A stretch of 64,000 nucleotides of DNA from the NCBI GenBank assembly GCA_041660765.1, contig JBAZVR010000003.1, positions 20,242 through 84,241 on the forward strand. Direction: 5' to 3'. Numbering within the stretch: the first letter of the stretch is position 1; each line of letters opens with the position of its first letter. Below are positions 1 through 64,000 of this stretch, piece after piece. Position numbers and translations under genes: made by a program. This stretch comes from Candidatus Babeliaceae bacterium. Its GTDB lineage: Bacteria; Babelota; Babeliae; Babelales; Babelaceae. The notes below the pieces were generated by a model. It was not told the DNA's origin. It searched no databases and worked only from the letters and a program-made list of their open reading frames with translations.

Positions 1-32
1 AAAAATACATTAAAATATATTATAGTGTTAAA

Positions 33-65
33 ACAGGGGTGGCTATCGGGCCGCTCCTGTTTTTT
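33..65 (+). terminator. Rho-independent terminator-like hairpin, presumably ending a gene upstream of the window
   Basis: ACAGGGGTGGC (33-43) pairs with GCCGCTCCTGT (50-60, two G-U pairs), 6-nt loop, then TTTTT (61-65). Confidence 0.55.
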
Positions 66-105
66 AAGAAAAATTGTACAATGCGTAACCGAAATAATAG
101 AAAAT

Positions 106-885
106 ATGGAAAACCAGACAATGCATTTTCAAGATACCTATATTGCTGCTGATAAAAATAAAATTGATCCTTTGTCTGACGGCATTAGTTCTATAGAGCT
201 TGTGCGGGTTTCTGGATCAGATATTGATATTGTAAATGCGGCACGTGTTTCTTATGGCAAGGTAAGTACAGAAATTACTCCGCGTGATGCTGCGCTTATT
301 AAATTTTTAATCGAGCATGATCATACGAGTCCCTTTGAGCATAATCAGCTTTCTTTTAGGATAAAAGCTCCGCTATACGTTGTTCGTCAATGGATGCGCC
401 ATCGAATGAATTCGTACAATGAAATCAGCTATAGATACGTTAAGGCCCCGCTCGAGTTTTATGTCCCGCCATTTTGGAGAATTCAAGATACTAAAAATAA
501 GCAGAGTTCAAGCGGTCAGTTATCTGATCCCAAGCTTTATGAGGCATTTAATGCTACGCTAGAGCATATGAAAAACACATATGAACAGCTTTTGGATGCA
601 GGTGTTGGGCGTGAGCAAGCGCGAGGTATTTTGCCATTGTGTACGTATACAGAGTTTATTTTTACCTGTAATTTGCATTCGCTTATGCATTTTATACGTC
701 TGCGAACCCATGAAGGTGCCCAATTTGAAATAAGAGTCTATGCCCATGCATTGCTTAAGATAGCGGAAGAACATTTTCCATTTTCTATGGCTGCATTTAG
801 AGAAAAATGCAAAATTGTTGATATGCAGCCGGTAGAAGAACGTCATGCAGCAGCATTTACTGACTTACTTGTTTCTAAAAATTAA
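106..885 (+). CDS. thyX: FAD-dependent thymidylate synthase ThyX
   Basis: ORF 25..885 carries the ThyX signature RHRxxSxxxxSxR (MRHRMNSYNEISYRY). Start moved to ATG 106 because GTG 25 would run through the terminator hairpin at 33-65. Confidence 0.9.
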   Translation: MENQTMHFQDTYIAADKNKIDPLSDGISSIELVRVSGSDIDIVNAARVSYGKVSTEITPRDAALIKFLIEHDHTSPFEHNQLSFRIKAPLYVVRQWMRHRMNSYNEISYRYVKAPLEFYVPPFWRIQDTKNKQSSSGQLSDPKLYEAFNATLEHMKNTYEQLLDAGVGREQARGILPLCTYTEFIFTCNLHSLMHFIRLRTHEGAQFEIRVYAHALLKIAEEHFPFSMAAFREKCKIVDMQPVEERHAAAFTDLLVSKN

Positions 886-933
886 AATTGATAAATGCGC
901 CTTGATAATACAATAAAATTAATTGGTTTTCCG

Positions 934-963
934 TTGACTTTTTTAACGAATATGGCATATTAA
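934..963 (+). promoter_or_regulatory. putative sigma70-type promoter upstream of rpmA
   Basis: TTGACT (934-939), 18-nt spacer, TATTAA (958-963), about 70 nt upstream of the rpmA ATG. Confidence 0.3.
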
Positions 964-1033
964 TAGCTGTATTATTACAGAAATCTTATCTTTTTTTCTA
1001 CTTTTAGATTAATAAATAAACAAGGATACAAGC

Positions 1034-1282
1034 ATGGCAACGAGTAAATCCGGTGGTTCGACTACAAATGGACGCGATAGTATAAGCAAACGTCTTGGCG
1101 TCAAATTGTTTGACGGTCAACGAGTAAGTGGTGGCGAAATTATCGTTCGTCAGCGCGGAACCCGTATTCACCCAGGTAAAAACGTTGATATCGGCGGCGA
1201 CGACACTATTTTTGCGGTTGCAGCTGGTCAAATCAAATTTCATTTTGGGTATAAAGGTCGTAAGCACGTTTCTGTATTGTAA
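1034..1282 (+). CDS. rpmA: 50S ribosomal protein L27
   Basis: 82-aa ORF with the typical L27 N-terminus ([18 protein letters not shown]...G..IVRQRGT..HPG.NV). Confidence 0.95.
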
Positions 1283-1303
1283 GAAGATTTGGAGAGAAGC
1301 ACC

Positions 1304-2185
1304 ATGGTTGATTTTTTAAAATATCGTACGATAAGTACCGTTTTTTCAATTGCTATTTTTATAGTTTTCGCGGGGGCGTTTTTTTATAAGCAGTCGACTC
1401 GAGGGGAAGCGTTTGTTTATAGTGTTGATTTTACTGGGGGGACGCAAGTTCTTTTGGAATTTTCTCAGCCAATAACGAGCGCACAGGTAATTTCTGTCCT
1501 AGAAAGCAATGGTTGGCATGGGGCTTCAACTCGCGAATTTTCAAATAAAGAAATATTGGTTCGTGTAAGGGCGTTTGAAAACGATGCCAAGGGTCTTTCT
1601 GAACGCATGCAACAAGTTTTGGAGCAGGCTGTTCCTGGACTTAAAGTTGAAATTAAGCAAACAGATAGTGTTGGGGCTGGTGTTGGCGCTTCTATGCGCT
1701 GGAAGTCTATCCAAGCTATTGTGGTCGCGCTTTTTTTGATGTTACTGTACATCTGGTGGCGTTTTTGGGCATTTTCTTATGCCATTGGTAACGTGATTTC
1801 GTTATTTCATGATGCCATTGTTATTTTAACATTTTTCTTGTTGTTTGATTATGAAATCTCATTAAACGTTATTGGTGCGATTTTAGCCGTTCTTGGTTAT
1901 TCTATCAATGATACGATTGTTATTTTTTCTCGCATTAGAGAAAATGTACAAAAAATGAGAGGTGTTCCTATTGAGCAGGTTGTGAACATAAGTACTAATG
2001 AAACATTGCGTCGTACTCTTTTAACGAGCTTTGCGACTACATTGGTGGTTGTGGCGCTTCTTATTTTTGGCGGCGAAGTATTAAAAACGCTCGCGTTAGC
2101 TTTATTTGTAGGCATTGTTTTTGGTACATATTCTTCTATTTTTATTGCAAGTCCTGTAATGCTTCTTTTTTACAAAGAACAATAA
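1304..2185 (+). CDS. secF: protein translocase subunit SecF
   Basis: ORF 1289..2185 has SecF-type blocks (DFTGGTQV, GYSINDTIVIFSRIRE, TYSSIFIASP) and multiple TM segments. ATG 1304 is preceded by GGAGAG at 1291-1296. Confidence 0.9.
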   Translation: MVDFLKYRTISTVFSIAIFIVFAGAFFYKQSTRGEAFVYSVDFTGGTQVLLEFSQPITSAQVISVLESNGWHGASTREFSNKEILVRVRAFENDAKGLSERMQQVLEQAVPGLKVEIKQTDSVGAGVGASMRWKSIQAIVVALFLMLLYIWWRFWAFSYAIGNVISLFHDAIVILTFFLLFDYEISLNVIGAILAVLGYSINDTIVIFSRIRENVQKMRGVPIEQVVNISTNETLRRTLLTSFATTLVVVALLIFGGEVLKTLALALFVGIVFGTYSSIFIASPVMLLFYKEQ

Positions 2186-2365
2186 TTCTTGATTAATGCA
2201 TGTAAATAATAATAACTATGTATGATGGCATGTCGCAAATAGACGATATTTATTGAAAATCAATCTAAGATATTTTTAGAGTATATTTGAATATGTTGAG
2301 GTCTTTTGCTAGGGCTTCATATATAAGTTTTTATTTTTTCTTTTTTGTCACAAGGAGATTCATGC

Positions 2366-3658
2366 ATGAGAGATCAAGCATTACGTGAAATGGGTTTAAT
2401 TGACCTGAATATATTGGCTCGTCGATTAGGCGTAACGGGCGCAAGTCTTATGTCTAAAGAAAATCTTATTAAGAGAATTATTGATTTAGAAGAGCATCCC
2501 GATAAAGAACTTGATGTTGAGGGTGTTTTAGAAAAGCTTCCTGATGGATTTGGTTTCTTGCGATCGGCTCAATTTGATTATGTTTCTAGTATAGATGATA
2601 TCTATGTTTCTCCTTCGCAGATTAGGCGATTTAATTTGAGAACGGGCGACATGGTTTCTGGTGTTATCAGAAAACCGAAGGATGGGGAAAAATATTTTGC
2701 TTTATTGAAGGTTAATAAAGTCAATGGGCTCGATCCGGCTGTTTTAGCAGACCGTTCATTTTTTGATCGACTTTCGCCATTGCATCCCGATGTAAAATTT
2801 AATTTAGAATCTGATCCAGCATTTGTTTCTACGCGTATTATGGATCTTTTTTCTCCCATTGGTATGGGGCAACGTGGTTTAATTGTTGCGCCACCAAAAA
2901 CAGGTAAAACGGTATTGTTAAAAGAAATAGCTCAAACTATTGTTAACAATCATCCTGATATTAATTTGATTTTATTGCTCATTGATGAACGACCTGAAGA
3001 AGTTGCTGATATGAGGCGCGGAGTGCGTGGTAAGAACGCAGAGGTTATTAGTTCAACTTTTGATGAACCGGCAGAGCGTCACGTGGCGGTTGCAGAAATT
3101 GTGCTTGAAAAAGCAAAGCGTTTAGTCGAAGTGGGTCAGCATGTTGTGATTGTATTAGATTCTATTACTCGGCTTGCTCGCGCCTATAACACGGTAGCGC
3201 CGGCTTCTGGAAAAATTCTTACTGGTGGTATTGATGCTAATGCTCTGCAAAGACCAAAGCGTTTTTTTGGCGCAGCTCGCAATACTGAAGAAGGTGGATC
3301 TTTAACTATCATTGCATCAGCTTTGGTTGAGACCGGATCTCGCATGGATGAAGTTATTTTTGAAGAATTTAAAGGTACGGGTAATATGGAAATTCATATG
3401 AGCCGTAAGTTATCTAATTTGAGAATATTCCCTGCGTTTGATTTATTACTTTCTGGCACCAGGCGCGAAGAATTATTGTTGCCGGAATCTGAATTGAATA
3501 GGGTTCGTATCTTGCGTAAATTTTTATCAACCATGAATACTATCGAAGGAATGGAAGTTCTCATTGATAAAATGAAAAAATGCAAAACCAATGAAGAGTT
3601 TTTAGAGTCCATGAATAAAAAGAATGGTTCTTGTAGCACTGCTGGTAGCAATGCATAA
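2366..3658 (+). CDS. rho: transcription termination factor Rho
   Basis: Rho_N-like N-terminus, cold-shock-like RNA-binding part, Walker A (PPKTGKT), and strong similarity to Rho throughout. ATG 2366 is preceded by AGGAG (2352-2356). Confidence 0.95.
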
Positions 3659-3678
3659 TTTTTTTTGCCTGTGATACT

Positions 3679-3710
3679 ATATAGCGGGCTTTCATGTCCG
3701 CTATAATTTT
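3679..3710 (+). terminator. terminator-like hairpin after rho
   Basis: TATAGCGGGC ... GTCCGCTATA imperfect inverted repeat followed by a T-rich run (ATTTTT). Confidence 0.45.
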
Positions 3711-3737
3711 TATGTTATATGAAAAAAAGGAATTCGT

Positions 3738-4448
3738 ATGAAATTGTTACAGCAAGTTGTTTTTTGTTTGCTTCACATCATGGTTTTTACCCATGCCATG
3801 GAAAACGTTTATATGATAAGGGGTGATGAAAGTATCAAAGTATTATCGCAAGATGACGCGGCATATGAAATAACTAGATCTAATCATAGTAATACTGGTG
3901 ATGATTTAATTTTTTGTTCGTTGCCATCGTTTATTTTGAGTGATGGTGCCGTTATTCATAGAAAATTAAGAATCAGTCTATCTCCTGATACGTATGGGCG
4001 TACTGCTTCGCTCGATATAAATGGTTATGGCGCATTAGCAGGTCAAACTTTTTACAAAAATATTAATTTGGATTATCAAGCAAATTTTTTATTTGCATGG
4101 TTATTGCGAAAGTACAACAAAGAAATTTTTCCAGAAAAGCCTTCATGTGTACCCGATGATAGTGTGCTGTTTGTTGATTCTGATGCAGAAAATCACTTTA
4201 CTGGCTATTTAAAAGAATCCCTGTGGCGGCAAAATGGGGTAATATACCAAATAATAAGAGCGTATAAACACGGAAATGATCGTTATAAAGCAATTTTAGA
4301 AATGCAATATATGCAACGCAGATATGGAAAACTTGTTTTAACGGCAACACAGAGTGTTCCTATGGATAATCCACAGGCTATACATGATTCTTTGAAAAAT
4401 AAATACAATCAAACTAAGAGTTGCATACGCTCATTAATAAATGTCTAA
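3738..4448 (+). CDS. hypothetical secreted protein
   Basis: 236-aa ORF with an N-terminal hydrophobic signal-like segment (MKLLQQVVFCLLHIMVFTHA). No family recognised. Its 3' end overlaps the 3' end of tsaD by 15 nt. Confidence 0.55.
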   Translation: MKLLQQVVFCLLHIMVFTHAMENVYMIRGDESIKVLSQDDAAYEITRSNHSNTGDDLIFCSLPSFILSDGAVIHRKLRISLSPDTYGRTASLDINGYGALAGQTFYKNINLDYQANFLFAWLLRKYNKEIFPEKPSCVPDDSVLFVDSDAENHFTGYLKESLWRQNGVIYQIIRAYKHGNDRYKAILEMQYMQRRYGKLVLTATQSVPMDNPQAIHDSLKNKYNQTKSCIRSLINV

Positions 4449-5453
4449 AGCGTAATCAGAAAATTTATTTTGTTGAGCTTTGTAGTGACCAACAAACGCT
4501 ATCATAGCGGCATTATCGGTACAAAATTGGGCTGACGGTGAAAAGAATTGTTTGTGATAAGAATGGGCCAGTGTTTCGATACGGGCTTTAATGTATTTAT
4601 TACAGGCAACGCCGCCAACAAACGTGATTGCTTGCACCTCTGGATATTGTTGTAACGCTAATTTTAATCGTTGCTCGAAAATGTCCGTTATACATACTAA
4701 CAATGAACTTGCAACTTGTTGTTTGAGCGTATAATCATCTGGTTTTAAAAAACTTTTTTCAGAAAGATCATAAGCTCCCTGCGAGACTAAATTGTACAGT
4801 ACTGCTGTTTTTAATCCTGAAAAGCTAAAATTGAGATTTTTATCTTTAAGCCGTGAATATTTAAAAAAATCTATAAAATCAACTTCTGCTGCCAATTTTT
4901 CTATGTAAGGGCCTCCAGGATAAGGCAATTGAATTAATTTTGCTATTTTATCAAATGCTTCACCCGCTGCATCGTCTTTAGTGATGCCAATAATATCATA
5001 ATCGCCAAAATCTTTTACCAAATATAATGAAGTATGGCCGCCAGAAGCAGTTAAACAAAGATGTGGAAATGGTACGTTGTGTTCTAAGAACGAAGAAAAA
5101 CCATGCCCTTCTAAATGATTTACACCGATAATTTTTTTATTTTGTCCGTAAGCAAGCCCTTTGGCAAAGCATACGCCTGTTAATAAAGAACCGGGCAGAC
5201 CCGGCTTATTTGTTACAGCTATTACATCAACTTGACGTAATGAGATATTGGCTTGTTCTAAAGCTGAAGCAACAATATGAGAGATTTTTTCTATATGAGC
5301 TCGTGATGCAATTTCTGGGACCACGCCACCAAATTGTTTATGTAGGTCTGTTTGAGAGTAAATGACATTGGAAAGAAGTCTATTATCCGTTGTATAAACT
5401 GCTGCAGCAGTCTCATCGCATGATGACTCAATTCCCAGCAATACGTATTTCAT
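4434..5453 (-). CDS. tsaD: tRNA N6-adenosine threonylcarbamoyltransferase TsaD (Kae1/Qri7 family)
   Basis: 339-aa ORF. N-terminus LGIESSCDETAAAVY and the HLEGH metal-binding motif are typical of TsaD. Confidence 0.95.
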   Translation of the reverse strand: MKYVLLGIESSCDETAAAVYTTDNRLLSNVIYSQTDLHKQFGGVVPEIASRAHIEKISHIVASALEQANISLRQVDVIAVTNKPGLPGSLLTGVCFAKGLAYGQNKKIIGVNHLEGHGFSSFLEHNVPFPHLCLTASGGHTSLYLVKDFGDYDIIGITKDDAAGEAFDKIAKLIQLPYPGGPYIEKLAAEVDFIDFFKYSRLKDKNLNFSFSGLKTAVLYNLVSQGAYDLSEKSFLKPDDYTLKQQVASSLLVCITDIFEQRLKLALQQYPEVQAITFVGGVACNKYIKARIETLAHSYHKQFFSPSAQFCTDNAAMIAFVGHYKAQQNKFSDYALDIY

Positions 5454-6162
5454 TAGGGTGCCGTTGAAGTGTTATAGAGGCCTCAGAAGATTGATATATT
5501 TCTTGTCGTTCTTTATTTAAGATCGCTTTGAGATCGATAAATGCCAGATTGGAATAATGTATAGCATTGTTCCAATCTTTAAGCGGAACATCTTGTTTAA
5601 TGACAATGTCCGGTAGTCGCACCGTCGTTTTTTTGTGCTCGTTTTTTTCTTTATGTTCTTCTAAGTGATCAACAAATCTAGGGTTAATAAGTACTATAAT
5701 AGCATTTTCTGGGATTCTTACCGGGACTTCGGTTAATAATCGTTCTTCAATGCGCCATAATGGAAAAGATTCTTTTTTTCGTGGACTTGCTATATGTGTT
5801 TGCAAGGTGAGGTCATACCATGCACATGGATCATTTTCATCACGGTATAAATATTGAACGTTGTTTCCCTCAGATTTATATTTTATATTTTGTGAAATAA
5901 TAACAGAACATGTTACAATTTCTTGTCTTTCGGGAATAACGCACCAGTGAGCGTCTAGACTGAGAGGGTTTCCTTTATAACTTATCCACGGGCCAGAGGC
6001 ACCCAGGAGATGTTGCGGTAGTTGCAGTTTAAGAATATATGAGTAAGTTGTTTTCTGTGTATTATTATATGCGCGTGCATGATAATATGCTCCACATAAA
6101 GAATACAAAAAAACATATACAACTATTTTCAGTACGCTATTTTTCATGAAAGGCTTTTTCAT
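5428..6162 (-). CDS. hypothetical secreted protein
   Basis: 244-aa ORF with a signal-like N-terminus. Overlaps the tsaD start by 26 nt (operon-like). No family recognised. Confidence 0.5.
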   Translation of the reverse strand: MKKPFMKNSVLKIVVYVFLYSLCGAYYHARAYNNTQKTTYSYILKLQLPQHLLGASGPWISYKGNPLSLDAHWCVIPERQEIVTCSVIISQNIKYKSEGNNVQYLYRDENDPCAWYDLTLQTHIASPRKKESFPLWRIEERLLTEVPVRIPENAIIVLINPRFVDHLEEHKEKNEHKKTTVRLPDIVIKQDVPLKDWNNAIHYSNLAFIDLKAILNKERQEIYQSSEASITLQRHPNEIRIAGN

Positions 6163-6240
6163 TGGTAAATTATCGAAAGTTTAGTATAATACATACATTA
6201 TTGTATAAGATTACATAAAAAATAGCTTCTTTTCAAAATT

Positions 6241-6717
6241 ATGAAAAAATTTTTAAAAAAAATATTTAGCGCAGAGTCATCGCCGCATAAATTAGCCCTT
6301 GCGGTAACTTTTGGTGCGTCAACAGCCGCGTCTCCTTTTTGGGGCTTGCAAACGTGGCTTCTTTTTCCTATAAGTTGGATCTTTAAATTGAATCCCACTA
6401 TATCTATAACTATATTATACCTCATCAATAATCCCTGGACTATGATACCCATAGCCGCGTTTGATTATTATGTGGGCGATTGGTTTGCTCGTTGTATTTT
6501 ACATACAGACTTGATGCCTTACAATCCTTCATTTATGTATTGGATAAATAATAAAATAGGTGTTTATTTGATCAAATATCTTGGTATTTGTGAATTGGCC
6601 TTTTGGAACTTTGTCATCGGCGGGCTTATTTTATCAACTATTGTGGCATTAGTTACGTATCCGTGCGCTCTCATGTTATTCACACGTATTGCATCTAAAA
6701 GAGCGACTAAATCATGA
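6241..6717 (+). CDS. DUF2062-like small membrane protein
   Basis: 158-aa ORF. SPHKLALAVTFGASTAASPFWGLQTWLL resembles the DUF2062 N-terminal block, and there are several TM segments. The stop TGA overlaps the smpB ATG (ATGA). Confidence 0.6.
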   Translation: MKKFLKKIFSAESSPHKLALAVTFGASTAASPFWGLQTWLLFPISWIFKLNPTISITILYLINNPWTMIPIAAFDYYVGDWFARCILHTDLMPYNPSFMYWINNKIGVYLIKYLGICELAFWNFVIGGLILSTIVALVTYPCALMLFTRIASKRATKS

Positions 6718-7163
6718 AAATTATTGCGAACAACAAAAAAGCTTTTTTTGAATATGAAATATTAGATCATCTTGAAGCTGGCATGGTACTGACCGGTAAT
6801 GAAGTTAAAGCATTGCGAGCTGGGCATGCTAATTTGACCGGTGCATTTGCTGTAATTCATGATGGAGAATTGACGCTGATAAACTGTCATATTTCTCCCT
6901 ATTCTCATGCATATAACAAAGATGAAGATCTTACACGCAGAACAAGAAAATTATTAGTTCATAAAAAGCAACTTAATAAACTTGTGGGTGATATTGCTCG
7001 CAAGGGGATAACGCTTGTGCCGCTCAAGCTGTATTTTAATGAACGTGGAAGAGTTAAGGTTGATCTTGGCATTGCTAAGCATAAAAAAGCACATGAACGT
7101 AAAGAAGTTATTAAAGAACGTGACATAGCACGACAAACTCGTCGTGAACTTAAAGGAATTTAG
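6714..7163 (+). CDS. smpB: SsrA-binding protein SmpB
   Basis: 149-aa ORF with the typical SmpB N-terminus (NKKAFFEYEI...EAG.VLTG.EVK.LR) and a basic C-terminal tail. Confidence 0.95.
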   Translation: MKIIANNKKAFFEYEILDHLEAGMVLTGNEVKALRAGHANLTGAFAVIHDGELTLINCHISPYSHAYNKDEDLTRRTRKLLVHKKQLNKLVGDIARKGITLVPLKLYFNERGRVKVDLGIAKHKKAHERKEVIKERDIARQTRRELKGI

Positions 7164-7168
7164 GTATC

Positions 7169-7603
7169 ATGACGCGCTATAAATTAACACCTGCCGTAAG
7201 CGTTGCTTTAATTAAAGATAACAAAATTTTATTGATTAGAAGAAATGACCAGGCGTCATTTGCTCCTGGATTATATCATTGTCCTGGTGGGCATGTCGAT
7301 GCAGATGAGACAATACGGCAAGCTGCCGCTCGAGAAGTATTTGAAGAAGTTGGTGCTATTATTGATGTTGATGATCTTGAATTTGTGCATTTGTTGCATC
7401 GCAAAGGTCAAACAGAAGAATATCTGATTTCTTTTTTTATTGTACGTATCTGGGAACAAGAGCCGTTCAATAAAGAACCGCATAAGCATGACATGCTTGA
7501 CTGGTGTTCTATTGATAACTTGCCCGATACGATGATTCCGGCGCATAGAGCCGCTCTTATAGATAGTTTTAATGGAATAGTATATTCAGAATATGGATGG
7601 TAA
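7169..7603 (+). CDS. Nudix hydrolase
   Basis: Nudix box GGHVDADETIRQAAAREVFEEVG (Gx5Ex7REUxEExGU). Confidence 0.85.
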   Translation: MTRYKLTPAVSVALIKDNKILLIRRNDQASFAPGLYHCPGGHVDADETIRQAAAREVFEEVGAIIDVDDLEFVHLLHRKGQTEEYLISFFIVRIWEQEPFNKEPHKHDMLDWCSIDNLPDTMIPAHRAALIDSFNGIVYSEYGW

Positions 7604-7606
7604 AAT

Positions 7607-7912
7607 ATGAAAATATTCAAAATTTTTTTTATTGTTAGTGTATTGTATTCTACTTTCGCATATGCGATGGACGCAGAGCGATATGAAGGTCTTGTTGTAT
7701 TATCTGCAGTAGCAGGAAATGCTTATCGCATTCCAATTCTCACAACGCCACAAGAAGAGTATGCACCCATAGCTTTGCTTTCGTTTAAAAAAGAAGCATC
7801 CCCAGAAGAGGTACTATCTCATTATAAAGCGACGATAGAGCAGCTTAATAATTTTTGGAAAAATAAAGCACAGCGTATAGCTAATGGTACGTGGGATACC
7901 CCAAAGAAATAA
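7607..7912 (+). CDS. small hypothetical secreted protein
   Basis: 101-aa ORF starting 4 nt after the Nudix stop, with a signal-like N-terminus (IFFIVSVLYSTFAYA). Confidence 0.45.
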   Translation: MKIFKIFFIVSVLYSTFAYAMDAERYEGLVVLSAVAGNAYRIPILTTPQEEYAPIALLSFKKEASPEEVLSHYKATIEQLNNFWKNKAQRIANGTWDTPKK

Positions 7913-8002
7913 TAACATATAATTTATTTCTAGCGTTTTGACGTGTATTTATTCTATTATAATTAATAACAGCGCTTATGTATGCTTCAATAAGATAGGA
8001 TT

Positions 8003-9844
8003 ATGATGAAAAAAATAATGCTTGTTATTTCTCTATGTACAGTTATGACGCTAAAACCAGCGAGCTATTGGGACACTATTACAACAATGTTTCGTGCAGC
8101 GGGACATAAAATTACGGCAATTGCTAGCGCGTTTAAGTCTAAAGCAATTAGTGCTCAGCAAAGTATTATTGCAGCTTACCAGAGGCTTCGTCAGACTAAA
8201 CAAGTCCCGCCTGTTGCAAGGCCAGAACAATCTCAAACGTCAAAATCTAAAGTGTCAGAAGAATTTAATCTTGATGATTGGTATGGCGATGGTAAAACAG
8301 GTAAAATGAGGCTTAAATTACTTCAAGATCATCCCGATTATAAAGATGCCAAGACTAAAGATGGTACGCCATTTATAATACGTGAAGTAATGGCTGCAGA
8401 TAAAGGCAGCAGAGCAGTCGTTAATCAATTAATGAAATCTGATGCTGATGTTAACGCAATTGATGGTAAAGGCATGACGGCTCTCATGCATGCAATTAAA
8501 ACTTCTGGTGCAAGAAGATTTATAGAGGTTTTATTGGAAGGAGTGGCAACGGACATAAATATTCAAGATGCTGATGGAGATACAGCTCTTATGATGGCTG
8601 TGTCAAAAAATGATCCACAGGTAGTTCAACAACTTATCGAATATAAGAACATAGTGGCGGATCTTGCCATTAAAAATCGTGCAGGCAAAACAGCATTGGA
8701 TATTGCAGCTGCATTTTTAAAAACATCAAAAGAGCTATCCGTTTTGACCAAACAGGAAGCCATTGTTCAGCTATTGCTTAATGCCTTGCTTAAGCATGAT
8801 CCAGCTATTATTAATGCACCGGATGATAGTGGGGATACCCTTCTCATGCGAGCTGTAGAGGCAGGCAATATGAGAATGGTACAAATATTAGTAAATAATA
8901 AATATAATGCGAGAAAAGACTTGGTTAATAAAAGCAACAAAACTGCATTAGAGATAGCTGATGCAAAAATGATTGCAGCTCCATCAATCCATTTTGATCA
9001 CTTTATTTATAAACAAATTCGCGACATGCTATCTGAGGGATCAAAATCTGAGGCGGTATCAAATCCAGAAGAATTTAATCTTGATGATTGGTATGGCCAT
9101 GGTAAAACAGGTAAAATGAGGCTTGAATTACTTCAAGATCATCCCGATTATAAAGATGCCAAGACTAAAGATGGTACGCCATTTATAATACGTGAAGTAA
9201 TGGCTGGGGAGCAAGGCAGCAGAGCAGTCGTTAAACAATTAATAGAATTTGGTGCTGATGTTAACGCACTTGATAGTAAAGGCATGACGGCTCTTATGCA
9301 TGCAATTATTGTTGAAGGGGCGAATAAGTTTATAAAAACATTATTATCAAGTAAAACGATAAACATAAATATTCAAGATACTGATGGGGATACAGCTCTT
9401 ATGATGGCTGCGTCTCGACGCGATTCAGCAGCGATTAGGAGCCTTCTTAATAACAATAAGATAGATTTTACTCTTAAAAATAAGGCAAATCATACAGTAC
9501 TTGACATTGCAGAGGCGGCACTTAAAGACGAAACTGATCCATTCGCTATGGGACGATCAGTAGTCATTTTTTCTGATCTACTTAAGGCTATACATAACAA
9601 CGATAAGAGTATTATTAATAAGAAAGATGATAATACAGGCCAAACCCTTCTCATGCGCATGGTAACAATAGGCAATGAAGGGTTAGTAAAACTATTACTA
9701 GAAGGTTATAGTGCCGACAAAAGCTTGACTAACAAGAACCATAAAACTGCATTAGAGATAGCTGAAGCGGCAAAAAAGATAATTCCAGAAACGGATATTG
9801 AAAAACACAAGGCCTATGAAAATATTATTAATTTACTCAAATAA
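8003..9844 (+). CDS. ankyrin-repeat protein with an internal two-fold duplication and a conserved 55-aa leader
   Basis: Multiple ANK-like units (G.TALMHAI......LL....D.N.QD.DGDTALMMA). Two halves each start EEFNLDDWYG.GKTGKMRL.LLQDHPDYKDAKTKDGTPFIIREVMA. Confidence 0.85.
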   Translation: MMKKIMLVISLCTVMTLKPASYWDTITTMFRAAGHKITAIASAFKSKAISAQQSIIAAYQRLRQTKQVPPVARPEQSQTSKSKVSEEFNLDDWYGDGKTGKMRLKLLQDHPDYKDAKTKDGTPFIIREVMAADKGSRAVVNQLMKSDADVNAIDGKGMTALMHAIKTSGARRFIEVLLEGVATDINIQDADGDTALMMAVSKNDPQVVQQLIEYKNIVADLAIKNRAGKTALDIAAAFLKTSKELSVLTKQEAIVQLLLNALLKHDPAIINAPDDSGDTLLMRAVEAGNMRMVQILVNNKYNARKDLVNKSNKTALEIADAKMIAAPSIHFDHFIYKQIRDMLSEGSKSEAVSNPEEFNLDDWYGHGKTGKMRLELLQDHPDYKDAKTKDGTPFIIREVMAGEQGSRAVVKQLIEFGADVNALDSKGMTALMHAIIVEGANKFIKTLLSSKTININIQDTDGDTALMMAASRRDSAAIRSLLNNNKIDFTLKNKANHTVLDIAEAALKDETDPFAMGRSVVIFSDLLKAIHNNDKSIINKKDDNTGQTLLMRMVTIGNEGLVKLLLEGYSADKSLTNKNHKTALEIAEAAKKIIPETDIEKHKAYENIINLLK

Positions 9845-9874
9845 TAATTATTAAATAATTAGAGAAATAGGATT

Positions 9875-11965
9875 ATGATGAAAAAAGCGATGCTTGTTAT
9901 TTCTCTATGTACGGTTATGACACTCAAACCAGCGAGCTATTGGGACACTATTACAACAATGTTTCGTGCAGCAGAACATAAAATTACGGCAATTGCTAGC
10001 GCGTTTAAGTCTAAAGCAATTAATGCTCAGCAAAGTATTACTGAAACTTATCGTAAGTTTCGTCAAACTAAAAAAACCCAGCCATTTAAAGCACCAGAGC
10101 AAAAAACATTTGTGTATGATGATTTTTATGATGAGGGCAAGACATATACCGATAGGATTGCCTTGATTAAATCTGATCCTGATACATACAAAGATGCTAA
10201 GTATCATGGCGATCCGCTTATTATATGGGAAATTAATAACCTTGAACCATGTAGTATTAACAATAATGAGATTAAGCAATATGGTAGAATGGAAGCGCTT
10301 CGTAAGAAAAGTGAAGGATGTAGTCTTGATGTCATCAATACATTACTTGCATCTGAGGCTGATGTTAACGCAACTGATACTGAGGGCATGACTCCCCTTA
10401 TGCATGCAATTAATAAGAGGCGTTTATGGATCGTACATCACTTATTAAGTGCTCAAAAACAAGACGTAATGGTGAAAGATAGGCGAGGCTTTACGGCCCT
10501 GATGTATGCTGCTGGTATCGATATAGATCTTGTTCCTGAAATTATAAAAAAAGTAGATGTTGAGCATAAAAATGAATACATAAATATGCAAAACGATGAG
10601 GGGAAAACTGCTCTAATAAGAGCTATTGAATTGAACCAGCCACTCATAGTTGAAGAACTCGTTAAAAGTGAGGCAGATGTTACTCCTGAAACGTTGAATA
10701 TGGCGGTAGAAAAATGGCGAAACTTTCAAAATACGGATAAAGAATATATAGCTGATTCCATTATCCGCCACCTACTTAAGGGATTATTTAATAAAGATAA
10801 CTTTATTTTTAGTGAATGGGACAATGATGGGGAGACTCTTCTTACCCGTGCAGCAGCCGATGGCAATTACAACATGGTACGCGACATATTATCAAAAAAA
10901 TATAACGCCGACAAAAACTTTACTAACAAAAGCGACAAAACTGCATTAGAGATAGCCGAAGCGGCAAAAAAGATAATTCCAGAAACGGATATTGAAAAAC
11001 ATAAGGCCTATGAAAAGATTATTACTCTACTTGGAGCGCCAAAGCATAAAGAACAAAAATCTGAGATGGTGCCAAATACAAAACAATCTTCACCACCAGC
11101 TCCTGTAAAACTTGAGCAAAAAACATTTGAGTATAAAAATTTTTATGGCGAGGGCAAGACATGTGACAATAGGATCGCATTGATTAAAGCTTATCCTGAT
11201 ACATGCAAAGATATTAAGTTTGATGGCGAGCCGCTTCTTATATGGGAGGTTAATGCGATGAAAAAATGTGGTATTGATGTCATCAATACATTACTTGCGC
11301 ATGGTGCAGATGTTAACGCCACTGATATTAATGGCATGACGGCTCTTATGCATGCAATTGATAAACGTGGTGCAAATAAATTTATAGACGCATTATTAGC
11401 GGCTCAAGGCCAAGATGTAACAAAAAAAGATAGGGGCGACAATACGGTGTTGATGTATGCTGCTTGGCGCAATATAGATTTTGTTAATAAAATTATAGAG
11501 AAAGTGTCTTCTGGTCGTCAAAAAGAATATGTAAAAGAATACATAAATACGCAAAATAACGAAAAAAAAACTGCCCTGATGCGGGCTGTTGAATATGGCA
11601 AGGCAGACATAGTTGAAACGCTCATTGGCCATGGAGCAGATGCCACTGCTAAAATGTTGCGTGTCACCATAGAGGCATTGCAAAAATTTCAAGGTAGTGA
11701 TCGAGAAGATGACGCTATGAAGACTACTAAGTTACTACTTGGCGCTTTGCTTGAAACAGATAAAGATAAGAATATTTTGAGTAGATCGATGGATGTCGGT
11801 GATCGTACTCTTCTTCAATCTGCAGTAATCAATGGCAATTATCCTATGGTACAAATATTAGTAGAAAAATATGGTGACAAAATAAGCGGGCAAAAACAGA
11901 AGGCGCTAGAGCTTGCTCAGAAAAATGACAAGATTATTAAATTGCTTGAGACGTTAAAAGATTAG
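9875..11965 (+). CDS. ankyrin-repeat protein, tandem paralog of 8003..9844, apparently a fusion of two units
   Basis: The leader is nearly identical to that of the preceding gene. ANK-like units are present. An internal copy of the C-terminal block of gene 1 (TALEIAEAAKKIIPETDIEKHKAYE.II.LL) is followed by a second unit. Confidence 0.85.
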   Translation: MMKKAMLVISLCTVMTLKPASYWDTITTMFRAAEHKITAIASAFKSKAINAQQSITETYRKFRQTKKTQPFKAPEQKTFVYDDFYDEGKTYTDRIALIKSDPDTYKDAKYHGDPLIIWEINNLEPCSINNNEIKQYGRMEALRKKSEGCSLDVINTLLASEADVNATDTEGMTPLMHAINKRRLWIVHHLLSAQKQDVMVKDRRGFTALMYAAGIDIDLVPEIIKKVDVEHKNEYINMQNDEGKTALIRAIELNQPLIVEELVKSEADVTPETLNMAVEKWRNFQNTDKEYIADSIIRHLLKGLFNKDNFIFSEWDNDGETLLTRAAADGNYNMVRDILSKKYNADKNFTNKSDKTALEIAEAAKKIIPETDIEKHKAYEKIITLLGAPKHKEQKSEMVPNTKQSSPPAPVKLEQKTFEYKNFYGEGKTCDNRIALIKAYPDTCKDIKFDGEPLLIWEVNAMKKCGIDVINTLLAHGADVNATDINGMTALMHAIDKRGANKFIDALLAAQGQDVTKKDRGDNTVLMYAAWRNIDFVNKIIEKVSSGRQKEYVKEYINTQNNEKKTALMRAVEYGKADIVETLIGHGADATAKMLRVTIEALQKFQGSDREDDAMKTTKLLLGALLETDKDKNILSRSMDVGDRTLLQSAVINGNYPMVQILVEKYGDKISGQKQKALELAQKNDKIIKLLETLKD

Positions 11966-11981
11966 TGCGTTGTAAAAAATG

Positions 11982-12410
11982 TTAATAATCCTGAATTTTT
12001 TTGTTGCGTAGTTTTTTGATGGTGCTTCGATGAGTTTTTGATTGTAAGCGGGCTTCTTTGGCAGATTTTGATATGCGCATGCGCTTACGCTTTTTGGGTA
12101 TGATAAGTGCTGTGCGCACCATTTCTGCTAGATTGGCGAATGCCATTTCTTTATTCTGTTGCTGGCTGCGCCCAGTACTATTATGAACAATCAAATCCCC
12201 CTCGGTCGTCAACTTTGACTGCAATTTTTCCATCACACGTGCTTTTTGAATCTCGCCCAGTGCACTCGTGTTGGGGATATTCCAGCGCAATGTTATTCGC
12301 GTGTTTGTTACATTAACATGCTGCCCACCCGGCCCACCAGATCTACTTGCGACAACTTCAAGTTCACTGCCTGGAATTACTATGCCATTCTTGATCGGCA
12401 AATCTTCCAT
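11982..12410 (-). CDS. arfB: peptidyl-tRNA hydrolase ArfB (class-I release-factor GGQ domain protein)
   Basis: GGQ motif (SGGPGGQHVNV), about 140 aa with a basic C-terminal tail. Start moved to ATG 12410, which is preceded by GAGGGA; the upstream extension of ORF 11982..12539 has no homology signal. Confidence 0.85.
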   Translation of the reverse strand: MEDLPIKNGIVIPGSELEVVASRSGGPGGQHVNVTNTRITLRWNIPNTSALGEIQKARVMEKLQSKLTTEGDLIVHNSTGRSQQQNKEMAFANLAEMVRTALIIPKKRKRMRISKSAKEARLQSKTHRSTIKKLRNKKIQDY

Positions 12411-12551
12411 ATTTCCCTCTTTTTTTGTACTTAAATCTATTATTATGGTACACAATTTTATCCAGGATAAGAAATAAACGCAGGCCGCTGACAAATCTAG
12501 CATAGCTATGTCATATTTGTCATGTATAGCCAAAAACAAAGATGGAGACGT

Positions 12552-12982
12552 ATGTTATTACAAAGAAATCTTGAGCCAATTATTATACAACGAGCCCAAA
12601 AAATGCCGGTCATTGTCATTTTGGGCCCACGACAATCGGGTAAAACAACTTTGGCAAGGGGTGCGTTCAAACAACATGCCTATGTTTCATTATTAAACAT
12701 TATTATAATAACGGAGAGCGCCCTCAAAATGTCTTTTTTTGGAAAAATCAAACGGGTAATGAAATAGACTGCATTATCCAAAAAGATAATAGGCTCATAC
12801 CTATAAAAATCAAAGCAAGTTCTACTATAGTAAGTGAATTTTTTAAAGTATTGTCCTATTGGCAAGCGATTACCAAAGATCAACACCTCGGATATGTGAT
12901 TTATGGTGGATCGAAAAATCAAGAATGGCCGCAGGGTATTGTCGTTAGCTGGAAAAATTTAGACGATATTTTTAAAAAATAA
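12552..12982 (+). pseudogene. remnant of an AAA-ATPase/DUF4143-family gene with a large internal deletion and frame disruption
   Basis: N-terminal about 55 aa with Walker A (MLLQRNLEPIIIQRAQKMPVIVILGPRQSGKTTLAR). In another frame, a C-terminal about 80 aa (WKNQTGNEIDCIIQKDNRLIPIKIKAS...VVSWKNLDDIFKK*) ends at 12982. The roughly 250 aa usually found between these parts are missing. Confidence 0.7.
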
Positions 12983-13051
12983 TTTTTTTCTTAATCTTTG
13001 TATATACTAGATTGCAATTTATTAACAATATTCTTACAACAGGAATTTATC

Positions 13052-13441
13052 GTGAATTATAAACATAGCATACTGTTAAGCTGTATTTTTGTAAGTGCGC
13101 TTTATAGCATGGAGGATGGAGATGTGCGCCATGTTGATCAAGCAATACGTGTCGAACAACGTGCACAAGATGCATATCTTCTGCAGGGATCTGCTGCAGG
13201 AGCGGGTGTTTTGGCGGTTATGTTAGTGCCGCAATCGCTCCCTTGGATTTCAATAGCGCATCAATGTATTGTATCTCAGTCGTATTCTTTCGGCATAGCT
13301 CCCGCTTGTGTTGATGCGGCACTTCCCCTTGTTCCACATGTAATACTCGGATCTATAATGAGTTATAATTTTGTTAAAGCCTATCGGTCTGAAAAAAAGA
13401 TAGGACAACTAAAAAAACAATTGATTTGCAAACATAAGTAA
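13052..13441 (+). CDS. hypothetical small membrane protein
   Basis: ORF 12998..13441. GTG 13052 is preceded by AGGAA. Hydrophobic segments are present. No family recognised. Confidence 0.35.
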   Translation: MNYKHSILLSCIFVSALYSMEDGDVRHVDQAIRVEQRAQDAYLLQGSAAGAGVLAVMLVPQSLPWISIAHQCIVSQSYSFGIAPACVDAALPLVPHVILGSIMSYNFVKAYRSEKKIGQLKKQLICKHK

Positions 13442-13453
13442 TAAATTTATGAG

Positions 13454-13480
13454 GGGCCCATTATTATAATGGGCCCTTTT
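13454..13480. terminator. hairpin between convergent genes
   Basis: GGGCCCAT (13454-61) ... ATGGGCCC (13469-76), then TTTT (13477-80). Lies between the stop at 13441 (+) and the stop at 13485 (-). Confidence 0.6.
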
Positions 13481-13484
13481 TAAA

Positions 13485-16400
13485 TTATACTTTACCAAGC
13501 GTTAGTGATTTCAACACCTGGCGAGCAACTTCTTCAGCGCTATGAGCGGCTTTTTCTTTACTGCTCAAATCAAGTTCAAGATCAAGTTTATATTCTTTGT
13601 TAAGCAGCATATACGTCAATTTAACATGTGGTAATTTTCCACGAACAAAATTTTGCAATGATTCTTCTATCAAGCATTCTTTTACAAAAAACACTTTTTC
13701 TGGCAATTCAAGAATCTGACTTGCTCCTTCTCCCAATGCCTTAGTCACTTCTGCGCCAGCGGTCATTGTTCCTTTTGCCGTTTCCCGTGCTGCAATAGTG
13801 GATCCTTTGGCAATTTCTAGACCCGTTACTTCAAAGCCTAATTTTATTATTTCGGGAGAATTTTTGATACCCTCGATAACATTTCCAGAAAGACTATCTA
13901 TTTTCTTTTTTCTTTCATTAATTTGTCGGTCAAAATCACGTATTTGGTTATTAAGAACATCAAGTTTGTCACGTTCTTTTGTAATTGTTTTGACCGCGCC
14001 TCCTACTTTACCGCGTAATTCAGAAGACACTTTATCCAATTCACGGAATACTTTTTCTTCCAAGAATTTAAAGATATCATTCTTCATGGTGCTTTTAAAA
14101 TACACATCAGGATTTTTGATGCTACCGCGCGTATATATATGAGTAGCCGCTTCAAAGATTCCCCATAGCTTACCTTCTAAGAAGCAGTTATAACCATCTT
14201 TATCCAGTGTTATCTGCGTTTGTTCGCTCATGCCCAGAAACTCAACTACACCAGAAATAATAAAATGTTGATCGCTCATATTGAGCGCGCAACTGATAAT
14301 GGCACCATCATCAGGTGTGCCAAATTTTTTATCACGGCCGGTTCCTGTGAGTTTAAATATCCCTCCAAGATTAATAGGAGATAGGTATCCTTCTATCAAT
14401 AAGCCTGATTTGCTGACACTGATAACAAGATGTGCATCAACGCCCAATATTTTACATGCGCCTTTAATCGTGAAGCCTTGCAATATAACAATTTCCCCAA
14501 TGCGTACGGGTTGCGGGGCAAGAGTAACCTCTATATCTTTAAATTCTATATCAACCAGTTGTTTAACCACGGGCGCATTCATAATAACGTTGAATTCTCG
14601 GGTAATATCATCAATTGTTTTATTTGCTGCTGTTGATTTTGTAACTGCATGGGCAACCGTCTTTATACTATTAGCAGCAAGCGTTTCACAGGTTTCTAAA
14701 ACTTCTCGCATCGTTATTGTACCCTCAAGCTTGCCCTGCAGCGCGAAATCTTTAACATTTGTTGTATCAAACTTACCCGCAAGAGTTATCTTTTTAAGAT
14801 TCGGAATTTTGCCAAGTTCTATAGTGCCTATCATACCTAAAGCAGACGGCAATCCGCTTGCGATAAGCAACTTATAATTCGCATTAACTTGTATAGCAAG
14901 ATTACTGAGAGCAAGACCATTGATGCCAAAGACATTTTCCCATACGCCTTGCAGAGTAAATGCAACAATTGCTTCTTCAGTGCCCATATTAAATCGGCCA
15001 GTTAATGTTAGCGGCCCGTCTTGAGATGATGGTATAAAGGTAAAGGCAACTATAATCGCAACGCTTGGCGTACCACGTATTTCTACCCATGTTCCTGCTG
15101 ATTTAAATGGCCCTTTGCCGCTCAGTTTAATAAGATCGGGTAATCCAACGCCAAATAGTACATTATCTGGGTTCCAACTTACAGTTCCATAGAGTGAAGC
15201 TGTTTCTAGTCCTGCTTCATATTCTTTAAGAAAGGGGAGCAGTTTTTTTAGATTAATTTCACCATAGACGGAAACGCCGGGGCGCAATTCTATTCCGGGT
15301 GTAATGCCAATACTTGGACGGCCGGATACGGTTGCACCAGCTCCTGCTCCAGGAATCATTTGTGTTGCAATGCTATAGTCGATATACCGGATGCTCGAAA
15401 TATATGCATATGCTTTTTTTATTTCTAAAAAATCAAGTGTTTTTAATGTCGGAAAGCTATCAGAAAATTTCCAGACTTTAGGCAAACCGGCTTGCAATAC
15501 AAGGCCACTATTACCCGGTTCTAGATTAATGAATAGTCGTACCATAAGCGGTATATTAAATATGGATCCTGAACCATCGACAAAAAAGTTAGCTATTCCA
15601 GCAGGGCTAATATAAAAACCAAGTTCGCTGTTATCAAGTGTGATGCTGTGTACAATTTTGCCCATAATAGCATCAACAGCATCCATAGAAATATCACCAA
15701 ATGGTTTATAATCCGGTGTATCTAATCGCGCGGTAAAGAGCGCTCCACCAACTATTGATTGTGCTCCTATTGCAAATTTATTACGGAACACTTTTTCTAT
15801 AATTTTCTCCCTCAGTTGTTTTTTCGCTACTTGTTCTTGAGGTGTTTCTTGACTACTTTTTGCTTGTAATTCTTGGGCGCGTTCAGCTTGTTGCAGCTCA
15901 CTCTTTTTTGTTATAACTTTATCTGATGGCGCGGCAAATTTTTCTCCAAATTCCTGAAGTTGTGGTCCTCCCACCGCGGCCACGGGTTCTTCTTTAAACA
16001 GATATAAGTTTTTTTTAGCCTTATCCCAAACAAGCACATCTCCGCTCTGCGCTCGATGAGTAGGTACTTCAGGGTCCAGTTTGCCACCTCCAATAAGCTC
16101 GGCAGCGTATTTAGGGCTCACTTTACCTATGTAACCATTTTTTGCGGCATGTTCTTGTTCTTCAATGGGTGTCTTTGGAAGAGCTTTTTCTGGTGGAGCT
16201 TCTTCTTTTATCTTAACAGCAGCTTTTTGAGTTTTTTCTAACTCTTGCGGCTGCAACTCTCTTGCCAGCTTATTAAGCTCTTCTTGCAAATGCGCTTTTT
16301 CAGCCGCAGTGGTCGGTTGTCTTTTTGCCGCCTCTTGCTCCTGAAGTTTCTGCACATTCTTTAATCCCTGAGCTTGCTCTTCTTCCATCACAGGGATAGC

Positions 16401-19040
16401 CGGCGTTGATTTTTCCCGTATTGCTTTAGAGCCTTGCTGCGGTTCAGATTCTGCAGTATAGGGCCCATAGTTAGAGTGGTATGCTGTTTTGAATGCTTCC
16501 CCTAGCATATACGGTTCAAAAATTTCAGCGCCTGGCTTATAAAGAAATCTTCTTCCATGAGCTTCGATTAATATATTTCCCGCTTGTGTAATACTTTTTT
16601 TAATGACACTGTCGCTCACAGGACTTTTATAAGTTTCTGTGCTTTTGAGAATAGGACCTTCTTTGCCGGTTAATTCTTGCATAAGTAAGTTGCCCATTTT
16701 TTCACGATTCATTTTTATTTGGTTTTCAGCTTGTCGTCGTGCTTTTACTATTTTGGTTTCTAATAAATTTGCTAGCTGTTTGTCGGTGTATTTACCAGAA
16801 TTAACCAGTTTTTCGGCAGCCGCTTTGAAATTGCTCTCTGTTATTTGTTCAATTGGGCCGTTGAAAAGTTTTTCAAATTCTGGAATAACAATAAGCTTCT
16901 GTAGTTCTTGGGGGCTATACCATGTAGTTACTTTTTCTGGGAGTATAATTTTTTTGCCAGTACTATCAACAATATAAGCCTCATTTTTGCTGGTTCTCAA
17001 GTAGCCATCTTCTTGTGTTGCTAAACGGGGTTTAACTTGAGCTGATAAACGAGGGGTAAGGTTTAAAAGTTGTTCTTTAGTAAAATTTTTAACATCTTCT
17101 GTAAAAAGAAATATACGGCCGCCTTGTCCAACCATGACATTTCCATCTACAGTTATTGATAATCCACCCGCGGTTACTTCTTTTATCTTTGGAAGCTGCA
17201 CATTTTTATCTAGTCCAGACATTTCACCCAGATAAGCACCCTGAGCCTTGACCAAAATTGGGTCAAAAACATTCAATTCAAAAGATTCTTCTTCAGCCTG
17301 TGGACGTATAGGCTCTTTATCAACCTCTTTGCCTTGCTTCAGCAGTTTTTCTTTTAACACATTTAATTCATCGATGGTCTGTTTTTTTACAACCGCTTGT
17401 TGTGATGTTTTTGATTCTAATATTTCTGATATCTGTTGGTCGGTGTATTTATGAGAATCAACCAGTTTTTTGGTAACTTCTAGTAAATTTCTCGCCGTTA
17501 GTTGATCATCTCGGCCGCTCAAAAGTTCTTTAAATTCTGGGATAACGATAATATTTTGTAGCTGTTGTGGGTTATATAATGTAGTTACTTTTGCTGGCAT
17601 CGTTATTTTATTACCGGCATTATCAACAACGTAAACTCTATTGTTGCTGGTTCTTAAATAACCGTTTTTATCAGGACGAGTAAAATATTTTTCTTTAACA
17701 TTATTTACAAATGATTTGATCTGATCTGAATCGAATTTTTGTAGAGCTGCTTCATCTAAGTAATAGCCGGTTCTTAAATCAACAGCCATAACGTATCTCA
17801 GGCCAGTTTTTTTATTACGATACAACCAATCATTTAGTTTCTTCCAATCCTTATTTCCAGGTTGATATTTTTCAGCGTCTGATGGCAAAACAACATAATC
17901 TTCTAATGTGTTTCCAAGTACTTGTGAAGCTCGAGGTTTATTAGCTTCTTCTTGCTGAGTTGCTGGTTTTGATAGTTTTGTTTCTAATAGATCTGACAGC
18001 TGACTCTCAGTGTATTTACGAGCCTCAACCAGTTTTTTGGTGATTGCTAGTAAATTTTTTGCTGTTATTTGTTCAGCCGGACCGCTTAAAAGTTCTTTAA
18101 ATTCTGGGATAGCAATAATATCTTGTAGTTGTTGCTGGCTATATAATGTAGTTATTTTTGCTGGGAGTATTATTTTTTTACCAGCATCATCAATAACATA
18201 CACTCTGTTTTTAGAGGTTCTTAAATAGCCATCTTTATCCGGAGTAGTGTAAAATTCTTCTTCGAGTGATTGTTGTTTGAGTTCAGCCTTTTGAACAACG
18301 CCTGCTGGTTGTTGCAATATGTTGGATCCTGCTTTTTCATACAAACTTTCGGCAGTATATTTTTTATCACTAATTAATTTTTTTGCCGCTTCTCTTACAT
18401 TAGTTTTGAATGTTTCTATATTTTTGAAGGGGCGGCTTAAAATCTCTTTAAATTCTGGGATAGTAATAATATTTTGTAATTCGTTTTGGTTAAATAATGT
18501 AGTTATTTGTGCTGGAAATACTATTTTTTTACCGGCATCATCAACAACGTAAACTCTATTTTCGCTTGTTCTTAAATAACCTTCTTTATCAGGAGTAGTA
18601 TAAAATTTTTCTTCAAGCTTACCTGGCTGCATGACCTGTTGCCGTGCAGTTTCTTCAAATTTTTTTTGCGCATCTTTTTTTGCTTGGGCAGCAACACTAC
18701 TCGGTTGAATCGTTGTAGCCGTTTGTGATTGAGTGGTTGCAAACAGTGCCGCTGTCATAATAAGCTTTTTATTCGTTGCAATGCCAGGAAGTGATAATCC
18801 TGAAATATCCATCGTTCCGCTGAGTTGTACATAGGCCGGCATGCTTATGGTTGCTTCAACGCTTTCTAGTGTCACGTCTTCGAGTCTTACATTTTTTAGT
18901 TTGCTTGATTGTGTAGCTGGAATAAGATCAGGAAGTTTGAGCAGTTTAACAACAGTTCCCTGCGGTATTTTATTTAAATTAAAATCAATGGTGTAAGTAT
19001 AAAAAATAGCGCTTAACAATATAATAAGTATTTTTTTCAT
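13485..19040 (-). CDS. giant (1851 aa) secreted repeat protein of unknown function
   Basis: Uninterrupted ORF with AGGAGAG upstream of the ATG and a signal peptide (MKKILIILLSAIFYTYT). Contains four repeats of about 95 aa, a Lys/Glu/Gln-rich linker, a beta-rich region of about 700 aa and a C-terminal coiled-coil-like segment. Confidence 0.85.
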   Translation of the reverse strand: MKKILIILLSAIFYTYTIDFNLNKIPQGTVVKLLKLPDLIPATQSSKLKNVRLEDVTLESVEATISMPAYVQLSGTMDISGLSLPGIATNKKLIMTAALFATTQSQTATTIQPSSVAAQAKKDAQKKFEETARQQVMQPGKLEEKFYTTPDKEGYLRTSENRVYVVDDAGKKIVFPAQITTLFNQNELQNIITIPEFKEILSRPFKNIETFKTNVREAAKKLISDKKYTAESLYEKAGSNILQQPAGVVQKAELKQQSLEEEFYTTPDKDGYLRTSKNRVYVIDDAGKKIILPAKITTLYSQQQLQDIIAIPEFKELLSGPAEQITAKNLLAITKKLVEARKYTESQLSDLLETKLSKPATQQEEANKPRASQVLGNTLEDYVVLPSDAEKYQPGNKDWKKLNDWLYRNKKTGLRYVMAVDLRTGYYLDEAALQKFDSDQIKSFVNNVKEKYFTRPDKNGYLRTSNNRVYVVDNAGNKITMPAKVTTLYNPQQLQNIIVIPEFKELLSGRDDQLTARNLLEVTKKLVDSHKYTDQQISEILESKTSQQAVVKKQTIDELNVLKEKLLKQGKEVDKEPIRPQAEEESFELNVFDPILVKAQGAYLGEMSGLDKNVQLPKIKEVTAGGLSITVDGNVMVGQGGRIFLFTEDVKNFTKEQLLNLTPRLSAQVKPRLATQEDGYLRTSKNEAYIVDSTGKKIILPEKVTTWYSPQELQKLIVIPEFEKLFNGPIEQITESNFKAAAEKLVNSGKYTDKQLANLLETKIVKARRQAENQIKMNREKMGNLLMQELTGKEGPILKSTETYKSPVSDSVIKKSITQAGNILIEAHGRRFLYKPGAEIFEPYMLGEAFKTAYHSNYGPYTAESEPQQGSKAIREKSTPAIPVMEEEQAQGLKNVQKLQEQEAAKRQPTTAAEKAHLQEELNKLARELQPQELEKTQKAAVKIKEEAPPEKALPKTPIEEQEHAAKNGYIGKVSPKYAAELIGGGKLDPEVPTHRAQSGDVLVWDKAKKNLYLFKEEPVAAVGGPQLQEFGEKFAAPSDKVITKKSELQQAERAQELQAKSSQETPQEQVAKKQLREKIIEKVFRNKFAIGAQSIVGGALFTARLDTPDYKPFGDISMDAVDAIMGKIVHSITLDNSELGFYISPAGIANFFVDGSGSIFNIPLMVRLFINLEPGNSGLVLQAGLPKVWKFSDSFPTLKTLDFLEIKKAYAYISSIRYIDYSIATQMIPGAGAGATVSGRPSIGITPGIELRPGVSVYGEINLKKLLPFLKEYEAGLETASLYGTVSWNPDNVLFGVGLPDLIKLSGKGPFKSAGTWVEIRGTPSVAIIVAFTFIPSSQDGPLTLTGRFNMGTEEAIVAFTLQGVWENVFGINGLALSNLAIQVNANYKLLIASGLPSALGMIGTIELGKIPNLKKITLAGKFDTTNVKDFALQGKLEGTITMREVLETCETLAANSIKTVAHAVTKSTAANKTIDDITREFNVIMNAPVVKQLVDIEFKDIEVTLAPQPVRIGEIVILQGFTIKGACKILGVDAHLVISVSKSGLLIEGYLSPINLGGIFKLTGTGRDKKFGTPDDGAIISCALNMSDQHFIISGVVEFLGMSEQTQITLDKDGYNCFLEGKLWGIFEAATHIYTRGSIKNPDVYFKSTMKNDIFKFLEEKVFRELDKVSSELRGKVGGAVKTITKERDKLDVLNNQIRDFDRQINERKKKIDSLSGNVIEGIKNSPEIIKLGFEVTGLEIAKGSTIAARETAKGTMTAGAEVTKALGEGASQILELPEKVFFVKECLIEESLQNFVRGKLPHVKLTYMLLNKEYKLDLELDLSSKEKAAHSAEEVARQVLKSLTLGKV
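16746..18608 (-). repeat. four coding repeats of about 95 aa inside the 1851-aa gene
   Basis: Units at about 18321-18608, 17970-18257, 17403-17690 and 16746-17015. Consensus: (F)YTTPDK.GYLRTS.NRVYV.D.AGKKI..PAK.TTLY..Q.LQ.II.IPEFKELLSGP..QIT..NLL...KKLV...KYT..Q....LE.K. Confidence 0.85.
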
Positions 19041-19116
19041 AAACTCTCCTGTAAATAAATCACATACAAAAGTTTAAAAAAATGACGTATTTAAACGCAA
19101 GATAAATAAAATTAAT

Positions 19117-20409
19117 TTACAAGCTGCCAACCGTTAAAAAATTTGATAATGCAAAAGTAAGTCGTGTTCCTAAAATATTTTGTGTAATAGGACCAAGCGT
19201 AAAAGATCTGTACGGCGAAAGAAGATGGTCAAAAGAATTATTGTTATTAATAATGTTTTCTGCGCTGTACATGCCTAGTGCAGTGGCCCACGGCAAGCCG
19301 GCCGCTGCTGCTATATAATAAACAGAAGCCATTGTTGCATCACGACCAGCCACAGGAAATAAATCTTTACTAATGCCAATGAGCCCAGGCCATATATATT
19401 CAAAGGTAATATCTACACTGGCAAATTTTTCATTAAAATAGCGCGAAAGTTTGCGCATAACATAAGCGTTGTTATGCTTTTCATGTTGTGCATAGGTATA
19501 TAATAAGCTAGCGCCACCAAGAAGCAGTCTGTTATCACTCGTCAGTCGATAATAGTGATAGACCATATCCGTATCCCATACCAAAAAATGCCGTTCAGGA
19601 AAAATTTTCTTAATCTGTTCTGGCGATAATGGTGCAGAAAGCGTAAGAAATGTTTGTGCATGATATATAAGATTTTTAAACGTTTCCAGCGATGCCGTAA
19701 AATGATCTGTGCATACAATAATATGTTCTGCTCGTACAGTTGCATACGGTGTCTTGACGATATGATCTTGAATATCAATAGTCGGCGTTTCTTCATATAT
19801 ATGAACGCCATTTTTTTGTAATACCTGCTTCATGCCATAACAATAACGATAGCCTTGTATGCTAAAGGTATCTGCATAGGTTACTGCACCCATATAACCA
19901 TGAGAACCAATAACTGTATGTAACTGATCTTGAGTATACAAAGTACTTGCATACTGTAATTGTTGTCGTGCGTTATGTTCTGCAGTAAGTGCTGATACAA
20001 ACGCACGCTGTGTATTTGCTACAACAAGTGTATCTTGCACCTGATAATCACAATCTAAATTATATTCTGTGATATTATTTTTAATCAGTGTGACTCCGGA
20101 AGTTATTAACTCCCATATTTTTTTTGCTTCAATTGCTCCATAAGAATCTATAAGACTGCGTAATGGTAGCTCTGAATCAGGCGTAATAAAACCAGAACTT
20201 TTTCCACTTGCGCCGGAGCCACAATAATTTTTTTCTAAAAGTGCGACCTTGAGGCCTTTTTTATGAAAACTTTGAGCCGCGGATAGCCCCGCCATTCCCC
20301 CACCTACAACAACCACGTCAGTCACAATATCTCTATCAAGTCGCTGAATGTTACGCTCATTGAGGTACCAAAAAACTTGATCTTGCGGTAAAGAAGACGA
20401 CATTTTCAT
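19117..20409 (-). CDS. FAD-dependent oxidoreductase (DAO-like family)
   Basis: Dinucleotide-binding motif VVVVGGGMAGLSAA...LEK. Start moved to ATG 20409 to avoid overlap with the upstream ORF. Confidence 0.8.
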   Translation of the reverse strand: MKMSSSLPQDQVFWYLNERNIQRLDRDIVTDVVVVGGGMAGLSAAQSFHKKGLKVALLEKNYCGSGASGKSSGFITPDSELPLRSLIDSYGAIEAKKIWELITSGVTLIKNNITEYNLDCDYQVQDTLVVANTQRAFVSALTAEHNARQQLQYASTLYTQDQLHTVIGSHGYMGAVTYADTFSIQGYRYCYGMKQVLQKNGVHIYEETPTIDIQDHIVKTPYATVRAEHIIVCTDHFTASLETFKNLIYHAQTFLTLSAPLSPEQIKKIFPERHFLVWDTDMVYHYYRLTSDNRLLLGGASLLYTYAQHEKHNNAYVMRKLSRYFNEKFASVDITFEYIWPGLIGISKDLFPVAGRDATMASVYYIAAAAGLPWATALGMYSAENIINNNNSFDHLLSPYRSFTLGPITQNILGTRLTFALSNFLTVGSL

Positions 20410-20419
20410 AGTATTACTT

Positions 20420-20944
20420 TCATAATGGATAAATAATTTTTTTCCCATGTACCTCAGCAAATGATGTCATCGTATGTGGTTTTGCTACCGTGAGGCTATA
20501 AATATCTTCAACTTCATAGTGACGTACCAATAAAGCATCGCCCAGTAATGATCGATGACAACGCCATGGTACCGCTTCAGCACACATAATGACAATCCTT
20601 TTTTTTTGTGCAAGCTCACTTAGCTTTTCAATAGCCTCTCCAAAATTTTCCGTTTGCATATAATCAGCAAATCAACGAAATGAACTATTATGCCACCCCA
20701 TATTAATGGAATCTGCATGCGAATGGCGCAATCCCCCTAAAGTACTCATATGTACATATCCAATTTTATGGTTTCGCAAAGCTATCTTTAAATGCTCTTC
20801 ATTAAATTGTGGGTTATGTCGTGATTTAGGAATAGTACGAACATCAATAACTTTTTGAATGCCAAATTTTTGCAAGATGCTTATAAAGTCAGGAAGTGTT
20901 CTTGTTGAGTGACCGATGGTAAATACAATAATTTTTTTAGCCAA
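20420..20944 (-). pseudogene. DUF488-family gene interrupted by a single in-frame TGA
   Basis: ORFs 20672..20944 and 20420..20659 are in the same frame and together form a full-length DUF488 protein (...GWHNSSFR-TGA-FADYMQT...CAEAVPWRCHRSLL...). The stop is at 20672-20674. Confidence 0.7.
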
Positions 20945-21046
20945 CGTTATATACCCGCTAAAAGAAAGTATTTATGTATGTAATACTATATGTCTTAAAA
21001 GAGTGATCGCCAAAAATATAAGTTTAAAATGTTCATTCTATTTTTT

Positions 21047-21556
21047 CTATTTTTTGCGTTGATAGAGGCCAATTAATTCGGCTTTTCCCAACACGTGTCC
21101 TTTAATCGCATCCAAAAGTTGTTCTTTAGTTGCCCCTTGGGCAAGATCGAGCTGTGTATCAAGTGCATATAAGGTAAAAAAATAACGGTGCGTGCCGCTT
21201 GGTGGACAGGGACCGCCATATTGTGGCGTAGAAAAGTCGGTAATACCTTGAGCAAAATTCCCTTTTTTAACACCTTCAGGAAGCGCGCGCATTTCTGCCG
21301 GTATATTAAAAACAACCCAGTGCACAAATGTTGTATGCGGCGCATCTGGATCATCAACAATCAGTGCAAAACTTTTTGTATTGTTGGGTACATTTTCCCA
21401 TTGCAATGCGGGAGAAATATTTTTTCCGTCGCATGTATAGTGTGATGGGATTTCTTTGTTGTGACTAAAATTTGGGCTTGTTAGTAACATGTTTTTCTCT
21501 TGCGCGTGTAAAAATATAATAATAAAAAATACATATAATTTTAATATTTTTTTCAT
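21047..21556 (-). CDS. YbhB/YbcL-family PEBP (Raf-kinase-inhibitor-like) protein, secreted
   Basis: Blocks DDPDAP, HWVVFNIP, GGPCPPSGTHRYFFTLYALD. Start placed at ATG 21556, giving a signal peptide (MKKILKLYVFFIIIFLHA). Confidence 0.85.
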   Translation of the reverse strand: MKKILKLYVFFIIIFLHAQEKNMLLTSPNFSHNKEIPSHYTCDGKNISPALQWENVPNNTKSFALIVDDPDAPHTTFVHWVVFNIPAEMRALPEGVKKGNFAQGITDFSTPQYGGPCPPSGTHRYFFTLYALDTQLDLAQGATKEQLLDAIKGHVLGKAELIGLYQRKK

Positions 21557-21633
21557 CGCTCTTGTACCTAACTGTTTACGCGCACGAGTGTTACTCATTA
21601 TTATAAGCAACACTCGTGTGAAAAATAATATTC

Positions 21634-21837
21634 TTATTTTTTCTTGCGCAACATTGGCAAGCCCGTGCGTTCATTTTCTATCACTTCATATCCCGCTGGC
21701 AGTGCATCAAGAGCGTTGCTCGCTTGTTCACCCGCAAAATAAAAAATAACTTGTTTGCGATCACCAGCTAGTTTTACTTCTTTGGAATGAAGATAATACA
21801 TTTTTCCACTTTTTTTAGATTTAACGCCATAAGCCAT
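21634..21837 (-). CDS. small conserved-looking hypothetical protein (67 aa)
   Basis: ORF directly downstream of the giant gene pair with a basic C-terminus. No family name recalled. Confidence 0.4.
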   Translation of the reverse strand: MAYGVKSKKSGKMYYLHSKEVKLAGDRKQVIFYFAGEQASNALDALPAGYEVIENERTGLPMLRKKK

Positions 21838-21916
21838 AAAAAACTCCGTGTTAATTAACCACTATAACTATCAATAACACATTAATTAATTAATAGAAAA
21901 AAATCTATAATTTTCT

Positions 21917-24900
21917 CTATCCGCGACCATATCTGTACCAACTATTTGCTGTTGTATTGTAATAATATGTAACCGATGCACCGTTAGCAGTTGACGAAAA
22001 GTTTGCTCCTGGATTTAATGTTGTTATAGGATTAACAATAGCTGCTCCGCCCGTACCAGCAGCATTATTGAGTGCTGTACTATTCGTAGATCCCTGCAAA
22101 ATAGTAAAAAATTGTCCATCAGTTGGGCTTGGTGGGAACGTAACCGTAAACCCAGCACCGCCTACGTTGGCAGCATTTTTTAAAATCAATATAGAGGTGC
22201 CACTTGCTGTTGTTACAGAACCACCAACGGTTGGTACTACTGATTGCAGCGCTTGATTGCATAATAAATTGGTCAAAATCAATTTTAAAATTGTTGTAAT
22301 AGCTGTTGGGCTAATATTCATCCCTTCAATGCCATTGGCATCAAGCGATAGGGTATTTGCAATTGCAGCCGAGAGCCCCGTGTTGGTACTGCCGGTAAAT
22401 TTTAATGCCGGTGATGCTGCGCTCCCTGCAGGAAGTATCAGCGTACCCGTCATCGTGTCCCCAGCTTTGAGCACATTCAGCGATGCTGCACCGGTTACAT
22501 TCCCTAGTAATGCTCCGGTAATAGTACCTGCCGAAAAATCTCCTGATGCATTTCGTAATACAATCGTGTTTGGCGTATTGGAACTTGAGATGCTCGCCAG
22601 ACTTGCGTTGCTGATAGTCCCAGGAGTAATGTCACTATTCACAATCAGCGAGCTTGATAATACACCAAGAGCACTACTATGCACTACGCCGGCTGTGCCA
22701 GTAAAATTATCAACAGTAATATTCCCACTCGAATTAATATTTATAGCCTCTGTACTATTAACATCAAAAGAAAGTGTGTTCGGTACTGGCGCAGAAAGTC
22801 CCGTGTTGGTACTTCCAGAAAATTTTAATGTCGGTGATGCTGCAGTACCTGCAGGTAACGTCAAAGCGCCAGTCATGGTGTCTCCGGCTTTAAGCACATT
22901 AAGTGCCGCAGCGCCAGAAAAACTTGCGGTAATAGTGCCTGCAGCAAAATTGCCCGATGCATCACGGGCAACAATAGCATTTGCCGTATTGGCACTGGTT
23001 GCCGTTGTTGCAGAATTTGCAACTTTGCCGGCAGTAAAAATAGTTGCAAGCTTTATGTCATCAATAGCAGCTGAATTGCTCACGTCTGCGTTAATAATTA
23101 ATGAGCTTGTTAAGTTGCCCGATACATCATTATGTACAACACCCGCAGGCGTTAAATCATTTATAGAAACGGTGCCGGCAGAAGATATTTTCATGCGTTC
23201 TAGTCCAGACGTACTCAAAGACAACGCACTACTATTTGCTGATAATCCTGTTGTCGTGCTACCGGTGAATATTAATGCAGGGGCTGCCGTTGTTCCTGCC
23301 GGTAACTGTAATGTGCCAGTCATAGAACCACCAGCTGTTGAAAGTTTGCTATCCAATTGTGCTTGGACCCCAGACGTTACGCCAGCCAAGAAATTCAATT
23401 CAGCTGCTGTCGTAGTGCTAGAAACAAGTTGACTACTGCCATCAGTTGCAACGGCTCTATTTGCAGTTAGGCCTCCAACAATAAGATTGCCATCGGTTTT
23501 TAATATTCCAGCAGCACTGCGATATACATTGGTATCTGCTGCAAATACAATTTGCGTATTTGCAGTGGGTAACTGTACTTTATTATTTACGCCATCAAGT
23601 TGCATAACCGTATATTCTGGAATAGCAATTTGACCAAAAACATCGCTATTTTGATAACTAAAAGAAAGCTCAGCGCTGGTCGCATTTTTATTGATATCCC
23701 AGCCGCGCAAAGCACCTGTAGTACCAACAGGAGATGCTGTATCAGACACCAAGCGCACGCCCGCAACTTTTGTTCTATCGGTTGTTATTGCCGTTACATC
23801 TGCACCACTATTAGATTGAACAAAAAGTGTCGATGGATTTTGTGCAGGATTTGTATAGCCCATGCCGCGAGTTGCATACAACGATGACTTGTAATTAAAA
23901 CTTGGAACATTTGCTGTAGATATAGCGGCTTCTAACAAGTTAATATTTGTATCAGATAGCGGCCCGATATTGAGTACGTTCTGAGAATCAAGATCGAAAA
24001 ATGCAAGGGTCACATTGGCGGAATTATTAATGGCAATTTTAGTACTCGAAGCAGAACTAGATGTGAATATTAACGATGATGTTCCCTGCTGTATAATATC
24101 ATTTACGCAATTTGCAATGAAAAGGCTAGACGCGGATACTTGAGTTGAAGATGTGTCTCCAGGATTGCCTATAATCAGCCCGTTTCTATAACCATTGATC
24201 TCTGAACCAGTAAGTGTAACAACTGCTTGATTAGTTATTGTCACTGCTGTCGAATTAATAGCCGGCCCGCTATAGTTGAATATGCATCCAGCGATAACGG
24301 CTGATGTTCCTGCACCAGATGCTTGAATATTAATAAGAGTTGCTGCCGTATTAATTGGGGCAAAAGAACATGCTTCTAAGGTGAGTTGCGCGCCTGTTGC
24401 AGCTATAACAGCATTAGTATTGATACTTAAAAATGTTGATCGCATAGCGAGAAGCGCATTATTACTTACCGTAAAGCCAGTTGTACATTGCGTACACAAA
24501 CCATCAGAAAATAATACCTGTGCGCCAGAACCGGTTACCGATACTCCTGTATTCGCTGGTGTTGTTGTCGGAGAGCCTTCTATCTTGCAACTGCTACATA
24601 TTAATTCAACATTATTGACATCAAGAGCCGTTCCGTTACCAACAAAAAGGCACAGATCAAATATATTGGTATTACTTGTTCCTGCGCACGACACGCCCGT
24701 ATTAAAATTAAAAATAATTACTGATGTAAAATTAGTGAGCGCGCCTGTACCGGCAAGAGAAATCGCACGCGCTGTTGATACGCCTCCTGACTGAAATGTC
24801 AGATTCAAAAATTGCACGCCAACTGTTGTAGAAATAAGATCATTGGATAATGTGTTTGGTTGTATAATTACCGTATCTGATGCATCACCCACAATTGCAA

Positions 24901-27900
24901 TACCACCTGCGGTGATAGCTATCGGCCCAGCGCTATTGTCTTCTGTATACACACCGGAGCTCATAAGAATAGCAACAGGATTAGCAGTTGATGCAAGCGT
25001 ATTTGCAACACTTACTGCTTTTGCAAGACTTGCATACGGGCTTGAAAAAGTACCGTTACCCGTGACATCATTACCCGCTTTTGTTACGTAAATAGTTCTG
25101 CTCGTTGCAGGAACAACGCTACCACCAAGAGTGAACCACTCCAATTGTGTTGGTGTTATTGCATTTGCTTGTAATACTTGTCGCGCGGTAGGCGTTGCAG
25201 CGGGCAATGACAATGTATAACTCGAAGTCACCGATGCCGGACCATTAAGCCCGACATAATTGACGCCGGCAAGATCTTGCAAACGCACGGCATTTGCATT
25301 AGCCATCGTGAGATTGCCGGTCATAGTATCACCGGCTTTGAGCACATTGAGTGATGCTGCGCCAACTAATGCTGCAGTAATAGTCCCTGCAGAAAAATTA
25401 CCAGATCCATCACGCGCAACAATGGTACCTGCCACATTAGCACCTGTTGCGTCAGTTGCTAGCGTAACATCGTCAGTATTATTAGTGATGACCATATGTG
25501 GGCCGGCTGCGAGTGTTTTGAAGTTAAGCGTATTGCCTGTTTTATCGCGGAAAATTTGTCCAGCGCCGGTGCCAACGTTTGCGCCCGTGGTTTGAGTAGC
25601 AAGAGAAAATTGTGTAAATGCTATAGGATCCGTGTCAATCACCGCCAGCGGCGTACTACACAGCCAACTTGATCCGCCATTATTTGTTCCTGATGTAATT
25701 AAGACATATGCTCGACCAGCTAACGTACCTGTTGCAAAATCTGCAGGCCGTGTCCATGCACCGGCTTGAGCAAGCCAGAGGCCGTTTTGTGTAGTAGTGC
25801 TTTGCCCGACAAGTAATACACGGTTATTAGCTGCTAATGGAACACTATCAATCGTATATAATCCCGTTATAGGAGTGTCTGTGGTGCTGACAACCAGAGC
25901 CGGTGTTTTGACAACAAAACCCAATCCTGCCACCAAATCAACATATGCTTTTGTTGCAGCATCAGTCGGATTACTTACTGTTCCATCAAGCGTGATCATA
26001 TTTGTAGCAAAATTACCTGCAAGATCACGTACCACAATATTGCCTGGAGTATCTGTGCTGGAAATTGTCGCCAGACTTGCATTACTAATAGTTCCAGGAG
26101 TAATGTCACTATTAACAATCAGCGAGCTGGTTAATACACCGAGTGCGCTATTATGTACTACGCCTGCCGTACCCGTAAAATTATTAACCGTTATATTCCC
26201 ACTTGATGCAATATTAAGTGCTTCAGTGCCATTAACATCAAAAGAAAGTGCATCTACTGTTGGAGATGAAAGCCCTGTGTTGATGCTGCCAGAAAATTTT
26301 AATGCAGGCGATGCTGCAGTGCCTGCTGGCAACGTCAACGCGCCCGTCATGGTGTCCCCAGATTTGAGCACATTAAGTGATGCCGCACCAACAAGCGTTG
26401 CCGTTATAGTGCCCGCAGAAAAATTATTAGATCCATCACGTTCAACAATAGTATTTGCACCAAGGCCACTCGTTGCTGTTGTTGCAGAATTTGCAACTTT
26501 GCCGGAACTTGAAATAGTGGCAAGCTTGCCATCTACTATTGCAGCAGAATTACTGACATCTGCATTAACAATCAGAGAGCTCGATAAATCACCCGATACA
26601 TCATTATGCACAACACCAGCAGGTGTCAGATTGTTAATAGATACTGTTCCGCCGGAAGATATTTTCATGCGTTCTAGTCCAGATGTGCTCAAAGACAAAT
26701 TGCCCAAACTTGCAGAAAGACCAGTTGTTGTGCTACCGGTAAATACTAATGCCGGGGCTGCTGTTGTCCCTGCGGGTAATTGCAACGTGCCGGTCATGGT
26801 GTCACCAGCTTTTGCAACTTTGCCATTAAGCTGCGTTTGTATATCAGATGTTGTGCCCACCAAAAAGTCTAATTCCGCCGCTGTTGTAGAGCTAGAAACT
26901 AATTGGCTGCTGCCGTTGGTTGCAACGGCTCTGTTTGCTGTTAACCCGCCAACAATCAGATTGCCATCGGTTTTGAGTGTATTTGCAGCGCCGCGATATA
27001 AATTGGTATCAGCGTCTAATACAATTTTTGTATTTACATTAGGCAATTGCACTTGGTTATTTTCTCCATCCAACTGCAAAATGGTGTACAGTGGCGTAAC
27101 ACCAAGAGCAAAAATATCACTATTTTGGTAATCAAATGCGAGCTCTGCCGTTGTTCCAATTTTATTAATATCCCATCCGCGCAGCGCAGTTGTCCCACCA
27201 ACAGGAGATGCTGTGTCAGACACCAAGCGAATGCCTGCAACTTTTGTTCTGTCCGTTGTTATTGCTGTTACATGCACATCATTATTGGCTATTGCAGATA
27301 ACGTTGATGCATTTGCGGAAGGATTTTCAAAACCAATCGACTGTGTTGAATAAATTGATGGGAAGTACACAAACTCAGGATTATTTGTTGTCCCAATAGC
27401 GGCTTGTATTAACTGGGTACGTACATTACTGAGTGACCCAATATTTAAACTGTTATTGTCATCCAAATCAAAAAAAGCTAAATCTACATTAGTCGAATTG
27501 GCGATGCTTATTTTGCTACTTGTAGCAGTGCCAGAAGTAAACACCAGCGTTGAGCTACCCTGTTGAATAATATCATTGGTACAATCTACAATAGAAAGAC
27601 TTGAAGCACTTAATTGTGTTGATAATGTATCGCCAGGATCACCAATAACAAGTGCATTTTGATAACCATTAATCTCTGAGCCGATCACCCTAAAAACTGC
27701 TTGATTGGTCACTTTTATTGCTGTTGAATTGATTGCTGGACCAACATAATTAAATATGCATCCAGCAGCAATAGCCAATGTACCTACACCAGATGCTTGA
27801 ATACTAGTAATAGTCCCCGCTGAGTTAACCGGCGCAAATGAGCATGCTTGTATATTAAGTTGCGCTCCCGTTGCAACCACTATAGCATCTGTATTAGTCG

Positions 27901-29446
27901 AAAAAGCTGTTGCTTTTCCAGCAAAATTCGCAGAATTATTTATATTAAACCCAGTAGTACACTGTACGCATAAACCATCGGCAAAGAGTACTTGAGCGCT
28001 AGCTCCGGTTGCCATTACTCCCGTATTTGCCGGTGTAGTGGTTGGGGAACCTTCTATTTTGCAGCTGCTGCATGCAACTTGTACATTATTAATATTAAGC
28101 GCCGTCCCATTTCCAATAAAAATGCACAGATCAAATGTATTGATATTATTTGTTCCCGCACATAATACACCTGTATTAAAATTCAAAAACGTTACTGATG
28201 TAAAATTACTTGTATTATTAGTGCCAGCAAGATCAACTGCCGCCGCTGTTGATACGCCACCTGACTCAAACGTCAAAGTAGAAAACTGCACGCCTTCTAT
28301 TGCAGAAATAAGATCATTGGATAATGTATTTGGTTGTATGATAACACCACTTGGTGAAGCACCAATCACCGAAATGCCATTGGCAGTAATAGCGATTGGG
28401 CCAGCGCTATTATTTTCTATATAGACGCCAGAGCTGATAAGAATAGCAACAGGGTCAGAGCTTGTTGCAAGGCCGTTTGCAACGTCAACAGCCTTATCAA
28501 GACTTGCGTATGGTGTTGCGTACGATCCATCACCTGTTACATCATTGCCAAATTTTGCAACATAAATAGATCTACTATTGACTGGTAGAACGCTCGAACC
28601 TTGAGTTACCCACTCTAAATTGGTAGGTGTTATTGAATTTGTACGTAATAATTGATGACCTATCGGCGTTGCTGATGGGAATGATAAGGTATAACTGGAT
28701 GCAACAGATGCTGGTCCATTAAGCCCAACATAATTTACCGCAGCACCATCTTGTAAGCGAATGGCATTTTGCGTAGCCATGGTAAGATTGCCGGTCATGG
28801 TATCACCAGACTTGAGCACATTCAGTGATGATGAACCAACTACGTTTGCATTAACCGTAGTTGCTGTTAAAGAATTTATTCCCGCAATATTATTACTATT
28901 ATCAAGCGTAACGTTAGATTGTTTTATATCATCTACGCCACTTAATAAATCTGTCCTCACGCGTGCATTGTCTGTGGTAAAATTTAATGCGGTTGAGACA
29001 TTCCCGCCGCCTGCAGGCGTTGCATATACCAAATTGCCAGCGCCATCACTTGCAAGAAAAGTATTAACAGCACCAACAATGCTTGGCCACGCAACGGTGT
29101 TACCATTTTTTGTAATGCCATTAAGCGTAACATTGCCGAAATTATCGATAAGTACCGAAGAATTTTCTAGCAGCGTGCCTGAAGTATCGCCAAAGCGAGG
29201 CACTGCATTAAGTGTTGATGGTGACGGGCCCGTTACCGTACCGCCGCCAACAATACTAGAGGCAATAATTTTGCCATGAACAAACAAATCACCAACAATC
29301 GATGCATTACCAAGAACCAAAAGATCTTGTGCTCGCAATCCAGTCAGCACCGTAACATGCTGAAATGTTTTGTCTTTTGGTGTTCCACACGTTGTCCATG
29401 TTGATAAAGAAAAAATTGTTAACGTTGCCAATCTCAGGTAATTCAT
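21917..29446 (-). CDS. giant (2509 aa) secreted mosaic protein with tail-fibre-like repeats and beta-helix-like modules
   Basis: Uninterrupted ORF with a signal-like N-terminus. Contains two modules starting SR.IYV.K.GNDVTG.G...PYASL.KAV.VAN (about 28590 and about 25110), GDTMTG repeats, an internal NPTDAATKAYVD knob (about 25595-25985) and a C-terminal domain ending WYRYGRG. Confidence 0.9.
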   Translation of the reverse strand: MNYLRLATLTIFSLSTWTTCGTPKDKTFQHVTVLTGLRAQDLLVLGNASIVGDLFVHGKIIASSIVGGGTVTGPSPSTLNAVPRFGDTSGTLLENSSVLIDNFGNVTLNGITKNGNTVAWPSIVGAVNTFLASDGAGNLVYATPAGGGNVSTALNFTTDNARVRTDLLSGVDDIKQSNVTLDNSNNIAGINSLTATTVNANVVGSSSLNVLKSGDTMTGNLTMATQNAIRLQDGAAVNYVGLNGPASVASSYTLSFPSATPIGHQLLRTNSITPTNLEWVTQGSSVLPVNSRSIYVAKFGNDVTGDGSYATPYASLDKAVDVANGLATSSDPVAILISSGVYIENNSAGPIAITANGISVIGASPSGVIIQPNTLSNDLISAIEGVQFSTLTFESGGVSTAAAVDLAGTNNTSNFTSVTFLNFNTGVLCAGTNNINTFDLCIFIGNGTALNINNVQVACSSCKIEGSPTTTPANTGVMATGASAQVLFADGLCVQCTTGFNINNSANFAGKATAFSTNTDAIVVATGAQLNIQACSFAPVNSAGTITSIQASGVGTLAIAAGCIFNYVGPAINSTAIKVTNQAVFRVIGSEINGYQNALVIGDPGDTLSTQLSASSLSIVDCTNDIIQQGSSTLVFTSGTATSSKISIANSTNVDLAFFDLDDNNSLNIGSLSNVRTQLIQAAIGTTNNPEFVYFPSIYSTQSIGFENPSANASTLSAIANNDVHVTAITTDRTKVAGIRLVSDTASPVGGTTALRGWDINKIGTTAELAFDYQNSDIFALGVTPLYTILQLDGENNQVQLPNVNTKIVLDADTNLYRGAANTLKTDGNLIVGGLTANRAVATNGSSQLVSSSTTAAELDFLVGTTSDIQTQLNGKVAKAGDTMTGTLQLPAGTTAAPALVFTGSTTTGLSASLGNLSLSTSGLERMKISSGGTVSINNLTPAGVVHNDVSGDLSSSLIVNADVSNSAAIVDGKLATISSSGKVANSATTATSGLGANTIVERDGSNNFSAGTITATLVGAASLNVLKSGDTMTGALTLPAGTAASPALKFSGSINTGLSSPTVDALSFDVNGTEALNIASSGNITVNNFTGTAGVVHNSALGVLTSSLIVNSDITPGTISNASLATISSTDTPGNIVVRDLAGNFATNMITLDGTVSNPTDAATKAYVDLVAGLGFVVKTPALVVSTTDTPITGLYTIDSVPLAANNRVLLVGQSTTTQNGLWLAQAGAWTRPADFATGTLAGRAYVLITSGTNNGGSSWLCSTPLAVIDTDPIAFTQFSLATQTTGANVGTGAGQIFRDKTGNTLNFKTLAAGPHMVITNNTDDVTLATDATGANVAGTIVARDGSGNFSAGTITAALVGAASLNVLKAGDTMTGNLTMANANAVRLQDLAGVNYVGLNGPASVTSSYTLSLPAATPTARQVLQANAITPTQLEWFTLGGSVVPATSRTIYVTKAGNDVTGNGTFSSPYASLAKAVSVANTLASTANPVAILMSSGVYTEDNSAGPIAITAGGIAIVGDASDTVIIQPNTLSNDLISTTVGVQFLNLTFQSGGVSTARAISLAGTGALTNFTSVIIFNFNTGVSCAGTSNTNIFDLCLFVGNGTALDVNNVELICSSCKIEGSPTTTPANTGVSVTGSGAQVLFSDGLCTQCTTGFTVSNNALLAMRSTFLSINTNAVIAATGAQLTLEACSFAPINTAATLINIQASGAGTSAVIAGCIFNYSGPAINSTAVTITNQAVVTLTGSEINGYRNGLIIGNPGDTSSTQVSASSLFIANCVNDIIQQGTSSLIFTSSSASSTKIAINNSANVTLAFFDLDSQNVLNIGPLSDTNINLLEAAISTANVPSFNYKSSLYATRGMGYTNPAQNPSTLFVQSNSGADVTAITTDRTKVAGVRLVSDTASPVGTTGALRGWDINKNATSAELSFSYQNSDVFGQIAIPEYTVMQLDGVNNKVQLPTANTQIVFAADTNVYRSAAGILKTDGNLIVGGLTANRAVATDGSSQLVSSTTTAAELNFLAGVTSGVQAQLDSKLSTAGGSMTGTLQLPAGTTAAPALIFTGSTTTGLSANSSALSLSTSGLERMKISSAGTVSINDLTPAGVVHNDVSGNLTSSLIINADVSNSAAIDDIKLATIFTAGKVANSATTATSANTANAIVARDASGNFAAGTITASFSGAAALNVLKAGDTMTGALTLPAGTAASPTLKFSGSTNTGLSAPVPNTLSFDVNSTEAININSSGNITVDNFTGTAGVVHSSALGVLSSSLIVNSDITPGTISNASLASISSSNTPNTIVLRNASGDFSAGTITGALLGNVTGAASLNVLKAGDTMTGTLILPAGSAASPALKFTGSTNTGLSAAIANTLSLDANGIEGMNISPTAITTILKLILTNLLCNQALQSVVPTVGGSVTTASGTSILILKNAANVGGAGFTVTFPPSPTDGQFFTILQGSTNSTALNNAAGTGGAAIVNPITTLNPGANFSSTANGASVTYYYNTTANSWYRYGRG
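25560..26500 (-). repeat. near-identical block shared with 34955-35895 (inter-paralog)
   Basis: Direct comparison at an offset of 9396 nt shows only scattered mismatches. One run of over 200 nt (about 26110-26335 vs 35506-35731) has a single difference. Flanking homologous sequence is visibly more diverged. Confidence 0.85.
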
Positions 29447-29449
29447 TTT

Positions 29450-32400
29450 TTATCCTCTCCCGATTCTATACCATGTATTTGCTGTTGCATTATAATAATA
29501 CGTAACCGCTGCGCCATTAGTAGATGATGTAAAGTTCGATCCCGGAGCTAATGAATTAACTGGATTAACAATAGCAGCGCCGCCTGTGCCTCCAGTGTTT
29601 ACCAATGTCGTGCTATTTGTTGATCCCTGCACAATAGTAAAAAACTGACCATCAATTGGGCTTGGCGGGAACCTCACCGTAAATCCGGCTCCGCCCACGT
29701 TGACTACGTTTTTCAAGATCAAAATAGAAGTTGTGCTGAGCGTTGTTACAGAACCACCAACTGTCGGAGTTGCAGACTGTATTGCCTGATCACGCCTTAC
29801 ATTAGTGGTAACTAACGGTGTCGGCATTAATATTGATCCAGAGCTGACGCTCATTCTTTCAGCACCGTTGGTATCAAAAGATAGTGTATTTGCGGTCGGC
29901 GCAGAAAAGCCTGTATTGGTACTACCCGTAAATTGCAATGCAGGTACTGCTGCGGTACCTGCTGGTAATACTAGGCTGCCGGTCATAGTGTCACCCGCTT
30001 TGAGCACATTAAGTGACGCTGCGCCGGTCACGTTGCCAATTAATGCTGCGGTGATAGTGCCTGCCGAAAAATCTCCCGATGCATCACGTAATACTATGGT
30101 GTTGGGCGTATTGGCACTAGAAATGCTCGCCAGACTTGCATTACTAATAGTCCCAGGAGTAATGTCACTATTAACAATAAGTGAGCTTGTTAACAAACCA
30201 AGTGCGCTATTATGCACTACGCCTGCTGTGCCCGTAAAATTGTCTATAAGAATGCCACCAGAAGAAGAAATATTAATCGCTTCTGTCCCATTAACATCAA
30301 AAGATAATGTATTTGCAGATGGTGAAGAGAAGCCAGTGTTAGTGCTGCCCGTAAATTGTATTGATGGCGCTGCGCGTGTGCCTGCCGGGTGTGTTAGTGT
30401 ACCGGTCATGGTGTCTCCAGCTTTGAGCACATTAAGTGATGCACTGCCCGTTACATTACCTAGTAAGTTTGCAGTAATGGTAGACGCTGCAAAATTACCC
30501 AAGTTATCTCTTGCAACAATAGTATTTGAGCTATTTGCACCTGTTGCAGTCGTTGCGGAATTACCAACTTTTCCCGGTGTTAAAATTGTTGCAAGTTTTG
30601 TGTCTACGATTCCGGCACTTGGACTAACATCCGCATCGACAATGAGTGAGCTTGTTAACAAACCAAGTGCACTATTGTGTACTATGCCTGCTGTGCCCGT
30701 AAAATTATCAATAAGAATATTCCCACTTGATGCGATATTTATCGCTTCAGTGCCATTAATGCTTAACGATAATGTATTTGCTACTGGGGATGATAATCCG
30801 GTATTGGTACTGCCAGAAAATTTTAATGATGGTGATATGTTTGTTCCAGCGGGCAACGTCAAATTACCCGTCATAGTATCGCCCGATTTGAGTACGTTAA
30901 GTGATGCACTACCCGTTACGTTACCAATTAATCCAGCCGTAATTGTGCCAGCTGCAAAATTACCTGATGCATCGCGAGCAACAATGGCTCCTGCTGTATC
31001 AAGAGCGGTTGCCGTTGTCGCAGTGTTTGCCACTTTGCCCGCTGTAGAAATGGTTGCCAATTTGGTATCTATAATTGCAGCCGCAGGATCAACATCCGCA
31101 TTAATAATTAATGAACTAGACAAATTGCCCGATACGTCATTATGTACGACACCAGCAGGCGTAAGCCCTGTAATGGTAACCGTACCACTAGAAGATATTT
31201 TGAGACGTTCTACGGCAGACGTGCTCAAAGACAAGTTGCCAGTGCTTGCAGATAAACCAGTTGTCGTGCTACCGGTAAATACTAACGCCGGAGCAGCTGT
31301 AGAGCCGGCTGGTAATTGCAATGTACCCGTCATAGTGTCGCCGGCTTTGAGTACGTTAAGTGATGCACTACCAATCACATTACCCGTTACCGTGCCAGAA
31401 AATGCTGCGGTAATAGTACCAGCAGAAAAATTACCCGATGCATCGCGTAATACAATGGTATTAGGGAGATTAACGCTCGTTGCTGTTGTAGCAGAGTTTG
31501 CCACTTTACCCGATGTAGAAATGGTTGCTAGTTTATCATCCGTGATTGCTGCACTTGGACTAACATCTGCATTGACTATTAACGAGCTTGATAAATTGCC
31601 GAGTGCATCGTTATGCACTATACCTGCAGTACCAGTAAAATTATCTATCAAAACACCGCGACTTGAACTAATATTAATCGCTTCAACACCATTAATATCA
31701 AAAGAAAGTGTATTTGCTGACGGAGATGAAAGACCCGTATTAGTACCGCCAGAAAATTGTAGTGATGGTACCGCACGCGTACCTGCCGGCAATGTTAAAT
31801 TACCCGTCATCGTATCTCCGGATTTGAGCACGTTGAGCGATGCGCTGCCAGTCACATTGCCAAGAACGTTGCCAATTAATCCTGCAGTAATAGTTCCTGC
31901 AGAAAAATTACCCGATGCATCTCGTAGTACGATGGTATTAGGGAGATTGGCGCTTGTTGCGGTTGTTGCAGAGTTTGCAACTTTACCTGGAGTAGAAATT
32001 GTTGCTAGTTTATTATCCGTGATTGCTGCACTTGGACTAACATCTGCATCAACTATTAACGAGCTTGATAAATTGCCGAGTGCATCGTTATGCACTATAC
32101 CTGCAGTACCAGTAAAATTATCTATCAAAACACCGCGACTTGAACTAATATTAATCGCTTCAATACCATTAATATCAAAAGAAAGTGTGTTTGGTTCAGG
32201 TGCAGAAAACCCTGTATTGGTACTACCGGTGAATTGTATTGATGGTACTGCACGTGTACCTGCTTGCACGGTAAAAGTGCCCGTTGGTGAAATGTTACCT
32301 ATCACATTGCCAATTAAGTTTGCGGTAATCGTACCCGCAGAAAAATTACCCGATCCATCGCGTAACACAATTGTATTAGGTGTATTAGTATTCGTCGCGG

Positions 32401-35400
32401 TTGTTGCGGTGTTTGCTACTTTGCCGCTTGCAGAAATGGTTGCCAATTTGGTATCTGCAATCGCAGCGGCAGGATCGACGTCGGCATTAACAATTAATGA
32501 ACTGGATAAATTACCCAATGCGTCATTATGTACAACGCCCGCGGTCGTAAATGCATCAATAGAAATTGTTCCGCCGGAGGATATTTTGAGACGTTCTACA
32601 GCAGACGTGCTCAATGATAAAGCCCCTGCGCTTGCAGAAAGACCTGTCGTTGTACTGCCGGTAAATACTAATGCGGGAGCTGCTGTTGATCCTGCAGGCA
32701 ACTGCAATGTGCCGGTCATGGTGTCGCCCGCTTTTGCAACTTTACTATTCAATTGCGTTTGTACAGATGATGTTGTTCCGGCTAAAAAATCTAATTCAGC
32801 CGCTGTCGTAGTGCTAGAAACAAGTTGACTGCTGCCGTCAGTCGCAACTGCTCTATTTGGTGTAAGCCCACCAACAATAAGATTGCCATCAGTTTTGAGT
32901 GTATTTGCAGCGCCGCGATATACATTGGTGTCTGCATCTAACACAATTTTGGTACTTGCATTGGGCAGCTGCACTTGATTATTTACGCCATCTAATTGCA
33001 TGATCGTATATTCTGGAATAACAATTTGCCCAAAGCTATCACTATTTTGATAATTAAAAGAAAGCTCTGCGCTTGTTGCATTTTTGTTGATATCCCATCC
33101 ACGCAAGGCGCCTGTAGTACCAACAGGCGATGCCGTGTCAGATACTAACCGCACACCAGCAGCTTGAGTTCTGTCAGTCGTAAGCGCTGTCACATGTGCA
33201 CCACTATTAGATTCAACAAAAAGTGTTGACGATGCCGGTTGCGGATTATAAAAACCGATTGATTCCGTAGAATATAGCGATGATCTATAATTAAGTTGAG
33301 GATCGTTTGCTGTACCAATAGCTGCATGTAACAGCGTTATATCCGCATTGGTCGCTGAGCCGATATTTAAAGCATTATTATCGCTTTGATCAAAATAAGC
33401 CAAACCAACATTGGTAGGATTATTAATAATAATTTTGTTACCCGAAGCAGAACCGGCAGTAAAATTTAACGTAGCCAATGCTTGTTGCGTAATATCAGTT
33501 GTACAGTTAGTTATATACAAACTTGATGCACTCAATTGAGTTGATGCTGTATCACCTAATGTTCCAATAATCAGTGCATTTGTATAATTGTTAATTTGAT
33601 CACCAGAAACAATAACATTTGCCTGGTTAGTAACTTGTATCGCGGTTGTAGGACCAATGTCGCCAGGTGCGCCGTTGAATATACAACCAGAGAGCTTGGA
33701 ATCCGTGCCTGCCCCAGATACTTGAATTTCAACAACCGGCATAAGAGAATTTGGTTCAAATGTGCATCCTTGCACTATTAATTGTGCACTAGTTGATTGA
33801 ATAATTGAATTGCTATTAAATCTAAATGTTATAGATTGAGTTGTTACATTCATGCCATTACTTATATCAAAACCTGTTGCACAAGCTATGCACAGCCCCC
33901 CGGTAAAAAATACAAATCCTGTCCCTGTAGCAGAGATCCCAACATTAGCTGGCGTTGTAAAGGTTGTTGAACCTTCTATAATACAGTTGCTACAAATAGC
34001 TGAAGCATTATTAATAGCAAGCCCTACGCCATTAGTTATAAAAAAACAGCTTTCAAATGTATATGTGGCACTGGTTCCGCCGCAGGATACTGCCGTACCA
34101 AAATTGGTAAAATCTATATTGTTAAAAAAGGTGTTATTTCCGCTACCAGAAAGAGACACTGCGCTTGCGGTCGATATGCCTGATGCTGAAAATGAAAGAT
34201 TGAGAAATTGCGCAGAAATCGTAGTAGAAATAAGATTATTCGATAATGTATTTGGTAAAATTATAACAGAACTTGTAGATTCGCCGATAACAGAAACGCC
34301 GCCCGCTGTAATAGCAAGTGGCCCGGCACTATTGTCTTCTGTATACACACCGGAACTGATAAGAATAGCAACTGGATTAACTGCAGTTGAAATAGTATTT
34401 GCAGTAGTAATAGCTTTACTCAGGCTTGCGTAGGGATTTGAAGAAGAGCCATCGCCGGTTATATCACTACCAAACGTTGTAACGTAAATGGTGCGGCTTG
34501 TGACAGGGTTAACGCTGCCGCCGGGTGTAAACCATTCTAGCTGTGTTGGCGTTATTGCATTTGCCTGCATTACTTGATGTGCAGCAGGAGTTGTTGAGGG
34601 CAATGACAGTGTATAACTTGAAGTTACCGATGCTGGGCCATTAAGTCCAACATAATTAACGCCGGCCAAATCTTGCAAACGCACGGCATTTGATGTAGCC
34701 ATGGTGAGATTGCCGGTCATAGTATCCCCGGCTTTGAGCACATTGAGTGATGCTGCACCAATAAGCGCTGCAGTAATAGTACCCGCAGAAAAATTACCAG
34801 CATTGTCGCGTGCAACTATAGTGCCCGTTGCATTAAGATTAGTTGCATCAGTTGCTAGCGTAACATCATCTGCATTATTGGTAACAACCATATGTGTGCC
34901 GGCAGCGAGTGTTTTGAAGTTAAGCGTGTTACCCGTTTTGTCCCTAAATATTTGACCAGCGCCGGTGCCAACGTTTGCGCCCGTGGTTTGGCTAGCAAGA
35001 GAAAATTGTGTAAATGCTATAGGGTCCGTGTCAATGACCGCCAGCGGCGTACTACACAACCAACTTGATCCGCCATTATTTGTTCCTGACAATATTAAGA
35101 CATATGCTCGACCAGCTAACGTACCTGTTGCAAAATCTGCAGGCCGTGTCCATGCGCCGGCTTGAGCAAGCCAGAGGCCGTTTTGTGTAGTAGTGCTTTG
35201 TCCGACAAGTAATACACGGTCATTAGCTGCTAATGGAACACTATCAATCGTATACAAGCCCGTTATAGGAGTGTCTGTGGTGCTGACAACAAGAGCCGGT
35301 GTTTTGACAACAAAACCCAACCCTGCCACCAAATCAACATATGCTTTTGTTGCAGCATCTGTCGGATTAGTTACTGTTCCATCAAGCGTGATCATGTTGG

Positions 35401-38400
35401 TAGCAAAATTACCCGTACCGTCACGTACAACAATATTACCTGCTGTGTCTGTGCTTGATATTGTCGCCAGACTTGCATTACTAATAGTTGCAGGAGTAAT
35501 GTCACTATTAATAATCAGCGAGCTGGTTAATACACCGAGTGCGCTATTATGTACTACGCCTGCCGTACCCGTAAAATTATTAACCGTTATATTCCCACTT
35601 GATGCAATATTAAGTGCTTCAGTGCCATTAACATCAAAAGAAAGTGCATCTACTGTTGGAGACGAAAGCCCTGTGTTGATGCTGCCAGAAAATTTTAATG
35701 CAGGCGATGCTGCAGTGCCTGCTGGCAGCGTCAAAGCACCCGTCATGGTGTCCCCAGATTTGAGCACATTAAGTGATGCTGCGCCGATAAGAGTTGCGGT
35801 GATAGTGCCTGCAGAAAAATTATTAGATCCATCACGTTCAACAATAGTATTTGCGCCAAGGCCACTCGTTGCGGTTGTTGCAGAATTTGCAACTTTTCCC
35901 GCTGTAGAAATTGTTGCAAGTTTTGTGTCCACTATCGCAGCTGCTGGATCAACATCAGCATTAACAATTAATGAGCTTGTTAAGTTACCTGATACATCAT
36001 TGTGCACAATTCCAGCAGGTGTTAAGTTATTAATAGAAACCGTACCACCAGACGATATTTTCATGCGTTCTAGTCCAGATGTGCTCAAAGACAAAGCGCC
36101 CGCGCTTGCAGATAATCCCGTCGTGGTACTACCGGTAAATACTAATGTCGGAGCTGCCGTTGATCCAGCTGGCAACTGCAATGTACCGGTCATGGTGTCA
36201 CCGGCTTTTGCAACTTTACTATTCAATTGTGTTTGTATATCAGATGTTGTTCCAACCAAAAATCCTAATTCTGCTGCTGTCGTAGCACTAGAAACTAATT
36301 GACTACTGCCGTCCGTTGCAACTGCTCTATTTGCAGTTAGGCCCCCAACAATAAGATTGCCATCGGTTTTCAATGTACCTGTGGCGCCTCTATAAAGATT
36401 GGTATCTGTATCTAACACAATTTTGGTACTTGCACTGGGCAGCTGCACTTGATTATTTACGCCATCTAATTGCATGATCGTATATTCTGGAATAACGGCT
36501 TGCCCAAAACTGTCACTATTTTGATAATTAAATACAAGTTCTGCGGCAGTACCAATTTTGTTAATATCCCAACCGCGTAATGCGCCTGTAGTACCAACGG
36601 GAGATGCAGTGTCAGAAACTAATCGCACGCCAGAAGGTTGAGTTCTATCAGTTGTTATTGCTGTGAGCATTGCACCACTATTAGATTCAACAAATAATGT
36701 TGTCGAAGCTGGTGGTGGATTATAAAAACCCATTCCTCGAGTTGAATATAGAGATGATCGATAATCAAGCTGAGGATCATTGGGAAGGCCGAGAGCGGCA
36801 TGTAATAACGTAAAATTATCATTTGTTAGATTGCCGATATTCAATGCATAATTATCTTCTACGTCAAAATAGGCGAGTGCAATATTTGTAGAATCATTAA
36901 CAACAATTTTACTGCCAGTAGCAGTACCAGAACTAAATACTAAAGTTGACGTACCACGTTGCACCATGTCATTGGTACAATTTGATATCGATACACCTGA
37001 TGCATTTAATTGAGTTGATGCGGTATCGGCGGGAACACCAACAACAAAAGCATTAACATAATTATTAATCGATCCACTATCTATAACGAGTTGAGCTTGA
37101 TCAGTAACTTGAATTGCTGTTGAGGTTGTTGGAGTGCCGGTATAGTCAAATATGCAACCAGCAATAGTTGCCATAGTTCCTGCCCCAGAACTTTGAATAC
37201 TGGTGAATGGTGATGCCGAACTTGTATGAACGAATGAACATGCTTCTAACGTTAATTGTGCGCCACTCGCCTGAAAAATATCACTATTATTTAATCTAAA
37301 GGTTATTGATTTGCCACCAAACAACGCATTGCCAGCAATATTAAATGCTGTATCACATAATAAGCATAAGCCACCAGAATACAAAATTTGTGCAGCAGCA
37401 CCAGTTGCAGCTATCCCTGTATTTGCGGGCGTTGAGGTTAATGAGCCACGAATGTTACATTCACTACATTGTACTTGTGCATTATTGACATTAAGTGCTG
37501 TCCCGTTATTAACAAAAAAACAAATATCAAATAAATAAACACCATTACTGCCACCGCAAGCAACGCCGGTATTAAAATTAAAAAATGATACGGCAATAAA
37601 ATTACTCGTATTGCCACTCCCAGCAAGCGTAACGGCACTGGCAGTAGAAACACCCGTTGCCCTGAACGTAATATTTGTAAATTGTACTGCAGTTGTTGCA
37701 GAAATAAGGTCATTGGATAATGTATTTGGTCGTATTACAACGCCTGTTGGTGCGTCTCCTATAATGGAAATACCACCGGCGGTAATTGCTATCGGGCCAG
37801 CGCTATTATTTTCTGTATACACACCGGGCATTATACTAATTGCAATCGGATTTGCTGTTGTTGAAAGAGTATTGGCAACGTTTACCGCTTTAGCGAGACT
37901 TGCATATGGGGTTGCAAATGAACCATCGCCTGTCGTATCATTGCCGTATTGTGCAACATAAATAATTCTACTTGCTGCTGGAATTACGGTTCCTCCTGAT
38001 GTCACCCATTCTAAATTAGTTGGCGTTGTTGCATTCGCCCACATAACTTGGTGCGCTGTTGGTATGGTTGACGGTAGTGATAATGTATAATTTGACGCTA
38101 CCAATGCCGGTGCATTAAGCCCAACATAATTTGCGCCAGCTCCATCTTGAAACCGAACGGCATTTGCTGTAGCCATCGTAAGATTACCGGTCATCGTGTC
38201 GCCAGTTTTAAGCACGTTAAGAGACGATGCGCCCGTAACATTACCAATTAATGAAGAAGTGATTGTACCTGCTGCAAAATCACCAGATCCATCTCGTGCT
38301 ACTATTGCATTTGGTGTATCAAGACTTGTTGCTGTTGTTGCCGAATTTGCCACTTTACCGGGCGTAGAAATGGTTGCCAGTTTTACATCAGTTATAGTAC

Positions 38401-41365
38401 CATTCGTAATATCATTATTAACAATTAACGATGTTGATAATGTGCCACTTGCATCAGTATGCACAACACCAACGCTATTAAGATCATCAATTTTTACATT
38501 ACCTGCAGCATTAATATTAATCGCTTCTACACCATTGACATCAAATGATAACGTATTTGCTACAGGTGCTGAAAACCCCGTATTAGTACTGCCAGAAAAT
38601 TGCAATGATGGAGATGCAATGCTGCCTGCTGGTAACGTTAAATTGCCCGTTACCGTTCCACCACTTGATGGCAGCTTGCTATTTAGTTGTGTTTGCACCG
38701 ACGATGTTGTGCCGGATAGAAAGCCTAATTCTGTTGCTGTTGTAACGCTAGAAGCAAGCTGACTACTGCCGTCTGTTACAACTGCTTTATTAGGCGTAAG
38801 CCCGCCAACAATAAGATTCCCATCAGTTTTGAGTATACCTGCAGCACTGCGATATATATTAGTGTCTGCGTCCAAAACAATTTTTGTACCGGCGTTTGGT
38901 AATTGCACTTGGTTATTAACGCCATCAAGTTGCATAACTATATATTTTGGAATAGTAGCTTGTCCGCCTGCGGGATCATTATTTTGGTAGTTAAATGCGA
39001 GCTCTGCTGTCGTTGCATTTTTGTTAATGTCCCATCCACGCAAGGCGCCGGTGGTACCAACAGGAGATGCGGTATCAGAGGCTAATCGTACACCAACAAC
39101 TTTTGTGTAATCAGTTGTTATTGCATCTACATGTGCATCATCATTAGAGATAACTGACAATGTTGACGGATTGGCTAAAGAATTTACATAGCTAATAGCT
39201 TCAGTTGAATATAATGATGGTATATAATCAAGTTGCGGTTTATTGCCAGCTCCAATAGCTACTTGCAGAAGTGTTGTACGGGTATTACTGAGTGAACCAA
39301 TATTTAATGCATTTGCATCATCTTGATCGAAAAAGGCCAAATCAACATTGGCAGAATTGGCGATACTTATTTTATCACTAGTGGCAGAGCCGGCATTAAA
39401 ATTTAATGTTGAACTGCCCTGCTGAACAATATCATTGGTACAATTAAGGATAAACGTTCCTGATAAACTCAGTTGCGTTGATGATGTATCTGCAGGCGTG
39501 CCCACTACACACGCTGTGGTATAGTTTTCTATTTGCCCGGCAGAAACAATTGCGCTACCAGAATTTTCAACTTGCAATGCTATTGCATGAGAACTACCAA
39601 CAGAGTTGATGCCATTAAAAACACCGCCAGAAATAGTAGCTAAGCTACCAGCATCATACACTTGAATATTAGTAACAGTTCCTGTTATAGCAACCGTTTG
39701 GAAAAAGCATGACTGTGCTATTAATTGCGCGCCGGTTGTTTGTATAATACCGTTGGTATTGTTCCTAAATAAGACCGATGTTGCGTCAAAAGTTATACCA
39801 TCGCTTATAGTAAAACCCGTTATACAATTTGTACAAAGGCCTCCAGAATACAGGATTGCCCCACTGGAGCCAGTCGCCATAATCCCAGTATTTGCCGGAG
39901 TGTTTGTTAAAGAACCTTGTATGGTACAATTATTACAAACAACAATTGGATTATTAATATTTAATCCTGTTGTATTAAGTATAAAATTACACAAATCGAA
40001 TACATAGGTACTGCCTGATCCAGCGCATGATACACCGGTATTAAAATTTAAAAATCTGACGGCACTTAAGTGCGAGACGTTATTGGCGCCAGAAAGAACA
40101 ACGCCTGTCGCTGTTGATACACCGCCAGCATTAAAAGATAGATTATCAATACGCGTAGTTACTATGCATGATACAAGATCATTGGATAGCGTATTGGGAA
40201 GAATAAATACAGAATTGGTTGCTTCGCCTACAATCGAAATGCCGCCAGCGGTAACTGCAATTGGCCCTGCGCTATTATTTTCTACATAAACACCTGAATA
40301 TATAAAAATAGTAAGAGGGTTTGATGGGCTTGCTATAGTGTTTGCCAAATTGATTGCTTGAGCAAGGCTTGCAAATGGTGACGTAAGAGAACCATCGCCT
40401 GTTATATCACTGCCGTATTTTGCAACATAAATAGTTCTACTTATAGTTGGTACAACGTTTGCACCAGAAGTAAACCATTCCAAATTTGTTGGAGTAAGTG
40501 CATTAGCTCGTAATGTTTGGTTTGCTAAAGGTATTGTTGATGGCAACGACAATGTATAACTGAGTGGGACGGTTGTTGGTGCATTAAGCCCGACAAAATT
40601 TGTTCCAGCGGCCTCTTGAAACTGAACACCATTTTGCGTAGCAAATGCCAAATTGCCCGTCATGGTATCTCCAGACTTGAGAACGTTGAGTGATGCCGCT
40701 CCAGCAACATTACCTGTTACATCGCCGACAATACTGGCATTGACGGTTGCTGCTGTTAATGTATTGACATTGTCAATATTGTTAAAAGCATCAAGCGTGA
40801 CAAACGTTGATTTTATATTTCTTGGGCCGTTTGCTGGATCTGTTGTCGTCAGAGCATTATCAACAAAAAATATTGCTTGCGAAGAAACATTACCGCCTCC
40901 TATTGGTGGGGCTGGTGGCGCCGTGTATATCAAGTTACCAAAACCATCACTGGCTAAAAACGTACCTGCTCCACCAGCAATGCTGGGCCAGCTTATGGTA
41001 ATTCCATTTTTAGTAATTCCGTCAATAGTAATGTTGCCAGCATCATCGACAAGAACTGATGAATCTTTAATAACCGTACCAGATGTATCTGCAAAACGTG
41101 GCACTGCATTGAGAGTAGATGATGCCGGCCCCTGAACATTACCGCTGCCACCGCCGCTGCTACCGCTAGCACTAATAATTGAATTGGCAATAATATGATT
41201 AACATACAGGGTATTGCCGATGGTGGCATTGCCAGGGATAAAAAGATCTTGCGCTCGCAATCCAGTAATTACATTAACGTGTTGAAATGTTTTATCTGTG
41301 GCTGTTCTACCAAATAAAGATAATGGTAAAAAAACAGCGAATGCTAATATTCTTATACGATACAT
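29450..41365 (-). CDS. giant (about 3971 aa) secreted mosaic protein with tail-fibre-like repeats and beta-helix-like modules, paralog of 21917..29446
   Basis: ORF 29450..41383. ATG 41365 is preceded by AAGGATGG and gives the signal peptide MYRIRILAFAVFLPLSLFG. Contains three beta-helix-like modules (starting at about 40440, 37975 and 34505), an internal knob (about 34990-35375), a long GDTMTG repeat array and a C-terminal domain ending WYRIGRG. Confidence 0.9.
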   Translation of the reverse strand: MYRIRILAFAVFLPLSLFGRTATDKTFQHVNVITGLRAQDLFIPGNATIGNTLYVNHIIANSIISASGSSGGGSGNVQGPASSTLNAVPRFADTSGTVIKDSSVLVDDAGNITIDGITKNGITISWPSIAGGAGTFLASDGFGNLIYTAPPAPPIGGGNVSSQAIFFVDNALTTTDPANGPRNIKSTFVTLDAFNNIDNVNTLTAATVNASIVGDVTGNVAGAASLNVLKSGDTMTGNLAFATQNGVQFQEAAGTNFVGLNAPTTVPLSYTLSLPSTIPLANQTLRANALTPTNLEWFTSGANVVPTISRTIYVAKYGSDITGDGSLTSPFASLAQAINLANTIASPSNPLTIFIYSGVYVENNSAGPIAVTAGGISIVGEATNSVFILPNTLSNDLVSCIVTTRIDNLSFNAGGVSTATGVVLSGANNVSHLSAVRFLNFNTGVSCAGSGSTYVFDLCNFILNTTGLNINNPIVVCNNCTIQGSLTNTPANTGIMATGSSGAILYSGGLCTNCITGFTISDGITFDATSVLFRNNTNGIIQTTGAQLIAQSCFFQTVAITGTVTNIQVYDAGSLATISGGVFNGINSVGSSHAIALQVENSGSAIVSAGQIENYTTACVVGTPADTSSTQLSLSGTFILNCTNDIVQQGSSTLNFNAGSATSDKISIANSANVDLAFFDQDDANALNIGSLSNTRTTLLQVAIGAGNKPQLDYIPSLYSTEAISYVNSLANPSTLSVISNDDAHVDAITTDYTKVVGVRLASDTASPVGTTGALRGWDINKNATTAELAFNYQNNDPAGGQATIPKYIVMQLDGVNNQVQLPNAGTKIVLDADTNIYRSAAGILKTDGNLIVGGLTPNKAVVTDGSSQLASSVTTATELGFLSGTTSSVQTQLNSKLPSSGGTVTGNLTLPAGSIASPSLQFSGSTNTGFSAPVANTLSFDVNGVEAININAAGNVKIDDLNSVGVVHTDASGTLSTSLIVNNDITNGTITDVKLATISTPGKVANSATTATSLDTPNAIVARDGSGDFAAGTITSSLIGNVTGASSLNVLKTGDTMTGNLTMATANAVRFQDGAGANYVGLNAPALVASNYTLSLPSTIPTAHQVMWANATTPTNLEWVTSGGTVIPAASRIIYVAQYGNDTTGDGSFATPYASLAKAVNVANTLSTTANPIAISIMPGVYTENNSAGPIAITAGGISIIGDAPTGVVIRPNTLSNDLISATTAVQFTNITFRATGVSTASAVTLAGSGNTSNFIAVSFFNFNTGVACGGSNGVYLFDICFFVNNGTALNVNNAQVQCSECNIRGSLTSTPANTGIAATGAAAQILYSGGLCLLCDTAFNIAGNALFGGKSITFRLNNSDIFQASGAQLTLEACSFVHTSSASPFTSIQSSGAGTMATIAGCIFDYTGTPTTSTAIQVTDQAQLVIDSGSINNYVNAFVVGVPADTASTQLNASGVSISNCTNDMVQRGTSTLVFSSGTATGSKIVVNDSTNIALAYFDVEDNYALNIGNLTNDNFTLLHAALGLPNDPQLDYRSSLYSTRGMGFYNPPPASTTLFVESNSGAMLTAITTDRTQPSGVRLVSDTASPVGTTGALRGWDINKIGTAAELVFNYQNSDSFGQAVIPEYTIMQLDGVNNQVQLPSASTKIVLDTDTNLYRGATGTLKTDGNLIVGGLTANRAVATDGSSQLVSSATTAAELGFLVGTTSDIQTQLNSKVAKAGDTMTGTLQLPAGSTAAPTLVFTGSTTTGLSASAGALSLSTSGLERMKISSGGTVSINNLTPAGIVHNDVSGNLTSSLIVNADVDPAAAIVDTKLATISTAGKVANSATTATSGLGANTIVERDGSNNFSAGTITATLIGAASLNVLKSGDTMTGALTLPAGTAASPALKFSGSINTGLSSPTVDALSFDVNGTEALNIASSGNITVNNFTGTAGVVHNSALGVLTSSLIINSDITPATISNASLATISSTDTAGNIVVRDGTGNFATNMITLDGTVTNPTDAATKAYVDLVAGLGFVVKTPALVVSTTDTPITGLYTIDSVPLAANDRVLLVGQSTTTQNGLWLAQAGAWTRPADFATGTLAGRAYVLILSGTNNGGSSWLCSTPLAVIDTDPIAFTQFSLASQTTGANVGTGAGQIFRDKTGNTLNFKTLAAGTHMVVTNNADDVTLATDATNLNATGTIVARDNAGNFSAGTITAALIGAASLNVLKAGDTMTGNLTMATSNAVRLQDLAGVNYVGLNGPASVTSSYTLSLPSTTPAAHQVMQANAITPTQLEWFTPGGSVNPVTSRTIYVTTFGSDITGDGSSSNPYASLSKAITTANTISTAVNPVAILISSGVYTEDNSAGPLAITAGGVSVIGESTSSVIILPNTLSNNLISTTISAQFLNLSFSASGISTASAVSLSGSGNNTFFNNIDFTNFGTAVSCGGTSATYTFESCFFITNGVGLAINNASAICSNCIIEGSTTFTTPANVGISATGTGFVFFTGGLCIACATGFDISNGMNVTTQSITFRFNSNSIIQSTSAQLIVQGCTFEPNSLMPVVEIQVSGAGTDSKLSGCIFNGAPGDIGPTTAIQVTNQANVIVSGDQINNYTNALIIGTLGDTASTQLSASSLYITNCTTDITQQALATLNFTAGSASGNKIIINNPTNVGLAYFDQSDNNALNIGSATNADITLLHAAIGTANDPQLNYRSSLYSTESIGFYNPQPASSTLFVESNSGAHVTALTTDRTQAAGVRLVSDTASPVGTTGALRGWDINKNATSAELSFNYQNSDSFGQIVIPEYTIMQLDGVNNQVQLPNASTKIVLDADTNVYRGAANTLKTDGNLIVGGLTPNRAVATDGSSQLVSSTTTAAELDFLAGTTSSVQTQLNSKVAKAGDTMTGTLQLPAGSTAAPALVFTGSTTTGLSASAGALSLSTSAVERLKISSGGTISIDAFTTAGVVHNDALGNLSSSLIVNADVDPAAAIADTKLATISASGKVANTATTATNTNTPNTIVLRDGSGNFSAGTITANLIGNVIGNISPTGTFTVQAGTRAVPSIQFTGSTNTGFSAPEPNTLSFDINGIEAINISSSRGVLIDNFTGTAGIVHNDALGNLSSSLIVDADVSPSAAITDNKLATISTPGKVANSATTATSANLPNTIVLRDASGNFSAGTITAGLIGNVLGNVTGSASLNVLKSGDTMTGNLTLPAGTRAVPSLQFSGGTNTGLSSPSANTLSFDINGVEAINISSSRGVLIDNFTGTAGIVHNDALGNLSSSLIVNADVSPSAAITDDKLATISTSGKVANSATTATSVNLPNTIVLRDASGNFSAGTITAAFSGTVTGNVIGSASLNVLKAGDTMTGTLQLPAGSTAAPALVFTGSTTTGLSASTGNLSLSTSAVERLKISSSGTVTITGLTPAGVVHNDVSGNLSSSLIINADVDPAAAIIDTKLATISTAGKVANTATTATALDTAGAIVARDASGNFAAGTITAGLIGNVTGSASLNVLKSGDTMTGNLTLPAGTNISPSLKFSGSTNTGLSSPVANTLSLSINGTEAINIASSGNILIDNFTGTAGIVHNSALGLLTSSLIVDADVSPSAGIVDTKLATILTPGKVGNSATTATGANSSNTIVARDNLGNFAASTITANLLGNVTGSASLNVLKAGDTMTGTLTHPAGTRAAPSIQFTGSTNTGFSSPSANTLSFDVNGTEAINISSSGGILIDNFTGTAGVVHNSALGLLTSSLIVNSDITPGTISNASLASISSANTPNTIVLRDASGDFSAGTITAALIGNVTGAASLNVLKAGDTMTGSLVLPAGTAAVPALQFTGSTNTGFSAPTANTLSFDTNGAERMSVSSGSILMPTPLVTTNVRRDQAIQSATPTVGGSVTTLSTTSILILKNVVNVGGAGFTVRFPPSPIDGQFFTIVQGSTNSTTLVNTGGTGGAAIVNPVNSLAPGSNFTSSTNGAAVTYYYNATANTWYRIGRG
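29830..32860 (-). repeat. tandem coding repeat array, unit about 477 nt (159 aa), about 6-7 units
   Basis: Unit: SLNVLK.GDTMTG.L.LPAG....P.L.F.GS.NTG.S.P..NTLSF..NG.EAINI.SSG...ID.FTGTAG.VHN.ALG.L.SSLIV.ADV.P.A.I.D.KLATIS..GKVAN.ATTAT......IV.RDASGNF.AGTITA. Copies at about 31540-31725 and 32017-32202 are nearly identical. Confidence 0.85.
34955..35895 (-). repeat. near-identical block shared with 25560-26500 (inter-paralog)
   Basis: See the partner entry. Encodes the tail-fibre-tip-like knob and the adjacent GDTMTG repeat. Confidence 0.85.
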
Positions 41366-41419
41366 AGGCAAACCATCCTTCAATCTTGTACTACTTAATA
41401 TCTTCTTAAGGTTATTTAG

Positions 41420-41449
41420 GTATTACCATCCCCATACAGGTAAAATCAA
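41420..41449 (-). promoter_or_regulatory. putative promoter of the giant-gene operon
   Basis: On the minus strand: TTGATT (41449-41444), 18-nt spacer ending in TGG, TAATAC (41425-41420), about 55 nt upstream of ATG 41365. Confidence 0.3.
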
Positions 41450-41521
41450 GAAGTTATTGTTTCTGTAAACAAAGTTGCGTACACTAATAATCTATAGTTT
41501 TCTTAACCAGAGATTTTTATT

Positions 41522-41713
41522 ATGAAAAACCCCCAACTCAAGCTAGAAGGCATCGTGCTCATTCTTTTAGGACTGTTTTTTTTATTGTGGGCATACAAAT
41601 TAATTTTTCATATTTTTCTTATATGCATGGGAGCCATTATTCTTAACCGAGGATTAACCATTTCTGGTTACCCTTCACTTTTCTCTCGCATAACGCAATT
41701 GTTTTTTTATTAA
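41522..41713 (+). CDS. small hypothetical membrane protein (63 aa)
   Basis: Two predicted hydrophobic helices. Followed 15 nt later by a second membrane-protein ORF. Confidence 0.4.
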   Translation: MKNPQLKLEGIVLILLGLFFLLWAYKLIFHIFLICMGAIILNRGLTISGYPSLFSRITQLFFY

Positions 41714-41728
41714 TATATTGAGGGTAGT

Positions 41729-42424
41729 ATGAAAAGCACACAGCCATTTTCTATCAGCAAAGCAATCCACTTTGGCTTCCAAACAACGCTTGATAACTTT
41801 TTATTGATGCTGGGAGTTATGGCAACTGGCGGAATAATAAACGTTATTCGCTTTGGAGCAATACCGGGCATTTTTTTATTAATGTCATTTTTTTTATATC
41901 ATGCTTCTTATCCATCATTACCTCATACCATATTATCATTAGGCTCTTTCAAAGTTTTATTATCCGCACTTGTTATCTTTGTTATCTTTAAGTTAATTGA
42001 CAGTGTTGTGTCTCTTGGTTTCACAAAAATAACGTTATTGCTTCATGACAATAAGCCAACGCATTATTCTGATCTTTTTTCATGCGCGCATCTCGCTCTT
42101 AAACATTTCACCGCATCCGCATTATACGTACTTATTGTTGTGTGCGGGCTTATGTTGTTTATTGTTCCGGGCATATTATTCATGGTTATGTTCGGTTTTT
42201 TTTCTTACGCTATTGTTGATAAAGAACTGGGGCCGATAGATGCCCTCAAAGAAAGCTACCGCATCACCAATAATTCAAAATCATTACTCGTTAGTTTATT
42301 CATTATTCTTATTGCGCTGAATGCACTTGGCGGGGCGTGTTGTGGTCTTGGTTTGCTTATTACGTACCCCATGACAGCACTTGCATGTGCATATGTCTAT
42401 CGTGCACTCCAAGCGCAGCAATAA
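41729..42424 (+). CDS. hypothetical polytopic membrane protein
   Basis: 231-aa ORF preceded by GAGGGTAG, with 5-6 hydrophobic segments. Family not securely recognised. Confidence 0.55.
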   Translation: MKSTQPFSISKAIHFGFQTTLDNFLLMLGVMATGGIINVIRFGAIPGIFLLMSFFLYHASYPSLPHTILSLGSFKVLLSALVIFVIFKLIDSVVSLGFTKITLLLHDNKPTHYSDLFSCAHLALKHFTASALYVLIVVCGLMLFIVPGILFMVMFGFFSYAIVDKELGPIDALKESYRITNNSKSLLVSLFIILIALNALGGACCGLGLLITYPMTALACAYVYRALQAQQ

Positions 42425-42429
42425 ACAGA

Positions 42430-43194
42430 TTATTTTTTATTGTTCTCTTCTAAGATTTGCTGCAAACAGGCTTCATTAAAAATAACATCTCTTATCGCTT
42501 TTGGATTGATAAGAACTTTTGGTTTATGTGTATAAACATTGTTTGTTGGGTCATGTGATATATCTGGACTTTGTTTTGCAAGACAGGCTTTGTGTAAGTC
42601 GTATATACCATCGATTTTTTCTAAGGTGATATCGCCACTAAAAACATTAAAAATATTATTAATAATAACATGTTTGTGAGATATATTTTTTAAAGCATAC
42701 TTGGTGGTTACAAGAGCTAAATTTTCCCACAAGCTGTGCTTTTCATCAAAATGTTCAGACGCAATATCTTCCTCCAAAATATCTGATAAGTGTCTTTTAT
42801 CAGAAAGAATTTTTTGCAAAGTAGCATTGTTAATAATAACTCGTATATAGGGATTGTTATGAGAATTGCCTTTGGGCGTTTTTGAAAAAAGTTCAGGCAT
42901 CCATGATGGGATAACTTTATCGCTTTTACGACTTTTTACTGCGGTCGCATGTTCCAGTTTAGTAATTCCTGCATGGTCCAGTGAATCGGGCAATTCATTG
43001 GGTGACATATGGCCTGCAAAGCAATTCACAAGCCCATTGATTGCGCCATATTTATTAGACATATTTTTAAGTGCCGCAAGCATGACAATTTTTTTCACGG
43101 TCTCAATTCGATCATCAGGTCTTGTGTCATCTTCCATGCATGCTATATACTGTGTATTCACAAAAAAACAGATCAATGCAATTATTTTTTTCAT
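42430..43194 (-). CDS. hypothetical secreted protein
   Basis: ORF 42430..43200 with signal-like N-terminus MKKIIALICFFVNTQYIAC. Contains two similar halves (...RVIINNATLQKILSDK / ...VLINPKAIRDVIFNEACLQQILEEN). Confidence 0.5.
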   Translation of the reverse strand: MKKIIALICFFVNTQYIACMEDDTRPDDRIETVKKIVMLAALKNMSNKYGAINGLVNCFAGHMSPNELPDSLDHAGITKLEHATAVKSRKSDKVIPSWMPELFSKTPKGNSHNNPYIRVIINNATLQKILSDKRHLSDILEEDIASEHFDEKHSLWENLALVTTKYALKNISHKHVIINNIFNVFSGDITLEKIDGIYDLHKACLAKQSPDISHDPTNNVYTHKPKVLINPKAIRDVIFNEACLQQILEENNKK

Positions 43195-43259
43195 AAACAA
43201 ACCCTCTCTGTTGTTAAAAATATTTATGAGGGGATCATAGTTTCATTTTTCTGTTTAGT

Positions 43260-45116
43260 CTATAGTTTTCTCTTGAATGTTTTTTCAATATCATGCACCG
43301 AAATAAGCCACGTTGTGGGCCTTCCGTGAGGGCATGTCATACGATTATGTGCGGTAGAAAGCTGATCGATAATCTGCTGCATTTCTTGTTCAGAAAGAAT
43401 ATCGCCCGCTTTAACAGCCGCCTTGCATGCCATTTGCGCATGTAGCTTTTCATGCAGTTGTTTAATAATTTCTTTTTTTTCTAATCCTGCATATTCAGTA
43501 ACCCAAACAATTGATTTGCGAATTAAATCATCGATAGATTGATGTTGCGCATGTATGGGTGTTGTCTTTACTAGTATTTTAATATAATTATTTTTTTGAT
43601 CTTGCTGTACTTCTAATGCTATGCCCCGCTCTTTAAAATAATCACCATAGGGTGCAATCACAGCATATTCTTCTTCCGTGAGCATAATAGTTTCTGGGAA
43701 TAATACTGCGACCGCAGGTACTTCTTCAAATGATGTTGCGTATTTTTCATACAAGATACGCTCATGCGCTGCATGCTGGTCAATCAGCACCAGCCCATCT
43801 GCATGCTCCGCTAGAATATATGTTTTTTTATACTGGTCTATCAAAAAATAATCTTGATGTTTAAGCGTGCGCATCTGGTTCGATACACCGCTTTCAGCGG
43901 CACTCACCATGAGCGCACCGGACTTTTTGCCTTCCCCTCGCTCATCCTGCTTGCTTACCTCTCGCTCATCCCGAGTAGACTGAAAGGCATATCGAGGGAC
44001 AGACATCATGGGCGCACTGGACATTTCGCCTACCCCCCGCTCATCCCGAGTGAATTTCGAAGAAATTAGTATCGAGGGATCGTAGTGAGAAACACCAGCA
44101 GACTTAGTAATATAACGGGACATATTACTTTCAAGCCGTTCTTTAACCATCTTTTCAATACCCAGCTCAATAATACGTGGATGCAAAAAACACACTTCTT
44201 CTTTGCGTGGGTGAATATTAATATCGACATGCTCTGTGTCGCATTCTATAAAAATGACGCCGGCAGGATATCGGCCATGAGGTAGAATAGAACTATATTG
44301 TTTGGTAATTGCCTGAATAAGTTTATAATTTTTGACCCAGCGTTTATTAACAAAAATAAAAAGTGAGTTGCGATCATAACGAGAAAAATAATTGTGTGAT
44401 ACTGCGCCAGTAAGTTTAATATTTTTAGCAGTATCTACGTGAGAACAGGTCAGCATTGCTTCTGCAAAAGTTCGATCAAATAATTGTGCAAGTCTATCGG
44501 GAAGTGTTGTAACTGCAGGGGCTTGAATGGCACAGGTGTCATCGTGCATTAGTGTAAAAGAACAGGTGTAATGCGCTAGGCTCAAAGCTTGCACAAGCTG
44601 AACAATTGCTCGCCATTCTGTTTCACGAGATTTTAAAAATTTTTGACGAGCAGGAACAGAATAAAATAAATTTTCTATGCGTATATCGGTGCCGGTATTA
44701 CATGCGCTTTGGGTAGTATTAACAACCGACTTATCCATAACAATGACGCGTGTACCTTCTTGATTAGATGCTTCTTTGGTAACGAGCGTAAAAAGAGAAA
44801 CTGACGATATGCTCGACAGTGCCTCACCTCTAAACCCAAACGATCGCACGTTTTTTAAATCATCGACTGTTTTTATTTTACTCGTTGCATGCGGCAATAC
44901 GCACATGAGGGCATCTTGTGGCGACATGCCACAACCATTATCAATGACGCGAATTAATTTTTTACCACCATCTTCTATATAAATAGTTATTTCGGTCGCA
45001 CCTGCATCAAGAGAGTTTTCTATCAGCTCTTTGACAATATTGGCAGGGCGCTCTACAACCTCGCCGGCAGCAATTTTTTGCGCCTCTAAAAGTGGTAACT
45101 GATAAATTTTTCCCAT
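43260..45116 (-). CDS. mutL: DNA mismatch repair protein MutL (endonuclease-type C-terminus)
   Basis: GHKL ATPase N-terminus (AAGEVVERPANIVKELIENSLDAGA, DNGCGM) and C-terminal DQHAAHERILYE motif (DQHAx2Ex4E). Confidence 0.95.
   Translation of the reverse strand: MGKIYQLPLLEAQKIAAGEVVERPANIVKELIENSLDAGATEITIYIEDGGKKLIRVIDNGCGMSPQDALMCVLPHATSKIKTVDDLKNVRSFGFRGEALSSISSVSLFTLVTKEASNQEGTRVIVMDKSVVNTTQSACNTGTDIRIENLFYSVPARQKFLKSRETEWRAIVQLVQALSLAHYTCSFTLMHDDTCAIQAPAVTTLPDRLAQLFDRTFAEAMLTCSHVDTAKNIKLTGAVSHNYFSRYDRNSLFIFVNKRWVKNYKLIQAITKQYSSILPHGRYPAGVIFIECDTEHVDINIHPRKEEVCFLHPRIIELGIEKMVKERLESNMSRYITKSAGVSHYDPSILISSKFTRDERGVGEMSSAPMMSVPRYAFQSTRDEREVSKQDERGEGKKSGALMVSAAESGVSNQMRTLKHQDYFLIDQYKKTYILAEHADGLVLIDQHAAHERILYEKYATSFEEVPAVAVLFPETIMLTEEEYAVIAPYGDYFKERGIALEVQQDQKNNYIKILVKTTPIHAQHQSIDDLIRKSIVWVTEYAGLEKKEIIKQLHEKLHAQMACKAAVKAGDILSEQEMQQIIDQLSTAHNRMTCPHGRPTTWLISVHDIEKTFKRKL
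43879..44080. repeat. dispersed repeat element lying in frame within the mutL linker
   Basis: Shares exact 14-mer TTCGATACACCGCT and 11-mer AGCGGCACTCA with 50235-50264, and exact 16-mer AAGAAATTAGTATCGA with 56821-56836. Also contains internal direct repeats (CGCTCATCCyG three times, CATGrGCGCACyGGAC twice, TATCGAGGGA twice). Confidence 0.7.
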
Positions 45117-45162
45117 ACATAAACCAATATAATTTTATAGGTAACTATCTATGCAAGTATAC

Positions 45163-45702
45163 TCAAAAAATGGGCGTAACGACAATCTTAAACGTATATT
45201 TTTGTGTATTTCTGGAGTTGTTTTTAATCGTAATCAATTCATGATTTTTATAGTCGGTTGCGCTTAAATTTTTCATATACTGTGCTAATACGCCAGGAGA
45301 GTCTGTTGTGCCCGATATAGCAATATGCTTATCTTGAATATATTCATACGATGTCCATTTTAATCGTGCCGGCATGAGTGGTATTAAGTTTATAAGATGG
45401 TTATAAAGTTGGGCGCTTTTGAGTGATAATTGTGATAAAGCCGTAGCGCATTCAGTATATATATTACGGCGCGTGACAAGCTGCTGTAATTTTTGTTCTT
45501 CTTTTTGTACATCAGTAACCGTAAGCTGTAGTGTTGCGCAGGCCCTTTTAAGCCGTATAATCTGTATATATTGTGCACATGTTATTGCTGCCAATAGCAA
45601 TAACATTATAATGCAGCAGGCAATCGAAATGTCCCACCATAGTTTAATACTTTTTTGAGATGTTTCTGATATTGTTGGGCATAAATTAAAAAAATTTTTC
45701 AT
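45163..45702 (-). CDS. PilN/PilO-like bitopic membrane protein (tentative)
   Basis: ORF 45163..45768, start moved to ATG 45702 (MKNFFNL...). Architecture matches PilN-like proteins: short N-terminus, one TM, a coiled-coil segment, then an alpha/beta domain of about 90 aa. Sequence similarity is only pattern-level. Confidence 0.4.
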   Translation of the reverse strand: MKNFFNLCPTISETSQKSIKLWWDISIACCIIMLLLLAAITCAQYIQIIRLKRACATLQLTVTDVQKEEQKLQQLVTRRNIYTECATALSQLSLKSAQLYNHLINLIPLMPARLKWTSYEYIQDKHIAISGTTDSPGVLAQYMKNLSATDYKNHELITIKNNSRNTQKYTFKIVVTPIF

Positions 45703-46237
45703 AGCGATGTAACCCTTGAATAATAGTTTGTGGTGTTGCATGTGCGCAACAGTGATGAAACTCTTCAAGTGTTTTTATACTATGTTCGTTGTGAGAAAGT
45801 GAATAATAATGAGCAAGATGTGCTGTTGTTATGGCAACAAGCTGCAATTGCAGCATATGCGCCAAGAGTTGATATTGAAAAATAATACTCTTGTGCAGGC
45901 TTGCCGTATACCACGTGTCAGCGCTGAGTTGTATCGTATCATATGAGTAATTATCAAGCAGCTTTGGTTTATCTGAAGGCGTTTCGATGCTTTCGTGTAC
46001 CTGATCGCCAGCAAAAACAAAAATAATACGTGCATGATGGGCGTTATGTTGAGCTAGAAATGCCGTTATATGCTTTTGCATGCGAGTTGCATTGAGAATA
46101 ATAAGATTATGCACCATAAAATGATGATCCCATGTTTGAATAACCGAATGTTCATGTACAAGGCCCATACTGATGGCTTCTTTATTAACAATAACGCCCA
46201 CTGTGTTACGTGATAATGGAGGTATAAAAGAAATCAT
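45686..46237 (-). CDS. hypothetical protein
   Basis: 183-aa ORF overlapping the prmC stop by 4 nt (ATGA) and overlapping the next gene. No family recognised. Confidence 0.45.
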   Translation of the reverse strand: MISFIPPLSRNTVGVIVNKEAISMGLVHEHSVIQTWDHHFMVHNLIILNATRMQKHITAFLAQHNAHHARIIFVFAGDQVHESIETPSDKPKLLDNYSYDTIQLSADTWYTASLHKSIIFQYQLLAHMLQLQLVAITTAHLAHYYSLSHNEHSIKTLEEFHHCCAHATPQTIIQGLHRYEKFF

Positions 46238-47100
46238 AGTGTCCCAACAACAACACGATCTTTACCGTACCAATCTTTGATAATATCAGCTTGCGCAAAA
46301 CCAGCTTCTAGCATCAATCTATGTGTTTCTTTGCCTTGCGTTGAGCCGATTTCTATCCATAATTGTGGCATGGGTAATCGTGTAGTAATAAAAGCCTGTG
46401 CGCCGGTAATAATTTTTTCGATTAATGCATAACCATGATCTTCGGCGACAAGAGCGCCTATATCTTCCCATTTGGTTATTTCTGGTTGCAGTGTTGCCCA
46501 ATCATCCCTATCTATATAGGGCGGGTTTGCGACAATAAGATCATAATAATTATTTTTTGGCAGGCCATCATATATATCTGAGTATACGCATGTTACATTA
46601 CGTATATTATTGCGTTGAGCATTAGCATGGGTAAGATCAAGCGCATCGCGATGTACATCAGTACAGGTCACGTGCGATTGTGGAAATGCATGTGCCAGCG
46701 ATAATCCTATGCAGCCGCTGCCGGTGCACATGTCAAGAATGGTACGTGGTGTGACAGTCTTTTTATACGCTTCTTTAATAAGTACATCACACCATTCTTC
46801 TGTTTCTGGTCGGGGAATAAGCACGGGTGGCTGTACCGCGATAATAATATCCAAAAATGGTACGGTACCCAAGAGGTATTGTAATGGCATATGGTCGTGC
46901 GTTAATTTTTTGATCCAGAGATCAAGTGTATGCTGTTGGTCTTGCGAAAGTTCTATTGTATCACGAGCAATAAGCTGTATTTTATCTGTGTGTAATAATT
47001 TTTCTATTACTGCCCATGCGTTATTTGCTGCAAGATACGGATCTTGATATAAGGGGATAAGCTTTTTTGTTACGATGCGTACTAAAGCTGTTATTTTCAT
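46234..47100 (-). CDS. prmC: release-factor glutamine N5-methyltransferase PrmC (HemK)
   Basis: SAM-binding motif (ILDMCTGSGCIG) and the NPPY catalytic motif (VANPPYI). Confidence 0.9.
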   Translation of the reverse strand: MKITALVRIVTKKLIPLYQDPYLAANNAWAVIEKLLHTDKIQLIARDTIELSQDQQHTLDLWIKKLTHDHMPLQYLLGTVPFLDIIIAVQPPVLIPRPETEEWCDVLIKEAYKKTVTPRTILDMCTGSGCIGLSLAHAFPQSHVTCTDVHRDALDLTHANAQRNNIRNVTCVYSDIYDGLPKNNYYDLIVANPPYIDRDDWATLQPEITKWEDIGALVAEDHGYALIEKIITGAQAFITTRLPMPQLWIEIGSTQGKETHRLMLEAGFAQADIIKDWYGKDRVVVGTL

Positions 47101-47112
47101 GTGTATATCTTT

Positions 47113-47478
47113 TTATGTTATTATTTGCGCCATAATTTCTAAGTCATTGTGCAGTAGTTTTAATGATTTTTCAACGGATAGTGGTAATGAGTCGCTGATA
47201 CTTTGAGTTATTTTAAAAATAAAATCTTTAAAATAAGAACTTTTTTTATCTATTTTTGAAGTATTAATTTTTGTTAATAACTCCTGTAAAAGTTTTATTC
47301 GTTCGTTTGGCACGTTATTTTTAAGAATATTGGTATATTCGCCTTCTAGCTCATTTTTTAATGTATCTTGAGCCTGCTCCCATAGTTTGCGTATATACTT
47401 TTCGCCCGAATCACTGCCCATTGTGTGTGCATGATATGCGCATAAAGCCATGCACACACATAAAATTCTTTTTTTCAT
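47113..47478 (-). CDS. secreted paralog family A, short member
   Basis: Signal peptide and a C-terminal motif LHNDLEIMAQIIT shared with the three upstream genes. Confidence 0.6.
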   Translation of the reverse strand: MKKRILCVCMALCAYHAHTMGSDSGEKYIRKLWEQAQDTLKNELEGEYTNILKNNVPNERIKLLQELLTKINTSKIDKKSSYFKDFIFKITQSISDSLPLSVEKSLKLLHNDLEIMAQIIT

Positions 47479-48197
47479 GCCAACACATGCACCAATATTG
47501 TTATATCATTGTTGAGTTCTTGTAATGTTTGATCAAAATCAGCAAGTTTATTGTGCACATCTAACAGTAAAGGGCTGTTTTTAAATACATTTTTAAAGTT
47601 ATCGGTCATCTTGTCATATATTTTTTGATATTCATCTTTTTTATTAACATCGGTAAAAAAATATGGCGATTGTATGACCAAAAAATCTATATAATAATTA
47701 AGATAACTATCAATAAGAGTTTTACGTTTGTCCGTATCTAGCTTGTCCAATGTATTAAATTGAGCTTTTTTTAAATGATCCGGGATATTATTGAGAGCCG
47801 CATTGATAGTCGCAATTAATTCAGGTGCACCATCATCTCCTAAGACTAATCTGTCACTATCATCAGCCTGAGCCCCCTTGTCAAATGTACATGAATAATG
47901 AGCGTCGGCGCAATCTTTAATAAACGTAATAATAGAATACTTAAATGTCAGCTTTTTATATACATCTTGTAAAAAAGTGGTATTACTCTTGCTTTTTTTA
48001 AGAGCCGACACGTTTTTAACAATGCCCTTCATTATGTCGCCATAATGCTCAATAACAGTTAGATATCGTTGCGCATTAAAAAAATTAACCTGCAATTCGA
48101 GAGTAAGATCTGCCTCACGTCTAAGTGTTAATATTTCATTAAAGCTTCCACAATGCAATCCATGCACAACGGCACCAATAAGTAGTATTTTTTTCAT
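47475..48197 (-). CDS. secreted paralog family A member
   Basis: Signal peptide. SPYFF block (LVIQSPYFFTDVNKKDEYQKIY). C-terminal LNNDITILVHVLA. Confidence 0.65.
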   Translation of the reverse strand: MKKILLIGAVVHGLHCGSFNEILTLRREADLTLELQVNFFNAQRYLTVIEHYGDIMKGIVKNVSALKKSKSNTTFLQDVYKKLTFKYSIITFIKDCADAHYSCTFDKGAQADDSDRLVLGDDGAPELIATINAALNNIPDHLKKAQFNTLDKLDTDKRKTLIDSYLNYYIDFLVIQSPYFFTDVNKKDEYQKIYDKMTDNFKNVFKNSPLLLDVHNKLADFDQTLQELNNDITILVHVLA

Positions 48198-48208
48198 AAT
48201 CATTCTTT

Positions 48209-50155
48209 CTACATTAATATTTGCGCAAGTATGATTAAGTCATTGTTAAGCTCTGATAATAACGCTGATTCAAAAGGAGCCGTCGGTGGTGTTGTGAATG
48301 GCGGGTATATCTTTGGAAAAGCTAGTTTAACCTCTGTTATAAGTTGATCAGAATTAGTGCCATACTCACCCATCTTGGTTTTGATATCATTAATTAATGA
48401 TTCAACCGCGCTCTTTATATCTTGCGAAGCACTTTTTTCTTGCAAATCTTGGATCTCAAGACTAACGTGAATTTTCAATATTTTAATCATTTTTGTTAAA
48501 AGTTTCTTCTTAAGCTCCGTTATTATTTGTATATATGGTTTTTTTGTTGTTTCATCCATATTTGGAAAGTCATAAATTTTGTCATATAATTTTTGATAAG
48601 ATTCATTAAATATTTTATAGTCGGTGTGTTTTTTAACAGCAGCAAGTTTTTTAAGCGTTTCGATGTCATTAACTATCTCAACATTAAAAAATTTAAGAGC
48701 TTGTTGTCTAGGATTCAGAGGCAAAGGTTTTGCAGGGCTATCGTCTTTTTTTTCAGGTTCTTTAGGCGTCGGCGCAGGCGTTCCTGCAATATGGCTTTTT
48801 ATCTCTGTCATTAGCTTACTCTCGTCAAATACGCTTTGAAGATAGCGATCCTTTGTTTTGTTGCTGAGATACTTTATTGTATCAAGTTTGGCGTATTCTT
48901 CTTTTTTATTGTTTTTACTATAAAAATATGGTGATTTAATCATCAAATAAACCGCAAGGTGCTTAAAATAATCATTAACCATAATGCCAAAATCATTCAT
49001 TGGTAAGGGCCTCATAATCTTTTGGCTTCCTGTTGATGGAAAATTGGCTGAGTTTAAATAATCTGGGATACTTCCTATCATTTTATGAATTTCTTCCATA
49101 AAATCTTTTGCAGATTCTTCGCCAAGCATTTTTTTACCGCTGACTATGCTGAATGTTAGCGGTCTTGCATCAAATGTATACGGGCTATTATACGAGTTAT
49201 TATCATTGTAAGCTTTAAAATCTGCTTGAAGCGCATCGAGTATATACGCTTTGCACAATAGCTGCTTGTACATTGCCTGATATTCAGGACTTTGCCCTAG
49301 TTTGGCAATCGCTTCTGCATCAGCAAAAAGCTTGTTCTTAAGATTAGATAAATCTGGAGAAGTAAAATCCGGTATGTTGTATGGATCTAATTCTTTTTTT
49401 ATTTGCTCGATAATTATTGTAGGCGCCGGCGCAGGTTCTTGTGTTAATTCTTTTGCCTTTTCAGATTCTTTTATTAACTTGCTCTCTTTAAATATATCTT
49501 TAAACGTGTCTTGTGTTCTTGGAGCGCTTGCAAGTTTCATCTTTTCAAGCTGCGCATAGCCCTCTTTTTTTGTAGCAGCATCATAAAAATATGGTGATTG
49601 AATTGTTAAAAAAGCCGCAAGATAATTAAAATAATCGTTAATAAGATCATTTACCGTAAAGCCGATAATATTTTTTTGACCCAATTCTCCAAACTTGGCC
49701 GATGTTAAATACTCTGCAATGCTCGTTATCGTTGTATTAATTTCTTTGATTAACGTATCAGCTGCCTTGTCGCCGAGAACTTTTTTGTCGTCTTCAGTAA
49801 CAGTAACTACTACTGGTTTTTGGTCGAATGTATAATTTTTGGTCCAGTTAGCTGTATTATTGTCAAAATATGTTTTGAGGGCATTGAGCATCGCAGATTT
49901 AAATCGTGCTTGTTGGTATATACGAAGAATTTCAGGTGTAGTTTGTAATGTGCCGGCAGTGATTCTTTCGGCAATCTGCTTGGGAAACTTAGAAATATTA
50001 AATACTTTGTTTACTAACTTTTTATCATTAAACATTATCATCTTATCTGCGGCAAGCGCGGCTCGCATGCCTGTTAAAGAGCCGCCCGTTTCTTCAGATC
50101 CGGCATGGGCAATGGTATGTAAAAAAAGAGGTAATAATAAGAATAGTTTTTTCAT
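48209..50155 (-). CDS. secreted paralog family A member, double-domain (648 aa)
   Basis: AAGGAG lies upstream of the ATG and a signal peptide is present. Two SPYFY blocks (LTIQSPYFYDAATKKEGYAQL, LMIKSPYFYSKNNKKEEYAKL). C-terminal LNNDLIILAQILM. Confidence 0.75.
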   Translation of the reverse strand: MKKLFLLLPLFLHTIAHAGSEETGGSLTGMRAALAADKMIMFNDKKLVNKVFNISKFPKQIAERITAGTLQTTPEILRIYQQARFKSAMLNALKTYFDNNTANWTKNYTFDQKPVVVTVTEDDKKVLGDKAADTLIKEINTTITSIAEYLTSAKFGELGQKNIIGFTVNDLINDYFNYLAAFLTIQSPYFYDAATKKEGYAQLEKMKLASAPRTQDTFKDIFKESKLIKESEKAKELTQEPAPAPTIIIEQIKKELDPYNIPDFTSPDLSNLKNKLFADAEAIAKLGQSPEYQAMYKQLLCKAYILDALQADFKAYNDNNSYNSPYTFDARPLTFSIVSGKKMLGEESAKDFMEEIHKMIGSIPDYLNSANFPSTGSQKIMRPLPMNDFGIMVNDYFKHLAVYLMIKSPYFYSKNNKKEEYAKLDTIKYLSNKTKDRYLQSVFDESKLMTEIKSHIAGTPAPTPKEPEKKDDSPAKPLPLNPRQQALKFFNVEIVNDIETLKKLAAVKKHTDYKIFNESYQKLYDKIYDFPNMDETTKKPYIQIITELKKKLLTKMIKILKIHVSLEIQDLQEKSASQDIKSAVESLINDIKTKMGEYGTNSDQLITEVKLAFPKIYPPFTTPPTAPFESALLSELNNDLIILAQILM

Positions 50156-50187
50156 AAGGCTCCTTGGTCAAAAATCAATATGCAGTC

Positions 50188-50217
50188 AGAGTACCAAATT
50201 TTTTTTAACTATCTCAA
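50188..50217 (-). promoter_or_regulatory. putative promoter, conserved with 51229-51258
   Basis: On the minus strand: TTGAGA (50217-50212), 18-nt spacer ending TGG, TACTCT (50193-50188). The -35 lies inside the inverted repeat TATCT-TG-AGATA. Confidence 0.4.
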
Positions 50218-50233
50218 GATATATAGCAAAGCC

Positions 50234-50275
50234 CTTCGATACACCGCTCTGCGAGCGGCACTCAGGGTGAGCGGG
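50234..50275. repeat. intergenic copy (5' part) of the dispersed repeat element
   Basis: CTTCGATACACCGCTCTGCGAGCGGCACTCAGGGTGAGCGGG contains the hairpin CCGCTC-TGC-GAGCGG and matches mutL-internal 43878-43918. Confidence 0.65.
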
Positions 50276-50294
50276 TGTGCACATTCAATTACAT

Positions 50295-51197
50295 CTATAT
50301 TATTTGGCCAAGAATTATTAAGTCATCATTCAGTTGAGATAAGGCCATAACGGTGTGCAATTTGGTGTTAATAAGTTTTATAAATAAACTTGGATCGGCA
50401 TTGTATTCTATGGCCTTTTTTTTAATCTCATCCAATAATTGTGTCTTTTCAGCTACAGTTGTTATCTTCTCAACATTTTTAATAATGTCATTTTTGAATA
50501 TCCCAAAAAGCTTTAATTGCGTATCTTTTTTGATTTCGTCGAGCTTATCAGAGCCGGCATCATTATATAGTGTGTTATATAACTCTTTAAAAATAGAGTA
50601 ATAACTGTGATCTACATGCTGAGCGAATTCTGTGAATGCCTGTATTTTTTTATCTATTTTTTCATCGTTATTATAAAAATAGCGTGATTCTATTAATAAG
50701 AGCGCCTGAATATAATTAAAATAATGATTAAGTGTTTGCAGATTTTGCGGGTCTATATCGTGCACAGCGAGCGGCTTTATATACTCTGGGATGCTTTTTA
50801 TAATGCCATTAATTTCTGAGATCAAAGCTTCTGCGCCTTGTTCGCCAAGTACTTTTGTATCGTCTTCAGTCACGGCAAGATCCGGAAGCGGTGTCACAAG
50901 TGTATACTTTTTTGTAGACACGAATTCATCAAAATATACTTTGAGTGCGTTTATGACGGCAATTGTACACCGCAATTGTTTATAAGTAAGTTTATATGTC
51001 GCTTGTTTAAATACGTTTTCTTTTGCCAGATGTAGGGTAGTAATAGTGCGTGCGGCAGCAGATAGTTCTTGCACCGCAGCAGCAAGACTATCTTTGTCGG
51101 TAAATATTAGTACTTTATGTTTTTGTAAGAGCGCTTCAGATCCGGAGTAATTTGTTATATGTAATAATACCGGTAGTAGTAAAAAAGTTTTTTTCAT
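50295..51197 (-). CDS. secreted paralog family A member
   Basis: ORF 50295..51215, start moved to ATG 51197 (AAGGGG upstream; MKKTFLLLPVLLH parallels MKKLFLLLPLFLH of the neighbour). Has LLIESRYFYNND and C-terminal LNDDLIILGQII. Confidence 0.7.
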   Translation of the reverse strand: MKKTFLLLPVLLHITNYSGSEALLQKHKVLIFTDKDSLAAAVQELSAAARTITTLHLAKENVFKQATYKLTYKQLRCTIAVINALKVYFDEFVSTKKYTLVTPLPDLAVTEDDTKVLGEQGAEALISEINGIIKSIPEYIKPLAVHDIDPQNLQTLNHYFNYIQALLLIESRYFYNNDEKIDKKIQAFTEFAQHVDHSYYSIFKELYNTLYNDAGSDKLDEIKKDTQLKLFGIFKNDIIKNVEKITTVAEKTQLLDEIKKKAIEYNADPSLFIKLINTKLHTVMALSQLNDDLIILGQII

Positions 51198-51228
51198 ATG
51201 GCCCCTTATGTACAAAGAATATGTTGTC

Positions 51229-51258
51229 AGGGTACCAGATTTTTTAACATTATCTCAA
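51229..51258 (-). promoter_or_regulatory. putative promoter, conserved with 50188-50217
   Basis: On the minus strand: TTGAGA (51258-51253), 18-nt spacer ending TGG, TACCCT (51234-51229). Same TATCTTGAGATA inverted repeat. Confidence 0.4.
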
Positions 51259-51268
51259 GATAGCACTA

Positions 51269-52150
51269 TTAGTCTGCTAAGAGAGATTCGACAAAAGCGT
51301 GGGCATTAAAAGGCTCTAAGTGTTCTAACTTTTCGCCATATGAGATGTAAGCAATAGGAATATGCAGAAGAGAAGTGATTGAAAAAATAATGCCCCCTTT
51401 GGCGCTACCATCCATTTTGGTCAAAACCACGCCGTCAAGCGGTGTGCTTTCATGAAATAATTGTGCTTGAATTAAAGAATTTTGGCCAAGAATGCCATCC
51501 ACGACCAATAAAGTAGAAAGCTTTTTATCGGGAAGCTGTTGCTGAATAATGCGTTTAATTTTTTCTAACTCTTTCATCAAGTTAACTTTTGTTTGCAAGC
51601 GCCCGGCGGTATCAATAATCAAAATATCATATGCTTTTGCAAGATATTCTTGGCATCCAACATAAATAACTGATGCAGGATCCTGATTTTCTTTACCCAT
51701 AACAATGTCAGCCCCAGTTTTTTGAGCCCATTGATTGAGTTGTTCAGTCGCGGCCGCTCTAAATGTGTCTCCGGCAACAAGTAAGACTTTTTTGCCCAGC
51801 GACCTATAATAATGAGCCAGCTTGCCTGCAGTTGTTGTTTTGCCGCTCCCATTAATACCCACTAATAAAAAGATCTGGTCAGAAGGTATATAGTTTTCTT
51901 GCGTCAAAATCTTTTCTAAAATTGCATTCATGTGTCGCGCAAGCTCTTCCCCAGATGTTTGGGGCGGTAATGTTGTGAGATCCTTAATAATAAGACGAGT
52001 AGTTTCTATCCCAATATCGGCTTCGAGTAGTGTTTTTTCTAATTGATTCAGCGTTGCTTGATCAAGTGATTGAATGTTTTTTAAAAATCCAATGCTTTTT
52101 TTAAAATTGCTATAAAGAGTGCCGAGAATATTTTTGAAACTGTTAAACAT
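51269..52150 (-). CDS. ftsY: signal recognition particle receptor FtsY (NG domain only)
   Basis: GTPase motifs GINGSGKTTT, DTAGR, TKMDG. At 293 aa it has no acidic A domain. Confidence 0.9.
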   Translation of the reverse strand: MFNSFKNILGTLYSNFKKSIGFLKNIQSLDQATLNQLEKTLLEADIGIETTRLIIKDLTTLPPQTSGEELARHMNAILEKILTQENYIPSDQIFLLVGINGSGKTTTAGKLAHYYRSLGKKVLLVAGDTFRAAATEQLNQWAQKTGADIVMGKENQDPASVIYVGCQEYLAKAYDILIIDTAGRLQTKVNLMKELEKIKRIIQQQLPDKKLSTLLVVDGILGQNSLIQAQLFHESTPLDGVVLTKMDGSAKGGIIFSITSLLHIPIAYISYGEKLEHLEPFNAHAFVESLLAD

Positions 52151-52356
52151 GGGATGTTTTTTTAAAGTATTAAAAAAGATTGCTATTTTTTAAATATAAA
52201 CTATCTTGCTACATCTGGCAAATTTTAATAATTTTTTAAGATGTGTATTATTTAAAAAAATTGCAAAATAATTTAAAATATTACACAATGATAGATTATG
52301 TGAAGATTATAAAGACTTGTCGTTTTTCAAAACAAAAAAATATATGTTAATTTATC

Positions 52357-52980
52357 ATGACTAGAAAAGAGTTTAGCCAAGGTAAGAAGAGCGTATTAGA
52401 AGCAAAAAATAAATATTCAAAGCGCTCAAAAATATCAGAGGTAGCGTTTAGGCATTTGCTTATGCTTTTTGAGCTTGATCTGACTGCAAAAAAAATGGCT
52501 GAACTGTGCCAATTAAATAGAAATACTATTAACCGTTACATGACGTTAATTCGCAAACGGATAACACAAGAATGGGAAACAATAAACCCACTTGCGCCAA
52601 TACCTGACAATAATATAGTATTTGAACCAGAAAAAAATACATTTTATGGCAAGGTTGTATTGGGTATTTTTGAAGAAAACAATACAATTTATACAAAATT
52701 GCTGCAATTTAATCCAGACTGGAGCGAGAAAAATATAGTTGTTATGCAGTTAAAATTTATCGATGGATTTAGGAAAATTTTGTATGCAACGCTTATGGAG
52801 TTTAAGAGTGATTTGTGTGCTATGTTCTGCATTTTTACTCATGAGCGTCTTAAAAAATTTCGTGGAATCAGTAAGAATACCCTTTTATTGCACTTGAAAG
52901 AGTGCGAAGTAAGATTTAATCAAAAAAAACATGGAATGTATGATTATCTTATAAAGATATTCCATATCAATCCCCTCTAA
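52357..52980 (+). mobile_element. degenerate IS1595/ISXO2-like transposase-derived ORF
   Basis: HTH-like segment (KKMAELCQLNRNTINRYM), a GKVVLGIFEENNTIYTKLL block, and the characteristic C-terminus RLKKFRGISKNTLLLHLKECEVRFNQK. The central DDE core appears missing, and no terminal inverted repeats were found by eye. Confidence 0.5.
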
Positions 52981-53071
52981 ACTAGTCATGATCTTTACTT
53001 TTGTCAGGCGACCTTTTATCTTTAATGGTGCCTAGAGAACACATGGGAAACATTGCCATATGGGGAAAAGT

Positions 53072-53305
53072 ATGGAAAAAAAAACACCACACATCAAAGA
53101 AGTTCGTCCATTCAAATACAATACGCATACAAGTGGCTTAGCTAACAGCTCACAAAAAGGGCTTGATGATGGATGGACCAGAGCAACATTTATCGTAAAA
53201 AAGGAGCTTTTAGAAAAAGTAAAAGATTGTGCTTATTGGGAGCGAATGACGGTAAAAACTATTGTGAATGATGCGCTTGATTCATTTTTTAAAAATAAAA
53301 AATAG
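53072..53305 (+). CDS. small ribbon-helix-helix-like protein (tentative)
   Basis: The C-terminal segment WTRATFIVKKELLEKVKDCAYWERMTVKTIVNDALDSFF fits a beta-strand/helix/helix pattern typical of RHH (CopG/ParG-like) proteins. Confidence 0.35.
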   Translation: MEKKTPHIKEVRPFKYNTHTSGLANSSQKGLDDGWTRATFIVKKELLEKVKDCAYWERMTVKTIVNDALDSFFKNKK

Positions 53306-53412
53306 TGTAATAAAGCCATAAAAAAATAGATGTAATAAAAGTATTGATTTTTTCTTTATGATATTTTAGTGTGTTTAAAATGTTTACCATGTTTACATAA
53401 GGAGAGAATGTT

Positions 53413-54462
53413 ATGGTATTTTTTAAGAAACAGTTCGCAATGGCGTTGTGTATGGCGCTCCCCCTGTGCGCTCAAGATCCTGATTTATTAAAGTATTCAC
53501 ATACCGGTTCAGCGACTGGAGTTTCGAGTAATTGTTGTGGCTCGTTACATATTACAAAAGCCTGTATAAAAAAGCTCAAGTCTCATAAAATAAGCGCTGA
53601 AAAACTAAGAGCAGTTTATGGCTGCGCCAATCAATTTAATGTTGATGACTTGAGTGCACAAAGCCTGCGCGTCGACAATGCCTGTGCCAATCACTTGAAC
53701 GCCGGCAATATATGTGCCAACGCTATTCATGGCACCGAAGTATGCGCAACCGAAGTTAACGCGCCAAAAATTTGTTCAGATAATGCACAGCTTCATAATG
53801 TATGTGCACAAAACATTGTAACCCAAGATCTTTGTGTTAACGGTACTTTCAAAACCTGCTCAAAATACGGCGCACGCGTATTATTGTCTTCTGATGTAAC
53901 GTATACCCTGGGCGATGTTATTCCTTATGATTTAGTAGTAAGCGACCCAAGCGGCAGCTTCTTTTTCGGCCCATCTCGTTTTGTTGCTCCAGTGACTGGG
54001 ACATATATATTAACAACAGAGGTTGATCAAATAGGTCTTAGCTCTCCTGTAACTATTTTGGGCGCGCCGCTGACAGAGCTTCAAGTGCAGGTCAATGGCA
54101 TTAATCGTGTAAATATGGACTCGCAGTTATTAACATTTGCTAGCATTCATGAAGGATTATTAACAAGTCTTATTTTCTTGAATGCGGGGGATGTTCTTAC
54201 TATACGTAAAAATATTTTTATTGTAGATCAAGTTCTTGGATTTACTCCAATTGTAGGGACGGTAACGTTAAAGGGATCTGCAGTAGCATCTGATAAAACA
54301 AACTTTTATATAGAATTCTTAGGGGCTCCTTGCGAAACAACCGTGCCATGCTCATGCCCAGTAGAGCCATGCGCGCCATGCCTCCCATGCAATGTTGTTC
54401 CATGTGAGCCGGCAGGTCCATGCAATTTTGCGCCATGCCCATGCCCACCATGCGGTAGCTAA
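53413..54462 (+). CDS. secreted protein with a Cys-decapeptide repeat stalk, a C1q/TNF-like globular domain and a Pro/Cys-rich tail
   Basis: Signal peptide. Cys at residues 91, 101, 111, 121, 131 and 141 (10-aa period). Segment ...LGDVIPYDLVVSDPSGSFFFGPSRFVAPVTGTYILTTEV... matches the C1q-domain pattern (F..v..N.g..y...tG.F.aPv.G.Y.F). The tail is CPVEPCAPCLPCNVVPCEPAGPCNFAPCPCPPCGS. Confidence 0.65.
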   Translation: MVFFKKQFAMALCMALPLCAQDPDLLKYSHTGSATGVSSNCCGSLHITKACIKKLKSHKISAEKLRAVYGCANQFNVDDLSAQSLRVDNACANHLNAGNICANAIHGTEVCATEVNAPKICSDNAQLHNVCAQNIVTQDLCVNGTFKTCSKYGARVLLSSDVTYTLGDVIPYDLVVSDPSGSFFFGPSRFVAPVTGTYILTTEVDQIGLSSPVTILGAPLTELQVQVNGINRVNMDSQLLTFASIHEGLLTSLIFLNAGDVLTIRKNIFIVDQVLGFTPIVGTVTLKGSAVASDKTNFYIEFLGAPCETTVPCSCPVEPCAPCLPCNVVPCEPAGPCNFAPCPCPPCGS

Positions 54463-54491
54463 TACAATATATTTTTCCCCAATCTCAGGCA

Positions 54492-54522
54492 GGGCGGAGT
54501 AGGTTAACATCCTACTCCGCCC
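54492..54522. terminator. perfect 12-bp hairpin between convergent genes
   Basis: GGGCGGAGTAGG (54492-54503), loop TTAACAT, CCTACTCCGCCC (54511-54522), then ATTT. Confidence 0.6.
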
Positions 54523-54539
54523 ATTTCGCACTATGCAAC

Positions 54540-55022
54540 TTAAGAAATTTTAAGTAGTTCAACGTCAAAAATAAGTGTTGCATGCGGCGGTATAACGCGA
54601 CCGGCTCCGCGTGCACCGTAACCAAGATTGGAAGGAATAGTTAAACGGCGTTTTTCGCCTACTTTCATAGAAGCAACTCCTTCATCCCATCCTTGAATTA
54701 CTTGTCCAACGCCTATAATAAAGGTAAATGGTTCTCCGCGATCAACGCTGCTGTCAAATTTAGCACCTGGTTGTCCGTTGTTATCGAGCCAGCCGGTATA
54801 ATGTACGGTAACATGTTGACCTTTTGCAGGAGATTCGCCAGCGCCTTCTTGAATAATTTCATATTCCAAACCAGAATCAGTTTTTTTGCGTAGATGTGTC
54901 ATAGGTGTATCTCTTTCTTGTTGCGCTTGTTGAGTATTGTTTTTTTCTGTTTTATTTAATTTATCACAACTGGTTAAAAAAGTTGTTGTTGCTGCAAAAA
55001 ATATCATTGCCGTGCGCTTCAT
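54540..55022 (-). CDS. FKBP-type peptidyl-prolyl cis-trans isomerase, probable lipoprotein
   Basis: FKBP core (VHYTGWL.NG..FDSS..RG.PF.F..G.G.VI.GWDEG...MKVG..R.L.IP..LGYG..G....IPP.A.L.FDVELL). Lipobox-like LTSC follows the signal sequence. Confidence 0.9.
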   Translation of the reverse strand: MKRTAMIFFAATTTFLTSCDKLNKTEKNNTQQAQQERDTPMTHLRKKTDSGLEYEIIQEGAGESPAKGQHVTVHYTGWLDNNGQPGAKFDSSVDRGEPFTFIIGVGQVIQGWDEGVASMKVGEKRRLTIPSNLGYGARGAGRVIPPHATLIFDVELLKIS

Positions 55023-55158
55023 AATAAGCCTCATATGTTTGTTGAGTATTAAATATCAATTGTATGATAACAATTTAGCTGAAAAACTCTAGATCTTGAT
55101 TTTAATATTTCAACTTGAATATGCTTAATGCTAAGAATAGTAATAAGCAGGAGGCGCT

Positions 55159-56751
55159 GTGTTTAACGTGTTATGTATAATTGTGTTATTGTTTTCATAT
55201 CCGGTGTATGGTTATCGCTGTAATGGTTTTTCGGAGCTATGTAATAAAAAGTTTAATGAAGTAGCCTTTATTCAAACGCATAATAGTTCTTCGAATAAAA
55301 CATCTTTGGTGCAAAATCAGGACAGGTCCATCACGCAACAGTTGGTAGATGGTGTGCGGGCAATGAAAGTGCCTGTGCATAATAATTATGGCAACTTGTT
55401 GGGGTATTACTATCAGTCGTTATTACGGTACAAAAATATTTTAGAGAAAGCACTCGATATAATGCGGCAAGAAGCTCGGTCAGCGACGCGCGCATTAGAA
55501 AAAGAGGCGCAAGTAACATCATTAGATTTAGCAGCTCAAGAACTGGTAATTGATAAGAGTATCGAACAGGAAAAAAAAGACTATTATAACCTCCCTTCTT
55601 TTAGTTTAACTGAAAAGTCACAGTTTTCTGAATCAGGGCCATTTGCATATGAACTTGCAAAATTGCAGGCGGAGAAAGCTGCTCTTGTGCTCAAGGCTGG
55701 CGGATCAGAGGTGAGTAAAGATATAGCAACAACGTTTGTTGTCCCTGTTGAGGCAGTGAGCAAGCATCCAGAGAGTATTTTGCTCACTGCAGAATTAGAA
55801 CTTGTTAATGCGGCATTGTGGTTTATAGAAAAAACTGCGCATGATCAGCAAGATTTGATAGTGCAGCCTTATGCTTGTCATGGAGTTGCAAAAACAGAAT
55901 TTTATCAAAATTATGTTTCTAAAATGATTGATAATGCGCCGAGTCAGCTCAAGCCTATTTTGCAGCGCATGCAAAATCCTCTTTCAAATTTAGAAGATAG
56001 TTTGAAGCAACAATTATTTGGTGAAAAAAACGAATTTGGTGAAAGCGGGATTTTCCCATATCCAACATGTTTGTTAGATGCGGGAAGGAAATCGCTTGTT
56101 GATGTCTTAACAGAAGTTCGTGATTTTTTAGATAAAAACCCATATGAAGTATTGATGATTATGTTGGAAGATCATGATGTTGATAGTGCTCAGATAGCAC
56201 AGGCGGTAGAAAAGAGTGGCATAAAAAAATATGCGCATGTGCAAGATAGTCGCAAGCCGTGGCCGGCATTAGGGACTATGATTAAAACAAATAAGCGCAT
56301 GGTCATTTTTACGGGAACTGACATGCATGCCCGTTATCCATGGCTTAATTTTTATGATGCTTTTAGTGGATGGAATACGCATTGGGGGATGTCAAAAGTC
56401 GAAGATTTTGCGGTACCTTTTGATGCTGCGCTAGAAATAAAAAATTACGGCTTTTATGATGACAAGCCTCCATATAATAAATTTTTGCAATATGGTAATA
56501 GTATTACTCCCGTACTTGCTGGAGATATTGATAGCGCGCGTCAGGTTAATGCGCGTAGTATCGCGCGTCAACGTGCACTGGATCATGCGCAAGCAACCCA
56601 TCATATTCCCAATTTTATCAGCGTTGATTTTTATGAATATCCTACTCACGATGGGGTATCAGATATTTTTGATGTCCGCGATGAAATTAATGGCGTAGGT
56701 AAGTACGCCGGAAAACCCCTGTGGCGCCCACAAAAAACTCAGAAAAAATAA
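55159..56751 (+). CDS. secreted PLC-like phosphodiesterase (PI-PLC X-domain-like) with large insertions
   Basis: GTG start preceded by AGGAGG, and a signal peptide. Conserved blocks FNEVAFIQTHNS, NQDRSITQQLVDGVRAMKVPVH, YACHG, TCLLDAGRKSL..VL.EVRDFLDKNPYEVLMIMLEDH, NFISVDFYE. Confidence 0.65.
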   Translation: MFNVLCIIVLLFSYPVYGYRCNGFSELCNKKFNEVAFIQTHNSSSNKTSLVQNQDRSITQQLVDGVRAMKVPVHNNYGNLLGYYYQSLLRYKNILEKALDIMRQEARSATRALEKEAQVTSLDLAAQELVIDKSIEQEKKDYYNLPSFSLTEKSQFSESGPFAYELAKLQAEKAALVLKAGGSEVSKDIATTFVVPVEAVSKHPESILLTAELELVNAALWFIEKTAHDQQDLIVQPYACHGVAKTEFYQNYVSKMIDNAPSQLKPILQRMQNPLSNLEDSLKQQLFGEKNEFGESGIFPYPTCLLDAGRKSLVDVLTEVRDFLDKNPYEVLMIMLEDHDVDSAQIAQAVEKSGIKKYAHVQDSRKPWPALGTMIKTNKRMVIFTGTDMHARYPWLNFYDAFSGWNTHWGMSKVEDFAVPFDAALEIKNYGFYDDKPPYNKFLQYGNSITPVLAGDIDSARQVNARSIARQRALDHAQATHHIPNFISVDFYEYPTHDGVSDIFDVRDEINGVGKYAGKPLWRPQKTQKK

Positions 56752-56796
56752 ACCAAGTTTTTTAGCGACCCACGCTTTGCTGTTTTTACGCATTTT

Positions 56797-56837
56797 GAGT
56801 AGTCGGTGAAAGCCGAGAGTAAGAAATTAGTATCGAA
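56797..56837. repeat. intergenic copy (3' part) of the dispersed repeat element
   Basis: GAGTAGTCGGTGAAAGCCGAGAGTAAGAAATTAGTATCGAA resembles mutL-internal GAGTAGACTGAAAGGC... and ...CGAGTGAATTTCGAAGAAATTAGTATCGA, including a 16-nt exact match. Confidence 0.6.
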
Positions 56838-56842
56838 TTATC

Positions 56843-56872
56843 TTGTAAAGTTTATATTATTTATTATATAAT
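56843..56872 (+). promoter_or_regulatory. putative promoter of the first family-B gene
   Basis: TTGTAA (56843-48), 18-nt spacer, TATAAT (56867-72). The downstream leader TATAATAGAAATATA...ATAATAATTA recurs upstream of 57686. Confidence 0.4.
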
Positions 56873-56912
56873 AGAAATATATGTAAATAATAATATAATA
56901 ATTAGGTGTCTT

Positions 56913-57581
56913 GTGAAAAAGTATCTATTGCTCATTATGACAATATCGACCATCGCGATGCATTTCGCGCATCAGGTGGTTGCTCAGGATTATCAAAAAG
57001 TAGATTATGCGCGATTGGGGCAAGTGTATGCACCGAGTTATGAAGTTCTGCAGCGATGGCGTAAGGCGCCGGTGCAAGACATGCAAGGGCAAAAAGGGCA
57101 AAAAGGCTTGTCTGGTCAGGGTATTCGTCAGGCATTTTTTCCTGATTATGTAAAAAAAACTTTTGCTTATCCAGTTGTTGCTCGGGGTCTCATGACAGTC
57201 AAAAAGCCTTCCCCCGCAGCGTTGCTGAATGATGCTGTAAGGCGTGGCGACATGCAAGCGGTCAAAGATATGGTAGCGGCCGGCATGGTTAGTGGTAAAG
57301 ATATTAAAGATAGTGAGCTTTTAGCAGATGTGAAACACACGTTATTGCTTAAAAAATTAATTAAAAAAGTAACGGAACGCGAAGTTCTTTCTTATGCAGA
57401 TAAGTCTAAAGAAGATACTCGACAAGAACATAGACGATTTGACAAAGAAATAAAACAAATAGAAAGTGAACGTCTAAAAGCCGTATATATGCGGGATGAG
57501 CTTGGTAAGCAGTTACGCCATGTGATTGAGAGTGACCGCAAGGCAAGAAAGAATTTTGAACCATTAACCTGTCCCAACTAG
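56913..57581 (+). CDS. secreted paralog family B member
   Basis: GTG start. Leader MKKYLLLIMTISTIAMHFAHQVVAQ. One ANK-like unit (LNDAVRRGDMQAVKDMVAAG). Confidence 0.6.
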   Translation: MKKYLLLIMTISTIAMHFAHQVVAQDYQKVDYARLGQVYAPSYEVLQRWRKAPVQDMQGQKGQKGLSGQGIRQAFFPDYVKKTFAYPVVARGLMTVKKPSPAALLNDAVRRGDMQAVKDMVAAGMVSGKDIKDSELLADVKHTLLLKKLIKKVTEREVLSYADKSKEDTRQEHRRFDKEIKQIESERLKAVYMRDELGKQLRHVIESDRKARKNFEPLTCPN

Positions 57582-57602
57582 CGCGCAAGTGCACTTTAAT
57601 CA

Positions 57603-57632
57603 TTGACAAATACGTCTCAGAATTGATAAAAT
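57603..57632 (+). promoter_or_regulatory. putative promoter of the second family-B gene
   Basis: TTGACA (57603-08), 18-nt spacer, TAAAAT (57627-32). Confidence 0.4.
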
Positions 57633-57685
57633 TAGTTTATAATAGAAATATAATTTAAATATAATAATTATAAAAGGGTATAATT

Positions 57686-58957
57686 ATGAAAAATATATTA
57701 TTACGCATGGCGTTGTTAGCCATGGCCATAGCGCAATTTCACAATACAATAGTGGCTCAAGAAGCAACGCAAGCTCCTCAAGCAAGTTGGTGGAAGCGAA
57801 ATATCTCTGAGCCAATAGCAGAAAGGTGGGCGAGTTATCCTGCTCGTGATTCTCAAAAAATGGATGCATGGCGTACGTTTAAGGAAAATTGGGCTGGCGC
57901 AAAGGATCACTTTCGTGGCGCAGCGCTCACCAATTTGCCATTATTACAAGAAAGCAATTATGAGGGTGGTCCTCGTGTAGGGTATGGTCGGGCTATTGGA
58001 AGTGCTTTGGCAGAAAAATGGAGAGATCCAGGAGCTTTGTATGATCGAGCATATGGGGAATTATTAACAAGATCTCCATGGTTGCAAGAGCGTAATGTTG
58101 AAGCAGGTTATGACGAAAATGAACCAACATGGCGTGAAAAGATAAAAGAAGATGTTAAACGTAGAGCGTTTCATAATGACCCAATTGCTGAGAATTACTT
58201 AGAAAATGCTCTTCAGGATCCAGACGCTAGAAGTCGTATATTTCAAGAAGCTGCAAATCACAAAAACGTTAATCTGATGAGAAGAATACTGAGAGATGAT
58301 CCGAGTCTTGTAGATGCGGGTCTGGGGCTAACTAATATAACGCCTCTTTATGTTGCGATACGCGACCATAAGCCGGAAGCTGTTGCGTTTTTACTTGAAA
58401 AGGGTGCGGATGTAAATGCTCGCGTTGCTGATATTCCTGGTTATGGTACCCCGTTGGCATCGGCAGAATCAAATGTCGATACGTCGCAAAAAGAGTTAAA
58501 TCAATTAAGAACTAAAATGCTCACAGCTCGTGATCAAGAAAAAGCAGATCTTGCGTATCAAATAGGTGCAAAAAAAGTAGAATTGGGTGAAAATCAGAAT
58601 ATTTTAAATATGCTTCGCGAAAAAAGCCCAGCTGTGTCAGCATCTGCGCGGGTGCTTGTAGATGCTGTAGTCCGTAATGATGTTAAAAAGGTTAAAGATG
58701 TGCTTGCGCAGGGCGACCTGAGTTACTCTGATATTTCCCGTGCCTATAAAATTGCACGTGATCAGGGTAGTCTTTCGAAGAAAAGATATTTTAGCGATGA
58801 AGAAAAAGCGAAAAGTCTGCATAGGCAAGGGCTCCGTGGATTAAGCTCGGCAATGTATGATCGATTGTACACGAGTGGAAAACAACTGGAAGCTACGGAT
58901 GCGATTGCAAAGGCGCTGTGGAATGAAATACAAGGTCCTCGTTATATGAATGGATAA
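57686..58957 (+). CDS. secreted paralog family B member with ankyrin-like repeats
   Basis: Leader MKNILLRMALLAMAIAQFHNTIVAQ. ANK unit NITPLYVAIRDHKPEAVAFLLEKGADVNAR. Shares the block W.DPG.LYD..YGELLTRS.WLQ.RN.EAGY with the next gene. Confidence 0.75.
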   Translation: MKNILLRMALLAMAIAQFHNTIVAQEATQAPQASWWKRNISEPIAERWASYPARDSQKMDAWRTFKENWAGAKDHFRGAALTNLPLLQESNYEGGPRVGYGRAIGSALAEKWRDPGALYDRAYGELLTRSPWLQERNVEAGYDENEPTWREKIKEDVKRRAFHNDPIAENYLENALQDPDARSRIFQEAANHKNVNLMRRILRDDPSLVDAGLGLTNITPLYVAIRDHKPEAVAFLLEKGADVNARVADIPGYGTPLASAESNVDTSQKELNQLRTKMLTARDQEKADLAYQIGAKKVELGENQNILNMLREKSPAVSASARVLVDAVVRNDVKKVKDVLAQGDLSYSDISRAYKIARDQGSLSKKRYFSDEEKAKSLHRQGLRGLSSAMYDRLYTSGKQLEATDAIAKALWNEIQGPRYMNG

Positions 58958-58967
58958 AAAGATAGTT

Positions 58968-58994
58968 GTGGGCCCTGTTAATCACGGGGCCCAC
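58968..58994 (+). terminator. hairpin between family-B genes
   Basis: GTGGGCCC (58968-75) ... GGGCCCAC (58987-94), perfect 8-bp stem, followed by TTAAATT. Confidence 0.4.
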
Positions 58995-59015
58995 TTAAAT
59001 TGTAAGGGGATAGTA

Positions 59016-59891
59016 ATGAAAAATATATTATTACGAATAGCGCTGGTGGCTATTTCTATCACACAATTCCAAAATCAAATAGTGGCTCAAGAAGCAGCGC
59101 AGCAAAAGTCGGGTTGGTTTGACTGGGCGCGGGGATATAGGCAAGGACCTCAAGTTGCTGAACAGGGTCCTCAGCAAAATTGGTGGCAACAAAAAATTAG
59201 CGGTCCATTGAGTTATGGGTGGCGTAAGTATGTTGCTGAGCCGGTAGCAAAAAAATGGGAGGATCCAGGTCCTTTGTATGACGAATATTATGGTGAGTTG
59301 TTAACAAGGTCTAAATGGTTGCAAAACCGTAACACTGAAGCAGGTTATGAAAATGATCCACAATGGTATGCCAAAAAAATTACAGGTGACGTAAAAAGCA
59401 AGATAGGCGGTGAAAATTTATCTCTTCGGGATATTTATCAACGGTCAATTCCTTCGGATTATTTGGAAACGGCCATAGCCTATTCCCCGGAAATTAGAGG
59501 AGTTTTAGCTCGTGCTGTAGGGAAAAGTTACAATCCTGATCCGTCGATGAGAGTGCCTGAGGCTGATAGGAATTTGATAAAAAACGTTCTTGAAGCCGCC
59601 GTAAAAAATAGTGATGCCGATGCAGTTAAAGAAGTGGTTAAACAAGAAGCAGCCGCTCCGTATATGCACTCAAATTATTATAGAAAGTTAATTGATACTA
59701 CAAGATCTCAGATAATTGATTTAGGTAATAAATTAGCTAAATTGCGTTATTACGCTGTTCGTGAACAAGATCCTTTAAAGCAAGAACAAATGTTTTTAGA
59801 TGTAGATGCAACTGCTGCCGATCTTAAAAATAGTAAAGAGATCAGGCAGATACTTGAAGTTGCGACTCGTAGAGTTAGAAGTTCTCGATGA
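59016..59891 (+). CDS. secreted paralog family B member
   Basis: ORF 58950..59891. Start moved to ATG 59016 because the leader MKNILLRIALVAISITQFQNQIVAQ aligns with paralogs, AAGGGG lies upstream, and the hairpin at 58968-94 lies in the rejected extension. Confidence 0.7.
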   Translation: MKNILLRIALVAISITQFQNQIVAQEAAQQKSGWFDWARGYRQGPQVAEQGPQQNWWQQKISGPLSYGWRKYVAEPVAKKWEDPGPLYDEYYGELLTRSKWLQNRNTEAGYENDPQWYAKKITGDVKSKIGGENLSLRDIYQRSIPSDYLETAIAYSPEIRGVLARAVGKSYNPDPSMRVPEADRNLIKNVLEAAVKNSDADAVKEVVKQEAAAPYMHSNYYRKLIDTTRSQIIDLGNKLAKLRYYAVREQDPLKQEQMFLDVDATAADLKNSKEIRQILEVATRRVRSSR

Positions 59892-59924
59892 TGATTAATT
59901 GAGATGATTATAAAGGGTATAGTA

Positions 59925-60419
59925 ATGAAAAATATATTATTACGAATAGCGCTGGTGGCTATTTCTATCACACAATTTCACGATAAGCTTTTTGCTCAGG
60001 CTGCTGAACAGCAGATGAAGGTTTGTAAAAATGCGCCCATGTCCCAGTGGCGATTTAGATTGGAGCAGCTTAAGGGCAATTGGGATGTTTTTAGAAGCGA
60101 AAGGCCATTGCTCTTTGACCCTAAGCGCAACTATGAAGTTAATTATACATATCCATTGTGGTGGCGCGATAAGATTGCTGCTAACGAACACAAGAGAAAA
60201 ATAGCTGAAGAACAGAGAATATTTTTGGAAGAACAAAAGCGGCGTGAAGATGAGAAAAGAATTACCGCTGATGTCGTGGCTAAGTTGTCTCACGGCGAGC
60301 CGACTTCACGCGAAGAACGTAGAATTGCATTCGGGAATCCAGAATTATATATGAGTGGGAAATTTTTTGATGTGGGCAGTCGGCAAGGTAGACCGAGAAG
60401 ATACTCTTTTACAGATTAG
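59925..60419 (+). CDS. secreted paralog family B member (short)
   Basis: ORF 59904..60419, start moved to ATG 59925. The first 53 nt are identical to those of the gene at 59016. Confidence 0.65.
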   Translation: MKNILLRIALVAISITQFHDKLFAQAAEQQMKVCKNAPMSQWRFRLEQLKGNWDVFRSERPLLFDPKRNYEVNYTYPLWWRDKIAANEHKRKIAEEQRIFLEEQKRREDEKRITADVVAKLSHGEPTSREERRIAFGNPELYMSGKFFDVGSRQGRPRRYSFTD

Positions 60420-60452
60420 CAAACTAAAAAAATATTATTATATTTTATAATC

Positions 60453-60482
60453 AATAAGGCGCTCTCAAAAGGGCGTCTTATT
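60453..60482 (+). terminator. terminator-like hairpin
   Basis: AATAAGGCGC (60453-62) ... GCGTCTTATT (60473-82), 10-bp stem with one G-U pair. No clear downstream T-run. Confidence 0.3.
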
Positions 60483-60588
60483 GCGTGTATTCGCATAAAA
60501 AACGTTGAAAAATAAGTGGCAGCTGTTATTATTAACAAGCACAATAATAACAATATACTAATAACAATTTATACAACGAGGAATACAC

Positions 60589-61290
60589 GTGAAACGTTTA
60601 TTATTGCATATGGTTTTTATCACTATCTGTATGACACAATTTCAAGAGCAGTTGTTTGCTCAGCCGGCAAGACAATTAAGTAGATTTACCATGTTAAAGC
60701 ATTGGTTGTGTCGCTATCGTGATCAATTTAATGGCTGGCGCATGATACGTAATAAAACATATGAACTTAATGTCGAGCCGGGTTGTTTAGATGCTGCTGG
60801 GTGGTGGAGCAGAGCAATCGCGACAGAGGTGATAAATAAAGTGCGTAACCGTAATAGCCAAGCAATTTCTGAGAGTTATTTGGCGACCGCATTGTTACAT
60901 CATGAATATAGACAAGAAATTTTTGACGCTGCAGCTGACAGATCAAATGAAAAAGCGGCTGTTGATCGCGCCATGATGGAAATGGTATTGCAAGCAGATA
61001 AAGATATCATAGCTACATCAGTATTGCATGATGCTATTGAGCGTGAAGATGTTGAGACTATGCAATTGTTATTTAATTATGGTATAAAGCCTGAAAATAC
61101 GCATATTACGTCTGTAAAAACAACTGTAGAAGATATAGATAAAGACTTACAGGCGCTCAAGCCGATGAAGGAGCGTTTTGTAAATACGCCAGGGTATAAA
61201 ACTCTGATGGATAAAATAAATCGCAAAAAAGATGACTTGCTCAGAAAGCAAAGAATTCTAAGAATGCTTAATGCTTTATTGGCGGCATAA
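60589..61290 (+). CDS. secreted paralog family B member with an ANK-like unit
   Basis: GTG start preceded by GAGGAA. Leader MKRLLLHMVFITICMTQFQEQLFAQ. ANK-like LHDAIEREDVETMQLLFNYGIKPEN. Confidence 0.65.
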   Translation: MKRLLLHMVFITICMTQFQEQLFAQPARQLSRFTMLKHWLCRYRDQFNGWRMIRNKTYELNVEPGCLDAAGWWSRAIATEVINKVRNRNSQAISESYLATALLHHEYRQEIFDAAADRSNEKAAVDRAMMEMVLQADKDIIATSVLHDAIEREDVETMQLLFNYGIKPENTHITSVKTTVEDIDKDLQALKPMKERFVNTPGYKTLMDKINRKKDDLLRKQRILRMLNALLAA

Positions 61291-61301
61291 AAATGCACAG
61301 G

Positions 61302-61335
61302 AAAAAAGGGGAAGTCGTTCGACTTCCCCTTTTTT
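61302..61335. terminator. bidirectional terminator hairpin between convergent genes
   Basis: AAAAAA-GGGGAAGTCG-TT-CGACTTCCCC-TTTTTT, a perfect inverted repeat flanked by A and T runs. Confidence 0.7.
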
Positions 61336-61342
61336 GTAATTG

Positions 61343-62095
61343 TTATACGGCTTGTGCCTGAATAATGCGAGATGGTCCAGAAGCGCGGAAAGTTTCATCA
61401 TAAAAAGCGACCGTAGTAAAGCCGGCTTCTTGTAGCAATTGCTGCAACTCTTCATCGGTATACCATGTCACTTGTATTAATTCTTGTTCTTTTTCTTGCA
61501 CGACATCATCAATAACGAGTTCATACGTGCACAACGCATCGGCTCGCCGTGCTTGTGTATCAAAAGTATAGCGCGTTGTTAAAATAATTTTTGTGTGCAG
61601 GTCTATATCAGCTATTCGTGTTGATAGAGCTTCTGATCCATCATCATCAGTATCCGGAACAAAAATATCAATAAGCAGATTGCCATTATCTTGCATGTGC
61701 GCTCGAATATTTTTGAGCGCTTGTAATGCCTGTGCGCGATCAACAAGTAACTGAAATGATCCGACGGCAATAGTAACGGTTGCGTAGGTGTGTGGTATAG
61801 AAAGGTGTTCAAGTGATTGTTGATACAATTCTGGGGTTATGTTTAATTCTGCGCAACGTTGGCGGCAGCGATCAAGCATAATTGCTGAATTGTCAACGCC
61901 GTCAACAATATATCCGCGTTGTATGAGGGGAATTTGTAGTCGCCCAGAGCCAGACATGGCCTCAAGCACTCTGCCAGGATTTTTTTCTATAAAAGACGCA
62001 TAAAAGGCGACTTCAGGTGCTGGTGCATATGCTTTTGTTGCATCATAAAACATACTACACAGTTTGCCATAGGCTGTTGGTTTGTTGGATGTCAT
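61343..62095 (-). CDS. class I SAM-dependent methyltransferase
   Basis: Motif I VLEAMSGSGRL followed by an acidic residue at the end of beta-2 (VDGVDNS). 250 aa. Confidence 0.75.
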   Translation of the reverse strand: MTSNKPTAYGKLCSMFYDATKAYAPAPEVAFYASFIEKNPGRVLEAMSGSGRLQIPLIQRGYIVDGVDNSAIMLDRCRQRCAELNITPELYQQSLEHLSIPHTYATVTIAVGSFQLLVDRAQALQALKNIRAHMQDNGNLLIDIFVPDTDDDGSEALSTRIADIDLHTKIILTTRYTFDTQARRADALCTYELVIDDVVQEKEQELIQVTWYTDEELQQLLQEAGFTTVAFYDETFRASGPSRIIQAQAV

Positions 62096-62112
62096 ATTAA
62101 TACCACTTTAGT

Positions 62113-62460
62113 TTATGAGCAATTGTCTGGCATGATGTAGTTTGTGCGTGATAAAAATAAATAAAATTTTTTAGTATTATATGCTTTCATAGCTGTCCTA
62201 ACCAGTGTTCCATCGCTCAATTCATCAGAGTGAACTCGGTCCTGCCATAACCAATTTTTTACGACCGGACTAATGTGTTGCATATCAGTTTCTATTCCCT
62301 CATCCTCAAACATGTATTCTTTTATCCGACCTATTGTCGATGTGTTATCGATGGGAATAGTGTATGAGCTGGTGAGTGTTGATAGTTGTATAGATGTTTC
62401 CATGGCGAGCATGTGCAAAGATGTAAAACTCGCTATAAGAATTAGTGAACGCTTTATCAT
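62113..62460 (-). CDS. hypothetical secreted protein
   Basis: ORF 62113..62499, start moved to ATG 62460 (MIKRSLILIASFTSLHMLA). No family recognised. Confidence 0.4.
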   Translation of the reverse strand: MIKRSLILIASFTSLHMLAMETSIQLSTLTSSYTIPIDNTSTIGRIKEYMFEDEGIETDMQHISPVVKNWLWQDRVHSDELSDGTLVRTAMKAYNTKKFYLFLSRTNYIMPDNCS

Positions 62461-62544
62461 AATAGTTTCCCTGTGTTGATAATATTTTTGAATATGCAAT
62501 AATTAATTATACTTTGTTTATATTGTTTATAAAGGGATTTTTCC

Positions 62545-63120
62545 ATGAAAATGTCGTTAAAAATAGTTTCTTTATGTTTGCTTTCACATCTTACTCTACA
62601 CCATGCGCATGCAGTGATGCTTAAAAATGGCGTAAATGTGCCGCAAGAAGCAGTAGATAAAGTAACTAAGGCAATTGATACATTAAGAAAAGACGCTAGT
62701 TTTGAACATACCATGGGCACGTATGAAGTGCCGCCAAAAGTTCTCACCGAAGGTTTGTATGCGCTTGGCAAAAAGTGTAAAGATGGTTGCGAAATAAATC
62801 TCGAACAGTTTAGAGAGTTAGTGCATGCAGAGTCTCGTGTTCAGCGCTATCCTACTATAAAGCCGCATTATGAAGCGGAACTTACTGAAGAACAAAAAAA
62901 TCTCATCAACTTAAGAATCGTTTATGTGTACGCGTATTTGGCAGAATTTAACATTATTCACAATAACAGTGTTAGCAAAGATGATGGCGCTGTGCTGAAT
63001 GCATCAATTTTAGGTGGGTTAGATCCTAAGCGGTATGGAGTTGGTTCTAGGGGTTTTGATTATACAGATCCTGTCTATACAAGCTTATTTCAAAAAATAA
63101 TAAGATTTTTTAGTTTTTAA
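62545..63120 (+). CDS. hypothetical secreted protein
   Basis: 191-aa ORF with signal peptide MKMSLKIVSLCLLSHLTLHHAHA. No family recognised. Confidence 0.5.
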   Translation: MKMSLKIVSLCLLSHLTLHHAHAVMLKNGVNVPQEAVDKVTKAIDTLRKDASFEHTMGTYEVPPKVLTEGLYALGKKCKDGCEINLEQFRELVHAESRVQRYPTIKPHYEAELTEEQKNLINLRIVYVYAYLAEFNIIHNNSVSKDDGAVLNASILGGLDPKRYGVGSRGFDYTDPVYTSLFQKIIRFFSF

Positions 63121-63145
63121 AAATATTTGAGTACGCGTGTCGATT

Positions 63146-63715
63146 ATGAAAAAACGTTGCTTTGGCGATGGCATAGGTAAAGAATTGTATGCAAAGTATC
63201 ATGATACTCAATGGGGTGTGCCTCTGCATGATGATCAACAACTCTTTGAAATGCTGATTCTTGAAGGAGCGCAAGCAGGATTAAGTTGGGAAACCATACT
63301 TAAGAGACGCGCCGGCTATCAAAAAGCTTTTCATGACTTTGATGTTAATAAAGTTGCAACTATGAGTGATAGTGATCTTGAAGATTTGCGCAAGAATCCT
63401 GATATTATTCGTAACCGATTAAAGATCTATAGCGTTAGAAAAAATGCGCAGGTTTTTTTGGTTATTCAGCAAGAATTCGGCTCTTTTGATGCGTATATAT
63501 GGAATTTTGTTAATGGTGTGCCTATTATTAATCGCAGACAGCAAGCTCAAGACGTCCCAACTTGTACACATATAAGCGACAAGATATCTCGTGATTTAAA
63601 AAAACGAGGCATGAGCTTTGTTGGATCTACGATTATATATGCCTATATGCAAGCAATAGGCATGATTAATGATCATCTTGCAACGTGTTGGCGGTATAAA
63701 AGTATTGATAATTAG
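63146..63715 (+). CDS. tag: DNA-3-methyladenine glycosylase I
   Basis: Typical Tag N-terminus (RC.W......LY..YHD.EWG.P..DD..LFE.L.LEG.QAGLSW.TIL.KR..Y..AF..FD). Confidence 0.9.
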   Translation: MKKRCFGDGIGKELYAKYHDTQWGVPLHDDQQLFEMLILEGAQAGLSWETILKRRAGYQKAFHDFDVNKVATMSDSDLEDLRKNPDIIRNRLKIYSVRKNAQVFLVIQQEFGSFDAYIWNFVNGVPIINRRQQAQDVPTCTHISDKISRDLKKRGMSFVGSTIIYAYMQAIGMINDHLATCWRYKSIDN

Positions 63716-63753
63716 TGCTTAATGATGCTACTGTAAAATATAAAAAGGTTAAT

Positions 63754-64000
63754 ATGAAAATACAGTCTCTCATAATACTTATAATGATCAATATTTTTTG
63801 CCTAGAAAATACGAAAGCTCGTATGAATAAAAAAACTTTTAATCAAAATATTTTTGACTTGGCGCTTAAGAATAATTTTTTTAGAAAAGAGGTTGTGACG
63901 GGGCAACATAGTCAAGTTGTTCTCATGAGTATTCCTGTTGGCGATGATATCGGAGAAGAAGTTCACAAAGTTGATCAAACGTTAATTTTTGTACAGGGGC
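63754..64000 (+). CDS. cupin-domain protein, 5' part (runs off the window)
   Basis: ATG 63754 is preceded by AAAAGG. The open frame runs to the window end. Pattern FRKEVVTGQHSQVVLMSIPVGDDIGEEVHKVDQTLIFVQG fits cupin_2 (..vl....pG..ig.E.H...dq...v..G). Not in the ORF track because no stop is reached. Confidence 0.55.
   Translation, partial: MKIQSLIILIMINIFCLENTKARMNKKTFNQNIFDLALKNNFFRKEVVTGQHSQVVLMSIPVGDDIGEEVHKVDQTLIFVQG

Follow-up and report, generated by a model that had tools for sequence, protein, structure and literature searches.

We analysed a 64-kb window (the whole stretch of DNA under study, from the MAG of an uncultured Candidatus Babeliaceae bacterium) in which two giant co-directional genes on the minus strand take up 19,467 nt, or 30.4% of the total. 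Gene A (21917..29446, 2509 aa, GenBank MFA6066703.1) and gene B (29450..41365, 3971 aa, GenBank MFA6066704.1) are both labelled hypothetical protein in GenBank. Coordinates and lengths agree with the first-pass annotation, which had described two such ORFs of 2509 and about 3971 codons filling some 30% of the window, though without giving their strand.

Organisation and genomic setting of the gene pair

The longest ORF of gene B (29450..41383, 3977 aa) begins at a TTG. We place the true start at the ATG at position 41365, which has AAGGA ahead of it and yields 3971 aa, as in GenBank. The ATG of gene A lies 3 nt past the stop codon of gene B, behind GGAGAGGA, which suggests that the two genes likely form one operon with translational coupling. 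Their neighbours encode ThyX, SecF, Rho, TsaD, ArfB, MutL, PrmC, FtsY, an FKBP protein and ankyrin proteins. Neither phage structural genes nor integrases or tRNAs occur in the window, and the absence of capsid, terminase, tail-tube and integrase genes noticed earlier near the pair extends to all 64 kb. The GC content of the region (0.41-0.44) exceeds that of the flanks. This excess stems from codon position 2 and hence reflects the amino-acid composition of the products, in which Thr, Ala, Ser, Gly and Asn are very abundant and charged residues are few. At the third codon position, the GC content of both genes (0.28-0.30) equals that of the neighbouring genes. Given this host-like GC3, the housekeeping flanks and the lack of phage genes, genes A and B are native to the bacterial chromosome.

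Repeat comparison revealed a super-repeat of 1158 aa. The repeat copies share 60-80% DNA identity, except for one tract of about 900 nt in gene A (aa 985-1285, 25592..26494, minus strand) that is 93-99% identical to its counterpart in gene B (aa 1832-2132, 34988-35890). Synonymous sites match too, a sign that gene conversion took place recently between A and B. The idea that these proteins grew by repeated duplication and fusion is in line with both observations. Otherwise, the divergence of the copies makes repeat collapse or chimerism of the assembly unlikely, and intact giant ORFs of similar or larger size are also found in chromosome-level MAGs of relatives.

These data bear on the possibility that the pair is a prophage or virus-derived remnant, or a mis-assembled chimera, with no present cellular function. 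The modules are homologous to phage proteins, the region is richer in GC than its flanks, and one homologue lies on a contig binned as giant virus. However, a reduced genome has kept both ORFs (7.5 and 11.9 kb) intact, their GC3 equals that of housekeeping genes and the GC excess comes from codon position 2, the repeats are too diverged for assembly chimeras, and the family is conserved over many genomes, chromosome-level assemblies included. We consider this explanation largely refuted and give it hardly any credence; the earlier cellular, non-prophage reading of the locus gains from the same evidence.

Modules of the two proteins

We drew the module borders from motif and HMM maps of both proteins (all features are on the minus strand). 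Protein B opens with a signal-like peptide, MYRIRILAFAVFLPLSLFGRTAT (41297..41365), and a conserved N-terminal domain that is the putative envelope-proximal base (aa 26-229, 40697..41308). There follow beta-helix module 1, made of a cap, a right-handed beta-helix and a post-helix domain (aa 309-887, 38723..40459), a fibre unit (38231..38689), beta-helix module 2 (aa 1132-1707, 36263..37990), two fibre units (35366..36229), a knob of the phage tail-fibre or head-decoration type (aa 1998-2177, 34853..35392) and beta-helix module 3 (aa 2290-2865, 32789..34516). The distal shaft consists of 153-aa fibre units, six full and one partial (29825..32755), and the chain ends in a 124-aa tip domain, a predicted beta-sandwich (aa 3854-3977 of the 3977-aa ORF, 29453..29824). 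Protein A has a signal-like peptide, MNYLRLATLTIFSLSTWTTCGTP (29378..29446; both peptides were read from the sequence), the N-terminal conserved domain (aa 21-213, 28808..29386), beta-helix module 1, the copy used for modelling (aa 285-860, 26867..28594), two fibre units (25970..26833), a knob (aa 1151-1330, 25457..25996), beta-helix module 2 (aa 1443-2018, 23393..25120), a distal shaft of two full fibre units and a partial one (22292..23359) and the C-terminal tip (aa 2386-2509, 21920..22291).

The shared N-terminal region and signal-like start noted by the first-pass annotation are borne out: the two regions are 55% identical, each behind a hydrophobic signal-like peptide. Such peptides have a common n-h-c pattern across the family, ending ahead of P..K.F.N, and the N-terminal domain of the relatives occupies residues ~30-240 after them. 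The window genes encode neither an S74 domain (Pfam) nor a C-terminal anchor of the YadA type, and their products lack transmembrane segments apart from the signal peptide. Next to the pair, no gene was recognised as coding for an outer-membrane anchor or a dedicated secretion component.

The beta-helix modules (~576 aa each, two in A and three in B, the number counted previously) have no sequence relative in Pfam or PDB. Structure prediction and Foldseek, which the first-pass annotation had proposed, showed the fold of their core. AlphaFold2 modelled the core of A module 1 (model residues ~110-440, ~330 residues) as a right-handed parallel beta-helix with pLDDT >90, of the tailspike or pectate-lyase kind; pLDDT fell below 50 in the post-helix region (210 aa) and in the shaft when these were modelled as a monomer. 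Foldseek returned 55 PDB and 219 BFVD matches at E<=1e-3, mostly tailspikes, depolymerases and pectate-lyase-fold enzymes. The best structural matches of the core include a GH87 glucanase, the phi29 gp12 appendage, the AlgE4 epimerase, the P22, HK620 and CBA120 tailspikes and many viral proteins of the pectate-lyase superfamily; alginate epimerase/lyases, pectin methylesterase and the non-catalytic beta-helix adhesin PfbA are also among the matches. Each module carries nine conserved Cys, almost none occurring elsewhere in the proteins, a pattern expected of a stabilised extracytoplasmic fold.

The proteins might be mainly enzymes: as hydrolases or lyases of the kind seen in tailspikes, GH87 and PL6/AlgE, the beta-helices would depolymerise polysaccharides of the host glycocalyx, the cyst wall, food-vacuole contents or a competing biofilm's matrix, with the fibre parts as mere spacers. 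The top folds are indeed catalytic (GH87 alpha-1,3-glucanase, alginate epimerase/lyases, tailspike depolymerases, pectin methylesterase), and the first helix turns share a conserved 'GxYxENNSAGP' motif in which the Glu is invariant. Yet the central turns (model residues 139-399), the usual site of tailspike and lyase active sites, contain no conserved acidic residue, so that a conserved catalytic site gains no support. Without a sequence relative in Pfam or PDB, no catalytic motif can be transferred, and the fold matches also include the non-catalytic adhesin PfbA. Binding and cleavage can coexist, but enzymatic activity of these modules is unsupported and we regard a mainly enzymatic function as unlikely.

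The remaining modules also point to phages. The fibre units (141-159 aa, four full in A and nine in B, plus partial adaptor units) carry the GDTMTG motif, previously taken as a sign of tail fibres. Their PHROG match is family 5342, 'tail fiber protein' (2e-41 in five stretches of A, 2e-73 in nine of B), and cyanophage tail-fibre genes match them as well; a unit taken whole has no sequence relative in Pfam or PDB. The proposed Pfam check recognised no module, and it was PHROG 5342 that placed the fibre units. The knob, present once per protein and earlier compared to tail-fibre tips, is homologous to a phage tail-fibre or head-decoration domain (316 phage records, E down to 3e-19; PDB 9nx3, 6e-8). 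The C-terminal domain suspected of being a receptor-binding tip spans 124 aa in each protein and is modelled with moderate confidence as a small beta-sandwich, but its fold support is weak: a capsid spike and the tip of a tail fibre are faintly similar to it in Foldseek (E 1e-3 to 8e-3).

A family of giant proteins in Dependentiae

Dependentiae (TM6), which include Candidatus Babeliaceae, are obligate parasites or symbionts of protists. A search of related genomes, as suggested by the first-pass annotation, revealed similar giant genes in many of them. The beta-helix module defines at least 208 protein clusters (E<=1e-30), with proteins often of 2-7.5 kaa and up to 7500 aa. Full-length module loci (~35) lie in MAGs that carry the label TM6, Dependentiae or Babeliales, or in chromosomes of 1.1-1.5 Mb. 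They present identical module types in shuffled order, with ORFs of up to 6529 aa, tandem clusters of 40-54 kb and many paralogues per genome. S74-terminated (Peptidase_S74) fibre genes stand alongside at related loci. The gene pair is one instance of a large, nameless, phylum-wide family almost confined to Dependentiae. Cultured Dependentiae species were not returned by our pattern-limited genome scan, and the family may thus not be universal in the phylum. The Dependentiae genome papers that we consulted make no mention of surface fibres.

Since every building block is a phage virion part, and Peptidase_S74 fibre genes accompany related loci, the proteins could serve as the fibres of some phage-tail-like particle with genes elsewhere in the genome (an extracellular contractile injection system, an Amoebophilus-like T6SS-iv array, a tailocin or a gene-transfer agent). 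Such a particle is very improbable here. Sheath, tube, baseplate and capsid genes are absent from the window and from the flanks of two related loci (called genes with Pfam hits), Sec-type signal peptides in both proteins and their relatives misfit cytoplasmic particle assembly, and sizes of 2.5-7.5 kaa in many-paralogue arrays are unlike known particle fibres.

Relation to known systems and proposed role

The closest known system is the MAT (mosaic adhesive trimer) superfamily of Bdellovibrio bacteriovorus (Caulton et al. 2024, PMC10769870), whose members are mosaic adhesins that resemble phage fibres, have a conserved N-terminal domain and are displayed on the cell surface; one of them binds prey glycans. 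Both systems are cell-encoded, and in both a signal peptide is followed by a conserved N-terminal domain specific to the lineage, a shaft like that of phage tail fibres and a distal part that varies. Both form many mosaic paralogues per genome, in bacteria that have to recognise another cell and enter it, and S74-terminated fibres occur at related Dependentiae loci. MAT-like proteins of Bdellovibrio MAGs are 36-50% identical to the present shaft and adaptor segments over ~50-150 aa (mostly 50-90). In contrast, the N-terminal domains, by which MATs are defined, are not homologous (hhalign probability 1.4%), A and B lack an S74 domain, and MAT proteins have ~600-1200 aa and one tip, against 2.5-7.5 kaa and two to five single-chain tailspike-type beta-helix modules plus knobs per polypeptide in Dependentiae. 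The targets differ as well: Gram-negative prey for the former, a eukaryotic host for the latter.

Phage tailspikes and appendages (P22 and HK620 TSP, CBA120 TSPs, phi29 gp12, Klebsiella and Acinetobacter depolymerases) share the core fold (Foldseek E down to 1e-6 in PDB and 5e-12 in BFVD; TM 0.43 and rmsd 4.7 A for phi29 gp12), an N-terminal cap bearing a motif of the 'IYV..G.D..GDGS..PY.sl..A' type and, downstream, a domain that probably depends on trimerisation. Sequence identity is just 8-15%, however, and neither Pfam Beta_helix nor Pectate_lyase_3 matches the module. The Babeliaceae proteins are also not virion components, carry several helices serially in one chain and show no conserved catalytic acids. 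Among other virion proteins, phage long tail fibres (PHROG 5342; T4-like cyanophages) match the 153-aa units and, together with phage head-decoration or capsid-spike proteins (PDB 9nx3, 9ny6), supply the homologues of the knob and the weak likenesses of the tip, whereas the present genes are chromosomal and their products far larger and equipped with a signal peptide. One family member is auto-annotated by JGI as 'trimeric autotransporter adhesin', but A and B lack the YadA-type anchor.

Giant ORFs, presumed adhesins, recur in reduced host-dependent genomes (PMC10066038). Those of Omnitrophota/Velamenicoccus, Patescibacteria and Nanohaloarchaeota are likewise very large secreted or surface proteins presumed to attach to host cells, although they contain discoidin, laminin-G or dockerin domains and transmembrane helices instead of phage fibre and tailspike modules. 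A 'coat' role was proposed for the Velamenicoccus ORFs (PMC10066038). A protective or camouflage coat, S-layer- or glycocalyx-like, that shields an extracellular stage, resists digestion in the phagosome or serves as decoy, with no specific recognition of the host, would also suit the composition poor in charges, the huge sizes and the many paralogues of our family. We find it improbable: no self-assembly or lattice domain was recognised, and the base-shaft-tip polarity, the conservation of the base while the helix bodies vary, and the ancestry in phage receptor-binding proteins favour directional adhesins.

Our preferred reading, which we hold to be probable though far from certain, is that this chromosomal operon encodes giant, probably trimeric, surface fibres built from phage-derived parts for host recognition. 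Each protein would be exported by Sec through its N-terminal signal peptide. By analogy with the Bdellovibrio MAT N-terminal domain and the virion-attachment ends of phage fibres, the ~190-aa lineage-specific N-terminal domain, conserved across the phylum, would anchor the fibre at the cell envelope. The chain would trimerise into a long fibre, in which thin shafts of 153-aa units may alternate with thick tailspike-like beta-helix modules and a phage-type knob, closed by the putative beta-sandwich tip. Phage T4 long tail fibres extend by about 0.05 nm per residue; this rough scaling predicts lengths of ~130 nm for A and ~200 nm for B. Between copies, divergence is greatest in the beta-helix bodies (39-68% amino-acid identity, against 75-100% for the connectors). 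This suggests that they act as successive surfaces for glycan recognition, perhaps also for cleavage, with differing specificities, which would make a polyvalent multi-tailspike fibre. The presence of several tailspike modules per chain is new relative to Bdellovibrio MAT fibres. Module duplication, shuffling and gene conversion would diversify the repertoire. The likeliest role is binding of host-cell surface glycans, which would attach the bacterium to its protist and promote uptake. We regard A and B as the best candidates for the means by which these bacteria grip their hosts.

A probable operon of two giant genes in a housekeeping neighbourhood

The first-pass annotation had pointed to two giant co-directional ORFs, and our ORF listing and translation returned both with the protein sequences it had quoted. 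Gene A lies at 21917-29446 on the minus strand and encodes 2509 aa. Its neighbour B (29450-41383, minus strand) encodes 3977 aa if counted from a TTG and 3971 aa if counted from an ATG at 41365. The latter, preceded by AAGGA, is most likely the start. The start of A follows the stop of B by 3 nt and lies directly behind GGAGAGGA; hence, the two genes probably form a single operon. Promoter and terminator scans around this operon were uninformative. Together the genes occupy 19,467 nt, i.e. 30% of the window. In GenBank, MFA6066703.1 and MFA6066704.1 match the two proteins with 100% identity and are encoded in a MAG contig of 113,280 bp. Both are annotated 'hypothetical protein [Candidatus Babeliaceae bacterium]', because their modules are invisible to Pfam.

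We found no tRNA, integrase or phage structural gene in the 64 kb. Among the other genes are those for ThyX, SecF, Rho, TsaD, ArfB, MutL, PrmC, FtsY and an FKBP isomerase, as well as a PEBP protein, a DAO oxidoreductase, two ankyrin-repeat proteins and a PilN-like protein. The GC content is 0.41-0.44 in the fibre region and 0.35-0.40 elsewhere. This excess is confined to codon position 2 and reflects the abundance of Thr, Ala, Ser and Gly in the proteins; the GC3 of A and B (0.28-0.30) equals that of the housekeeping genes. On the flanking genes and GC3 we reject a prophage: A and B are native to the host chromosome, and the earlier description of the pair as cellular, with no phage genes nearby, was borne out.

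Several neighbouring genes deserve mention in their own right. Two tandem genes for ankyrin-repeat proteins (8003-9844, plus strand, 613 aa; 9875-11965, plus strand, 696 aa) fit a Dependentiae origin, because amoeba-associated bacteria such as Babela typically have expanded ankyrin sets. Shortly downstream of DAO and PEBP, at 13485-19040 (minus strand), is an 1851-aa ORF that matches no Pfam family and no fibre-module HMM; it may encode another large effector or surface protein. A 67-aa ORF (MAYGVKSKKSGKMYYLHSKEV...) lies at 21634-21836 (minus strand), between the end of A and the PEBP gene. The PilN-like gene (PF05137, 1e-5; 45163-45768, minus strand) overlaps an unannotated ORF (45686-46237, minus strand) 3.8 kb upstream of the fibre operon. 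Both may belong to a type IV pilus or a T2SS-like machinery that is possibly relevant to fibre export.

Repeated modules of phage-fibre and tailspike type

We mapped the domains of both proteins using motif positions and HMMs made from the window's own modules. Protein A has, in this order, a signal-like peptide, an N-terminal domain (21-213), an adaptor, a beta-helix module (285-860), two fibre units carrying the GDTMTG motif, a knob (1151-1330), an adaptor, a second beta-helix module (1443-2018), two full and one partial units, and a tip (2386-2509). B starts and ends with the same architecture and carries three beta-helix modules (309-887, 1132-1707 and 2290-2865), one knob (1998-2177) and nine full units. 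Judged by eye, A, B and their relatives all start with the hydrophobic n-h-c segments of signal peptides. Cysteines are nearly restricted to the beta-helix modules, at nine per module and in conserved positions. Such signal peptides speak against A and B being fibres of a tail-like particle encoded elsewhere, and the window has no sheath, tube or baseplate genes of an injection system or tailocin. We regard this origin as very unlikely.

The modules have diverged to very different extents. Units are 141-159 aa long with 60-83% mutual identity, and a super-repeat of 1158 aa (3474 nt) is present in both proteins, which align over ~2500 aa at 65% identity. Divergence between copies is greatest in the beta-helix bodies (39-68% aa identity), and connectors, units and knob are 75-100% identical. 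DNA identity between copies is 60-80% nearly throughout. The exception is a tract of ~900 nt (residues 985-1285 of A and 1832-2132 of B; window 25592-26494 and 34988-35890) that includes one fibre unit and the greater part of the knob, with 93-99% DNA identity including synonymous positions. From this pattern, it looks like the product of a recent gene conversion, and it is the sole spot at which an assembly from short reads could be ambiguous. We reject an assembly chimera, given how far the repeat copies have diverged and that chromosome-level assemblies of relatives contain intact giants. The possibility that the pair is a prophage remnant or an artefact is largely refuted, and we give it next to no weight.

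Long antisense ORFs within A and B (29805-32828, 25797-27131, 22257-23432 and 35193-36302, all on the plus strand, up to 1007 aa) recur with the repeats. Rather than genes, they are most likely a side effect of the biased Thr/Ala/Ser/Gly codon composition.

The beta-helix modules, two in A and three in B as the first-pass annotation had proposed, are not recognized by Pfam (no family at E ≤ 0.1, Beta_helix, Pectate_lyase_3 and similar families included), and a PDB-sequence profile search found nothing at E ≤ 1. The fold, on the other hand, was found by structure prediction. We modelled residues 207-860 of A with AlphaFold2, using an alignment of the five copies in the window and eight homologues. 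The pLDDT is mostly >90 over model residues ~110-440, which show three strands per turn, as in a right-handed parallel beta-helix. Foldseek returned 55 PDB matches at E ≤ 1e-3, led by GH87 alpha-1,3-glucanase, the phi29 gp12 appendage (TM 0.43 and rmsd 4.7 Å to the module core), the AlgE4 epimerase and the P22, HK620 and CBA120 tailspikes. It also returned 219 matches at E ≤ 1e-3 among predicted viral structures (BFVD), chiefly pectate-lyase-superfamily tailspikes. The module core is thus predicted to be a right-handed parallel beta-helix of the tailspike/pectate-lyase kind. The final ~210 aa of the module (AITTDRT...LRGWDINK...KTDGNLIVGGLT) and the adaptor have a pLDDT <50. Such values in a monomer prediction of shaft and post-helix parts are compatible with intertwined obligate oligomers, without being proof of them.

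No acidic column within model residues 139-399 reaches 75% conservation among 13 family sequences; the residues that are conserved in these central turns, Gly, Phe, Asn and Cys, look structural. Because no acidic residue is kept there, a family-wide catalytic site is not supported, and copy-specific sites may exist. That A and B are mainly enzymatic depolymerases, a role compatible with fibres recognizing host glycans, seems unlikely.

The remaining modules resemble phage fibre parts to varying degrees. The tail-fibre character assigned earlier to the units is corroborated by PHROG 5342 'tail fiber protein', matched at 2e-41 in A (five stretches) and 2e-73 in B (nine stretches), and units also match fibre genes of T4-like cyanophages. 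None of the 13 isolated units matches PF03406 (Phage tail fibre repeat) at E ≤ 10, though the GDTMTG motif is visible by eye. The knob had likewise been compared with phage tail-fibre domains, and we found 316 matches in phage records (tail fibre, head decoration or structural proteins; E down to 3e-19), as well as PDB 9nx3, a 'capsid decoration protein' (6e-8). The C-terminal domain has the size proposed for it (~120 aa; 124 aa in our map) and is a predicted small beta-sandwich (pLDDT 73 overall, 80-89 within the domain), but its proposed likeness to receptor-binding tips is matched weakly, by a phage capsid spike and a tail-fibre tip at E 1e-3 to 8e-3. Pfam recognized nothing in the whole of A or B, Peptidase_S74 included, and PDB-sequence profile searches with the N-terminal domain, unit and tip gave nothing significant.

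A family centred on Dependentiae

A word-indexed protein search found 8 proteins for the beta-helix module and 2 for the tip. This badly under-reports the family: when 1.84 billion cluster representatives were searched exhaustively with a profile, 208 proteins passed E ≤ 1e-30 and 558 passed E ≤ 1e-10, the longest having 7500 aa. Scanning 185,579 species genomes gave full-length module matches at ~35 loci. The named MAGs among them are assigned to candidate division TM6, Candidatus Dependentiae, Babeliales or Babeliaceae, and many other loci are on 1.1-1.5 Mb chromosomes labelled 'uncultured bacterium'. Three module-bearing MAGs carry the label 'uncultured Pseudomonadota'. Loci in MAGs so labelled (L005, L010, L013 and L035; TPA bins) are among the closest module homologues, at ~50% identity; unless these labels are mistaken, the family reaches past Dependentiae. 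Bdellovibrio MAGs were matched solely by the GDTMTG adaptor part.

The search for giant relatives in related genomes was fruitful, with ORFs of up to 6529 aa; synteny of the window flanks with these loci is essentially absent. Scanned with the module HMMs, the fetched loci have the same module set in shuffled order, in ORFs that are often in tandem, and the N-terminal domain sits at residues ~30-240 of the giants, after the signal peptides. Because the fetched loci overlap, their sequences imply fibre clusters of 40-54 kb, i.e. 3-4% of the genome. A and B belong to a large, unnamed family of giant fibre proteins that is phage-derived and centred on Dependentiae.

Some fibre clusters of related Dependentiae MAGs include genes ending in Peptidase_S74 (L001:2162-2896, L002:7022-9916 and L002:14112-19647); the window has no such gene. 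In CAWIZM010000002.1 (loci L001 and L006), fibre genes are split into many overlapping ORFs in different frames, a pattern that suggests indels introduced by long-read assembly and not true pseudogenes. The broken ORFs explain the short homologous 'proteins' P0004 and P0006 with garbled ends.

The sole relative in IMG/VR is on L064, a 5.9-kb contig (GC 0.31) of the giant-virus MAG IMGVR_UViG_GVMAG-M-3300023174-150_000001; searches for further giant-virus homologues found none. Its ORF (L064:3818-5893, plus strand, 691 aa) lacks a signal peptide and is open at the contig end. It aligns with the fibre proteins at 34% identity over the second half of the N-terminal domain, the adaptor, the beta-helix and part of the post-helix domain. 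Because the adjoining gene (L064:2367-3752, minus strand) matches PF01358, the poxvirus-type poly(A) polymerase regulatory subunit (8e-23), a real giant-virus origin seems favoured over mis-binning. This single case suggests that Dependentiae and giant viruses possibly share a fibre cassette.

Domesticated phage-type fibres and a probable role in host recognition

The closest known system is the mosaic adhesive trimer (MAT) family of Bdellovibrio bacteriovorus, with 21 surface-displayed, phage-fibre-like trimeric adhesins (PMC10769870). All of them carry a signal peptide followed directly by a conserved beta-rich N-terminal domain of ~130 aa; their tips vary, being S74 or another domain, and one MAT binds prey glycans (PMC10769870). 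A and B resemble MATs in layout, signal-like peptide and phage-tail-fibre-like shaft, and some shaft sequence is shared, as revealed by tblastn of adaptor and unit against fibre genes of Bdellovibrio MAGs. The S74-ended genes of related Dependentiae loci parallel the S74 group of MATs. However, the N-terminal domains are unrelated: for a profile of the Dependentiae domain against one built from the N-terminal domain of MAT-like proteins in Bdellovibrio MAGs, hhalign gave a probability of 1.4%, with the signal peptides alone aligned. This rules out strict membership of the MAT superfamily. In addition, the family spans 2.5-7.5 kaa where MATs have ~1 kaa, and it strings several single-chain tailspike beta-helices on one polypeptide.

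Other known fibres differ more. Tailspikes are phage- or prophage-encoded and carried on the virion, whereas A and B are chromosomal, as their housekeeping neighbours and GC3 indicate. A trimeric autotransporter adhesin is ruled out, since Pfam finds no YadA-like C-terminal anchor and the C-terminus is a soluble-looking beta-sandwich; the JGI label 'trimeric autotransporter adhesin' on the homologous protein P0020 is unsupported. Giant presumed adhesins are known in other reduced host-dependent lineages (PMC10066038), but these are built from other domains. We found no description of fibres, tail fibres or giant proteins in Dependentiae, either in genome papers on the phylum (PMC6561590, PMC4776705, PMC4378268) or in full-text literature searches.

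The first-pass annotation's observation is thus confirmed and its structural and contextual interpretation supported. A and B combine signal-like N-termini, a family-specific N-terminal domain, fibre-type units, tailspike-type beta-helices and a phage-type knob; they are native to the chromosome in an operonic context, and the family is widely conserved and mosaic in a phylum of obligate protist parasites. We infer that they belong to a known kind, cell-domesticated phage receptor-binding fibres. The proteins would be exported by Sec and kept at the envelope by the N-terminal domain, and the chains would trimerize into fibres roughly 130 and 200 nm long, by extrapolation from T4 long tail fibres. 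The serial, mutually diverged beta-helix modules, together with knob and tip, would recognize host surface glycans, and the fibres would promote attachment and uptake. We consider this account, of exported, envelope-held trimeric fibres recognizing host glycans and promoting entry, to be probable. A protective coat is a quite unlikely role. More tentatively, and with a good deal of doubt, the family may constitute a Dependentiae-wide organelle not described before, made of giant polyvalent 'multi-tailspike' surface fibres in which one chain bears several different glycan-recognizing beta-helices one after another, taking 3-4% of reduced genomes and setting which protists take up the bacterium, with a cassette (N-domain core, adaptor and beta-helix) also present in a giant virus. 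If so, the sharing with L064 would mean that intracellular bacteria and giant viruses with the same hosts exchange phagocytosis-triggering or attachment fibres.

The phylum Dependentiae (TM6) is widespread, consists of obligate protist parasites and has only a handful of isolates. Genome papers on it are silent on how the cells recognize and enter hosts (PMC6561590, PMC4776705, PMC4378268), and the family is a concrete, testable candidate for these steps. Given their size, the fibres should be visible by cryo-ET, and the paralogue repertoire could predict host range. The concatenation of several tailspike-type beta-helices per chain, up to 7500 aa, is new in architecture. The family would extend the theme of the Bdellovibrio MATs, cells domesticating phage receptor-binding hardware, to a second, unrelated host-dependent phylum, here targeting eukaryotes.

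Follow-up and report, generated by a model that had tools for sequence, protein, structure and literature searches.

From the open reading frame list and the Pfam domains (HATPase_c_3, DNA_mis_repair and MutL_C), it is evident that an intact mutL gene encoding 618 aa occupies the minus strand at 43260..45116 of the window, by which we mean the whole 64-kb stretch of DNA that was analysed. The ATPase and endonuclease motifs of MutL are present (GFRGEAL 94, DQHAAHER 446, ACKAAVK 563 and CPHGRP 595), the protein is 52% identical to its nearest MutL, and the locus is syntenic with L001. In the Pfam assignment, the N-terminal domains span 22-328 and MutL_C spans 427-573, and all of the repeat units of mutL fall in the linker between them, in a segment (43874-44081, MutL residues 346-415) that holds three full units and two fragments. 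Across this segment the mutL frame is the sole stop-free frame of the six, and the G+C content is 54%, compared with 39% in the rest of mutL and in the window.

The units follow the plan P1(4 nt)-TCGATAC-[P2 hairpin]-CACTC-P1'-TGAGCGG, of ~45 nt, and the full ones in mutL stand two in sense and one in antisense orientation, tail to tail. The sense unit U1 (44037..44081, minus strand) reads TCCC-TCGATAC-[AATTTC ttc GAAATT]-CACTC-GGGA-TGAGCGG (cmsearch 61.4 bits, E 1.3e-12) and encodes DPSILISSKFTRDER (aa 346-360). The other sense unit, U2 (43962..44001, minus strand), reads TCCC-TCGATAT-GCCTTTCAGTC-TACTC-GGGA-TGAGCGA (43.3 bits, E 2.7e-8) and encodes SVPRYAFQSTRDER (aa 372-385); its P2 hairpin has decayed, and no stable fold is predicted for it. 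The antisense unit U4 (43874..43916, plus strand) reads TGGT-TCGATAC-[CCGCT ttc AGCGG]-CACTC-ACCA-TGAGCG (58.1 bits, E 8e-12) and is read as ALMVSAAESGVSNQM (aa 401-415) in MutL, its P1 being the covarying variant TGGT/ACCA, a type shared with L003-5 and L010. The two fragments are an antisense-unit tail, CATGGGCGCACTGGAC (44007..44022, plus strand), which lies within an internal duplication and encodes MSSAPM, and a truncated unit 3′ end, AGCAGGATGAGCG (43939..43951, minus strand), which was detected in the motif scan and encodes KQDER (aa 389-393). The internal duplication, reported in a first-pass annotation of this DNA, was recovered as a blastn self-match of 43908-43947 to 44007-44046 (85% over 40 nt), with CGCTCATCCCGAGT also present twice; Tandem Repeats Finder returned nothing on 43800-44150, the duplication being too diverged. 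Both fragments would be leftovers of this partial duplication. The same annotation had described an element of ~200 nt, but the entity that actually repeats is the ~45-nt unit, and the mutL insert is a cluster of such units.

An intact intergenic copy, U3, with the sequence 5'-CCCTTCGATACACCGCTCTGCGAGCGGCACTCAGGGTGAGCGG, is found on the plus strand at 50230..50274 (67 bits, E 6e-14), with a minus-strand gene on either side (48209-50155 and 50295-51215 on the ORF map), and it matches the L009 copy with zero mismatches over all 45 nt. The 14-mer TTCGATACACCGCT has two exact matches in the window, at 43879 and 50235 (0.02 expected; two or more in 0/100 shuffles), and is followed downstream at both sites by the 11-mer AGCGGCACTCA (43896 and 50254). 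The initial observation is real: the interdomain linker of MutL contains a dispersed, hairpin-bearing repeat that is translated in frame and that occurs between genes as well. A 16-mer, AAGAAATTAGTATCGA, is likewise present at 44060 and 56821, as had been stated (0.09 expected, even with two mismatches allowed). The copy proposed at 56821-56836 does share this exact 16-mer with U1, but the full site, U5 (56797..56840, minus strand; TTCGATAC-TAATTTCTT...TCGG ctttca CCGA-CTACTC), is a decayed intergenic remnant between 55159-56751 and 56913-57581, which has lost P1 and the tail and is unscored by the covariance model. In the window, four places are scored by this model, which derives from copies in other genomes; the rest is at noise level.

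Further copies are found well outside the window, among others in the genomes of many Dependentiae. An exact-pattern search gave 9 matches in 6 Dependentiae-type assemblies, and a pattern scan of metagenomes gave more than 140 matches at no fewer than 120 loci. Units are also present in GC-rich contigs and in Sphingomonadaceae plasmids, and the family spans several bacterial phyla. Inverted doublets are common, and at L058 three units form a 333-nt cluster, with the orthologous site in L031 (~88% identical) being without it. In OY969699.1, two units are carried within a 200-nt MITE that has its own 14-nt terminal repeats. Our literature search, by peptide and DNA strings and by the topics of Dependentiae palindromic repeats and Sphingomonad MITEs, found no description of the unit.

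Comparison of copies shows strong covariation in both the outer helix P1 and the hairpin P2. Among 17 units from 7 sources, P1 is 98.5% paired with both-sided changes in 4/4 pairs, which was matched by 0/500 shuffles, and its variants are CCCT/AGGG, TCCT/AGGA, TCCC/GGGA, TTCC/GGAA and TGGT/ACCA. In 150 further units, 95.8% of the cells are paired, 10/10 pairs have both-sided changes, and pairing is nearly all Watson-Crick, with G-U in just 2/1390 paired cells. The P1 pair left unconstrained by the search pattern is C-G in 66, T-A in 62, C.A in 9 and T.G in 0 of the matches listed, and among these matches the P2 triloop is C-TNC-G on the unit strand (C-GNA-G on the complement) in 43/64, with the reverse essentially absent. 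GNA triloops are a class of stable DNA minihairpins. The loop and mismatch asymmetry points to a unit whose complementary strand may be the one that folds, in the form of single-stranded DNA. Folding calculations, suggested in the first-pass annotation, predict the P2 hairpin, but P1 lies outside the minimum-energy fold and the z-scores are weak (-0.4 to -1.9); the support for P1 comes from covariation, thermodynamic folding giving the P2 hairpin only. The edges of the unit are sharp and the flanks of different copies are unrelated; at the unit edges examined, neither a duplicated target site nor an exact boundary of insertion was seen, and boundaries sought via Sphingomonad GTA-like clusters were not definable, the intergenic DNA there being too diverged. 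Nested and hairpin-less forms of the unit exist, and the core of the hairpin-less form, TCGACA^AGCTC, may be where units land. A hammerhead-like or tRNA T-arm-like reading of the conserved blocks was tried and rejected, as the core motifs misfit and Rfam is silent.

In addition to that of the window, the MutL linkers of L001, L011, L012 and L013 carry units, whose hairpins, reading frames and positions vary from lineage to lineage. In-frame units were also found in FtsK (in a loop), NurA, MurB, a class I tRNA synthetase and a flavoprotein, and at L158 a unit pair falls within a called UDP-glucose dehydrogenase gene (by position only, frame apart). Whether other copies sit in open reading frames, a question raised in the first-pass annotation, can be answered in the affirmative, as long ORFs hold 12/135 units (~9%) of the AT-rich loci among the matches listed. 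Rickettsia palindromic elements, reportedly described by Ogata et al. in 2000 and 2002, are said to be roughly 100-150 nt long and to occur in frame in conserved proteins and also in non-coding DNA. As in Rickettsia, the present units occur in a host-dependent bacterium as short palindromes, placed in frame at tolerant surface or linker sites of conserved, often essential proteins, as well as in non-coding DNA; the phylum is different, however, the organism being a member of Dependentiae, and the unit is much shorter (~45 nt vs roughly 100-150 nt). The likeness proposed at the outset stands as an analogy of behaviour, in-frame entry into tolerant parts of proteins, rather than as evidence of family membership. 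Our verdict is that the mutL insert is best regarded as a nuclease-associated hairpin repeat that entered the gene in frame and is tolerated there, by analogy with the Rickettsia elements.

The nuclease in question is a small GIY-YIG protein. A gene of this kind (~95 aa; PF01541, E 6e-19) is bracketed by inverted units at L034, L036, L049, L053, L057, L131 and L137, and the same bracketing occurs at L157 and L158, in assemblies named as Babeliales and TM6 (the one with L157 also contains L008 and L010), giving nine loci in total; the gene between inverted units is GIY-YIG in 9/9 cases. When ~1950 ORFs from all loci were clustered, GIY-YIG was the sole recurrent family beside units in AT-rich contigs, and the inverted symmetry around the gene reaches beyond the units themselves. 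The units on either side of a Sphingomonas plasmid homologue (54% identical) lack the hairpin, and a variant motif flanks a Methylobacterium homologue. The 64 kb of the window contain no GIY-YIG ORF, and distant plasmid GIY-YIG genes (Sphingomonas paeninsulae, Acidiphilium, Xanthomonas and Cupriavidus) have no units or SRM matches within 1.5 kb. The best PDB relatives of the nuclease are UPF0213 BH0048 and EF2693, and Pfam gives PF01541 only; the Sphingomonas gene also adjoins an RNA methyltransferase gene, like B. subtilis yazA next to rsmI. Given this UPF0213 kinship and methyltransferase neighbour, the protein could be a housekeeping one instead of a repeat partner. We infer from the bracketing that the small GIY-YIG nuclease is a candidate partner enzyme of the repeat.

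Several other readings of the linker repeats have to be weighed against a nuclease-partnered family. That the intergenic matches arose by chance or as pieces of mutL copied elsewhere, with no repeat family behind them, has a negligible probability: the window does hold only two short exact matches outside mutL, but the shuffle expectations are just 0.02-0.09, and this reading is already refuted by the copies in other assemblies and metagenomes, by more than 160 covariance-model matches in unrelated contigs, and by identical units with unrelated flanks in other genomes. The strong covariation in P1 and P2, together with the start of U3 ~20 nt past a stop codon, would suit elements that act in transcripts as structured RNA, in a regulatory, stabilising or terminator-like role, with the mutL copies as an mRNA feature. 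Such an RNA role is nevertheless quite improbable, because the near absence of G-U pairs is unlike RNA helices, both orientations relative to transcription occur even inside one gene, a U-tract is absent, the folding energies are unexceptional, and the GNA-triloop asymmetry favours a DNA minihairpin on the complementary strand. Nor did any Rfam family match the units, with E thresholds of 10 for 43-58 kb of the window and of 1 for L022, L028 and L029. Other features of the unit recall REP/REPIN-type repeats moved by a RAYT-like or IS200/IS605-like Y1 (HUH) transposase, with P1 serving as the guide/cleavage-site pair. The complement reads GAGTAG followed by the hairpin in GC-rich copies, U2 and U5, and GAGTG in most Dependentiae copies, resembling the GTAG plus palindrome of REPs; inverted doublets are frequent; and the covarying tetranucleotide flanking the hairpin recalls the ends of IS608, in which guide and cleavage site form a 4-nt pair flanking a hairpin. 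The tetranucleotide-like 5′ block, the repeat-bracketed gene and the inferred ssDNA recognition are further points in common. We still hold this origin to be unlikely, since the gene bracketed by units is GIY-YIG and not Y1, and no Y1 transposase family emerged from the ORF clustering, which covered all loci, though not whole genomes and with only part of the ORFs scanned against Pfam. A further difference is that the sequence of the unit is kept from one phylum to another, while most REPs are specific to a species. The gene-entering MITEs, such as the Coxiella QMITEs and the Neisseria Correia elements, are likewise small and non-autonomous, and now and then they lengthen or disrupt an ORF, but the unit itself is without a visible terminal inverted repeat and target-site duplication.

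The units in mutL might, on the other hand, be kept by selection, either as a functional DER-rich linker or as a recombination- or nuclease-sensitive mutator switch. At least five Dependentiae MutL linkers have units, each with sense followed by antisense, the window and its nearest relative share a unit position (MutL residue ~346), and the hairpins of U1 and U4 are still perfect. Selection of this kind nonetheless seems unlikely to us: unit-like peptides occur in only ~5/102 MutL homologues, which is near the expectation for random landing in a tolerant segment of ~250 nt at the observed densities; the variation between lineages noted above runs against it; the linkers of the window and L001 are alike in the unit core only; unrelated proteins carry units in loops too; and U2 has decayed. 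The DER-rich peptide would instead be a passenger, neutral in MutL, because copies in genes are expected to persist only at places where additional residues do no harm and the frame is open.

Among known nuclease-repeat pairs, the closest comparison is with the Ssn nucleases, for which the arrangement has a biochemical basis. They cut ssDNA only, site-specifically and on one strand, beside directional hairpin repeats that bracket the nuclease genes themselves and that Chenal et al. (2025) named NTS in Neisseria and SRM generally (PMC11893778). As with Ssn, a ~95-aa single-domain GIY-YIG gene lies between inverted directional hairpin repeats of 20-50 nt (at the nine loci and on one Sphingomonas plasmid), dispersed copies are many, mainly intergenic and, with Sphingomonas and intracellular bacteria among their hosts, spread over several phyla, and the strand asymmetry of the repeat is compatible with recognition of one strand. 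The present unit differs from NTS in having an additional outer helix of 4 bp that covaries, a tail conserved at its 3′ end, and forms that are nested or lack the hairpin; NTS-like repeats form a separate family that co-occurs in some of the same contigs; the partner protein is nearest to UPF0213 among solved structures, Ssn clade members being recognised by cd10448 and a blastp E < 1e-10 to N. meningitidis SsnA (PMC11893778); and ~9% of the present units (in AT-rich contigs) are in genes, against the 2% reported for NTS (PMC11893778). The published SRM pattern, HGTCWYN(0-2)YYVSBRHN(0-5)WNVSBRGN(0-2)RNCYNB (PMC11893778), misses the present repeat: it finds canonical NTS, but the four representative units tried (three from the window and one GC-rich unit from a viral contig) all escape it on both strands, and it has 0 matches in the window. 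Counts of such repeats and of nuclease-repeat pairs are therefore probably too low. Rickettsia is among the SRM-rich genera, with no link to the palindromic elements stated in that work (PMC11893778).

Taken together, the directly observed anatomy, covariation, distribution, in-frame occurrence in proteins and gene-repeat association make it probable, in our judgement, that the mutL linker holds a repeat cluster of a nuclease-partnered, ssDNA-recognised and non-autonomous hairpin family, whose copies in mutL are passengers. The two helices, free in sequence, would hold the conserved single-stranded blocks TCGATAC, CACTC and TGAGCGG in place, and the form recognised would be the folded ssDNA on the complementary strand. 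The recogniser may be the small single-domain GIY-YIG nuclease, encoded in related genomes between two inverted units, and copies could be spread and maintained by this enzyme or by host processes acting on hairpins. They would usually land between genes and, within genes, survive only at harmless sites with an open frame, of which the disordered MutL linker would be one.

A bolder reading, for which we would claim rather less than an even chance, is that the units may constitute a second class of nuclease-partnered ssDNA hairpin repeats, conserved nearly base for base from Dependentiae to Alphaproteobacteria, with a UPF0213/YazA/YhbQ-like GIY-YIG branch as partner, a recursive grammar, and, in Dependentiae, a role in steadily supplying essential proteins with new sequence for linkers and loops. 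If this were true, the UPF0213/YazA/YhbQ-like family would gain a substrate. The repeat now has a concrete candidate enzyme in any case, and the unit is a candidate substrate on which a GIY-YIG protein of ~95 aa, widespread but uncharacterised, can be tested directly. Palindromic repeats coded within essential proteins, best known in Rickettsia, occur also in Dependentiae, an unrelated intracellular phylum. For annotation, the translated units (PFDT...LRASG, ...TQDER and PLILS...VEG) account for odd low-complexity inserts and many spurious ORFs. As to the arrangement of copies, one unit may be nested within the hairpin loop of another, and a long palindrome has the nuclease gene itself at its apex.

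The linker of MutL consists mostly of copies of a dispersed hairpin repeat, translated in frame, essentially as the first-pass annotation had interpreted it. The mutL gene (43260-45116, minus strand) is an ORF of 618 aa, and the exact matches that had been noticed between it and two intergenic sites were borne out: TTCGATACACCGCT occurs at 43879 and 50235 (chance expectation 0.02), with AGCGGCACTCA present at both sites by local blastn, and AAGAAATTAGTATCGA occurs at 44060 and 56821 (chance expectation 0.09, even allowing two mismatches). The internal duplication proposed within mutL is also real by local blastn, since 43908-43947 matches 44007-44046 at 85% and CGCTCATCCCGAGT is found twice. 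The repeat segment has a G+C content of 54%, against 39% in the remaining mutL and in the window. The repeat-derived DNA (43874-44081) encodes residues 346-415, between the N-terminal ATPase/transducer domains (residues 22-328) and MutL_C (residues 427-573) assigned by Pfam, and thus lies entirely inside the interdomain linker. Its sole open frame, out of six, is that of mutL, and MutL retains intact catalytic and endonuclease motifs.

Side-by-side comparison of copies gave a unit of about 45 nt with the layout P1 (4 nt)-TCGATAC-P2 hairpin-(C)ACTC-P1' (4 nt)-TGAGCG(G), where P1 and P1' are the arms of an outer helix and P2 is the inner hairpin helix. In mutL sense order, the linker holds unit U1 (44081 to 44037, sense), an antisense-tail fragment between U1 and U2, unit U2 (44001 to 43962, sense, with a decayed hairpin), a truncated sense tail (43951 to 43939) and unit U4 (43874-43916, plus strand, antisense to mutL). 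An intact intergenic unit, U3 (50230-50274), is flanked by two minus-strand genes, and a decayed remnant at 56797-56840 retains TCGATAC and half of a U1-type hairpin. A covariance model built from unit copies of other genomes scored U3, U1, U4 and U2 at 67, 61, 58 and 43 bits, respectively, with nothing else above noise in the 64-kb window. A hairpin-less form, P1-TCGACAAGCTC-P1'-CGAACGG, is found at five loci from other genomes or contigs (L001, L011, L137, L151 and L157); in GC-rich copies the P2 loop is the hairpin-less core itself, and at L019 a complete unit is nested within another. Head-to-head hairpin-less pairs also occupy the short gap directly upstream of mutL in L001 (9867-9946) and L011 (9931-9995); the corresponding gap in the window is only 46 nt and carries no unit.

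There is strong covariation in both helices. Pairing among 17 units reaches 98.5% in P1, which uses five different combinations, and 81% in P2; none of 500 shuffles reached the observed pairing, and slid controls fell to 28-51%. In an alignment of 150 units, which was fitted to the covariance model and is therefore biased in favour of structure, 95.8% of cells are paired, both-side changes occur in 10 of 10 pairs, and 459 cells are compensatory; G-U accounts for only 2 of 1390 cells. The outermost P1 pair, unconstrained by the search pattern, is C-G in 66 cases, T-A in 62, C.A in 9 and T.G in none, so that the one mismatch tolerated is a wobble pair when read on the opposite strand. The P2 triloops read C-TNC-G on the unit strand in 43 of 64 cases, which is C-GNA-G on the complement, and d(C-GNA-G) is an unusually stable class of DNA minihairpin. 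Thermodynamic prediction recovered P2 with weak z-scores but missed P1, which is thus supported by covariation alone. Folding as RNA would be the alternative; the near-exclusive Watson-Crick pairs, the strand-asymmetric loops, the mixed orientation relative to transcription and the absence of any Rfam family match for the units argue instead that the complementary strand folds as single-stranded DNA.

The family extends well beyond this genome. One scan of species-representative genomes gave nine exact matches to the U3/U4 hairpin type in six assemblies, of which five carry a Dependentiae or Babeliales label (one just "uncultured bacterium") and the sixth is a short contig from a Myxococcales bin. 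These copies have sharp edges and unrelated flanks, and a looser motif scan of the same loci revealed more units with entirely different hairpin sequences. A metagenome scan yielded at least 120 loci, at least 142 units and at least 122 distinct hairpin inserts, with contig G+C of 0.29-0.72 among the matches listed; all 15 loci of a viral-contig scan are 66-73% G+C and lie in GTA-like head-gene clusters. Plasmid matches to one doublet (blastn) were confined to Sphingomonadaceae and intergenic. With copies in both Dependentiae and Sphingomonadaceae, the family is present in at least two phyla with its core almost unchanged. A 333-nt three-unit cluster in L058 is absent at the orthologous site of L031 (about 88% identical), which is direct evidence of unit gain or loss. 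One genome (OY969699.1) has three copies of a ~200-nt element that ends in perfect 14-nt inverted repeats (ACCTTATGCGTAAT / ATTACGCATAAGGT), at L003 3300-3500, L004 1790-1990 and L005 5020-5220; each copy carries two head-to-head units, so units can hitch-hike in a MITE.

Several features of the 'viral' contigs were also recorded. L014-L024 and L028 (for example, L028 6626-10619) are GTA-like portal, protease, capsid and adaptor clusters of GC-rich bacteria. Where checked (L014, L016, L018 and L028), units or doublets lie in the capsid-adaptor gap; that of L024 has none, its unit lying between protease and capsid. L014 and L018 are 99.7% identical, and a ~1.07-kb segment (about 5077-6144 of L018) adjoining the capsid gene is present in L018 only. 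Rfam weakly matched both strands of L028 5935-6023 with Aggregatibacter sRNA 41, at 31 bits against a gathering score of 97; a spurious ORF there reads VRPEPVEG...PSTGSGRTE, and the site looks like a hairpin-less unit doublet.

Units within proteins are not restricted to this MutL, whose best matches are Dependentiae/Babeliales (TM6) proteins, the closest being just 52% identical. A peptide screen found unit-like peptides in about 5 of 102 MutL homologues, and units were confirmed from DNA in the linkers of L001 (the contig of the closest MutL, syntenic with the window), L011, L012 and L013, at residues 347, 355, 393 and 367, with different hairpins and reading frames. Alignment between the linkers of the window and L001 is confined to the unit core. 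Random landing, at one unit per few kilobases, would place units in roughly 2-5% of 250-nt linkers; tolerance is therefore enough to account for the MutL frequency, and no special affinity is needed. Long ORFs contain 12 of the 135 units in AT-rich loci, and Pfam identified the unit-bearing proteins as FtsK (in the variable loop preceding Walker B), NurA, MurB, a class I tRNA synthetase and a flavoprotein, with tail-to-tail pairs in MurB and the synthetase. Another tail-to-tail pair (L158 2824-2922, TM6 assembly) falls within a called UDP-glucose/GDP-mannose dehydrogenase gene (2450-3841). The class I tRNA synthetase of L137 (212-3307) has a ~200-residue insert of tandem 13-residue repeats (NPNSIHSIQCAAQ...) between one sense and one antisense unit, which suggests that units promote local expansion.

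ORF clustering over all loci found no Y1 transposase and a single recurrent small family in AT-rich contigs, a ~95-aa GIY-YIG protein (PF01541, E 6e-19). Profile searches placed it in seven loci and detected no such gene within the 64-kb window. At each of the seven, the gene is flanked by a minus-strand and a plus-strand unit, heads inward, and the inverted symmetry can reach 40 nt past the units; the common short head-to-head doublets look like gene-less derivatives of this arrangement. Proteins assigned by name to Babeliales, candidate division TM6 and Gallionella are among the homologues sharing 60-70% identity, and units also bracket the gene in a Babeliales assembly (the source of L008 and L010) and a TM6 assembly. 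On plasmids, a Sphingomonas homologue (54% identical) is flanked by hairpin-less units with a further P1 pair, GGCT/AGCC, and a Methylobacterium homologue (51%) by a variant motif; the flanks of more distant plasmid homologues lack such repeats. The solved proteins nearest to the GIY-YIG protein are of the UPF0213 group, and B. subtilis YazA is 44% identical to it. In L151 (1495-2543), the Sphingomonas gene and an RNA methyltransferase gene share 4 nt; yazA likewise adjoins rsmI in B. subtilis, a hint that this branch of GIY-YIG proteins may be linked to housekeeping.

This kind of system is already known from Ssn/SRM, Rickettsia palindromic elements (RPE) and REP. Ssn proteins are single-domain GIY-YIG nucleases of ~94 aa whose binding and cutting are limited to ssDNA, on one strand, beside NTS/SRM hairpin repeats. 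These repeats flank ssn itself, and hundreds of copies are scattered in Neisseria, Wolbachia, Rickettsia, Sphingomonas and others; some 2% of the NTS copies are intragenic (Chenal et al. 2025, PMC11893778). The unit/GIY-YIG gene architecture is that of Ssn, but the units are candidate rather than established members: neither strand of the units fits the degenerate SRM pattern as published (the window contains no match to it), NTS-like repeats constitute a family of their own in a subset of the GC-rich contigs that carry units, and the unit-flanked protein is nearest to UPF0213 among solved proteins. Canonical NTS-like SRMs (for example, CGTCATTCCCGCGCAGGCGGGAATCCAG) were seen alongside units in GC-rich and mid-GC contigs (L009, L017, L023, L024, L046, L072, L116 and L141), and none in the window or in clearly Dependentiae-like loci. 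The closest behavioural analogue, through in-frame colonisation, is RPE; REP/RAYT and IS200/IS605 have the hairpin-plus-tetranucleotide logic in common with the units.

The mutL repeat most likely behaves as a nuclease-associated ssDNA hairpin repeat, whose units land mostly in intergenic DNA and persist inside genes at tolerant sites only; the partner role of the GIY-YIG protein and the recognition of units as ssDNA are what we infer. No description of the unit seems to exist in the literature searched, and the same applies to its covarying outer helix, nesting and cross-phylum conservation, the likely UPF0213-like partner and the frequent in-frame units in Dependentiae.

Two other regions of the window have counterparts in L001. 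Adjacent giant ORFs of 2509 and 3977 aa (21917-29446 and 29450-41383, minus strand), built of diverged repeats with a 3474-nt super-period and 420-480-nt sub-repeats, are homologous to the L001 giant ORF from 18288 onwards. A PI-PLC-X-like gene, single in the window (55159-56751), is represented by two tandem paralogues in L001 (13926-16806).
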